From a virus (taxonomy: Duplodnaviria > Caudoviricetes): a stretch of DNA of 40,765 nt. The notes under the pieces are model-generated. The model was not told the origin of the DNA and searched no databases. It saw only the letters and a list, made by a program, of their open reading frames with translations. Positions 1-40,765 of the stretch are shown here, piece by piece. Where the stretch lies: the IMG/VR virus record IMGVR_UViG_3300014208_000073, positions 1-40,765 of that record, one strand, 5' to 3'. Within the stretch, counting starts at the first letter, position 1. Every line of letters starts with the position of its first letter. The position numbers and the translations under genes are program-made.

Positions 1-329
1 AACGCTTTAAAAATTAATAACGTTTATACACAGCCATTTACTATCACCTTCTTTATACATTCTTTCAAATTATACTTTAACCATTTAACTTATAAAGGAA
101 AAATCAATTAATGAGAACTTATGAGCATTCTTTCTATTTGCTGCTGAATAGAAAAATAGCTGAAATATCCAGAGTTAGCAGGAAATAAGATGAGATTTCA
201 TGACAACCTGATACCAAGAACAGAATAACACTTAGAAGAGTATACCCAATTAGATTTCTGGCGGCAGAAGAATTGAAAAACCGGAATAAAGAATCAGCCG
301 TCTTAGACTTGATTTGCATGAAATACTGA

Positions 330-352
330 TGGCGGAGAGTGAGGGATTCGAA
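330..352. repeat. att core, left junction (duplicated 3' end of tRNA-Ser)
   Basis: TGGCGGAGAGTGAGGGATTCGAA is identical to 40643-40665; similarity continues to 360 with 2 mismatches. Confidence 0.95.
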
Positions 353-391
353 AACTCGATACTTTTTCTTTCTAGTATTTTATTCGTTATT

Positions 392-475
392 TATCAATGC
401 TTTATTTATTTTTAACATTCTATCTGTGGCGGTTACTGGCGGAAATTGGCGGTTTAACCGCCAATTTTGCCGCCA
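392..475. promoter_or_regulatory. att arm: IHF site plus putative integrase arm-type sites
   Basis: TATCAATGCTTTA (392-404) fits WATCAANNNNTTR; TGGCGG at 427, 437, 447 and inverted CCGCCA at 458, 470. Confidence 0.65.
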
Positions 476-1467
476 ATGGCCAATGGGTTAAGCCTGACCG
501 CATCTATTGAATGATCAGGAGCCAGGTGCGCGTATTTCATTGTCATTTTAATATCTGAATGCCCCAGTATCTCTTTCAGCGAAAGAATACTTCCTCCGTT
601 CATAATGAAGTAGCTGGCGAACGTGTGCCGCAGGATGTGTGTCATTTGCCCTTGCGGGAACCGTAGCGTTGATCGGCGCACGGTGACGTTGAAGGCATTT
701 ATGCTGTTTCTGAAAATCCGCTCGTTCGGCCGCTTATATATCGCCCAATCAACCAGGTCACTATAAAATTTCTGATCGATCTGTATAGTTCTAGTCTTCT
801 TTGACTTGGTGAACACATAAGTCACCCGTCCATTATGAAGCTGCTTACGCGTCAGCTTCTCGGCCTCGCTCCATCTGGCGCCGGTTCTAATGCAAAGTTG
901 TGCCACCCACCACACCGAGGTATTCACGCAATCGGTTTTCAGAATGTCGAATAACGTATCAATCTCACTATGCGACAAATAACTGGTTTGGTTCTCTTGC
1001 AGCTTGATAAACTCAACATCAGCAATAGGGCTGTCATAATCAATCACCTTCAACTTAAACAACCGCCTATACACCGCGTTCAAATAGCCATGCTGGTTGT
1101 TAAATGTCTTGGCTGTAACGCGATCATCATCACGCTGCAGCCGGTTATAGCGGTAACTCAAGAACATCTCCGGCGTTAATTCACTGGCCATAGGATTACG
1201 CATCCCAACAGCCATACGCTCAACATTTCTTTTGCGCCTATCGCCGTCAGCCAGGTTCACACCATGATAGCGGTACCATATATCGACTAACTCCAATAAC
1301 GTCCGCCTGTCCGTAATAATCCGGATCTTCGCTTCAAACTTAGCCAGGTATTCCCGCTCGAAAATTTCAGCGTCGGACTTGACATCAAACGACTTTCTTA
1401 CCCTGGGAATCCCCTTCCGATCGACTTCAACCTGCCATTTACCGCTTTTAGTTTGCTTTACAGTCAC
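454..1467 (-). CDS. int: Phage tyrosine integrase
   Basis: TGARWSE (catalytic R), HILRHTFAS (HxxR), ILGH...TMKYAHL (H, Y nucleophile); next to att. Confidence 0.95.
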   Translation of the reverse strand: MTVKQTKSGKWQVEVDRKGIPRVRKSFDVKSDAEIFEREYLAKFEAKIRIITDRRTLLELVDIWYRYHGVNLADGDRRKRNVERMAVGMRNPMASELTPEMFLSYRYNRLQRDDDRVTAKTFNNQHGYLNAVYRRLFKLKVIDYDSPIADVEFIKLQENQTSYLSHSEIDTLFDILKTDCVNTSVWWVAQLCIRTGARWSEAEKLTRKQLHNGRVTYVFTKSKKTRTIQIDQKFYSDLVDWAIYKRPNERIFRNSINAFNVTVRRSTLRFPQGQMTHILRHTFASYFIMNGGSILSLKEILGHSDIKMTMKYAHLAPDHSIDAVRLNPLAIGGKIGG

Positions 1468-1479
1468 TTAACTACACCT

Positions 1480-1891
1480 CACACGCGCGCACGCACACGC
1501 GTTGGCGACCGAAAATTTTTTTTTGGAAAGGCCATCGGAAAAGCGTAACAAACGTGACAATAAATTATTATTAACTGATTTATTTATTATAATCATATAG
1601 ATAGATATACTTTTTAAAGACACTTTTACCGCAACATTTCCGCAACATTGCCGTTACATTGTCACGCTTTCTTGTAGCGTTTTTGTTGCACTTTGTTGCG
1701 GTACTCAAAAAACGCCACAACCCACGCTTATCAAAGCCTACGGAGAATATAAGTAAATCCTGTGTAACGCCATGTTGCGGAAATGTTGCGGTTCGTAACA
1801 GCTTTGAAAACATGCGCAAGCCATTGAAATAAAAACAAATAAAAGAAACGAAAAATATCGTGTTGCGGATGTTACGCTTTTCCGATGGCCT
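1480..1891. repeat. Nested inverted repeats with iteron-like hexamers; putative replication origin
   Basis: Perfect 22-bp IR 1529-1550/1870-1891 and perfect 21-bp IR 1628-1648/1772-1792; many G(C/T)AACA / TGTT(A/G)C units; AT-rich stretch about 1560-1620. Confidence 0.6.
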
Positions 1892-2153
1892 AACCTGATT
1901 TTTTATTTATCAGCGCCCTGATTTCGGCATGTGTTGCCAGTGAATCAAGACTTTCTGGCAAATTTTCCAGCAAAGCCGGAATTAAATCTAACTCCAGACA
2001 TCCGGTGATAAGAGCCGTGCGTAACAGCTTTCTTCCTGCTTCCTCATGACCCTGCTGATACAGATAGCAAGCCACCGCCGCTGAATCAATGCACAACATC
2101 CTAAAGGGAGCAGGGATGGCGTTGAATTGCTCGAATATTTGTTCATTCGTCAT
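1890..2153 (-). CDS. Hypothetical protein coupled to the repressor gene
   Basis: 87-aa ORF overlapping the repressor stop codon, with GGAG RBS. Confidence 0.65.
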   Translation of the reverse strand: MTNEQIFEQFNAIPAPFRMLCIDSAAVACYLYQQGHEEAGRKLLRTALITGCLELDLIPALLENLPESLDSLATHAEIRALINKKSG

Positions 2154-2595
2154 AGTGATTCTCCAAAAACTGCTGGTATTGCGGGATAGAACTTTTGAAA
2201 GTCATCTCCAGCTTGATTTGCTCATCGAGCGGTGAAGACTCCATGAACTGCTTAATAAATAGACACATGCGCTCTGATCTCTGGTTATCTCCTAGCTCAA
2301 CCGTATAACTGGCTTTAGGCTCTTTGGCCTTGTCACCAAAATCAAGGAGCATTTCCCCGCGCCCTGCCAACAACCAGTCCAATGAAACGTGATATTTCTC
2401 ATGTAATTGCCGCAACAAATGCCCGCCCAATGGCTCGTCTCGCCAAATAAAATTGTTTATTGTGCGCGCAGACGTGTCTGTTTCTTTTGCAATATCAGCA
2501 ACATGCAAACCTAAGCGAGCCTTAAACAAAATAAATCTGCTTATTTCAGGTGACTTTTTATTTACGCGCCTTTTTTTAGCAGTTACAGTATTCAT
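2143..2595 (-). CDS. CI-like XRE/HTH phage repressor
   Basis: HTH (VADIAKETDTSARTINNF) followed by VSLDWLLAGRGEM; divergent from the early operon. Confidence 0.8.
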   Translation of the reverse strand: MNTVTAKKRRVNKKSPEISRFILFKARLGLHVADIAKETDTSARTINNFIWRDEPLGGHLLRQLHEKYHVSLDWLLAGRGEMLLDFGDKAKEPKASYTVELGDNQRSERMCLFIKQFMESSPLDEQIKLEMTFKSSIPQYQQFLENHYDE

Positions 2596-2643
2596 AAGAT
2601 TTTTTAAGTGAATTAGTTTTTTTTAATTATACAAGGAAACCAC

Positions 2644-2856
2644 ATGACTACACCCATACAAAACACCGAAAAAACAGCGTTACAACCTATGAATATCCGT
2701 CATACCAGCGAAGTTAAGACGTTTGTGGATGAAAAAGCGGCACAAAACAACGAGTTTTCAAGCTCCTATTACCGCCGCATCTTTAATGCCGGACTTGAAG
2801 CTATGTTTGGCATCAAGCTTCATAACAACAAAATTATTGAACCACCTCCTCGCTAG
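2644..2856 (+). CDS. Small DNA-binding protein in the Cro/Cox position, possibly ribbon-helix-helix
   Basis: AAGGA RBS; MNIRH strand followed by two predicted helices; first gene of the divergent operon. Confidence 0.55.
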   Translation: MTTPIQNTEKTALQPMNIRHTSEVKTFVDEKAAQNNEFSSSYYRRIFNAGLEAMFGIKLHNNKIIEPPPR

Positions 2857-2867
2857 CTGATTGGTGC

Positions 2868-2892
2868 CCGCCCTTACTAGGGCGGTTTTTTT
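2868..2892 (+). terminator. Rho-independent terminator
   Basis: CCGCCCT-TACT-AGGGCGG followed by T7. Confidence 0.8.
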
Positions 2893-3006
2893 ATTATCAG
2901 CAATTAGTCAAGGTACTGGAATGCGTGTAATCACCTAAAAATAAGTGTTCAAAGATAAATAAACGTAAACCAACGGCGTTGCCGCCCAAAAACCAGGAGA
3001 ACAATC

Positions 3007-3579
3007 ATGAACAAAATTTCATTTTCAATCGAATACGCAGGCATTCAATTACCCGTCGCTAAGAATGCAGGCGGCCAAGACGTAACCCCGCTTAAACCGA
3101 TCTCTGATTTGTTCGGTTTACAGTGGCGAAGACAGCATAAAAAAGTAACTGAAAGCGAATTTTTAAGCCGTTTTTTGGGGGTCTGCATGGTACCTATGTA
3201 CCATGCAGATGGTCAAAAACGGGAGCAAATCTGCATTTTAGTGTCACAAGTGTCCTATTTTTTAATGAATATCAACCTAGATCAGGTTCGTGCTCAAGGC
3301 AACACATCAAGCGCTGACTTCCTTGAAGAAAAGATCACCGAATGGATTGCTGCTATCCACGACTACGAGTCACTTGGGCAGGCCATTAACCTAAATCACG
3401 CTAAACACGTAGAAGCCCTAAGAAAACAGCGTTCCTCATTCGCCCAAATGATTGGCGTAAAAAATAAAACCGCCGAACTCCACGACCGGCGGGCTCTTGG
3501 CCATGTGGTCAAACAGATGGCTGGAGAACTGGGTATCCCATACCAAATTGATCTGGTAGACGACAAAGACGCCGATTAA
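3007..3579 (+). CDS. Antirepressor-like protein (P22_AR N-terminal-like domain)
   Basis: PLKPISDLFGLQWRRQHKKV resembles the P22 Ant N-terminal motif; AGGAG RBS. Confidence 0.7.
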   Translation: MNKISFSIEYAGIQLPVAKNAGGQDVTPLKPISDLFGLQWRRQHKKVTESEFLSRFLGVCMVPMYHADGQKREQICILVSQVSYFLMNINLDQVRAQGNTSSADFLEEKITEWIAAIHDYESLGQAINLNHAKHVEALRKQRSSFAQMIGVKNKTAELHDRRALGHVVKQMAGELGIPYQIDLVDDKDAD

Positions 3580-3606
3580 ACCGCAGCTTTAATCAGGACG
3601 CAGAAA

Positions 3607-3978
3607 ATGCAGCGACTACACGCCAAGATCATCGACCAAGGCCCGCTTACCAAAGCCGAAGCTAAAGTACTGCGCTACATGTGCGAAGGCCTGTATACGC
3701 CAGAAATTGCCCTGCGTTTATTCCGCTCGCCGAAGACTGTCGCCAAGCACATTGAAAATATCGCCCACAAACTCAATGCCCGCGGCTCCAGCGAGGTAGT
3801 GCTGATAGCGCGTGAAATGGGGTATGTGCAAATAACCCTGATCGACACAACCCATTACGCGACAAAACTCATACTAATGCTGGTTATGTGCAGCAGCCTG
3901 TTGCCACAGCACGGCATGCGTCGCCAAAAAACACCGCGCGCACCCGTGGTACGGGTGGTGCGTACTCAACGCCAATAA
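3607..3978 (+). CDS. LuxR-family HTH protein
   Basis: LTKAEAKVL...G...EIALRLFRSPKTVAKHIENIAHKL is a LuxR/GerE HTH signature. Confidence 0.85.
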   Translation: MQRLHAKIIDQGPLTKAEAKVLRYMCEGLYTPEIALRLFRSPKTVAKHIENIAHKLNARGSSEVVLIAREMGYVQITLIDTTHYATKLILMLVMCSSLLPQHGMRRQKTPRAPVVRVVRTQRQ

Positions 3979-3993
3979 CAACCGGAGAAGACC

Positions 3994-4356
3994 ATGACGC
4001 AACTAGAAACCATTAAAAAAATGGCGCAAATCCTTTACGCCATCGAAACCTTTATCCACCACAACCAAGCCAACCTGCCGCAACAGCGCAGCCGCCTGAT
4101 AGACAGGTGTGCCATCTCGCTGGGTGAATATGAAGACAGCTTTTTTACCTACGACCAGCTTAAAAACCTGTCCACGCACATGATCGACAGGCACATCGCC
4201 AATGACGTTAGCTGGACGATTGACGTTGCCCAGTGCACCGAAGAAAACGTCAGCGTCATGAACATCAAAACCCATGAGCACATCACCGTGCCGCTCAACG
4301 TATTTTTTGCCAGCACCTGCTTGCCGAACGTAAGCACAAGCATGACTGCGCATTAA
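3994..4356 (+). CDS. Hypothetical protein
   Basis: GGAG RBS; in operon. Confidence 0.7.
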   Translation: MTQLETIKKMAQILYAIETFIHHNQANLPQQRSRLIDRCAISLGEYEDSFFTYDQLKNLSTHMIDRHIANDVSWTIDVAQCTEENVSVMNIKTHEHITVPLNVFFASTCLPNVSTSMTAH

Positions 4357-4661
4357 TGACCGTTTTACACAATCAAAAGCCGCAGGCGCCTGTCAAGGCC
4401 AGCAAACATGTGCGGATGATTAGTGTAAACACCATGACAGAAGGCCAGCGGCAAATGCTCTGGCTGGGGATAAAAACGGCGAACCCGCATCTGGCAAAGA
4501 TGCTACAAACCGATGCCAATATCGCCGCGCTAAAACAAACATTTAACGCAACAGACCAGTTTACAGCCGACGACTGCAACCGTTATCTGCAGGCTGGATT
4601 AAAAGCCATTGAGGAGAGAAATCATGCAACAGTACCTAAACCTATTAACGGAACTGCTTAA
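4356..4661 (+). CDS. Hypothetical protein
   Basis: TAATG coupling to the upstream gene. Confidence 0.65.
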
Positions 4662-5415
4662 CACCGGAAAACAACGAGGTGACAGAACCGGAACCGGCAC
4701 CCTGTCAAAATTCGGTCATCAAATGCGCTTTGATTTACAACAGGGTTTCCCGTTGTTAACAACGAAAAAAATCCACACCAAAGCCATAATTCATGAATTG
4801 CTCTGGTTTTTGCGCGGCGACACCAATATCCAATACCTAAAAGACAACGGTATAACCATTTGGGATGAATGGGCTGACGAAAGCGGCGACATCGGACTGG
4901 GGTATGGGTTTCAGTGGCGCACATGGATGGATTCAGACGGAGCAACAATAGACCAGATTGCGCGAATCATTCATGACATTAAAAATACGCCAGACAGTCG
5001 TCGGTTAGTGGTATCCGCGTGGAATGTTTCCGATCTGCGCTACATGAACCTGCTGCCCTGCCACTGCCTGTTCCAGTTTTACGTCGACGACGGCAAACTA
5101 TCCTGCCAACTCTACATGCGTTCGTGCGATAGTTTTTTAGGTCTTCCCTTCAATATCGCCAGTTATTCCCTGTTAACCCACATGATCGCCCAGCAGTGCG
5201 ACCTGGACGTAGGTGAATTCATCTGGACCGGCGGCGACGTGCATCTATATCTGAACCATATCGAACAAGCCCGGCTCCAGTTGAGCAGAGAACCCAGTCC
5301 GTTGCCAGAATTACACCTCAGAAAAGCGCCGTCCATTGATGATTACACCTACGAGGACTTTGATATTCAGGGCTACATGCCACACCCAGCCATTAAAGCC
5401 GAGGTATCAGTATGA
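4624..5415 (+). CDS. thyA: Thymidylate synthase
   Basis: DRTGTGT, ELLWFL, PDSRR, LPCH (catalytic Cys), RSCD-FLGLPFN, DVHLY motifs; GAGGAG RBS before ATG at 4624. Confidence 0.97.
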
Positions 5416-5873
5416 GCGGAATCACCACTAAATCTCCGGTTCCAACATCTGTCACTCTGCCGCCTGATCCATTAAAAAAACAGGTTGGCGGCAACCATTA
5501 CAAAGGCTTTGCCATCCAACCGGTTGAGTATATCCACCAAAATCAACTCGGGTTTTTAGCTGGTTGCATTATCAAGCGCGTTTGTCGATTCAACCAACCA
5601 GGAGGAAAAGGCGCAGAGGACATTCAAAAAGTCATTCATGAGATCGATTTATTAATCGATCAACTACACAAAGGCTTTGAAATGAAGTCTGTTTTTACAC
5701 GCTACAGCGATTTACCGATTACGCCGCCGGTGTTTTGCGCGGCCAATGGATTCAACGATTGTCAGCTCCACATAATCCAATCAGTAACGCACTATAACCA
5801 ACATCACGGCTACGGCGTTATACAGCTTAGGCATGCGCAGGAAAAAGCTGAATCGTTGCTACTGACTATTTAA
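5412..5873 (+). CDS. DUF3310-family (T7 gp1.7-like putative nucleotide kinase) protein
   Basis: [15 protein letters not shown]...IIK...KG.EDIQK pattern; ATGA coupling to thyA. Confidence 0.75.
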
Positions 5874-5883
5874 AGGACATCCC

Positions 5884-6072
5884 ATGTGCAAACAACAACT
5901 CAGCGATAAAGGCTGGCTGCGGCAGTATTGGCCGCAGTTTAGTCAGGCGCAACTGGAAAGGTTCATCGGTCTGGTCGTTGAAAAGCTCGATTACATAACG
6001 GAACCCACCGACCGGCAAACCGAAGCCGCCAGAAGCGCGGCGTTACGCGATATGACAGGGGCAGTTGAATGA
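5884..6072 (+). CDS. Hypothetical protein
   Basis: AAGGA RBS; in operon. Confidence 0.6.
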   Translation: MCKQQLSDKGWLRQYWPQFSQAQLERFIGLVVEKLDYITEPTDRQTEAARSAALRDMTGAVE

Positions 6073-6281
6073 GTGCTGATAAAACAAAAGACATGTCTGT
6101 AGAAATTGAAGAGCTACTAACAACGATTCCTGTGTCTCAGTATAAAGGTTGGGATTATCGCAAAACCGTAGCCTATAAAGAAGCTGTGGCAAAGTTAGCA
6201 AAGCATTATCACGCAAGCAGACCTAACCCCGCAAAGATCATAGAGGTGATGGCTCGTGTTCGGAGTTTTCACGCCTCATGA
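6069..6281 (+). CDS. Hypothetical protein
   Basis: ATGA overlaps at both ends. Confidence 0.6.
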   Translation: MSADKTKDMSVEIEELLTTIPVSQYKGWDYRKTVAYKEAVAKLAKHYHASRPNPAKIIEVMARVRSFHAS

Positions 6282-8923
6282 TAATCGACCTAAACCCGCA
6301 AATCGTCGAGCGCCTGATCCACGAATTCCAATTTAAGCAACGCGGCGAACACCTGCGCGAAGGCGTTTGCCCGTCATGCGGCAAAAAAACCTTGTGGACG
6401 TGGACAGAAAAGCCAGGCATGGTGCAATGCAACCGCACCAACAACTGCAACTGGCAGATGACCAGCAAAGAGCTGTTCCCTGACCTGTTTGAAAACCTCA
6501 ACAAAAAATATCCGGCGACAGAGGCGAGCCCCAATCAGACGGCTGATGTTTACCTGTCGCTGATACGTGGTTTCAACCCGGACAAAATCAAAGACTGGTA
6601 CGAGCAAGGCAAATACTGGCATCCGAAAGGCGACAAAGGCACGGCAACGGTGCGCTTCTATCTGGATGAGGCCAAGACCATCATGTGGGAACGGCTGATT
6701 GACGATGTCACCATCACGCTGGACGACGGCGAAAAGGAAGTTCGCAACAAAAACTTTAAAGGCCGCTTTCTCGGCCTGTGGTGGCAGCCGCCTGGGTTTA
6801 CTATCAAAGAGGAAGACACAGTTTACTGGTGCGAAGGCATACTGGACGCCATCGCCCTGAACCTGAGCGGAGTTAAAGCCGTGGCGATCATGGCCGCCGG
6901 CACCTTCCCCAGCGAGTCCATAAAACCGCACCTGGGCAAAAAGGTAAAGTGGGTGATTGCGATCGACAACGACGCCACCGGACGCCGCTGCCTGAAAAAG
7001 CATGCAAAAAAACTGCGCGAGATGAATGAGTATGTCCACGCCGCCATGTCCAGTGAAACCGAAGATAAAGAGGACTGGAACGACCTGCACAAGGCCGGAA
7101 AACTGACCGAGGCCGATATGAAGGAATACCGGCATTTAGGCCACCTTGAGCTGGCGCAGAGCCACTACGAAAAAGCAAAGGCGATATGGGAACACAACCA
7201 AAAAAAGCTGTTTTTCATCTTCACCTTCTCTCACAGTACCTACTCATTCAGTATCGACCCGACCGAGTATGAAAAAGCCGTCGTACTCGAACATTCAATA
7301 GACCCACTGAAGGCTGAAAAAATCGCCTTCAACCACGCCAGCAAAATAAAGGAAATAGCATCGTTCAAGATGGTATTTTTGTACTTCCAACAGCCAGACA
7401 ACGGCGAAGAAGGCCAGTATTTTTTCCGGCTTAACTTCAGCAACAAGGCTGCCGAAGTGCAACTACCCTTCCCCGGAAAGACGTTCGGCGGCGCCGGCGA
7501 CTTTAAAAAAGCCGTCATGCAAAAAACGCCGTCGGCCCTGTTCACCGGAAGCACTAAAGACCTGGACTATATGTATCGGGATTGGATGGGCCACATCCCG
7601 AAGATCGTAAAAACGCTGGACTACGTCGGCTACGACAGCACCACCGGCGCTTACGTCTATCTCGATTACGCCGTCGAAAGCGGCAAACTGCTCAATCTCA
7701 ACAAAGAATCGTTTTTCCAACTCAAAAAATCAGGGATCAAAACCACCGTGGACATCAAGCAACGCCTCAACACCAAACCGGTCGCCGACTGGCTGCCCGA
7801 TTATCAAAAAGCCTTCGGCACCGGCGGCATGGTCGCGCTGTCGTGGTGGTTCGGCTGCCTGTTCGTCGAACAGGTGCGCCAGCACTACCGCTCATACCCC
7901 TTCTTCGAAGTCGTCGGCGAAGCCGGTTCCGGTAAATCGGATATGGTCGATTTCCTATGGAAACTACTTGGCCGCGAGGGCGAATCCTTTAACCCGAATA
8001 CATCCACGCTGGCAGGCCGCACCCGCAAAATGGCTGAAGTGTCCAACTTGCCCGTCGTCTTCAACGAAACCGACAACGAGAAAATCGCCGAAGAACGCCA
8101 CGCCAAGCAGTTCAACTGGGATGAGCAAAAAGACCTTTTCGACGGCGAGTTCGGCCGCGTCACCGGCGTAAAATCGCAGGACAACAGCACCAAAAAACCG
8201 ACCTTTAAGGCCGGGCTGATGATCGTGCAGAACATCCCGGTCACCGCCTCTGAAGCCATCATGAGCCGTATCGTGCATCTGCAATTCGACCGCTCGCACC
8301 ATTCGATCGAGGGGAAACTCGCATCAGACCGCCTTAACATGCTGCCGGTCATGGATGTATCGGGTTTCCTGTTACACAGCGTCCAGCGCTCGGAAGCAGT
8401 GTTGAAGCTATTCATCGAGCAATTCAACAAACACCGCGCCACGCTGCAAGCCAATCCCAAGATCAAACTGCAACGTATCGTCGAGAACCACGCCAAGATT
8501 ATGGCCTTCGCCGACTGCCTGACCATCGTACTGCCGATTTCCGCCGCCGCCATCGCCGACATCCAGCGCGCGCTAATCGCCATGGCCGAAACCCGCCAGG
8601 AATCGTTAAACGAAGAACATCCAGTCGTGCAGCAGTTCTGGGCCAACTTCGACTACATGAACAGCAAAGTGCTGTGGGCTAAAGACGGAGATCCTGAGAC
8701 TGTCGAAAACGTCATGAACCATTCCAGCAAGCCGAAAACAGAAATCGCCGTCAACCTGGAGCACTTCCGCCAGCGCTGCGCCGAATTGAAGCTGGAACTG
8801 ATGGATAGCAAAGAACTGCGCCGCCACCTGCCGACCAGCAGAAAACGGCAATATTTACGCAACGAAGCGGCCAGGTCCCGGCTTGAAGGACGGACGATTC
8901 GGTGTTGGATTTTTAAACGTTGA
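6278..8923 (+). CDS. Zinc-finger/TOPRIM primase-helicase replication protein (P4 alpha-like architecture)
   Basis: CPSC...C.RTNNC zinc-binding domain; TOPRIM motifs CEGILDA, IDND, DWND; Walker A GEAGSGKS. Confidence 0.9.
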   Translation: MIIDLNPQIVERLIHEFQFKQRGEHLREGVCPSCGKKTLWTWTEKPGMVQCNRTNNCNWQMTSKELFPDLFENLNKKYPATEASPNQTADVYLSLIRGFNPDKIKDWYEQGKYWHPKGDKGTATVRFYLDEAKTIMWERLIDDVTITLDDGEKEVRNKNFKGRFLGLWWQPPGFTIKEEDTVYWCEGILDAIALNLSGVKAVAIMAAGTFPSESIKPHLGKKVKWVIAIDNDATGRRCLKKHAKKLREMNEYVHAAMSSETEDKEDWNDLHKAGKLTEADMKEYRHLGHLELAQSHYEKAKAIWEHNQKKLFFIFTFSHSTYSFSIDPTEYEKAVVLEHSIDPLKAEKIAFNHASKIKEIASFKMVFLYFQQPDNGEEGQYFFRLNFSNKAAEVQLPFPGKTFGGAGDFKKAVMQKTPSALFTGSTKDLDYMYRDWMGHIPKIVKTLDYVGYDSTTGAYVYLDYAVESGKLLNLNKESFFQLKKSGIKTTVDIKQRLNTKPVADWLPDYQKAFGTGGMVALSWWFGCLFVEQVRQHYRSYPFFEVVGEAGSGKSDMVDFLWKLLGREGESFNPNTSTLAGRTRKMAEVSNLPVVFNETDNEKIAEERHAKQFNWDEQKDLFDGEFGRVTGVKSQDNSTKKPTFKAGLMIVQNIPVTASEAIMSRIVHLQFDRSHHSIEGKLASDRLNMLPVMDVSGFLLHSVQRSEAVLKLFIEQFNKHRATLQANPKIKLQRIVENHAKIMAFADCLTIVLPISAAAIADIQRALIAMAETRQESLNEEHPVVQQFWANFDYMNSKVLWAKDGDPETVENVMNHSSKPKTEIAVNLEHFRQRCAELKLELMDSKELRRHLPTSRKRQYLRNEAARSRLEGRTIRCWIFKR

Positions 8924-8933
8924 GGAGAGAGTT

Positions 8934-9203
8934 ATGGACGAAAAAAAATCGGAGAGGAAAGATATGTGCGAAGTGCGGGAAGGCAAATTTGTCGAACCTT
9001 GCCATGCGCTATACGACACCAGCGAATTCGGCAACCCAAGTGGCAAAAAGAAAGGTGTTTTTACATGGAGGCTTTTTAATACATCAGCAATTCCGGCAGC
9101 ACCATCAAGGACAATGTTTGGCGTTAAAAGCGGAAAATTCATCATGAAAGGAATTATTTTTAATTTTTGCCCATTTTGTGGGCAAAAAATCCGGATTGAA
9201 TAA
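8934..9203 (+). CDS. Small cysteine-containing hypothetical protein
   Basis: GAGGAG RBS before ATG at 8934; C-terminal FCPFCG. Confidence 0.65.
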   Translation: MDEKKSERKDMCEVREGKFVEPCHALYDTSEFGNPSGKKKGVFTWRLFNTSAIPAAPSRTMFGVKSGKFIMKGIIFNFCPFCGQKIRIE

Positions 9204-9227
9204 GATTTTTTAAATGAGGAAACATCA

Positions 9228-9446
9228 ATGAATAAAAATATTTTAAAACGCTTTGTTATGCGCCCAATTCAATGGGCATGGGATGAGGTCAAATTCCCCG
9301 TCATGTTTTTTTTGCTTTTCTGGATGGCTGGCTCTTGTTTTTATCACGGAGTAATTGCAGCATCAAAAATCAGCGAGCTTACATTAGGTAAGGCGCTGAT
9401 TATCACGCTGGTTGATCTTAAAAAAGACGATGAAGAGCCCAGGTAG
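9228..9446 (+). CDS. Small membrane protein
   Basis: GAGG RBS; hydrophobic segment. Confidence 0.6.
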   Translation: MNKNILKRFVMRPIQWAWDEVKFPVMFFLLFWMAGSCFYHGVIAASKISELTLGKALIITLVDLKKDDEEPR

Positions 9447-9463
9447 GGTGCGCGACGCGCACC
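9443..9463 (+). repeat. GTAG-family REP-like palindrome
   Basis: GTAG-GGTGCGC-GAC-GCGCACC; related to 23381-23438. Confidence 0.65.
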
Positions 9464-9493
9464 ACAGCAACCGATAACCATTGAGGAGAAGCT

Positions 9494-9814
9494 GTGAAAG
9501 CAAAAGTTATTGTTGCCACAACCAAAACAGTTGAAGCAGACATCAACAATGACTGTTTAACTGAGGAATTCATGGACGAATTCGAAATATTCATGTTCCC
9601 GCTAAACGAAAAAGCCACGCGCATTGAAAGCATGGTCGCCTATGTCTGTTCACAAATCGCGGAACATGACGGAGTCTTTATTGAAGGCATTGGGCGACCA
9701 GTACACACTCACATTTACAATAAAGGCAGAGAGGATCATAAAGACACAAAAATTGTCTATAGCATTAGTTTCGACGGAATCGCAGCAGAAATAAAGAAGC
9801 TGCTCAACACATAG
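9494..9814 (+). CDS. Hypothetical protein
   Basis: GAGGAG RBS, GTG start. Confidence 0.65.
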   Translation: MKAKVIVATTKTVEADINNDCLTEEFMDEFEIFMFPLNEKATRIESMVAYVCSQIAEHDGVFIEGIGRPVHTHIYNKGREDHKDTKIVYSISFDGIAAEIKKLLNT

Positions 9815-9841
9815 CAAACGATAAACATCGAGGAGACAGAG

Positions 9842-10378
9842 ATGAATAAAAAACTGTTAGAAAACGCGGTATATGGGTTTAAAAAGGCGCGGTCATATTT
9901 AGGCGAATGTCGAGATGATGATTGTGCCGAAGAATGGGATTTATACACTAATTTGATTGATTCGCTTCTTTTGTGCCTCTCAAACTCAGAACAAGAAACG
10001 AATCGCAATACCCGTCAGCGCAAGATTATTGAATGGGCCAACAACACCTTCGGCAAAGCCACCGGTTCCAACACCGGCGAGCGTATCAGCCGATTCGTCG
10101 AAGAAGCGCTGGAACTGGCGCAGGCGGCAGGCATGGATAGAACGTCCGTTCTATCGCTGGTCGATTATGTGTATTCGCGTCCGGTCGGAGAAATCCAGCA
10201 GGAAATGGGCGGTGTTGGTGTCTCGCTATTGGCGTTCGCCGAACACATGGGCATATCCGCCGACGAGGCCGAGCACGATGAATTCATCAGAGTAACCTCA
10301 AAAGATGCCGCGCATTTCCAAGCCCGACAAAACGCCAAAGCCAATGCCGGTGTTGGGCTTGCTTCAAGTGCCGAGTGA
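9842..10378 (+). CDS. MazG-like (all-alpha NTP pyrophosphohydrolase) domain protein
   Basis: WANNTFG...RFVEEALELAQ...QEMGGV acidic helical pattern. Confidence 0.6.
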   Translation: MNKKLLENAVYGFKKARSYLGECRDDDCAEEWDLYTNLIDSLLLCLSNSEQETNRNTRQRKIIEWANNTFGKATGSNTGERISRFVEEALELAQAAGMDRTSVLSLVDYVYSRPVGEIQQEMGGVGVSLLAFAEHMGISADEAEHDEFIRVTSKDAAHFQARQNAKANAGVGLASSAE

Positions 10379-10414
10379 GCGATATGCCCGCGCCCTACTG
10401 CACTGGAGAACACC

Positions 10415-10606
10415 ATGGATTTTGATAAATGGTTTAAGGATGAAGGTAGCCTCATGTCGGCTGCCGGATGCCGGAGCGAAATTATTGCTGAGGCTGCTTG
10501 GCAGGCGGCGACCCATGAAGGGTTTGTCGCAGGGTTTTTATGCGCCGGCGGGGAATTAGAAGAAGCGAAAGATCAAGCGCAGCAGTTTATTGATTGCACT
10601 CAATGA
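10415..10606 (+). CDS. Hypothetical protein
   Basis: GGAG RBS; common phage small-ORF pattern FDKWF...AWQAA. Confidence 0.6.
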   Translation: MDFDKWFKDEGSLMSAAGCRSEIIAEAAWQAATHEGFVAGFLCAGGELEEAKDQAQQFIDCTQ

Positions 10607-10649
10607 CCTGCCACGCCAAACGAATCAACTAAACAACCAAGGCAATCCC

Positions 10650-10967
10650 ATGAAACTAAAAACCAACCTACTCCCCTTACTGATCGCCGTATTAATCGCT
10701 ACCTGTTCACTCACGTCTATCACCGCCGATGCCAAACAGCAAAGGAGCGAAGCCGCGAAGAACCACTTTAAAGCAGCGCATCCCTGCCCTGCTAATGGCA
10801 ACACGCGCGGATCATGCCCTGGTTTCGTCATTGATCATGTAAAACCGCTTTGCTCAGGAGGGGCGGATAGCATTGAAAATATGGCATGGCAACCATTGAA
10901 AGAATCCAGGCTAAAAGACATACAGGAGCGCGCGCAATGCAGAGAAATGAGAAAGGCAGGTTTGTAG
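10650..10967 (+). CDS. HNH-like protein with N-terminal signal peptide
   Basis: MKLK + hydrophobic core + ADA cleavage-like site; IDHVKPL-GGAD--ENM-WQ HNH-type motif. Confidence 0.75.
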   Translation: MKLKTNLLPLLIAVLIATCSLTSITADAKQQRSEAAKNHFKAAHPCPANGNTRGSCPGFVIDHVKPLCSGGADSIENMAWQPLKESRLKDIQERAQCREMRKAGL

Positions 10968-11410
10968 CAATACCAGCTGCGATTAGATTCTGGAAGTTCG
11001 TTTCCAAAGGCGGTGATTCTTCATGCTGGGAATGGACTGGAAATACAGTAGGAAGGGGTAATGATCCAAGATATGGGCAATTCTCAAAGGGAAAAGGGAG
11101 TCCTATCTATGCTCATAGGTACTCTTTCGAAATGGTGAACGGCCCAATTCCACCAGATATGCAGGTTCACCATAAATGCAAAAATCGCTTATGCGTTAAT
11201 CCAGCTCACCTTGAGCTAGCAATCAGACATAATCATCCAGATGGCGCACCTGTTATGAGAAGGGAAATGACGCATTGTCGATATGGTCATGAATACACAC
11301 CAGAAAATACCTTTATTAGAACTACTGGAACAAGGCGGTGCCGCAAATGCGACAGGATTCGTTACATCAATAAAGTAAAGCCCGCAAGGAGCGGCGGCAA
11401 GAGCAAATAA
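10937..11410 (+). CDS. HNH endonuclease
   Basis: CWEWTG, YG, AHRYSF, VHHKC.NRLCVNPAHLE, then C.YGHE...CRKC; AGGAG RBS before 10937. Confidence 0.88.
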   Translation: MQRNEKGRFVAIPAAIRFWKFVSKGGDSSCWEWTGNTVGRGNDPRYGQFSKGKGSPIYAHRYSFEMVNGPIPPDMQVHHKCKNRLCVNPAHLELAIRHNHPDGAPVMRREMTHCRYGHEYTPENTFIRTTGTRRCRKCDRIRYINKVKPARSGGKSK

Positions 11411-11435
11411 TAGTCGATGGCACAGCTAAGCAATG

Positions 11436-11464
11436 TTGACAAACCCAAAACAACCCACTAACCT
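11436..11464 (+). promoter_or_regulatory. Sigma70 promoter of C4-like cassette 1
   Basis: TTGACA-17 bp-TAACCT; same position as the promoter of cassette 2. Confidence 0.75.
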
Positions 11465-11471
11465 TACATTG

Positions 11472-11558
11472 CTCCCGCAAAAAACGGGAGACGGGTTTTG
11501 CAGCCCGAATGGTTCTGGCGCAGCAGCTATGCGCCTATAAAGGTTCATGGCTTTTTTT
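11472..11558 (+). promoter_or_regulatory. C4 target leader (b1/a1) with terminator/antiterminator, cassette 1
   Basis: TTTGCAG 11497-11503 in a hairpin loop; GGTTCTGG 11511-11518; hairpin AGCTATG...CATGGCT plus T tract 11525-11558. Confidence 0.7.
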
Positions 11559-11572
11559 ATGCCCCTCGTTTT

Positions 11573-11651
11573 ATGGTGGGTGGCGTATTGGGGAGCCGCG
11601 AGGCTCGCCGGTCCAGAACCCGGTCTGCAAACCCGATACGTCATCCACCGC
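11573..11651 (+). ncRNA. C4-like antisense RNA, copy 1
   Basis: 18-bp closing stem GGTGGGTGGCGTATTGGG/CCCGATACGTCATCCACC; GAGCC-GCGA-GGCTC GNRA hairpin; CCAGAAC and CTGCAAA are complementary to upstream and downstream target pairs. Confidence 0.85.
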
Positions 11652-11705
11652 CCAGAGTTTTGCAGCTCCGTCCGGTGGTAATTAACCTCAGTTCTGGAGT
11701 CACTC

Positions 11706-11849
11706 ATGAATAAGTTTTTATCTTGGTTATTGGTCGTCGTGCCGACACACCACAAAATCCCCGTCCGTCTGTTTCAAATTCGTTACCAACGCGCTAAGCG
11801 AGTTCTTCACGCCCAGCTGTCGCCCAATGCCTTCACTCGGGAGGTGTAA
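11706..11849 (+). CDS. 47-aa protein in the icd/kil position of cassette 1 (not in ORF track)
   Basis: MNKFLSWLLVVVPTHHKIPVRLFQIRYQRAKRVLHAQLSPNAFTREV; its GGAG RBS overlaps target GTTCTGG; paralog at 38657. Confidence 0.75.
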   Translation: MNKFLSWLLVVVPTHHKIPVRLFQIRYQRAKRVLHAQLSPNAFTREV

Positions 11850-11850
11850 C

Positions 11851-12027
11851 ATGGATGATCGCCTGATGAAACTGGAACGCACCATCCACGCTTTGGACGG
11901 TATGAACCACGGTATTTCTTCCGCCGTGGAAACCGAAAGCGGCATTACGCCAATGCAAATTTACTGCATGATTGAGTTGGTTAGCGGAGCGCTATCTGAA
12001 TGTTTGGCTGAGCTGGGAGAAAATTAA
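11851..12027 (+). CDS. Small hypothetical protein, paralog of 40149-40298
   Basis: GGAGGT RBS; IHAL.G...GIS..VE...ITP.QIYC shared with the paralog. Confidence 0.7.
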   Translation: MDDRLMKLERTIHALDGMNHGISSAVETESGITPMQIYCMIELVSGALSECLAELGEN

Positions 12028-12393
12028 ATGGCGAGAACAATAACAGAACAAACAGGCTATAAACGCCAAATGCCACAAAGCATTTGTTCAGATATTGATG
12101 TGCTTAAGCGTATTACGGAATATAGCTACGACACAAGCAATAGAGATTTTTTGAAATACTTCGAGAGCAGAACGGGGCATTACATAGGTGCAGACCCAGC
12201 ACACCCGCAAATAATCAGTCGGATTAAGCGCGGACTCATGGAGCCATTGCCGTCAAATTATTTTGAAACTCAATGCGAGATAGCCAATATGAGTAATGAT
12301 GAATATTCCAAAAAATACAATAGCAGTGCAGACATAAACATGATTTTCAAGGGGAGATTGCAGGATTGCTGGGAATTGTTTACCGGCCTCTAA
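12028..12393 (+). CDS. Hypothetical protein
   Basis: GGAG RBS; abuts the upstream stop. Confidence 0.6.
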   Translation: MARTITEQTGYKRQMPQSICSDIDVLKRITEYSYDTSNRDFLKYFESRTGHYIGADPAHPQIISRIKRGLMEPLPSNYFETQCEIANMSNDEYSKKYNSSADINMIFKGRLQDCWELFTGL

Positions 12394-12423
12394 CACAGCT
12401 CCGTAGGGTGCGAATTATACGGA

Positions 12424-12678
12424 CTAAGCAAACAAATCCCCCTGCAACAACTCCCGGCGCTGCTCTTTCGGCAAGTGCCTAAGCAAATTAGCCGCCAGCT
12501 GCTGGGTGTCGTTGACGGGGGGATTCAGGTAGTTTTTAAAGGCTAGCGACACCACAAACGTGCAGCCGCAGTCTTTGACGTTGCTGCATTGGCAGTAAAG
12601 ATCGCGGATAGTGAGGGTGATTGCGTTCGACGAACCAATACGGGCTTTGCTTTGACAATTAGGGCATTGAATCAGCAC
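12424..12678 (-). CDS. ogr: Ogr/Delta-like zinc-finger late activator
   Basis: CPNC...LYCQCSN...CGCTFV; GAGGAG RBS before GTG at 12678. Confidence 0.9.
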   Translation of the reverse strand: MLIQCPNCQSKARIGSSNAITLTIRDLYCQCSNVKDCGCTFVVSLAFKNYLNPPVNDTQQLAANLLRHLPKEQRRELLQGDLFA

Positions 12679-12786
12679 GCAAAATCTCCTCAAATTTTTG
12701 CAATATTATACATATAAAATAACCGTTTAGCGCATAATTGCAAATAATGTGTATAAGATCACCTGACGGCTAATCCGTCGGCAGCT

Positions 12787-13824
12787 CTACGGCGCAGGCA
12801 ACCTCTTCTTCCAGTCCGGTTCTCTAAACGCCACAGGATTCCCTTTTATCTGCTCGTTAATCGTCAAAAACACCTGCTGCATCGCCATCACCTCTAGCTC
12901 GTGGTAAACCTCCATCGATTTTTGCAAATCGCCAAAGCCACCGATATTGGCCGGCATGACCGCCACCAAGCCGGGATAAACCCGGTGCATGGCCAGCATG
13001 TCCATTTCGGCAATCTCCTTGATCGCCTGGAATTCGTCCTTGCTGCCGATGTTGCCGACCGGGATGATTTGTACTGGTTCTTTGTTGCTACTGCGAGGAA
13101 TGTTCAGGTACAAACTGCGGAAGTTACCCGGCCCTTTCGACTGCATAACCTGGTTTTTGACCTCTTTGGCAGTATCTTCGTCCAGATTGGCGTCGGTCGT
13201 GACCAGGATATAACCCATGTGCGCCCCGTTGACGTAGTATTTGCGCCGAAATAGCGTTGCATCCTCGCTGAGCAGCACCGATTGAATGCCGCCGAAATAT
13301 TGCGGCACGCCGTACACGCTTTGCTTAATGTCGTGCTCTTTGATGTGCAGCACTTCGCCGGGCTGGAACTCGACCTTGCTGCCGTCGCTGTTCAGTTTAA
13401 AAAATACATCAGCCTTTTTACCGGCCCGCATGGCGATGGCAGGCAATCTAGCCAGGCGCAGCACGTTGCCGAAACGGTCGGTGAATTTCTGGAAATAGGC
13501 GTTGGACAGCACCGAATAATCCAGCGCCGCTTTGGTCAGCTCATTTGTGGACAGTAATTCGGATGGGATAAACCATTTGGCGGTCATGTTCTTTTTAAAG
13601 TGCAGGATCGGCCCGTGGTAGGCATTGGCATTCATCAAACCGGCCAACCCGGCTAAATCGACCGGCGGCCGGTAATAATCGCCGCTAAGATCCAAAAACG
13701 TGCCCAGGTACTCGGTCATGCGGTTGCTTAGCGCCGGTTCCGGATCGCCGAAGGCAAAAACAAGCGGTTTGCTGGTGTTGTCTGTCAGCGGTTGCTCAGT
13801 CATCTGTTGTTGTCCTATTGTCAT
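12787..13824 (-). CDS. Portal protein (P2 gpQ/PBSX family)
   Basis: FAFGDPE, YGVPQY, ATLFRRKYY.NGAHMG, KG.GNFRSL, GGFGD; alternative start 13803. Confidence 0.95.
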   Translation of the reverse strand: MTIGQQQMTEQPLTDNTSKPLVFAFGDPEPALSNRMTEYLGTFLDLSGDYYRPPVDLAGLAGLMNANAYHGPILHFKKNMTAKWFIPSELLSTNELTKAALDYSVLSNAYFQKFTDRFGNVLRLARLPAIAMRAGKKADVFFKLNSDGSKVEFQPGEVLHIKEHDIKQSVYGVPQYFGGIQSVLLSEDATLFRRKYYVNGAHMGYILVTTDANLDEDTAKEVKNQVMQSKGPGNFRSLYLNIPRSSNKEPVQIIPVGNIGSKDEFQAIKEIAEMDMLAMHRVYPGLVAVMPANIGGFGDLQKSMEVYHELEVMAMQQVFLTINEQIKGNPVAFREPDWKKRLPAP

Positions 13825-15641
13825 TGACTAAATGTCGCAGTCGTTTTCCGACCGTCGTTGTTTATCGGTTCGTAAATCAGCGCGTGCATGATCGCCCAGG
13901 CAATGTCGGCGTGGCCGGATTCGACGCTTCTGCTGCTGGCGTAGGTAATCAGGCCGCTGCCGGTGGTGGTTTTGGTAATCATCAAAAACGCCCGGGTGAT
14001 TTCATGGTCGCCGGCCTTGTACTTAAACCGGCCGTTCTCGACAACATCCAGCGCTTTCACAACCAGCCTGGTTTTCATTTCCATGCTGTAGTGGATCGGC
14101 GTCGCCAGCGGATACCAATCCTGGACATTTTCAAAAACACCGTAGCCGATTCCGGTGGTATCGATGCCGATGTGCTGCACGTTATGCGCCTCGCGCACGT
14201 CCTTGATGCGGTTGCTCTGGTACTGAAAATTCTGGCCGTGATAACTGTCGGTGCGCAATACACGCCACGCCTCGCCCGGAATGATCGGAATGCCCAGCGC
14301 CGCCAGACTCGCGTTATCGCGGGTACGGCTCGGGTCATAGCCCAACGACACTGGCTTATTGCCGAACGGCCGAGCGTTGTCAGGCTTGTAATCCGGCCAT
14401 TGATCCACGTCAACGGTGCAGGCCAGCAATTTCGACAGATTAAACACCGACTGGCTATCGTCGATAAACTTGCACATGAACAAGTTATTGAAATCGTCAT
14501 CGCTGTACTCGTCCTGCAGCTCATCGATGTCGAACAGATCGCAGCCTTGTTCTTCCGCGTCTTTCACCGTGACCATGTGCCGCCACTTCTTATCCGGGCC
14601 AACCCAGCCGTTTTTCAAATTCTTATGGCTGATGTCGAACTCGACCTTGTTATTGTCGGCACGGCGCTGGTTGTACATCTCGCCGGACCATTCCGAATAA
14701 GCCTCGTGACTGATCGCCGACGGCGTCGAAAACTTGGTAATGCGCCATTTCTTGTGCGCCGCCATGCCGCTGGCCACTTTGTTGAGCTTTTTGTAATTGG
14801 GTATCCAGAACACCTCGTCAATGTACAAATGCCCGTGGTACGACTGCGCCGTGTTGCTGTTGGTCGATAAAAAGCGCAGCTCGGCGCCGTTGGACAGGAT
14901 AATCACGCCCTGCCCTTTCAGCTCGACATCGAAATACTTTTGCGCAAAGGCGATGATATAGGCCTTGAACACTTCGGCCTGGTCGCGCGATGCCGACAGG
15001 AAAATGCAGTTATCACCGGTGCGCACCGCCCGATCGAACGCTTCAAAAGCAAAATAAAAGGTCGCCCCGATCTGCCTTGATTTCAGGATCAGCCTGATCC
15101 GGTCGTCGCGGTGCTCATACCAAAGCTGCTGGTACTCGAAAAACAGCTCTTCGCGGACCTTGTTCAGCATTTCCGGCGTAATGCCGGAGATGTCGTTTTT
15201 GGCTTTCTTCTCGCGCTTTTTGCCTTTTCCCTGGCGTGGCCTGTCCTGGTCGCTGCCGTGATCCGGTTCCCGGTAATTCGCTTCGCCCGGGATGCCGCCG
15301 TATATCGGCAGGCCTTTTTCGATCGCCGCGGCTTCGGCTTTGATCTTGATCGCCACCGCATGATCCTTCTGCATCTTGCCGAAAGTCTCGACCAGGCGGA
15401 TGAACTCGTTCAGCTCGGCATCGGTTTTGTTATCCCGTTCAGCCAGAATGTTAATGCGCCGAGACAGCGCGATTTCAACCGTATCCGGCGGACAAAAACT
15501 GTCCCAATCCTCATTTTTTTGCCAGTTGTACAGCGTGCGCTCGTTCACGCCGGTTTCGCGCTCGATTTCGGTCACGGTGTAGCCGCGCACAAAGAGCTGC
15601 TTTGCCGTCTGTTTCAACTCCTCCGAATAACGCCTCGCCAT
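13821..15641 (-). CDS. Terminase ATPase subunit (P2 gpP-like)
   Basis: N-terminal HTH; LKSRQIGAT, YIDE, FSTPS, GYDPS, HADIAWA. Confidence 0.95.
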   Translation of the reverse strand: MARRYSEELKQTAKQLFVRGYTVTEIERETGVNERTLYNWQKNEDWDSFCPPDTVEIALSRRINILAERDNKTDAELNEFIRLVETFGKMQKDHAVAIKIKAEAAAIEKGLPIYGGIPGEANYREPDHGSDQDRPRQGKGKKREKKAKNDISGITPEMLNKVREELFFEYQQLWYEHRDDRIRLILKSRQIGATFYFAFEAFDRAVRTGDNCIFLSASRDQAEVFKAYIIAFAQKYFDVELKGQGVIILSNGAELRFLSTNSNTAQSYHGHLYIDEVFWIPNYKKLNKVASGMAAHKKWRITKFSTPSAISHEAYSEWSGEMYNQRRADNNKVEFDISHKNLKNGWVGPDKKWRHMVTVKDAEEQGCDLFDIDELQDEYSDDDFNNLFMCKFIDDSQSVFNLSKLLACTVDVDQWPDYKPDNARPFGNKPVSLGYDPSRTRDNASLAALGIPIIPGEAWRVLRTDSYHGQNFQYQSNRIKDVREAHNVQHIGIDTTGIGYGVFENVQDWYPLATPIHYSMEMKTRLVVKALDVVENGRFKYKAGDHEITRAFLMITKTTTGSGLITYASSRSVESGHADIAWAIMHALIYEPINNDGRKTTATFSQ

Positions 15642-15668
15642 AATGTCCCTTATTAAAGATTTACGTCG

Positions 15669-15786
15669 ATTTTAAGGGGATTCAAGGCAGTTAAGCAGCG
15701 TATTTAATCCTTAAAATTCCTATATTTAGCGGTTAGGAATGCACAGGAACAATGCCCGTTGTTTTACGCCAAAAAAAAGGTAATCT
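15669..15786. promoter_or_regulatory. Divergent late promoter region with central palindrome
   Basis: ATTCCTA-N11-TAGGAAT (15716-15740) lies midway between -10-like TAAAAT (minus strand, 15674-15669) and TAATCT (15781-15786). Confidence 0.55.
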
Positions 15787-15818
15787 GAGCGCCAACAACA
15801 CAGTTTTTCGAGTGAATC

Positions 15819-16691
15819 ATGTCATTACAAACTGAATACTTACGAATTGGCCGTAGCGGTCCAACGACAGACGGAAGAATCATCCAAGAGGAATGGATCG
15901 ACCAAGCGGCTGCCTCATACGACCCGAAAAATAAATATTCCGCAAAAATCTGGCCCGACCATAACCGCTATGTGAATTACGGCAAGGTTTTGGGTGTTCG
16001 GGCAGAAAAAAACGAGGAAGGCGGAAAAGACTTGTACGCAATATTGGAGCCGAACGCGTTTTATCAGTCCGATGTGCGCTATGGGCAAAAAGTTCATTTC
16101 AGTATGGAAATAACCCCGGATTTCGCCAAGACAGGTAAGGCCTATTTAACCGGCTTGGGTGCAACTGATGACCCGGCAAGCTTAGCCACCAGCGAAATGA
16201 AGTTCAGCAAATACGCCGAGCAAGCCGGTGTTTTTCGAGCCGACTTTATGGCGTCAGAAACAAAAACTTTCGACGACCCAGCTCAAACCGGTCTGCTTGA
16301 CCAGATCAAAGCCCTTTTCAAAAACCAACCCAACGAGGACTCAGACATGGCAGACAAAGCCGCATTGGAAAAACTAAGCGCGGAAATGGCGGCGCTCAAG
16401 GAACTGTTCGCCAAAGCATTCCCTTCCACCGACAGCCATAAAACGGACGAAACGCCAGACGACCTGCCAACGCAATTCGCCGCGCTGAAACAAAGCCAGG
16501 AAGAGCTGCTGCAAAAATTCAACGCAACACAAAAACCGACCGATGAAAAGCCGGATGCGGACGTGCTGAAAACGTTGCAGGAGCAATTCAGCGCGTTGGA
16601 AACAAAGCTTGCCGATGCACTGAAGGAACAACCAGGCACCGACGGCGGCGAGCATTTTAATGCTGGCGACGACCATAGCAATTACCTGTAA
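15819..16691 (+). CDS. Capsid scaffolding protein (P2 gpO-like)
   Basis: G.TTDGR.I, FSMEI.PDFA.TGKAYLTGLGATD.PASL. Confidence 0.93.
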   Translation: MSLQTEYLRIGRSGPTTDGRIIQEEWIDQAAASYDPKNKYSAKIWPDHNRYVNYGKVLGVRAEKNEEGGKDLYAILEPNAFYQSDVRYGQKVHFSMEITPDFAKTGKAYLTGLGATDDPASLATSEMKFSKYAEQAGVFRADFMASETKTFDDPAQTGLLDQIKALFKNQPNEDSDMADKAALEKLSAEMAALKELFAKAFPSTDSHKTDETPDDLPTQFAALKQSQEELLQKFNATQKPTDEKPDADVLKTLQEQFSALETKLADALKEQPGTDGGEHFNAGDDHSNYL

Positions 16692-16746
16692 GGACAGCCC
16701 AGCAAACCTGCGGCAGAATTTTTTTTAATATTCCAAGGACATCAAC

Positions 16747-17778
16747 ATGGGACACGTACTGAGCGCGCAAGGCCAACGAGCACTTGAGCAACAATTCAAA
16801 CACACCGCGTTGGCTTATGGCGTTGCCGTCGGTAATGCGATGGCTGGACAGCATTTCACCGCTACGCCATCGGTGGCGCAAACCATCATTAAAAAGATCG
16901 TCGAAAGCGCCAATCCGTTCCTGGCCTCGTTGCCAAGCATTCCGGTCTCTGAAATCACAGGTCAAAAAGTGTTGCTGGGCTTATCCGGCCGCGTTGCTCG
17001 CCGTACCGATACCGCAGGCTCCGGAGAACGGACGCCCAATCGATTAGTCAGCACAGGCACGCAAGACTACGCCCTGAAACCGACCGAATTCGACATCGCC
17101 TTAAGCTATGCCGATATTGATTCCTGGGCCAAATTCCCCAACTTTGCCGATCTGTACATGCAAGCGGTACGCGAAGCGATCGCCAACGACATTTTACAGG
17201 CCGGCTGGACCGGTACCACTGCGGCAACAGCCACCAATATCGTCACCAGTCCACTGCTGGAAGATCTGGCTATCGGCTGGCTGCAAAAAATCCGCGCCTA
17301 TAACGGCGGCAGCCAATACGCAATCGGCACCGTGGGCGTGCCTATTTCAATCGGCGCAACCGGCACTTACAAAAACCTGGACGAAGCCGTTCACGACATC
17401 AAGCAGACCGTTGCCGCTCGGTTTAGAAAGCGCGGCGATTTGGTCGCGTTGATCTCTGACGACCTGATGGTTTCTGCCGAAGACGCTTATTACCAAACCC
17501 ACGGCAACACCCCGACCGAAAAAGCCCTGCTGGGCGGCAGCATCACCAAAGCTTTCGGCGGCGTGCCATCGGTAACGCCACCGTTCTACCCGGACAAAAC
17601 CGTCCTGATCACGCCGCTGAAAAATCTGGCCACGTACTACCAGGACAGCAGCGTCCGCCGCTTGCAACGCGACTGGCCGAGCAAGGATGAAGTACAGGAA
17701 TTCAATTCCCTGAACATGGGCTATGTGGTGCAGGAAGAAGAAGCCACCGCCCTGGTTGAAAACATCACTCTGGTTTAA
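16747..17778 (+). CDS. Major capsid protein (P2 gpN-like)
   Basis: F.ATPSV.Q, ID.WAKF, PLLED...GWLQK.R, LITPLKNL. Confidence 0.95.
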   Translation: MGHVLSAQGQRALEQQFKHTALAYGVAVGNAMAGQHFTATPSVAQTIIKKIVESANPFLASLPSIPVSEITGQKVLLGLSGRVARRTDTAGSGERTPNRLVSTGTQDYALKPTEFDIALSYADIDSWAKFPNFADLYMQAVREAIANDILQAGWTGTTAATATNIVTSPLLEDLAIGWLQKIRAYNGGSQYAIGTVGVPISIGATGTYKNLDEAVHDIKQTVAARFRKRGDLVALISDDLMVSAEDAYYQTHGNTPTEKALLGGSITKAFGGVPSVTPPFYPDKTVLITPLKNLATYYQDSSVRRLQRDWPSKDEVQEFNSLNMGYVVQEEEATALVENITLV

Positions 17779-17783
17779 TCGTT

Positions 17784-18530
17784 ATGAGAAAACTCGCGCA
17801 GATCAAAGCCCAGCAAATAGCTGATGCCGAAAAAGCCGGCGCTCCGCATCCCTACGTGGGTGTCGATTTAGCATCAGGAGCGGACATCACCATATACCCC
17901 GCCGATGAAGCGGCCTCGGCAGCCGCAGCGGCACCGCGCGACCTGGAGCATTACCAGGCCGCGATGGGCGCCGACTTGGCAAAGCTATCGACTCTTAAAG
18001 ACGTGGTCGAAAAAGCCAAGGCTAAAGCCGCCATGCTGGCTACCTATTTGGAGTTCGTTAAGTCGTATGTCACCAACGGCGACAACTACCCGAACGATAT
18101 TGCCGTTCGGGTGTGCATCTGGCTGTTCGACATTCTTGACATCGAGCACGCGTTGAATCTGGCCTTTGTGCTGATCAAGCAAAACCAGATCACGCCGCCG
18201 AAATTCGACCGCGACCTGCCGACCTTTGTTTGCGATGCGACATACGATTGGGCCGCTGCGCTGTTGAAACTGGACCCGCCGCAATCGGCCAGCCCATATC
18301 TGGATACGGTCGTCGCTACTATGGATAACGACCAGTGGTCATTGTCTCCGCCGGTGCAATCGAAAATGTACGCACTACTCGCCAAGCATAAAAAGCGCGA
18401 AGGCGATTGGCAGGCCTGCTTGGCGCTGTGCGAAAAAGCCGAGGCGGTTAATCCGGAAGGTGCTGGCGTCAAGGGCATGAAAACCGAAGCGGCGGCGAAG
18501 TTACAACAAAACTTGGAGCAATCCGAATAA
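17784..18530 (+). CDS. Terminase endonuclease/small subunit (P2 gpM-like)
   Basis: Position after capsid; IWLFD, P.KF.RDLP.FV.D, GVK motifs. Confidence 0.85.
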   Translation: MRKLAQIKAQQIADAEKAGAPHPYVGVDLASGADITIYPADEAASAAAAAPRDLEHYQAAMGADLAKLSTLKDVVEKAKAKAAMLATYLEFVKSYVTNGDNYPNDIAVRVCIWLFDILDIEHALNLAFVLIKQNQITPPKFDRDLPTFVCDATYDWAAALLKLDPPQSASPYLDTVVATMDNDQWSLSPPVQSKMYALLAKHKKREGDWQACLALCEKAEAVNPEGAGVKGMKTEAAAKLQQNLEQSE

Positions 18531-18637
18531 CGATCTCCTCAAGCCCAGTGCGGACGAGTGATCACAAGAATGCTGACGCACTGATTGTGGGATCTGGTTC
18601 GGGCTGGCACTAATTAACTACATTTTCGGAGTAAGAC

Positions 18638-18880
18638 ATGAAAAAAGTCATCTTAGCATTTGCAGTATTGCTGTTGATAGTCGGCTGCTCAACACCTGAG
18701 TTGGACGACGGCTATCAGTTTGGCGACGTAACCCGCATTGCCATCCGAGAAGAAAAAGACATTAAGCAGGCCATTAATGATTACTGCGACAAAGCCGAAG
18801 ACTCAGCCATCAGGCAGGCGGCATTAGCGGTTATCCGGACGAAATACCCGTTTGTGCCAGAAAACGGAATCTGCGGCTAA
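18638..18880 (+). CDS. Small lipoprotein
   Basis: MKK + hydrophobic core + LIVG-C lipobox; GGAG RBS. Confidence 0.75.
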   Translation: MKKVILAFAVLLLIVGCSTPELDDGYQFGDVTRIAIREEKDIKQAINDYCDKAEDSAIRQAALAVIRTKYPFVPENGICG

Positions 18881-19384
18881 ATGGCAGGACTGACCGGCAA
18901 ACCGGCCTTAACCACAGAAGCCGCCGTTGCGAACGACGGATTCTGGCCCGATCTGACGCTGTCCGACCTGATGAGCAACTACCGCATCCCCTCCGAGTAT
19001 GCGGACGGCGTGATTAAAACTGGCTTAAGCATGGCGCTGATTAACGTCAACCTGAAACTGGCGAGCGTTAAAGCCAAAGTGGTGCTGGACGGTTATGCAA
19101 CGCTGGCGGCTTATACCACGGCGCACCCTGAAGCCTTAAACGGCAAGCAGGTGCTGGAAGAGCTTTATAAGCATGCGGTCTATACCCGCGCAAAGGCCGG
19201 TCTGCTGATGCAGTTTTCATCGATCAACCGCAGGCCTCAGGCAGAGAACCAGGCCAAAGAAGGCGACGATATGGAAACCTACTGGCTCGATGAAAGCCAG
19301 GTCTCCATCGCTGAATTTTTCCGGCGCTTTTTGCCGGCCGAGCCGGTGTTTAGCAATGCCAATACCCTGGCGGTGCTGCTATGA
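18881..19384 (+). CDS. Head completion/stabilization protein (gpL-like)
   Basis: NDGFWPD, YKHAVY.RAKA. Confidence 0.88.
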   Translation: MAGLTGKPALTTEAAVANDGFWPDLTLSDLMSNYRIPSEYADGVIKTGLSMALINVNLKLASVKAKVVLDGYATLAAYTTAHPEALNGKQVLEELYKHAVYTRAKAGLLMQFSSINRRPQAENQAKEGDDMETYWLDESQVSIAEFFRRFLPAEPVFSNANTLAVLL

Positions 19385-19848
19385 GGCAACTGGCCGAATT
19401 GACCACGCTGCTGATCAATCTGGATCTGGTTGCGGCCGAGAACATCGACAGCGTTGCCGATGAACCGAAGATTATACCGTCCGGCAAGGTTGTGACGCTG
19501 GACACCGGGCTGAATGCGCCTGGCATCGTGTTGTACCGGCAGACCTACACGGGCCTGTTTTTTATTGATGATTACCCGTTTAACGAGCATCCGGTTGAAG
19601 AGCTGTTCGGGCAAATCTGCGCCTATTTGCTGGAAAACGGCAATGGCACAGACGAGATACCGCAACCGAAAACCAGTGTGGATGTGCTGGACAACTGCAC
19701 CGCCAACATAGAAGTACAGATCGAATTCGAGCAGGACGTTTACGCGATCGAGGATGCCGTAGCCGGCACCATCACGATTAACGGTAAGAAGTACCGTGTC
19801 GCCGATCCTGAAATTGATTACGTGTTATCGGGTGACGTTGCGACATGA
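19381..19848 (+). CDS. Tail completion protein (gpR-like)
   Basis: Position and acidic composition; D.LD...A.IE..IEF. Confidence 0.75.
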   Translation: MRQLAELTTLLINLDLVAAENIDSVADEPKIIPSGKVVTLDTGLNAPGIVLYRQTYTGLFFIDDYPFNEHPVEELFGQICAYLLENGNGTDEIPQPKTSVDVLDNCTANIEVQIEFEQDVYAIEDAVAGTITINGKKYRVADPEIDYVLSGDVAT

Positions 19849-20612
19849 GCGCATTAATCAAGGTCGATGTCAGAGGATTGGCGGGTTTAAAAAAGCAATT
19901 CGAGATATTGACGATGCCGTCGGCTCAACGCAAAAAATTGTTGCGTTTGGTGGCTTACCGATTAAGAGGCGATTGTCAGCGCCGGGTAAGGAAAAGAATT
20001 GACCTTAATGGCAAACCTTTTCATCCGCACCCAGGCCACACTAAAAGAAAGCATACGTTTGATACGGTTGCCAAATATATAAGCGTTACTGATTTATCGG
20101 ACAAAACAGCCAACCTTGGCTGGAAAATTGATGGACGCAGCAAGCTTGCCTGGAAAATCCAGTTCGGCTCAGCGGAATATGTCGATGACAATGCGAAAAC
20201 GGTAGATACGGTCCGTTCTAAATTAAAAAAGCAACTGGACGAGGCTGATAAGCGCAAAAAAGAACCTGCGTGCTCGCTCGCGCAAGCTAGACAGCTGGTG
20301 GCTTACGGATACCGGCAAAATGGGGAAAATAAGCGCAAGCCTGCAACTGTCAGATGGTTACGCGGGCAGTTGAATGAGGCAGGCCGACGCGTTAATTATC
20401 ACATGACCTATCATAAAGCCTCACTCATTTTGGATGACATACGTAGACGCGGCTACAAGAAATCAAGGGCCGAATTAAGCACGGATGAAGACGGCAAAGT
20501 AAAAATCCCGGCCAGAAGCTTTCTGGGGGCAACGCAGCAAGAAATTGCTACTTATATGGACACCATATTCGAACAAATGGAACAGGAGCTAAAACGCAAT
20601 GGCATTAGGTAA
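19845..20612 (+). CDS. Virion morphogenesis protein (gpS-like)
   Basis: Basic protein with C-terminal IPARSFLG; position. Confidence 0.8.
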   Translation: MSALIKVDVRGLAGLKKQFEILTMPSAQRKKLLRLVAYRLRGDCQRRVRKRIDLNGKPFHPHPGHTKRKHTFDTVAKYISVTDLSDKTANLGWKIDGRSKLAWKIQFGSAEYVDDNAKTVDTVRSKLKKQLDEADKRKKEPACSLAQARQLVAYGYRQNGENKRKPATVRWLRGQLNEAGRRVNYHMTYHKASLILDDIRRRGYKKSRAELSTDEDGKVKIPARSFLGATQQEIATYMDTIFEQMEQELKRNGIR

Positions 20613-21729
20613 AATCACAGTCAACGCCCTTAATTTAAACCAGGGGCCGTTTCCGACCGTCGAGAAATATTTCTTATTTATCGGCGTTGGTGCAACCAAC
20701 CAAAACACCCTGCTGTTCCTGAACTCGGACAGCAATCTGGACACAGAGCTGGGCGTTGCGGATTCCGAAATCAAACGCCAGATCAAGGCCGCCAAAGCCA
20801 ACGCCGGACAAAACTGGGCCTGCTGCGCGATTCCTGTCGCCGACGGCACGCTGTGGTCGCCTGCCGTCGACCAGGCGATGAACAACAACGTCAAGGTCGA
20901 AGCTATCGTGATCTGCACACCGGTTGCGGCTCAAGCTGATTTAACTGCGATGCATACCAAGGCAGAAGAAATCAACACTACCTACGGGCGCAGGCTGTTC
21001 TTTATCGCTGCCGCCGCCGCGATCGACTCGACACCAGTAACCGGCCAAACCTGGTCGGCGTACATTACCGCGCTGACCGCGTTGACAGCGACTCTGGCCG
21101 CGATGCGCGTTTCAATTGTGCCTTACATTTACAACGACGCTGTCGGCATTTACGCCGGACGCTTGTGCAACTACCAAACCAGCGTGGCCGATACGCCGAT
21201 GCGGGTCAATACCGGCTCGATTATCGGGCAGGATCAATCGACCTTCCCGACTGACAAGGATGGCGTCATCTACAACAACGCCCATGCCAAAGCCCTTAAC
21301 GACCAGCGTTTCAGCGTACCGCAGTTCTACCCGGATTATGAGGGTGTGTACTGGACCGACGGGCAAACGCTGGATGCCGCTATCGGCGACTATACGGTCA
21401 TTGAAAACCTGCGCGTGGTCGATAAAGCGGCCCGCGCGGTGCGCCTGGTGCTGATCAGCCTGGTCGGCGACCGCCGTTTTAACTCTAGCCCGATCGGCAC
21501 AGCCTGGGCGATCATCCAGCTGATGCGGCCGTTGCGCGAGATGAGCCGGTCTTATGCTTTTCAAGGTATCCCGTTTCCGGCTGAACTCAAGTCACCGGTA
21601 GACGGCGATATTGCCATCCAATGGATTACCCGCACCCAGGTGCAGGTATTCATCAAGGCGCGGCCGTTTGAAATACCCAAAGACCTGACCGCCAACATCG
21701 TGCTGGATTTATCAGCGCCCGTTCAATAA
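20599..21729 (+). CDS. Tail sheath protein (HP1-type, DUF2586)
   Basis: MALG.I.VN.LN..QG, YPDYEG.YW.DG, VIENLRVVDKAAR. Confidence 0.9.
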   Translation: MALGKITVNALNLNQGPFPTVEKYFLFIGVGATNQNTLLFLNSDSNLDTELGVADSEIKRQIKAAKANAGQNWACCAIPVADGTLWSPAVDQAMNNNVKVEAIVICTPVAAQADLTAMHTKAEEINTTYGRRLFFIAAAAAIDSTPVTGQTWSAYITALTALTATLAAMRVSIVPYIYNDAVGIYAGRLCNYQTSVADTPMRVNTGSIIGQDQSTFPTDKDGVIYNNAHAKALNDQRFSVPQFYPDYEGVYWTDGQTLDAAIGDYTVIENLRVVDKAARAVRLVLISLVGDRRFNSSPIGTAWAIIQLMRPLREMSRSYAFQGIPFPAELKSPVDGDIAIQWITRTQVQVFIKARPFEIPKDLTANIVLDLSAPVQ

Positions 21730-21741
21730 GGATTAATAGCC

Positions 21742-22200
21742 ATGGCTAAAAAAGGCAATCATTTATCGGGGCAGGATTTCGACGTCATGCTCGGCGACGT
21801 GATGGTTCACGTTGAAAACCTGTCGGCAAGCATCAGCGACAACCGCAAGGCGGTGCAAACGCGCGGCGTCCCTGATGGCTACGTCAACGGCGATGTGGCC
21901 TGCACCGGCGACTTGGAGATCGACAGCGCCAACATGAAGCTGTTGATCGACTCGGCCAGGTCATCAGGAAGCTTCAGGCAGCTGCCGCCGTTCGACATCG
22001 TCTGCGTCGGCAAAACCATCGATCATGAACAAAAAATCGAACTGTTCGGCTGTTTGCTGGCAATCTCAGACCTGTTCAACCTGGACGGGAAAGGCGGCGA
22101 AAAGAACAAGCACAAAATCAAATTCGAGGTCACCAGCCCCGATTTTGTCCGTATCGACGGCGTGCCGTACCTCAGCGCCAATGACACCAGGGATCTGTAA
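21742..22200 (+). CDS. Tail tube protein (HP1-type, DUF2597)
   Basis: LSG.DFD, GVPDGYV.GDV, VTSPDFVRI.GVPYL. Confidence 0.9.
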   Translation: MAKKGNHLSGQDFDVMLGDVMVHVENLSASISDNRKAVQTRGVPDGYVNGDVACTGDLEIDSANMKLLIDSARSSGSFRQLPPFDIVCVGKTIDHEQKIELFGCLLAISDLFNLDGKGGEKNKHKIKFEVTSPDFVRIDGVPYLSANDTRDL

Positions 22201-22811
22201 TGGAAAAGATCACTATCACCCAGTTAAAGGACGCTCTCTCACGCAAGGATGCACCCATTTTTAAGGGCGAGCTAAACCTCACCCTGGTCGGTATACGCTC
22301 GAAAGATAGCGACGCCAACACCTTTAACGACCTGTTGTGCGTTCTGTATGAACAGGGCGGCAAGCTGCAAATGCAGACCTTCCCGATCACTACCGATCCT
22401 GGCCTGCATTACCGCGAGCACCCGATCAACGTGGACGGAACGGCGATTTTAAAACCGGGCCATTACAAGGGCTGCTGGCAGATCGGTGCGCACCAGGGCA
22501 AATACATCGCGCTGGTACAGCGCGGCCCAATGACCGTTTACCGGGACAGAAACAAGGACGCGCACCTGGACTTGGATCACGAGCAGACCGGTTATTTCGG
22601 CATCAACCTGCACCGCGCCGGCGCAAACGCCCACACCTTACGGACCGACAAGGTTTCAGCGGGATGCCAGGTGTTCGCCAACAGCGAAGACTTCGACACG
22701 GTTATGGAACTGGCGCAGTCGTCGGCGGCCAAATACGGCAACCGGTTCAGTTACACGCTACTGGATGAGGCGGATTTATGCTCAGAGACCAAAGCGGCGG
22801 CCCAGTCTTAA
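22200..22811 (+). CDS. Putative endolysin with YkuD/L,D-transpeptidase-like H...SxGC motif
   Basis: Lysis position after the tail tube; TTDPG, GINLHRA...SAGCQV. Confidence 0.6.
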   Translation: MEKITITQLKDALSRKDAPIFKGELNLTLVGIRSKDSDANTFNDLLCVLYEQGGKLQMQTFPITTDPGLHYREHPINVDGTAILKPGHYKGCWQIGAHQGKYIALVQRGPMTVYRDRNKDAHLDLDHEQTGYFGINLHRAGANAHTLRTDKVSAGCQVFANSEDFDTVMELAQSSAAKYGNRFSYTLLDEADLCSETKAAAQS

Positions 22812-23143
22812 TCAGCAGCCTGGGCTACAAAAACCTGCTGCCGGAAGAAAAGGCGGCAATTTGCAACGGCGCCGGCGCAGCGGGCAAATGGATCAGCTCG
22901 ATCATCCCTAACACCATGTACGGGCTGGACTGCACCGAGGCATTCAACATCCATGATTACGATTATGACGTGGGCGCAAGCCGGGACGACAAGATTCGCG
23001 CCGACCGCAACCTGCTGAACAATCTACTGACGCTGATTAACCACAAAGGCGGCTGGCTGATGCTGCCAAGGCAGTGGCGGGCGATGAAATATTACGAAGC
23101 CGTGCAGATGATGGGCGACGAGGCGTTTTATAAGGGCAAATAG
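22778..23143 (+). CDS. DUF1353/phospholipase A2-like protein
   Basis: CNGAG...AFNIHDYDY...K..AD motif; start uncertain. Confidence 0.55.
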   Translation: MLRDQSGGPVLISSLGYKNLLPEEKAAICNGAGAAGKWISSIIPNTMYGLDCTEAFNIHDYDYDVGASRDDKIRADRNLLNNLLTLINHKGGWLMLPRQWRAMKYYEAVQMMGDEAFYKGK

Positions 23144-23152
23144 GGAGTTGTT

Positions 23153-23368
23153 ATGCCGACCGTTGAATGCAATTTAAAGATACAACGAATTGAACTTGAA
23201 CAAGCTCAACATGCTAAAAAAATCGGTTTTTTGTTTAAAAAGCAGGCCGATACCGATAAAGCATTAAGCGCAATCAGGGATATTAAATACATCCTGATCG
23301 GCGGGTTTGGCTTTTACATGCTGGATAAAATCGGTTTTGTTGAAACAGTAATGAAATTTTTAGGCTGA
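23153..23368 (+). CDS. Small coiled-coil plus TM protein, putative holin/antiholin
   Basis: GGAG RBS; C-terminal hydrophobic segment; lysis position. Confidence 0.5.
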   Translation: MPTVECNLKIQRIELEQAQHAKKIGFLFKKQADTDKALSAIRDIKYILIGGFGFYMLDKIGFVETVMKFLG

Positions 23369-23380
23369 AAGGCCATAGGC

Positions 23381-23438
23381 GTAGGGTGCGCAGCGCGTAC
23401 CTTTCAAAACCGTAGAAGGTACGCGCCGCGTACCCTAC
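23381..23438. repeat. REPIN: inverted pair of GTAG-family REPs
   Basis: GTAGGGTGCGCAGCGCGTACC (23381-23401) and the inverted near-copy at 23418-23438. Confidence 0.75.
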
Positions 23439-23465
23439 ATTTTTTACATTGAGAGAGTAGATAAC

Positions 23466-23792
23466 ATGAGCAACGCACAAACAACTACAGTCACCATCGG
23501 CACAGACGACGTTCGCTTTAAGGTAGATACCGCAGATCTTAACAAATACATCAACAACAACCAGCCAGATAACAAGGTTGCGCCCGCTTACAATCTTCTG
23601 AATGACACCATTGTCGAAGCAGACAAGGAACTGTTCAAAAAAATAATCATGCGCGATGGGCTACCTAATGGCCCGATAGTTATGCAGATAGCTGGTGTGC
23701 TAATGCTGGATGCAGGCGCCGGAGTGGCTATTACCGTAAAAAAGTCTCAGAACTCGCCGACAGTATTGGCGAAAACGGCTACAGCCAGCTAA
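23466..23792 (+). CDS. Tail assembly chaperone
   Basis: NKYIN...NKVAPAYN.L motif; upstream of tape measure. Confidence 0.85.
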   Translation: MSNAQTTTVTIGTDDVRFKVDTADLNKYINNNQPDNKVAPAYNLLNDTIVEADKELFKKIIMRDGLPNGPIVMQIAGVLMLDAGAGVAITVKKSQNSPTVLAKTATAS

Positions 23793-23932
23793 TTGCATTA
23801 ACCAAACACTGGCTGCCAGGGCAGCCGATCGACGAACAAACCATGGCGGAAGCGCTATGGCTGGACACGCGGCACTGGGAAAGCACCACTGCCGCGATTG
23901 CCAACGGCATAGCAAAGGCGCTTAACGGATAA
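23738..23932 (+). CDS. -1 frameshift extension of the tail assembly chaperone
   Basis: Slippery A-AAA-AAG at 23738-23744; the -1 frame stays open (…HWLPG…AEALWLD…AIANGIAKALNG) to a TAA overlapping the tape measure ATG. Confidence 0.8.
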   Translation, partial: KKVSELADSIGENGYSQLIALTKHWLPGQPIDEQTMAEALWLDTRHWESTTAAIANGIAKALNG

Positions 23933-26040
23933 TGACTGCACTCAATAACCTGCTGTTTAAAGTGTCGCTGCTGGACGCCATGTCCGGCCCGGCCAAAAAC
24001 ATCATGTCCACGATGGACACGGTCACTACGCGCATCCAGGGCGGGTTTAATAAAATCGGCTACGGTGCGGCGGGGCTGGTTGGTGCTGCTTATTCTTTGG
24101 ACAGTATTTTGCAGCCGGCCAAGGACATGCAAGCGGCATTAGGGTCGGTTCATTCTTTGCTGTTAAGCAATGCCGATGGCGGCAAGCAGGTGCTGGATAA
24201 CTTAAACAGCACGGCACTGGCTTTCACGTCGCAATACGGCGGCAATGCCGCCGAGTTCGTCAGTTCGGCTTACGACATTCAAAGCGCCATTGCCAGTTTG
24301 TCAGGCAATGATCTGCCCGCCTTTACCAATGCCTCGGCGATTCTGGCTAAAGCCACTAAAGCGGACATGGGGGTAATCACCGGCTATGTCGGCCAAATGT
24401 ACCAAGTATTTCAACAAGACGCCGACGCGATGGGTAAGGCGAATTGGATCACTAAAATGGCCGGACAGACGGCTACGGCGGTCAATATATTCAAGGTCGA
24501 AGGCCAAGGCATGGCCGATGCTTTCGCCAACCTTGGCAAAAGCGCCCAAAGCTCAGGAATCCAGATGGACGAGCAGATGGCGATTCTCGGAACCTTGACC
24601 TCGTCGATGAAGGGCGGCGCCGAGGCCGGTACCGCTTACCGGTCGTTTTTGGACAAAGTGGATCGGGCGCAAAAGGGCTTGGGCTTGAGTTTTATGGATA
24701 GCCAAAACCACATGCTGCCGATGGCCGACATCCTGACCAAGATCAAAGGCAAGTACGGCGATCTGAGCGACATGACTAAGAAAAGCGTTGTCTCGAAAGC
24801 GTTCGGCGAGTCGCCGGAAGCGATGGGGCTGATTATGCGCTTGATCGGCAATATCGACGGCCTGAATGCGAGTATTGCCCAGGTCGGCGATAAATCCGGC
24901 TGGCAATCTGCTATCGACATGGCGAATGCGATGGTTATGCCGTGGGATAGAGCCGGTGCATCGGTCATGGCGCTGAAAACCATACTCGGCGACAAAATGC
25001 TGGTGGTGCTGGAGCCGCTGTACAACAAAATTTCCGAAGTCAGCCAGACTTTGATCCGGTGGAGCAATCTGTTCCCTAATATTACCCGATATGTCGGCTA
25101 CGCAACGTTTACTGTGATAGGCATTACCGCTGCGCTGGCGTCGCTGTCTGTCGTGGTTGGTGCGGGCATGTTGGTTTCAACCGGCTTCGGTCTCGCCTGG
25201 GCGACCATTGGTGTAATTTTAACCCCATTAGCGCCGTTGCTAACCGCGTTGCGCATGGCCTGGGTTGTCATGAAAATGGAGATGCTGGCAGGGACAGGCG
25301 TGTTTGCCGCATTAAAAATTGGTTTGGGCGCTTTTGCCACTCAATTATTGACGAATATTTCGGCGATATGGGCGTGGAATGTGGCGTTGTTTTCTAACCC
25401 CATCACCTGGATAGTATTGGGTATTGCAGCACTAATCGGAGTGATTGCCGCGGCGGTCATTTACTGGGATACCTGGACGCAAGCCGTAGTTGATTTTTCC
25501 GGGCGCTGGCTTGAGTTGATTGGCGTATTCGCGCTGGTTGACAGCGCCATTGCCGGATGGGATGTGCTTAAGGGCTGGTGGCAGTCGTTTAAGACATGGA
25601 TTAGCGCACTTAACCCGTTTGAGATCATCGGCAGCGGCGTTGACTGGCTGATTTCTAAAATAAACATGATACCGGGCATAAACATCGATACCAGCGGGGC
25701 TGCCAATCCCGCATTGGCTAAACTGGCGACGCCTACTGCAATTACCGGCCCGCAAACCGCCGCCCCGTCATTATCAGCTATGACTGCACAACCGCAATGG
25801 CTTAATCAGCCAGCGACTGGATTGCTAACGGACGGCTTTGCGGCGCCGCAATCGATCGCTGCGCCCGCCGCATTAACGCAAAGCCAATCGACCAATGTGC
25901 CGAAGGGCGGACTCATGAGCCAGATTACCAATGCGAATAACAGTAAGGTGATCCATGTCGGCGGAATCACTCAAAACAACTATGGTAAGCCGGGTTCCGG
26001 TCAACAGCTGGCGGACGAACTGCAAATGGCAGCAGGTTAA
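23932..26040 (+). CDS. Tail tape measure protein
   Basis: 702 aa, Ala/Gly-rich; SAYDIQSAI and GGAEAGT motifs; hydrophobic middle with NPITWIV. Confidence 0.93.
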   Translation: MTALNNLLFKVSLLDAMSGPAKNIMSTMDTVTTRIQGGFNKIGYGAAGLVGAAYSLDSILQPAKDMQAALGSVHSLLLSNADGGKQVLDNLNSTALAFTSQYGGNAAEFVSSAYDIQSAIASLSGNDLPAFTNASAILAKATKADMGVITGYVGQMYQVFQQDADAMGKANWITKMAGQTATAVNIFKVEGQGMADAFANLGKSAQSSGIQMDEQMAILGTLTSSMKGGAEAGTAYRSFLDKVDRAQKGLGLSFMDSQNHMLPMADILTKIKGKYGDLSDMTKKSVVSKAFGESPEAMGLIMRLIGNIDGLNASIAQVGDKSGWQSAIDMANAMVMPWDRAGASVMALKTILGDKMLVVLEPLYNKISEVSQTLIRWSNLFPNITRYVGYATFTVIGITAALASLSVVVGAGMLVSTGFGLAWATIGVILTPLAPLLTALRMAWVVMKMEMLAGTGVFAALKIGLGAFATQLLTNISAIWAWNVALFSNPITWIVLGIAALIGVIAAAVIYWDTWTQAVVDFSGRWLELIGVFALVDSAIAGWDVLKGWWQSFKTWISALNPFEIIGSGVDWLISKINMIPGINIDTSGAANPALAKLATPTAITGPQTAAPSLSAMTAQPQWLNQPATGLLTDGFAAPQSIAAPAALTQSQSTNVPKGGLMSQITNANNSKVIHVGGITQNNYGKPGSGQQLADELQMAAG

Positions 26041-26042
26041 GC

Positions 26043-26363
26043 ATGGACTACATCGACCTACGCATCACTGACAACGACCTGACGCTGGGGCCGGGCGATG
26101 AACCGGCGCTGCTCGGCGACCGCGACAGCATTATTCAGGACACCAAGCATTTAATCCGCGACTGCGGCTTGCTGTCGGCCTGCATCGGCGAGCGCGACAA
26201 CAATAAAGTGGCGCTGCTGATGCAGCAACTTGAACTAAAAATCGAGGACGACCTGCGCCTGGTGCCGGGTACGATCAAGATCACCCGGCAGAACACGGAA
26301 TTGTTTTTCATCACGGCCGACTCAGTTAAATTCGGCAAAATCGACCTGCAGGTTAGCGCATGA
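26043..26363 (+). CDS. Baseplate protein (DUF2590)
   Basis: YIDL.I.DND, I.QD.KH.I, EDD.RLVPGT. Confidence 0.85.
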   Translation: MDYIDLRITDNDLTLGPGDEPALLGDRDSIIQDTKHLIRDCGLLSACIGERDNNKVALLMQQLELKIEDDLRLVPGTIKITRQNTELFFITADSVKFGKIDLQVSA

Positions 26364-27538
26364 GCGACGTTGATTACACCAAGATTTTAAGCGACAGCGG
26401 TATACCGACCACGCAAGCAGAGCTTGAGGCGGCGTGGCAAGCCGAGGTGACCGCGCAAGGCAGCACTATCAGCAACGACAACGCTTATTCGCCGTTCTGG
26501 CGGGTGATGACGGCGCTGATTACCCTGCCGGTGATGTGGCTGATCAAGTTCATGGCAGAAACAGTGCTGCCCAATTCGTTCGTAAAATCGGCGACCGGAA
26601 TCTGGCTGGAGTTGCTGGCCTGGGCGGTTAACCTGACCCGCAAACTGGCGGGCAAGGCAAAAGGGCTGATTACATTTACCCGCGCCGACGTTAATGCGGC
26701 TTACACGATACCGGCCGGAACAGTGATCCAGACCGCGTCGATCAACGGCTTTATCTATGAAATGATTACTGATGCCGACACCGCGTTTGCAGCGGGACAG
26801 GCGACAGTCGCGGTCACCTGCACGGCGGCTGCAGTCGGCGATGCCTATAATCTTGCGGTTGGCTATTACAGTATTTTAAAAGAGCCGATTGCCGGTATCA
26901 CCAGTGTGACCAATGCCGATGGTTGGCTGACTGTGCCAGGTACGGAGATAGAAACCAACGACGACCTGCGCGACCGCGTGCGCAACCAGTTCGGCACCGC
27001 CAGCGACTTTCACACCGATAGCGTGTACCGGGCGCTGATCAGCGAGTTCCCCGGCGTGGCGATCGATGCGATTTGGTTCGAACACAACGCCCCGCGCGGC
27101 CCCGGCACCGCGAATGCTTTCGTATTGTTCGATTTTAACGCACCGGCGGCTCAATACCTGATCGACATCAACACCTACATCACCGACCAGGGTCACCACG
27201 GCCACGGCGACGACTTGCAGGTTTATGCGATGCCGGAGACAAATCACGCGCTGACTGCGAATGTTTGGCATGAGCCGTTTTTAACCGCCGCTCAGATTAC
27301 CCAGTTGCAGACGGATGTCGCCGTGTTTATCCGGGCGGCGTTCCGCGAGAACAAGGCCTACGCCCCTACACTGACCTACCCGCACAGCCGGTTTAGCTTC
27401 AGCAAGCTGGGGCAGGAATTGCACAAACAGTTTCCGGATATTCACAGCGTGGACTTTAACCTGGCCGACATCGTGTCGGTGCTGAATGTGCCGACGCTGT
27501 CAGCGCTGACCATTAACATGGCGGTGACTGAACAATGA
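26360..27538 (+). CDS. Baseplate J-like protein
   Basis: SPFWR, E.ND.LR.R.RNQF, APRGPGTANA, GHHGHGDD. Confidence 0.92.
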   Translation: MSDVDYTKILSDSGIPTTQAELEAAWQAEVTAQGSTISNDNAYSPFWRVMTALITLPVMWLIKFMAETVLPNSFVKSATGIWLELLAWAVNLTRKLAGKAKGLITFTRADVNAAYTIPAGTVIQTASINGFIYEMITDADTAFAAGQATVAVTCTAAAVGDAYNLAVGYYSILKEPIAGITSVTNADGWLTVPGTEIETNDDLRDRVRNQFGTASDFHTDSVYRALISEFPGVAIDAIWFEHNAPRGPGTANAFVLFDFNAPAAQYLIDINTYITDQGHHGHGDDLQVYAMPETNHALTANVWHEPFLTAAQITQLQTDVAVFIRAAFRENKAYAPTLTYPHSRFSFSKLGQELHKQFPDIHSVDFNLADIVSVLNVPTLSALTINMAVTEQ

Positions 27539-28140
27539 ACCCGATAAAACTGCCGTTTTGGCTGGAAGGCGTCGAGCTGGTCAAGCTGCGCGATGCGGCG
27601 ACGGCGTACTGGGCCAAGATCGAGGCATGGATTAAATGGCCGTTGACGCAGTTCGACGCACTCACCTGCTCGGAAGGCATTTTGAATCTGCTGGCTTATC
27701 AACGCGACATCCAGCGCTTTAAAGACGAGCCGCTGGATTTGTACCGTAAACGGGTCGGCTTTGCCTATGTCAACGCCGAAGACGCGGGCAGCAAGATCGG
27801 CTTTATCCGCATTTTTGAGCGCCTTGGCATCGGCTATCTGGAGATAGACGAACGGGTTGATCCGGTGGACTGGGATGTGGTGCTGCTGCGCCTGAGCGAC
27901 TCGCAGCTGTCGGCAAATATGGAGCTGCTGCAAAAGATTATCGAAAAATACGGCCGCACCTGCCGGCGCTACCAGCTGCTGGTGATTACGCTGATTACCG
28001 TTGCTATCGACGTGCGTGATACCGGGCATACCTGGTGGTTTGATACCGCCATACAAACACCGGAGCCGTGGCAGGCTGATGCAACCATTGACAACCGATC
28101 AACCGGCAACAGCTGGGATCTGGCAATCGCTAAACTATAA
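27535..28140 (+). CDS. Baseplate/tail protein (gpI-like)
   Basis: LLAYQRDI.RF..EP..LYRKRV, YGRTCRRY. Confidence 0.88.
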   Translation: MNPIKLPFWLEGVELVKLRDAATAYWAKIEAWIKWPLTQFDALTCSEGILNLLAYQRDIQRFKDEPLDLYRKRVGFAYVNAEDAGSKIGFIRIFERLGIGYLEIDERVDPVDWDVVLLRLSDSQLSANMELLQKIIEKYGRTCRRYQLLVITLITVAIDVRDTGHTWWFDTAIQTPEPWQADATIDNRSTGNSWDLAIAKL

Positions 28141-28149
28141 GGAGAGAAC

Positions 28150-30132
28150 ATGGCATTTATAACAGTTGCGGGTGAAAACCAGATAGCGGCCAAGCAAGGC
28201 GCGGCGCAAATACTGAACATCACCCACTTTGTGCTGGCCAATATCGGCGGGCTGGGGGCTGAGCCTGTAAACCGCATTGAAGCAATGCCGGCAGCTGGAA
28301 ACATCATGGCCACCTTGCCGGTCACTAAGTCCGGTTATGTCAACGGCAACCAGGTGGTTTACTCGCTGGTAATGGACTCATCCTTGGGCGATTACGATTT
28401 TAACTGGGTCGGTTTGAAGGATGCCGACGGCGTGCTGATTGCATGTACTTACACGCCGCTGATCCAGAAACGCAAAACTACCGGAGCGGTGCCGGGCAAC
28501 AACCTGACGCGCAATTTCCTGCTTGCCTTTTCCGGCATTCAGGCAACCACGGCCATTGCAGTACCGGCAGCAACGTGGCAAATCGATTTTAATGCCCGGC
28601 TATGGGGCATTGACGAGCGAGAACGCCTGAGTAATTACGATATTTACGGGCATGAGGCATTTATCGGCAATGGCTGGAAAGTATCGCGGGTTGGCGCTAC
28701 CACGACTTACGATATTGCACCGGGTGTCGGCTATGTCGGCGGCATACGCATTGCCGACGCGCTTACCCAGCAAGTTACCGTTGCTGGGCCGCCAAAATCG
28801 ATTTGGGTAGATGTGTCGCTGCAAGGCGATATTTCCGACGTGTCCGCCATGGTTGACTTTATCATCGATGCCGTAGCGCATGCCGATTACACCGATGCCA
28901 ACGGATTCCGCCATTACGTCACCAAACTTGCCAATATTGCCGCCGATGGCAGCGTTACCGATATGCGGGTACTGCCTGAGTCAGTCGCCGACCATGAGGC
29001 TAAGCTGGACCCGCACCCGCAATACACCACGGAGGCAGAAGTGCTGGCGTTGATCTCCGGCGGCGCATCAGACTACATCGTCCGCTACACCACCACGGGT
29101 AATATAGCGCTGAATGGGCTCGGCACGCAGGCGGGCGGCGATTGGCCGGCGGCACTGTCGCCTGACGACCTTGTTTTGGTGCGAAACCAAACGACTGCCC
29201 CTGATGATGGCTGGTACAACGCTAAATCTGGCGCTTGGACGCGGGCGACATTCGCCGATGTTTCAGCGGAAATTAAATCAGGGTGTCTGACGCAGGTGCG
29301 TGAGGGAGCGACACTGGCCGATACTATCTGGATGCTAACCACGGACGGCGCAATCACACTCGGCACGACGGCGCTGGTGTTCGCTCGTAAGGATGCGCAA
29401 GTGCATGGGCAATGTGAGCTGATTCTCTCTGGCGACAATCTGGTATTGATGCCAAGAAATGGCAACAAAATTACTATCAATGGCGTAGCTCAAACAATTC
29501 CATCAGGCGGCGTGCCTCTGGCCGCTCCTGCAACCACGCTGACTAATTATTTTATCTACGCATTCATGAATGCCGGGGTTCCAGATCTCGAGTACGATGC
29601 AACCGGTCATTCGACTGACGCCTCTACGGGTGTCGAAATTAAAACCGGCGACGCGACACGAACGCTGGTTGGTTGGGCGCGTACAGTAGCGTCGGCGTGG
29701 GTTGATACGGCAAACCAAAGATTTGTGCGCAGTTGGTTTAATACTGTCCCGCTAAAAGGCAATCGATTGTTTCAAGCCGAACGCTACACGGCGTCACCCA
29801 CGCCGGCTGAAACCAGCCCGGCGGATCGTGTCGAAGTATTGTTGTGGGCCGGCGAGACAGTGATGACCGCTGGATCATCCCAAGTGGTGATATTATCATC
29901 GGCGACATCGATCACTGCCGGGTTATCGATATACGTTGACGGCGCGACATCTTTGACAACGAATAGCATCAATCCAGATACAATTAATCAGTCTGTCGCC
30001 TGCGTTGTGCCAAATGTCGAAGCTGTCGGGTTATCCGAGGACTATCACTATTTTAGTCCGTACATCGCGTGGTCTGGTGCGTCTATGGCTTATCACAGCC
30101 CAAACAACAGCGGCATTGCGATATGGAGTTAA
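28150..30132 (+). CDS. Tail fiber protein
   Basis: DUF3751-like N-terminus (VVYS...GDYDFNWVGL), H...DPHPQY motif, variable C-terminus. Confidence 0.9.
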   Translation: MAFITVAGENQIAAKQGAAQILNITHFVLANIGGLGAEPVNRIEAMPAAGNIMATLPVTKSGYVNGNQVVYSLVMDSSLGDYDFNWVGLKDADGVLIACTYTPLIQKRKTTGAVPGNNLTRNFLLAFSGIQATTAIAVPAATWQIDFNARLWGIDERERLSNYDIYGHEAFIGNGWKVSRVGATTTYDIAPGVGYVGGIRIADALTQQVTVAGPPKSIWVDVSLQGDISDVSAMVDFIIDAVAHADYTDANGFRHYVTKLANIAADGSVTDMRVLPESVADHEAKLDPHPQYTTEAEVLALISGGASDYIVRYTTTGNIALNGLGTQAGGDWPAALSPDDLVLVRNQTTAPDDGWYNAKSGAWTRATFADVSAEIKSGCLTQVREGATLADTIWMLTTDGAITLGTTALVFARKDAQVHGQCELILSGDNLVLMPRNGNKITINGVAQTIPSGGVPLAAPATTLTNYFIYAFMNAGVPDLEYDATGHSTDASTGVEIKTGDATRTLVGWARTVASAWVDTANQRFVRSWFNTVPLKGNRLFQAERYTASPTPAETSPADRVEVLLWAGETVMTAGSSQVVILSSATSITAGLSIYVDGATSLTTNSINPDTINQSVACVVPNVEAVGLSEDYHYFSPYIAWSGASMAYHSPNNSGIAIWS

Positions 30133-30134
30133 CT

Positions 30135-30668
30135 ATGAAAAAAATCGGATCAACATTTTTAACAGAGTGTGCCGCTGCGGGCGTCGGCCTTGAGGGCGTT
30201 AGCATGACTCGCTCTACTGGCGAGTTTCATTTTACTAATGTACCTCAGTCCAGACAGGATGCGGTGCTAGCTGTATTTGCCGTGCATGACCCCGTTATAT
30301 CTGATGCCAGGGAAAAAGCAATCATCAGAATTAAAGCCGATTTCAAAGCGCATATTGACGGCGGCATCGATGTTGCCTCACTTCACTACCCTACTACGCG
30401 CGACGATCAGGCCGATATTAACGGTCTACATGCAGGAGCAAAGGAGCTTGGCGCGGCTGGCGAGCCGTACAGGTTTATGTGCCGGGATGTGCAAGGTATC
30501 TGGGCTAGACGGGATCATACTGCGGCGCAAATTACTGACGCGGCACTGGCTGTGTTTGAGCATGTACGGACAACAAAAAATCGGCTGGATGAAAAAATAG
30601 CGGAGGTGGAGGCTGTTGCGGCCCTTCCAGCGCCGACTCAAGCCGATTTTGACGCTATCGTCTGGTAA
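30135..30668 (+). CDS. Tail fiber assembly-type protein (DUF4376-like)
   Basis: GGAG RBS before ATG at 30135; YPT..DDQ..I, HTAAQI, C-terminal AIVW. Confidence 0.7.
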   Translation: MKKIGSTFLTECAAAGVGLEGVSMTRSTGEFHFTNVPQSRQDAVLAVFAVHDPVISDAREKAIIRIKADFKAHIDGGIDVASLHYPTTRDDQADINGLHAGAKELGAAGEPYRFMCRDVQGIWARRDHTAAQITDAALAVFEHVRTTKNRLDEKIAEVEAVAALPAPTQADFDAIVW

Positions 30669-31387
30669 TGACCTGGACACCATTAACCATCACAGCACCT
30701 GCCGGCACTGCCGCCGAGATTGACAGCCAATCCGGCGGCAGTGTCCAAAAGCGCATTGTGCATCCGTGGCTGCACGGCGTCGGCGAGGGTTCCGGGCATT
30801 ACCGCTACCTGAGCTTTCCCAATGCCGCCCAAGCCCTGGCGCAGACCCTGACCACCGAGCAGGCAGCGCTGGGCATTGCCATTGCGGCGGCCAACCTGAC
30901 CGATTTTGCCAATGACATCGCCACATTAAATGCTGTGTTCCCGGTGCGCGAGTTTGCAGCGCTGGGCCGCAAGGCGGCGGCGCTGGTTAACCTGGAAACC
31001 GATAAATTCAATCTACCTGCGGCGCCAGGTGCGATCGCGCAGCAAGCGATGGATCTGTCCGGTCTGGGCGCTGTGGCCGATTTGCGAAAAGCGGCGCTGC
31101 TGCAACAGGCTCAGACGGAGGCGACGGCATTCGAGCAATCCGGGCCGCTGGCCAATCTGGATGCCTACCAAACGCAAAAGACTGCTGCAGCTGCGGATGT
31201 TGCGGCGGCGCTGGCGTCGGCAAAGGCCAAGCTGTCCGGCGGCGCCGGCTGGCGCTTTTATGCCGAGAGCGACATTGCTAATGCGCTGATGCAAAACACG
31301 CCGGACCACAAATATACGCTGACGGCGATTATGCTGTTTACCGGTGCGCCTGGTGAGCTGTCCTTGCTTAAAGAGATAATCGCGTGA
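30668..31387 (+). CDS. Conserved HP1-type tail-region protein
   Basis: VHPW..GVG...YLS.PNA motif; position. Confidence 0.7.
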   Translation: MTWTPLTITAPAGTAAEIDSQSGGSVQKRIVHPWLHGVGEGSGHYRYLSFPNAAQALAQTLTTEQAALGIAIAAANLTDFANDIATLNAVFPVREFAALGRKAAALVNLETDKFNLPAAPGAIAQQAMDLSGLGAVADLRKAALLQQAQTEATAFEQSGPLANLDAYQTQKTAAAADVAAALASAKAKLSGGAGWRFYAESDIANALMQNTPDHKYTLTAIMLFTGAPGELSLLKEIIA

Positions 31388-31935
31388 GCATTCATCTAAA
31401 CAACACCAAGATCCCTGGTCATAGCCAAAAGGTTTCAATCGATTTAAAGTTCGCCAGCGAGGATATGTCCGGCAACAGCAGTTCTACCGCCAAAGCGCAC
31501 AAGGGCGACAAAGGCAAAACTATCAAGGTGCAGACCTCGATCAAGTTTATCGATGCTGACGATTTAAGCCTTCTGATCAATCTGGCCGAGGCTAAGGACG
31601 CATCCGGTGAACAGGTGATTTACCACATCGTTAACCACACCGCCAACGCCATGAATATGCGCCAGGGTTTTTTCGACGAAACGCTGTCGGTCAAGGAAAA
31701 CGACTCAACCGAGGGCTGGAGCATCAGTTTTACGCTGTCCGAACATCATTCGGTGCCGGAAAAGAAAGAGGCCAGGAAAGCGGAAAAGAAAGTCGCTGAA
31801 CAGGTGCCGAAAGGCACCGCGGTAAACGGGCAAGCGCCCGGGGCGACGGCCCCGGCGGCGGTGACCGATCAGGCGGTCGAGCTGACGCCGTTTGAGCAAA
31901 AGCTGAAAGGCCTGGACACGTTGTTGGGCGGCTGA
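31384..31935 (+). CDS. HP1-type baseplate complex protein
   Basis: DMSG.SSST..A.KG.K, W.ISFTL.E..SVPEK. Confidence 0.75.
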   Translation: MSIHLNNTKIPGHSQKVSIDLKFASEDMSGNSSSTAKAHKGDKGKTIKVQTSIKFIDADDLSLLINLAEAKDASGEQVIYHIVNHTANAMNMRQGFFDETLSVKENDSTEGWSISFTLSEHHSVPEKKEARKAEKKVAEQVPKGTAVNGQAPGATAPAAVTDQAVELTPFEQKLKGLDTLLGG

Positions 31936-32630
31936 TGAAACTGGACCGGCAACTCAACATCAATAACACCACTTACCACGTCATCGAGAACAGGGTGCTG
32001 CTGGATCTCGACTCGCCCGGTCGGGCTCAGTTTTTGATCGATGCCAGCGACAAGCCGGTTACAGCCAAGCAGGTGGTTTCGTTTACGCTGGGTTACGCCA
32101 AGCACGACACCATGCAGCGGCTGTTTTTGGGCTTTGTCGAGTCGGTCAATACAGTGGACAAGCGGCAGAAGCTGTTTTGCCGGGAGCTGTCGGCGGCGCT
32201 GTTCGCGCCGCTACGGCTGGATTTACGCCACGTAACCATGCACGAGGTCATCACCGAGATCAACATTAAAACAGGACTGACCTTTGCAGTCGGCGACGGT
32301 GCTTACAGCAGCAAAAAGGTGGCGAATTTTTATAACCTGGGCAACGGCTATCAGGCCATGCAGTCCATGGCCCGGGTGTTCGGTATTACCGATTACATTT
32401 GGCAGCAGCAGGGCCACGGAGTGATTTACGCCGGCAGCTGGCGGGATTCGCGCTATGCGGACAAGCCTATCCCGGTTGATTCTACGCTGTTTACCGAGCA
32501 CCTATCCAACAACAGCGCCAAGCTGGTGGCGATACCGGCTCTACGACCTGGCGTGATGATGAACGGCAATATTGTGACGAAAGTGGATTTTAGCGGCAAC
32601 CAAATGGTGGTGACATGGAAAAAGCCATAA
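31935..32630 (+). CDS. Baseplate hub-like protein
   Basis: PGRA.F, LFCREL, WQQQG.G.IY.GSW. Confidence 0.75.
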   Translation: MKLDRQLNINNTTYHVIENRVLLDLDSPGRAQFLIDASDKPVTAKQVVSFTLGYAKHDTMQRLFLGFVESVNTVDKRQKLFCRELSAALFAPLRLDLRHVTMHEVITEINIKTGLTFAVGDGAYSSKKVANFYNLGNGYQAMQSMARVFGITDYIWQQQGHGVIYAGSWRDSRYADKPIPVDSTLFTEHLSNNSAKLVAIPALRPGVMMNGNIVTKVDFSGNQMVVTWKKP

Positions 32631-33505
32631 AACGCATGATTCAATCATCCTTTCCGGAACTGGCCGGCGGCTATCACCTGCCCCGTTTTGCCGAGGTGGT
32701 CGCCGCACGCGAAAACCCAAAAGGCGGCGAGGTGTGCGACGAGTTCCGGCCGGTTTATGCCGTGGACGCGCAGGTGCTGGATGAATACGGCGAACCGGAT
32801 GCGGCTTTCCCTGTGTTAAAAGACCTGCATTTGCCGATGCCGGTTTCCGGGCATGAAATGGGCATGGCGGCGTTTCCGGAGAACGGAACTTGGGTGGAGA
32901 TCGGCTTTGCCTATGGTTCGCCCAATAGACCGTTTATCCGCTGCATATTGCCGCATGGCCGCAGCCAGTTTCCGGTCGAGCGCGGTGAAATGCGCCTGCA
33001 GCATTCCGCCGGCAGTTACCAGACCATCGACAAAAACGGCAACCATGCCCGGGTGACTGACGGCACGATGTCCGATACCAGCCTGAAAAAGACCAGTACC
33101 GCGACCGAGCGCAGCGCCAATTACGGCAAAAGCGATAAGACCGTGGACGCGGGCGACACCGAAACCATCGGCGGCATTAAAAAGATACTGGCCAGCATGG
33201 GCATGCAACTGACCAGCGGCCAACGCTTCGACCTGTCGGCGCTGGGCGATTTTAATATCGTCAGCAAGGTGAAGTTCAGGTCGATTGCGCCTAAAAGCTG
33301 GGTGGGGTCGAGCAATGAAAATGTGCTGAAACAATTATCCGAGCTGATGCAGCTGGTGATTAACCTGTGCGACATCCTGTCCAGCCATACCCATCCATCA
33401 GTCGGAGCTTGCAGCCAGGGGGCGCAGGTTTCGCAGGTTGGCACGGATACCGGTGCGGTCAAGACACGGCTGGACGGGATTACCGAAACAACGCCGCCGA
33501 CATAA
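32615..33505 (+). CDS. Baseplate spike-like protein
   Basis: FPELAGG.HLP, VEIGFAYG, C-terminal SHTH metal-binding tip motif. Confidence 0.75.
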   Translation: MEKAIKRMIQSSFPELAGGYHLPRFAEVVAARENPKGGEVCDEFRPVYAVDAQVLDEYGEPDAAFPVLKDLHLPMPVSGHEMGMAAFPENGTWVEIGFAYGSPNRPFIRCILPHGRSQFPVERGEMRLQHSAGSYQTIDKNGNHARVTDGTMSDTSLKKTSTATERSANYGKSDKTVDAGDTETIGGIKKILASMGMQLTSGQRFDLSALGDFNIVSKVKFRSIAPKSWVGSSNENVLKQLSELMQLVINLCDILSSHTHPSVGACSQGAQVSQVGTDTGAVKTRLDGITETTPPT

Positions 33506-33516
33506 AAACAGAACCA

Positions 33517-33560
33517 CGTCATTCCGGCATGGATTGCCGGAATCCAGTGGCCATGGATGG
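33517..33560 (+). repeat. CGTC-family REP-like palindrome
   Basis: CGTCATTCCGGCA-TGGAT-TGCCGGAATCCAG. Confidence 0.7.
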
Positions 33561-33581
33561 TATAACCAACAAGGGGCAATC

Positions 33582-33758
33582 ATGGACGAAATCCGCTGCG
33601 GAGCCTGCGGCAAAAAGCTGGGCGCCGGTATTTATCAAACTTTACAAATAAAATGCCCGCGCTGTAGCGTGCTTAATTTTTTGAGGGCCGAGAGCCCCAA
33701 ACCCGAACACCGCGAGTGTCATTGCAAGCGTGATACTCGTGAGAATCTACAAAAATAA
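33582..33758 (+). CDS. com: Mu Com-family zinc-finger translational regulator
   Basis: IRCG.C.KKL...IKCPRC...N signature; overlaps the MTase start. Confidence 0.85.
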   Translation: MDEIRCGACGKKLGAGIYQTLQIKCPRCSVLNFLRAESPKPEHRECHCKRDTRENLQK

Positions 33759-34662
33759 AAACCTAACCCTGCATAACACCGACTGCTTAACCCTGTTGGC
33801 GCAACTCCCCGACAACAGCATCGACCTGATCGCCACCGATCCGCCCTATTACAAAGTCAAAGGCGAAGCGTGGGACAACCAATGGCAAAGCAAAGCCGAC
33901 TTTTTCGCCTGGCTGGATAGCATTCTGGTTGAATATCACCGGGTTTTAAAACCGGCCGGATCGTTATACCTGTTTGCCGGTCCCCATCTGGCAACACAAG
34001 TGGATATTGCCGTCAGTCGGCGCTTTGATCTCCTGAATCACATCATCTGGCGCAAGCCAAGCGGCAGGCATAACGGTTGCAATAAGGAATCGCTACGCCG
34101 CTACTTTCCGCAGACCGAACACATCCTATTTGCCGAAAGCCGCAAAAAAATGCCGTTCGCCTTTGAACCGATCCGCGCTTACCTGGACGATGCCAGAACC
34201 GCCGCCGGCGTTTCAAGAAAGCAAATCGACCAGGCCTGCGGCTGCCAAATGTCCGGTCACTGGTTCGACCGATCACAATGGACATTCCCCAGCCAGGCTA
34301 ATTATCAAACGATGGATAAGTTGTTCGGAGGTACGTTGAAGCCTTACGACCAACTGAAAGCGGAATACAAAGCCATCAAACAACAGCGCCGCCATTTTGC
34401 AGTGACAAAGCACACTCCCTACACCAACGTCTGGGACTTTAAGCCGGCGCAATGGTATCCGGGTAAGCATCCCTGCGAAAAGCCGCTGGATCTGATGCGG
34501 CATATCATCGAGGCCAGTTCACGCCCGGGTGATGTGGTGCTGGATACCTTTGTCGGCAGCGGATCGACGCCGATTGCCTGCAGGGATCTGGGGCGGGGGT
34601 TTGTGGGGTGCGAGATGGGGGTTGATGAGTTTGATGGTGCGGTTGGGAGGTTAACAGCTTAA
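33730..34662 (+). CDS. Beta-class N6A/N4C DNA methyltransferase
   Basis: IDLIATDPPY before HPCEKP and DTFVGSG; GTG start at 33730 or 33739. Confidence 0.93.
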   Translation: MILVRIYKNKNLTLHNTDCLTLLAQLPDNSIDLIATDPPYYKVKGEAWDNQWQSKADFFAWLDSILVEYHRVLKPAGSLYLFAGPHLATQVDIAVSRRFDLLNHIIWRKPSGRHNGCNKESLRRYFPQTEHILFAESRKKMPFAFEPIRAYLDDARTAAGVSRKQIDQACGCQMSGHWFDRSQWTFPSQANYQTMDKLFGGTLKPYDQLKAEYKAIKQQRRHFAVTKHTPYTNVWDFKPAQWYPGKHPCEKPLDLMRHIIEASSRPGDVVLDTFVGSGSTPIACRDLGRGFVGCEMGVDEFDGAVGRLTA

Positions 34663-34699
34663 CTAAATGTGTTTATTGAAATAGACACCTAAACAGTGT

Positions 34700-35173
34700 C
34701 TATTTCTTGTTGTGCCACAAGGCATGGCGGGTATGTCGTACCGCTTGCGCAACCATCCAGCGCCAGCCAGGCAGCGACAAATCTAATTCTACTTTTGACA
34801 GCATACATTCCACCGTCCTGTCGCCATCTTGCAGTTCTATAATTAAGCGTTCGCGCTGTTTGTCAAACCACCAGTACGGTTTTCTATTCCCATGCCATCT
34901 TGCATCCACCCAGCGCCAGAATACAAACCTGTCTTCTGGGTATTCATAGCGCCACAACGAATCATTCAACATCGCTCGTTCCTTGCTCGGACGAGCTGCG
35001 CGGGACGGCATCGCAGGGTTAGCCGCCTTTGCATTTTGATCGGTTGATAGTTTTTCTGGTTCCCATGTCCATGACGCATTATCACCAGGAATGCGCGAAT
35101 GATGCTTATGCCTCCATGTCGCACCACAATGTGGGCACGCAAGTCCGATTTTAATCATATCAAATGTGTTCAT
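34700..35173 (-). CDS. Hypothetical protein (Trp-rich C-terminal half)
   Basis: ORF track; an internal start at 34972 with AAGGA RBS is possible. Confidence 0.5.
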   Translation of the reverse strand: MNTFDMIKIGLACPHCGATWRHKHHSRIPGDNASWTWEPEKLSTDQNAKAANPAMPSRAARPSKERAMLNDSLWRYEYPEDRFVFWRWVDARWHGNRKPYWWFDKQRERLIIELQDGDRTVECMLSKVELDLSLPGWRWMVAQAVRHTRHALWHNKK

Positions 35174-35393
35174 AACTTCTTTTGCTCGTTAGCTCTATCT
35201 GAAATCTAACATCACTGATGTCCTCGCACTCGTATACCCACCTTTGTTTAGCTGGCACAAAATGCTTTGAAACAACTATCTCATTGTCTCCGCCATGGAT
35301 AACCTGAATCAGTGTTCTTTTTCTTTTTAGTGTATCCAGCCATTTATCAGGTAAAACCATAAGGATCCTCCGCATAGGATGTAGGTCGATCAT
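35160..35393 (-). CDS. Hypothetical protein
   Basis: Co-oriented and closely spaced with neighbours. Confidence 0.5.
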   Translation of the reverse strand: MIDLHPMRRILMVLPDKWLDTLKRKRTLIQVIHGGDNEIVVSKHFVPAKQRWVYECEDISDVRFQIELTSKRSYEHI

Positions 35394-35419
35394 GTTGTTT
35401 ATAGCAGATATACCAAAAC

Positions 35420-35650
35420 TTATTTGCTGTTATCAAACTGACGCCAGTAAGGACGTTTGTTTACCACAACCTTTGTATTCGGTTGTCCTAGGCGGTCATA
35501 TACAGATTGAAAAGCTTTAGATAATTGCTCACAGGAAGCGCTCATTTTTCCGCATGCCTGATGCAGTTGGCGCACTGTCTCTTGGTCGATATTTAACCTG
35601 GCATTCTGTAGTTTTTCTGCTGCTTGTTGGATTTGCTGATTCCGATCCAT
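35420..35650 (-). CDS. Hypothetical protein
   Basis: Directly downstream of hicB; likely ATG at 35650. Confidence 0.5.
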   Translation of the reverse strand: MDRNQQIQQAAEKLQNARLNIDQETVRQLHQACGKMSASCEQLSKAFQSVYDRLGQPNTKVVVNKRPYWRQFDNSK

Positions 35651-35670
35651 AGTCTTACCCCATACTGGCA

Positions 35671-36084
35671 CTACGCCAGCGTTACATCAATATGCTTACC
35701 CAGCGCGTGCGCCGCAGCTTCCAATTGATCAAGCCTGGATGCGTGTCCCAGATCAAACAACCGATCGACCTGCGGCCCTTTCCAGCCCAAACGCCGTGCC
35801 AGTTCTGCCTTCCTGACACCCTGCAGCGTCATTTCCCGATAAACAGCCAGCTTTATGCCCTCCAGCGCGGAAGGCCTGACCGTGGGCAAATCAGGACAGT
35901 CTGACGGTTCTGGTAAAGGTTTTCTGGCGTCGACATAAAACGACAAAGCGGTTTCCAGTGCATCAACAGCCTGGGCCAATGCTTCTTCTTCGTTGTTGCC
36001 AAAGGTGATGGCTTCCGGCACGTCGGGAAACGTGACCAGTAGGGTGTCGCCATCCTGGGTTAAGACGACGGGATAATTAAACAT
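35671..36084 (-). CDS. hicB: HicB antitoxin
   Basis: YPV.L...LVTFPDVPEAITFG...EAL..A.DAL, C-terminal HTH. Confidence 0.93.
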   Translation of the reverse strand: MFNYPVVLTQDGDTLLVTFPDVPEAITFGNNEEEALAQAVDALETALSFYVDARKPLPEPSDCPDLPTVRPSALEGIKLAVYREMTLQGVRKAELARRLGWKGPQVDRLFDLGHASRLDQLEAAAHALGKHIDVTLA

Positions 36085-36093
36085 GATTGCTCC

Positions 36094-36273
36094 TTATTTC
36101 AAACCTAGTTGACGTTTAATGGCGGCTTCCAAGCCTTTACCGAGTTCGGCGGTTCCGTGCATGGGCAATGTAGACTGTTTTCCGTTTAAAAACACTTTCA
36201 AATGCGAACCTTTGCCTTCTTGAAAGGTTGCTCCTTGTTGTTCCAGCCATTTTTTCATTTGCTTTGAGTTCAT
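36094..36273 (-). CDS. hicA: HicA toxin (59 aa, not in ORF track)
   Basis: MNSKQMKKWLEQQGATFQEGKGSHLKVFLNGKQSTLPMHGTAELGKGLEAAIKRQLGLK; GSH motif. Confidence 0.93.
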   Translation of the reverse strand: MNSKQMKKWLEQQGATFQEGKGSHLKVFLNGKQSTLPMHGTAELGKGLEAAIKRQLGLK

Positions 36274-36282
36274 GGCTAAATA

Positions 36283-36330
36283 ATAACACTTCTGTTGTGT
36301 TTTTCAAGAAAAAGACAACAGATGTGTTAT
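36283..36330. promoter_or_regulatory. Inverted repeat upstream of hicA, putative HicB operator
   Basis: ATAACACTTCTGTTGT / ACAACAGATGTGTTAT, 15 of 16 bp complementary and extending inward. Confidence 0.65.
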
Positions 36331-36596
36331 GTTTTTATAAATGAAAGCCAATGTTCTTCACTAATAATCACTGGTTCAATGCCTCTTTCGCGAAGGTTTT
36401 TAATTGCGTTTTCGTATGTCCCATTAACCCCATGATCTATATTAACGACAATGTAATCAGTCTTACCATTTGGTATTGCCTGAATAATACCACCATGTTT
36501 TTCAACTTTTTCCTTACTCTCATCTATATTGCCAGAATTGAAATAACCGCCTAAAGCAAAGCGTTTATTTTCAAAAATAACATCAGGCGGCGGCAT
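36327..36596 (-). CDS. BRCT-domain protein, possibly 5'-truncated
   Basis: FENKRF.L.G.F...VEKHGG.I.....KTDYIVV...IISEEHW. Confidence 0.75.
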   Translation of the reverse strand: MPPPDVIFENKRFALGGYFNSGNIDESKEKVEKHGGIIQAIPNGKTDYIVVNIDHGVNGTYENAIKNLRERGIEPVIISEEHWLSFIKT

Positions 36597-36721
36597 GGTT
36601 AAACTTAGCCATGTTTTATTTGCTTCATCTAATTTATTTTTACGTTTAATTCCTACCTTCCAGCTATGGCCAGAACATCGAAATTAGTGTAATATTAAGC
36701 CCAAAAATAGGGACTATTTAT

Positions 36722-37582
36722 ATGGCACACACACCTTCACCACTTCGTTACCCAGGCGGTAAAACATCTATCTGGCCGCTGATTTCAAAGATAATTTCAG
36801 ACAATGAGTTATCACGTGGACATTACTGCGAGCCGTATGCTGGCGGTTGTGGCCTAGCATTGACGTTATTGTTTAAAGGATTCGTTCACGAGCTACACTT
36901 AAACGATATTGATCGCTCTATTTGGTGTTTTTGGGATGCAATCCTCAACAGGACAGAAGATTTTATTGAAAAAATAGTGACAACTGAGGTCACTATTAAT
37001 GAATGGTATAAACAACGCGAGATTCAGGCAAATAAAGATAATGCCCGAGATTTTGACCTTGCTTTCTCATCATTCTTCTTAAATAGAACAAACAGATCAG
37101 GAGTCATTCTGAAAGCGGGAGTTATTGGTGGATTCTCTCAAGATGGTAAATACAAACTCGACTGTAGATTTAACAAACAAGGGTTAATAGATCGAATACG
37201 CAGGATTGAAAAATATAAACACCGAATACACCTATACAACCTAGACGCCATTGAATTCATACACAAAACTAACGCTACTTTGACTGGAAACAATGTTTAT
37301 TGCATTGACCCGCCGTACTTTGTTAAAGGTTCAACACTATATACCAATTTCTACGAACCCAAAGACCATCAACAGATAGCTGACGTATTAAACAACTTAG
37401 ATTGCCCTTGGCTTCTTACTTATGATAACTCACCTTCGATACAGCACTTATATCAAGAAAGGAGGCAACATAGATTTAACTTGAATTATAGTGCTGCACA
37501 CAAACGAATTGGCACTGAATTATTGATTGTCAGCGATGATATTATATTTTCCAGCTCTCTTAATATCATGCCCGCAGCTTAG
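36722..37582 (+). CDS. Dam/D12-class N6-adenine DNA methyltransferase
   Basis: SPLRYPGGK, EPYAGG, LNDID, FLNRTNRSG, IDPPY; AT-rich. Confidence 0.93.
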   Translation: MAHTPSPLRYPGGKTSIWPLISKIISDNELSRGHYCEPYAGGCGLALTLLFKGFVHELHLNDIDRSIWCFWDAILNRTEDFIEKIVTTEVTINEWYKQREIQANKDNARDFDLAFSSFFLNRTNRSGVILKAGVIGGFSQDGKYKLDCRFNKQGLIDRIRRIEKYKHRIHLYNLDAIEFIHKTNATLTGNNVYCIDPPYFVKGSTLYTNFYEPKDHQQIADVLNNLDCPWLLTYDNSPSIQHLYQERRQHRFNLNYSAAHKRIGTELLIVSDDIIFSSSLNIMPAA

Positions 37583-37661
37583 TTAAAAATTTAATAACGC
37601 GAGAACAAAAAGGCAGTCATAAAGGAATGATGTATCTGAAAATCTAGAGCACTAAAGTTAA

Positions 37662-38369
37662 TTAGTCAGAATAAGGTGTGACTGCTACATAATACCGTTT
37701 AATTCTGAAGTCTTCATTGCCTAATTCTTCTTTAGATTTTTTTGTTCCTTGTAGCTTATTCCGCCATTCCATCGGCGTTGTGACTTCGCCGGTTTCAATA
37801 TCGATCAACTCAAAACCATGAATACGGCTAAAATAAAAAGTTCTAATCTCTTTTCGCAAATGACAATAACCTTTGAATTTATCGCCTATTTTTCCTGTTA
37901 TAACATCAACTGTTCTTTCAGTAATATTGCCATCAAAATCGCGATATTTAAATTGCACTGTCCCGTATATGTCCTTTTCTTTAGGTTCATGTTTAACCTT
38001 AAATAGAGATTTCACATTATTTATTTTGCTAGGTTGATATTCAGGTAATTTAAAATCGTTTAGTCGCGGCCCATTCCAGGAAAACCAGCTACCTTGCTCT
38101 TTAGCAAATTTATTAGCGCGGCTAAAACAAAAATATATAAACCATCCAACAACATAAACTATCAATATCCCCTCTGCGCCAGGCTTACCGTCGTGACTTT
38201 TAAAAATAACGTCGACAATAGCTACAGGTATAATTACAACCTCAAAAAAGCCCCGGAAAAATCCAATAAATTTGCGAAAAAAACCTTTATTTTCTGGAAC
38301 AAATTTACGGCGCAACAAATAAGCGACCACCATCAAAAAAATAAATGTAAATGCCTCGGTATTGCTCAC
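37662..38369 (-). CDS. Membrane protein with C-terminal WYL-like domain
   Basis: About three hydrophobic segments, then FKYRD.DG.ITER.V...GYCHLR.E.RTF..SRI; AGGAGG RBS before GTG at 38369. Confidence 0.8.
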   Translation of the reverse strand: MSNTEAFTFIFLMVVAYLLRRKFVPENKGFFRKFIGFFRGFFEVVIIPVAIVDVIFKSHDGKPGAEGILIVYVVGWFIYFCFSRANKFAKEQGSWFSWNGPRLNDFKLPEYQPSKINNVKSLFKVKHEPKEKDIYGTVQFKYRDFDGNITERTVDVITGKIGDKFKGYCHLRKEIRTFYFSRIHGFELIDIETGEVTTPMEWRNKLQGTKKSKEELGNEDFRIKRYYVAVTPYSD

Positions 38370-38383
38370 ATCAACCTCCTCAG

Positions 38384-38412
38384 TTGACAAATTAAAAAAA
38401 TACAACTAATCT
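38384..38412 (+). promoter_or_regulatory. Sigma70 promoter of C4-like cassette 2
   Basis: TTGACA-17 bp-TAATCT. Confidence 0.75.
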
Positions 38413-38419
38413 AATCACG

Positions 38420-38505
38420 CTCTCGCAAAAAACGAGAGTCGGGGTTAGTAGCCCGATCAAGCAAAGGCGCTGTAGCTATGCGCCGCCCGGTTCATGGCTT
38501 TTTTT
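38420..38505 (+). promoter_or_regulatory. C4 target leader (b1/a1) with terminator/antiterminator, cassette 2
   Basis: TTAGTAG 38445-38451; GCAAAGG 38461-38467; hairpin plus T tract 38474-38505. Confidence 0.7.
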
Positions 38506-38522
38506 ATGCCCTCACATTTATT

Positions 38523-38604
38523 ATGGTGGGTGGTGTATTGGGGAGCCGCGAGGCTCGCCGGGTCCTTTGCCCCGGTCTACTAACCCGATACATCATCCAC
38601 CACC
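38523..38604 (+). ncRNA. C4-like antisense RNA, copy 2
   Basis: Same scaffold as copy 1 with a compensatory C-G to T-A stem change; recognition elements CCTTTGC (38564-38570) and CTACTAA (38577-38583). Confidence 0.85.
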
Positions 38605-38656
38605 ATGAGTTTAGTAGCTCCGGTCGGTGGTTTAAACCACAGTAAAGGAGTCACCC

Positions 38657-38797
38657 ATGAACACGCTTTTAACCTGGCTACAGTCCGTAGCACCACAACA
38701 CAAAATCCCCGTCCGTCTGTTCCAAATCCGCTATCAACGCGCTAAACGAGTGTGTCGCGCCCTGCTGTTACCCCCTGCTTTAACTCGGGAGGTGTAA
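38657..38797 (+). CDS. 46-aa protein in the icd/kil position of cassette 2 (not in ORF track)
   Basis: MNTLLTWLQSVAPQHKIPVRLFQIRYQRAKRVCRALLLPPALTREV; AAGGAG RBS overlaps target GTAAAGG. Confidence 0.75.
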   Translation: MNTLLTWLQSVAPQHKIPVRLFQIRYQRAKRVCRALLLPPALTREV

Positions 38798-38798
38798 C

Positions 38799-39584
38799 AT
38801 GGCCTCAAAATCAGCCTCATCCGGCGTGAAAGATATTGACCTCAACCAAATCCAAGGTAATGTCATCGTTCAACCCAAGTTAGACGGCCTTCGAGTCACT
38901 TGGAACAAAGACACCGCTCAGCTCTATACCCGTAACGGTAATGTGATCACCAGTTGCGACCACATCATCGCCGAGATTTACGCGCTAGGCCTGCAAAACC
39001 AGCCGCTAGACGGCGAGATTTACGCGACCGCGCTCCCGTTTGAAACGATTAACGGGCTGGTGCGTAAGCAACAGCCGGAAGCTGACACTTTAAAGCTGCA
39101 ATATCACTTGTTTGATGTCATCAACGGCCAATCGGCCACCGACAGGGCCAAGTGGTTACAGTGCATCAAGCCGTCAGCTATTATCAAGCCGGTTGCCACG
39201 TTCTTTACTACTCACTCTAAGCTGCAAGAGCTTTACCAATGTTTTCTGGATAGCGGCTGCGAAGGTATGATTATTCGCGATCCTAACTCTACTGCGGTTT
39301 ACCGCGTTAAACCGGTGCAAGATATGGAAGCCACGCTGATTGGGTTTCAGCCAACGACCAGTCTTGCCCATCAGCACTCTTTCGGTTCGCTGATTTTGCA
39401 ACTACCCAGCGGCAAAACCTTTAAATGCGCGGGCTTCTCTGAGGCTCAGCGTCACCAGTTGTGGCAACAACAACCGCTAGGCCAGTTGGTCACTATTCTT
39501 TTTAAAGGCTTAACAGCAAACGGTATCCCGCGTGAGCCGCGCTTTAAAGCCATCCGTCACGACATCGCAGGAGTAGCAGCATGA
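38799..39584 (+). CDS. Minimal ATP-dependent DNA ligase
   Basis: Motifs I (QPKLDG), III (LDGEI), IIIa (YHLFD), IV (EGMIIR), V (RVKP), OB-fold ending PREPRF. Confidence 0.9.
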   Translation: MASKSASSGVKDIDLNQIQGNVIVQPKLDGLRVTWNKDTAQLYTRNGNVITSCDHIIAEIYALGLQNQPLDGEIYATALPFETINGLVRKQQPEADTLKLQYHLFDVINGQSATDRAKWLQCIKPSAIIKPVATFFTTHSKLQELYQCFLDSGCEGMIIRDPNSTAVYRVKPVQDMEATLIGFQPTTSLAHQHSFGSLILQLPSGKTFKCAGFSEAQRHQLWQQQPLGQLVTILFKGLTANGIPREPRFKAIRHDIAGVAA

Positions 39585-40138
39585 GCCATCAACTTAAAAC
39601 CCTGGCCAACCCGTTCCAGTTTGCCGAACTTGATGTTCGCACCGCTACCGATGAGAACAGCGAAGTTTGGTTCTGTGCTAAAGATGTTTGCGCGGCGCTC
39701 GACATTTCTTGGTCAAGTGCTACCCTAGAAAACATGCCTGACAACTGGTTAATGGTGATGAAACTTATCACCATTCAAGGCGAAAGAGACGCCTATTTCA
39801 TCAACGAAGCGGGCCTTTATCACCTGATCTTCCGCTCTAACAAACCCAAGGCCAAAGACTTCGCCAACTGGGTTTGTGAAACCGTACTGCCCGAGATCCG
39901 CAAAACCGGATTTTTCGGCACTATCAGTATCAAAGACCAAATCAGTATCTCCAAACAGGTCGAAAGCCTGTCCCTACAAATCATAATGACCAAGAATGCG
40001 TTTGTAAGGAAAATCCTACAAGACCAACTGCGCCGACTCTGCAACATAATCAACCAACCGATCCCACCAACCGAGTGGATCGCGCTGAACCATGACCAAG
40101 TTGACCTGTTCGACAGCCCACAAGCTAAACTAACCTAA
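39581..40138 (+). CDS. Bro-N domain antirepressor-like protein
   Basis: WFCAKDVC.AL, INEAGLY.LIFRS.KPKAK.F..WV...VLP.IRKTG. Confidence 0.92.
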   Translation: MSHQLKTLANPFQFAELDVRTATDENSEVWFCAKDVCAALDISWSSATLENMPDNWLMVMKLITIQGERDAYFINEAGLYHLIFRSNKPKAKDFANWVCETVLPEIRKTGFFGTISIKDQISISKQVESLSLQIIMTKNAFVRKILQDQLRRLCNIINQPIPPTEWIALNHDQVDLFDSPQAKLT

Positions 40139-40148
40139 GGAGCGAACG

Positions 40149-40298
40149 ATGACAGAAGAACAAGAACAACTCATCCACGCACTAAAGGGCGCAGCTGACG
40201 GCATCAGTGCCTCAGTAGAGCAGCAGACCATCACACCCATACAGATCTACTGCCTGCTTAATCTCCTGATCAAACAACTGGCCGAAACACTCCACTAA
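40149..40298 (+). CDS. 49-aa protein, paralog of 11851-12027 (not in ORF track)
   Basis: MTEEQEQLIHALKGAADGISASVEQQTITPIQIYCLLNLLIKQLAETLH; AAGGAG RBS. Confidence 0.7.
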   Translation: MTEEQEQLIHALKGAADGISASVEQQTITPIQIYCLLNLLIKQLAETLH

Positions 40299-40411
40299 CC
40301 ACCAACAGCCGGGCTAATCGCCCGGCATTCCCCCTGAACAACCGCCATCCAGCCGCCACACCAGCAGCTGCCATACCACAAACCAAAGATACCACCACCC
40401 CCGCCAAAAAT

Positions 40412-40460
40412 CACTCCTCCTCACCCGCGCGGTTTTTGCGAAAAAAAATTTCACTGAAAT
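40412..40460. other. Candidate cos/packaging site
   Basis: Reverse strand GGGTGAGGAGGAGTG loosely resembles the P2 cos start GGCGAGGCGGGG; noncoding and close to att, as in HP1. Confidence 0.4.
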
Positions 40461-40642
40461 AAATTTTGAAACGAAGGATATCGATGATGCGGCGCAGTTA
40501 CTAATTGTCGACAGTATTAAAACGAAGACTGGGAATGGCAATTATTGAAATGACTGGACGATTATTGACACCTAACAACCGCCAATTATCGCCATTTTTA
40601 TTTTGAGATATTGATTTTTACTATTAAAACCAATGATTTATG

Positions 40643-40665
40643 TGGCGGAGAGTGAGGGATTCGAA
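40643..40665. repeat. att core, right junction (within tRNA-Ser)
   Basis: Identical to 330-352. Confidence 0.95.
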
Positions 40666-40734
40666 CCCTCGATGGGCGATAAAACCCATACTCCCTTAGC
40701 AGGGGAGCGCCTTCAGCCTCTCGGCCAACTCTCC
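40643..40734 (-). tRNA. tRNA-Ser(GCT)
   Basis: GGAGAGTTGGCCGAG...CTCCC-CT-GCT-AA-GGGAG anticodon arm, long variable arm, GGTTCGAATCC, 3' GCCA. Confidence 0.97.
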
Positions 40735-40765
40735 AAACAGAAATGATATATCCCTTAATTTACAA

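Follow-up and report, generated by a model that had tools for sequence, protein, structure and literature searches.

P2-family phages are classically portrayed as having protein-only immunity. To our knowledge, heteroimmunity of the C4 type, in which an antisense RNA acts as the lock, has been studied on essentially two keys, those of P1 and P7. The window analyzed here, a 40,765-nt stretch of viral DNA, carries two cassettes that resemble the immI operon of P1/P7 (order: a1b1 leader, RF03163; C4 antisense RNA, RF01695; a2b2; icd; ant) and that display different recognition sequences. This raises the question of why one phage holds two such locks and what each of them controls.

The prophage and its probable host

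The whole window is one complete HP1-like (P2-family) prophage integrated in tRNA-Ser (Table 1). A P2-type capsid, portal, terminase and Ogr, an HP1-type tail and a tyrosine integrase were all identified by Pfam/PHROG matches, indicating a P2-family (HP1-like) temperate phage. The capsid matched PF05125 with 276 bits, and the nearest cultured capsids, from the Pseudomonas phi3 group, reached only 40%. A candidate repressor gene of the phage lies at 2143-2595. The host is likely a methane-oxidising bacterium, probably of the genus Methylobacter. In run X1, possibly the source run, one contig spans positions 10200-13000 and another 37400-40440 with 0 differences, and run X2, from a different study, contains error-free pieces at 11280-11464, 11608-11886, 37800-38440 and 38650-38893.

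Table 1 Positions of the integration site, the two C4 cassettes and neighbouring genes in the window.
Feature	Position	Strand	Remarks
attL-like 31-nt repeat of tRNA-Ser 3' end	330..360	.	94% direct repeat versus 40643-40673
Integrase	454-1467	-	PHROG and Pfam
Primase	6278-8923		Neither C4 cassette is upstream of it
Cassette 1 predicted sigma70 promoter	11436..11464	+	TTGACA-17-TAACCT; spacing kept in relatives
Cassette 1 leader (a1b1/IsrK-like)	11471..11558	+	Hairpin; a1 TTTGCAG 11497-11503; b1 GTTCTGG 11512-11518; terminator-like hairpin with U7 11525-11558
C4 RNA 1	11569..11655	+	b' loop CCAGAAC 11613-11619; a' junction CTGCAAA 11625-11631; RF01695 and fold
RNA 1 downstream targets	11659..11699	+	a2 11659-11665; b2 11691-11697, into GGAG Shine-Dalgarno
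47-aa ORF, icd position	11706..11849	+	Family of 17 aligned sequences; last codons contain the following gene's ribosome site, GGAGGT
58-aa ORF	11851..12027	+	Homologue of the 49-aa ORF normally 3' of Bro-N; here directly after the small ORF
121-aa ORF	12028..12393	+	Last gene before convergent ogr
ogr	12424-12693	-	PF04606; convergent with cassette-1 genes
Cassette 2 predicted sigma70 promoter	38384..38412	+	TTGACA-17-TAATCT
Cassette 2 leader	38419..38505	+	a1 TTAGTAG 38445-38451; b1 GCAAAGG 38461-38467; terminator-like hairpin with U7 38474-38505
C4 RNA 2	38519..38607	+	b' CCTTTGC 38564-38570; a' CTACTAA 38577-38583; RF01695
RNA 2 downstream targets	38611..38650	+	a2 38611-38617; b2 GTAAAGG 38642-38648 (one G-U), overlaps Shine-Dalgarno
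46-aa ORF, icd position	38657..38797	+	72% identical to copy-1 ORF
ATP-dependent DNA ligase	38799..39584	+	PF01068 and PF14743, phrog_114; inserted between small ORF and Bro-N
Bro-N antirepressor-family gene	39581..40138	+	PF02498, E 3.7e-22; anti-repressor PHROGs; start overlaps ligase stop (ATGA)
49-aa conserved ORF	40149..40298	+	Closes the cassette-2 operon
tRNA-Ser(GCT)	40643..40734	-	Integration site (attR)

Two C4 RNAs that match their own targets

The original prediction had recognized the P1/P7 C4 layout by eye, and the Infernal/Rfam comparison bore it out. Both RNAs exceeded the gathering cut-off of RF01695 (45 bits), copy 1 with 61.6 bits (E 1.1e-9) and copy 2 with 67.1 bits (E 4.6e-11), and both matches covered the full model (positions 1-87 of 87). 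Each RNA was predicted to fold into three stems with a single-stranded a' junction and b' loop, and the stems of both start at a GGU motif, which is named in the relevant part of PMC5320573. All of the heptamers listed in that prediction were recovered (12/12), as were the stem pair that co-varies between the copies (C-G to U-A with both sides changed; 1 of 29 pairs) and the overlap of the last target with the ribosome-binding site, b2 extending into a GGAG Shine-Dalgarno sequence in both copies.

Cognate pairing was 7/7 Watson–Crick at seven of the eight target sites, RNA 1 forming 28 of 28 such pairs over its four sites; the eighth site (38642) had six Watson–Crick pairs and one G-U. Against the sites of the other copy, a' of copy 1 made five Watson–Crick pairs, one G-U and one mismatch, a' of copy 2 had two mismatches, and b' had three to four mismatches. 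The summed segment duplex energies were -16.8 to -21.6 kcal/mol for cognate and -3.9 to -7.7 kcal/mol for cross pairings. Both measures favour the cognate partners, in agreement with the claim that the two RNAs would not cross-react, and such predicted cognate-only pairing is consistent with the proposed independent control of two operons. Slight cross-talk of RNA 1 with cassette 2 is possible, because its a' segment has only one mismatch and one G-U against the a sites of copy 2. As a chance control, 20000 random 7-mers were drawn from the window for each copy; 57 of them for copy 1 and 21 for copy 2 found a partner at 6.5/7 or better on either side, upstream as well as downstream. Each RNA pairs this well with two separate heptamers.

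A consensus promoter/terminator scan called neither the promoters nor the leader hairpins of either cassette; both -10 boxes match the consensus at three of six positions and the terminator-like hairpins are bulged. A TA-N3-T hexamer occurs at the same promoter spacing in 20 of 28 relatives. The c4-a1b1 model (RF03163) matched leader 1 only, at 32.1 bits, below its cut-off of 46.7. The leaders also resemble isrK (37.0 bits for leader 1 and 39.3 for leader 2; E 3.5e-5 and 1.4e-4 for the two) and end in a hairpin with U7, and the minimum-energy fold of precursor 1 pairs the leader with the C4 segment. These features would suit a scheme, demonstrated for Gifsy-1 in the pertinent part of PMC4825925, in which regulation is exerted by the short terminated leader RNA, which turns on the operon of its own cassette by pairing with, refolding or titrating the C4 segment. 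We regard this as highly unlikely to be the main logic here: both isrK matches fall under the family cut-off of 50, and the position of b2 on the ribosome site fits C4 repression. The two models are nevertheless compatible, since the leader would be an off-switch for the repressor RNA.

Genes behind the two locks

The contents of the cassettes, a ligase and Bro-N gene behind cassette 2 and no antirepressor in cassette 1, had been overlooked in the original prediction. The ligase insert is shared with one related locus (L191, 99% at the amino acid level). The product of the Bro-N gene is a putative antirepressor by family label. In both cassettes, the terminal codons of the 46/47-aa ORF contain the ribosome site for the gene behind it.

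No Bro-N gene was found in cassette 1 by tblastn, and its 58-aa ORF adjoins the small ORF. By comparison, of 35 related loci, two end within 25 bases, and all 33 informative ones have Bro-N behind the small ORF; only copy 1 is without it. The 58-aa ORF has 17 close relatives at 72-86% and shares 50% identity over 44 aa with the 49-aa ORF (E 8e-14). For the 58-aa protein we found no viral locus; its alignment matches five of 301 Methylococcaceae genomes, and only L247, L250 and L251 have it behind a Bro-N gene. Searches of Pfam, PHROGs and NCBIfam gave no family for the 47-, 58- and 121-aa ORFs, and the Atlas yielded no usable match for the 47-aa ORF and unnamed clusters only for the 121-aa ORF. 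Homology of the small ORF to Icd/Ash was rejected by profile comparison with four ORFs that we take to be of the Icd/Ash type (probability 0.4%); the small ORF is only a positional analogue of icd.

The missing Bro-N gene could mean that cassette 1 is what remains of an antirepressor operon undergoing decay, its lock kept only as the leftover small genes are harmful or the RNA has not yet decayed. Copy 1 sits on a long end branch (0.27 versus a median of 0.071), its small ORF differs from relatives by 12-18 amino-acid-changing codons (4-13 among the relatives), and in L247 the gene ahead of a close homologue of the 58-aa gene is a Bro-N gene with a frameshift. Decay nonetheless seems quite unlikely to us: the four targets, the promoter spacing, the RNA stem with its compensated pair and the three open ORFs with 0-1 base junctions are all intact, and mismatched targets, seen in several relatives (e.g. 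L192, L205 and L218), are lacking in copy 1.

Double C4s, key variation and the origin of the pair

The original prediction knew of no described P2/HP1-type phage with such a pair. Among 50 surveyed C4-bearing virus records, however, eight held two C4s, including one with a P2 capsid and a single Ogr (G038) and two that are probably phage plus satellite, and a passage of PMC6799933 describes a D6-like plasmid prophage with a second c4-icd region. Switches of this type are known, and other phages have two of them as well; the one oddity here is that copy 1 has no antirepressor gene, which such locks normally guard.

Nor does it take a special cause for the keys to differ. Both keys coincide in just 1.4% of 7656 ordered pairs of unrelated C4s, so a mismatch between two C4s is the default. 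Sixteen cassettes contained six a keys and eight b keys in 12 combinations. The notion of a single event that altered all six elements together is not supported: L196, L197 and G004 combine the a key of copy 1 with the b key of copy 2, and the nearest relative of copy 2 is L196 (91% identity, support 96/98, versus 78% to copy 1). The tree does not favour a recent duplication in place, although a sister relationship between the copies was not rejected by the AU test (p 0.12). Covariation of the four sites is normal for C4: at 105 distinct pattern loci, which include non-C4 matches, own-key pairing at a1, a2, b1 and b2 reached at least 6.5/7 in 70, 68, 82 and 84 loci, and swapped-key pairing did so in 5.8%, 1.4%, 20.8% and 8.1%, respectively.

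All three related phage records (G004, G056 and G057) have a cassette of C4, small ORF and Bro-N after the tail and methylase region. The slot between primase and ogr holds an sRNA-Xcc1 plus Bro-N cassette in G004, and neither a C4 nor sRNA-Xcc1 in G056. The 73-aa ORF after Bro-N in this slot of G004 showed no detectable relation to the 58-aa ORF (E 0.37). A second C4-like RNA in G004 (48.6 bits), with no flanking targets evident by eye, was left out as a keyed lock. Cultured phages in the collection matched the C4 segment only in part, and no match spanned the cassette.

Cassette 1 might also be a dedicated second immunity key, its C4 RNA mainly silencing, in trans, the antirepressor operons of competitors, phages or satellites, that belong to a different key group. 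Its promoter is intact and its targets pair perfectly despite the missing Bro-N; CTGCAAA, its a key, occurs in related cassettes more often than any other; and near b keys occur in L204 (6/7) and L255 (identical b1 site). Reach in trans is plausible for this cassette family, because RNA 2 is predicted to pair with the foreign leader L261 (a 6.5/7, b 7/7). The perfect self-targets, on the other hand, argue that cassette 1 still guards its own genes, and key 1 fits both downstream sites in none of 88 distinct viral leaders, 25 Methylobacter-type leaders or 10 Methylococcaceae genome leaders, a comparison of low power given 79 distinct keys in the 88 leaders. The earlier suggestion that two foreign immunity groups are silenced thus found no surveyed foreign leader that fits key 1 and one (L261) that nearly fits key 2, and we consider a dedicated second key unlikely. 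It is similarly improbable that cassette 1 is an antirepressor-free "key donor" against rivals using that key, with the primase–ogr slot as a swappable RNA-lock port (C4 here, sRNA-Xcc1 in G004) and a combinatorial two-part a/b code among methanotroph phages.

Proposed working and known counterparts

We favour, as the probable reading, two C4 cassettes of which each RNA matches only its own four sites and would keep only its own operon silent in the lysogen, cassette 2 being native, cassette 1 accessory, and the keys differing through hypervariability of the family. By analogy with P1/P7, transcription from the TTGACA promoter would be constitutive, and each RNA would likely be cut from its own leader transcript, RNase P processing it at the GGU start, near 11574 in cassette 1 and 38524 in cassette 2, to an RNA of ~80 nt. 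Two-point pairing to a2 and b2 would block translation of the small ORF and hence of the coupled downstream genes as well; because the recognition sequences match only the four flanking sites, each RNA would silence just its own operon. In a newly entered cell that does not hold this key, there would be a short phase of operon expression, which ends once the RNA has accumulated. This mechanism, and a difference of 4 nt sufficing for heteroimmunity, are described for P1/P7 in the relevant parts of PMC5320573, PMC12197685 and PMC8201110. Cassette 2 would be the native immI-like lock of the lineage and guard the ligase, the Bro-N antirepressor and the 49-aa gene; cassette 1 would be another cassette from this Methylobacter-phage pool, placed in the variable primase–ogr slot and guarding small genes only. 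The difference between the two keys would reflect the hypervariability of the family, in which the a key and the b key vary separately from each other; the pair has not demonstrably been selected for orthogonality. The sign of control may not be simply that of P1, because in Gifsy-1, as far as the section in PMC4825925 goes, IsrK, the leader homologous to those here, acts in trans to switch translation on, and growth arrest was not relieved by providing more of the downstream RNA.

The locus shares with P1/P7 immI a C4 above cut-off, the arrangement of the four sites, a small first ORF with b2 at its ribosome site, an antirepressor-family gene downstream (cassette 2) and specificity from few bases. 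Unlike immI, it consists of two cassettes in an integrating HP1-like P2-family phage, its small ORF is unrelated to Icd by profile, it has Bro-N rather than P1 Ant, a ligase is inserted in cassette 2, and cassette 1 is without an antirepressor. The D6-like pYU39_89 is a P1-like plasmid prophage of Salmonella, and the passage in PMC6799933 does not analyse its recognition sequences. Gifsy-1 isrK-orf45-anrP, as presented in the part of PMC4825925 concerned, likewise has an IsrK-like terminated leader, a complementary processed RNA and a translationally coupled antirepressor-like gene, but it is a single cassette, in a lambdoid phage, and its control is described as activation by the short leader RNA. 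APSE phages share the succession of isrK, C4 and Bro-N gene, and two of them add sRNA-Xcc1 before another gene, as G004 does; they differ in being Podovirus-like endosymbiont phages with one C4 only (PMC7313666, in the portion dealing with them; record LR797923.1). The P4 CI RNA with seqA/seqC, as summarized within PMC4825925, is also processed and pairs with sites upstream and downstream in its own transcript, but controls replication genes by termination, whereas here no cassette lies upstream of the primase.

No new mechanism is revealed by this prophage. Together with relatives in which just one of the two keys, a or b, has changed, it forms a natural set for weighing the specificity of each half, and it offers small orthogonal translational switches. 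A further point is that RNA-locked antirepressor operons can occur in P2-family phages, in this case with hosts that are probably methanotrophs.

Results

Both RNAs matched the Rfam C4 model over its whole length and above the cut-off of 45 bits (RNA 1 of cassette 1, 61.6 bits; RNA 2 of cassette 2, 67.1 bits); the leaders matched isrK and c4-a1b1 below cut-off only. The heptamer positions given in the original prediction were all exact, with 7/7 pairing at seven of the eight target sites and one G-U pair at the remaining site. Two heptamers in each RNA pair on both sides of their cassette; a single random 7-mer from the window did so in 57 (cassette 1) or 21 (cassette 2) of 20,000 draws. In the aligned region the cassettes are identical at 78% of columns, and a co-varying stem pair was confirmed (one of 29 predicted pairs compensated between the copies). 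Both regions were recovered with zero differences in contigs of a possible source run, and identical pieces were present in a second study.

Locations of the cassettes and other features.
Location	Strand	Feature
window:11436-11849		Cassette 1 (promoter, leader, C4, 47-aa ORF); its operon continues past these coordinates with the 58-aa ORF and 121-aa ORF, then convergent ogr
window:12028-12693		End of the cassette 1 operon and convergent ogr, whose 3' end is 30 bases away; no + strand terminator called
window:38384-38797		Cassette 2 (promoter, leader, C4, 46-aa ORF); its operon continues past these coordinates with the ATP-dependent ligase, the Bro-N antirepressor-family gene and the 49-aa ORF
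window:38799-39584		ATP-dependent DNA ligase, inside the C4-locked operon between small ORF and Bro-N
window:4609-5873		Thymidylate synthase and nucleotide-kinase-like gene, early operon; mostly unaligned (gap) against G004 and G056 in tblastx and blastn
window:33438-37582		Right end: Com-like regulator preceding N6/N4 methyltransferase; HicB-like antitoxin, lone BRCT-domain ORF, D12-class adenine methyltransferase
L140:7639-8523 (G004)	minus	sRNA-Xcc1 RNA in the primase-ogr slot
L139:1234-2019 (G004)	minus	Divergent C4-like RNA, 48.6 bits, preceding an antirepressor-like ORF related to window:3007-3579; no flanking targets evident
G012:35966-36283 (L187)		Weaker C4-like RNA in tandem with an intact C4 cassette, directly 5' of that cassette's promoter
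G238:C21:13010-18987 (L260, L277)		Pair of C4-like matches, separated by 5.8 kb on a single contig of a Methylococcaceae genome

An entire prophage of the P2 family makes up the window. It is flanked by a 31-nt repeat of the tRNA-Ser(GCT) end and has genes for an integrase, a repressor-like protein, a primase, Ogr, a P2-type head, an HP1-type tail and methylases; among cultured phages the nearest capsids reach 40% identity. Where homologues of the small ORF carry a name, it is mostly Methylobacter (one is from Methylotenera), and four of the five genome loci are Methylobacter as well, the fifth being an 11-residue match; this points to Methylobacter as the putative host.

In the cassette 2 operon, successive genes are separated by 1 base, an overlap and 10 bases. 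An invariant TREV-type tail closes the small ORF, and GGAGGT lies within its codons one base ahead of the next start, suggesting that the two genes may be translationally coupled. The four ORFs aligned for the small-ORF comparison we take to be Icd/Ash; in P1, blocked icd translation leads to Rho-dependent termination. Locus L191 has a ligase 99% identical to that of the window at the corresponding point and L196 a different insert (116 aa), so the junction between small ORF and Bro-N takes cargo genes.

Cassette 1 is the sole cassette without Bro-N, which follows the small ORF in 33 of 35 related loci, a few of them mutually identical; the other two stop within 25 bases. (These 35 are the 40 fetched loci minus two from the window itself, two duplicates and one spurious 11-residue match.) The 58-aa ORF of cassette 1 and the 49-aa ORF of cassette 2 are homologues. 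Any read-through from cassette 1 would yield RNA antisense to ogr, the late activator gene.

Three related phage records (G004, G056, G057) align to the window at 65–88% over much of its length, and all three carry, 3' of the tail/methylase region, a cassette in which a C4 precedes the small ORF and Bro-N. The primase-ogr slot that holds cassette 1 was compared in G004 and G056, the G057 record not spanning it. No C4-like RNA was found in the G056 slot; that of G004 holds an sRNA-Xcc1 RNA (63.3 bits, cut-off 53) ahead of a Bro-N gene, with a TTGACA-17 promoter very similar to that of cassette 1 and, by eye, complementary 7-mers on its flanks. This distribution makes cassette 2 a core element and cassette 1 an accessory one.

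At Methylobacter-type loci L199, L203, L208, L211, L222 and others, the same small ORF and Bro-N gene stand behind a C4 of a second scaffold type, so the scaffold itself has been swapped within this cassette family.

The original prediction held that all six recognition elements had changed in concert. The six differences are real, but three loci (G004, L196, L197) combine a' CTGCAAA of copy 1 with b' CCTTTGC of copy 2 and have matching targets, which argues against one concerted switch. Sixteen same-scaffold cassettes hold six a keys and eight b keys in 12 combinations. In a tree with key sites masked, in which 9 of 13 inner branches were weak, copy 2 clustered with L196 (91% identity, support 96/98); copy 1 was at most 82% identical to any sequence and 78% to copy 2. 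Constraining the copies as sisters costs 15.7 log-likelihood units but survives the AU test (p-AU 0.12). The six differences are thus most readily explained by a and b keys that changed separately within a diverse pool, although divergence after a duplication is conceivable.

Summed duplex energies, a crude measure on isolated displayed segments with no structure cost, were −21.6 and −20.7 kcal/mol for RNA 1 and −19.4 and −16.8 kcal/mol for RNA 2 on their own sites, and −6.5, −7.7, −5.6 and −3.9 kcal/mol for cross-pairing. Cross-reaction between the two RNAs is predicted to be unlikely; none is reported between P1 and P7, whose corresponding regions differ at only 4 nt (PMC5320573). Targets in other elements did not emerge for key 1, which fitted both downstream sites in 0/88 viral, 0/25 Methylobacter-type and 0/10 Methylococcaceae genome leaders (parsed from 21 loci), a sample small relative to key space. 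Key 2 fitted none of the same viral and Methylobacter-type leaders, and among the Methylococcaceae only L261 nearly fitted (a 6.5/7, b 7/7).

Screening with a general C4 pattern yielded 120 viral loci from 10 of the collection's 64 parts, with an estimated total of about 810. Among 105 distinct loci, which include false pattern hits, own keys paired at 6.5/7 or better at a1, a2, b1 and b2 in 70, 68, 82 and 84, respectively, against 1–21% for swapped keys; four-site covariation is therefore the norm of the C4 family.

The survey for dual cassettes covered 50 of the 57 records that measure 30 kb or more (two were searched separately, four had no fitting targets and one more was left out). Two C4s above cut-off were present in eight of the 50 (4/36 among near-complete records), with a weaker second match in three further records; G001, searched separately, also had two. 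Within the eight, b keys differ in all and a keys in seven. Four look like one lineage. G023 and G029 each have two Ogr/Delta genes and probably represent a phage together with a satellite. In G038, a record with a P2 capsid and a single Ogr, the two C4s have the same a' and different b'. Among 7656 ordered pairs of unrelated C4s, both keys coincide in 1.4%, and the 88 leaders contain 79 distinct keys, so unlike keys within one phage are the default expectation.

Discussion

For the window cassettes, sequence, pairing, layout, gene content and distribution are established, and we infer all regulation. In the literature, C4 is reported to be processed by RNase P to ~77 nt and to block a ribosome site (PMC5320573), repression of antirepressor synthesis underlies P1/P7 heteroimmunity (PMC12197685), Icd and Ant have described roles (PMC8201110), and a short leader RNA activates in Gifsy-1 (PMC4825925). 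The motifs were defined by Weinberg 2010 (PMC2864571). Second regions have been reported in a D6-like prophage (homologous to c4 and icd; PMC6799933) and a P1-like plasmid (icd-ant homologues; PMC6906374), and APSE phages carry isrK, C4 and Bro-N, two adding sRNA-Xcc1 (PMC7313666). No paper on dual C4s in a P2/HP1-type or Methylobacter phage was found in a search of mainly open-access literature, which did not extend to the original P1 and D6 work.

The pair in the window is real and well supported; it represents a known kind of switch in a host and a phage group that are new for it. Modest follow-up is merited by copy 1, which lacks an antirepressor, and by the natural swaps of single keys.
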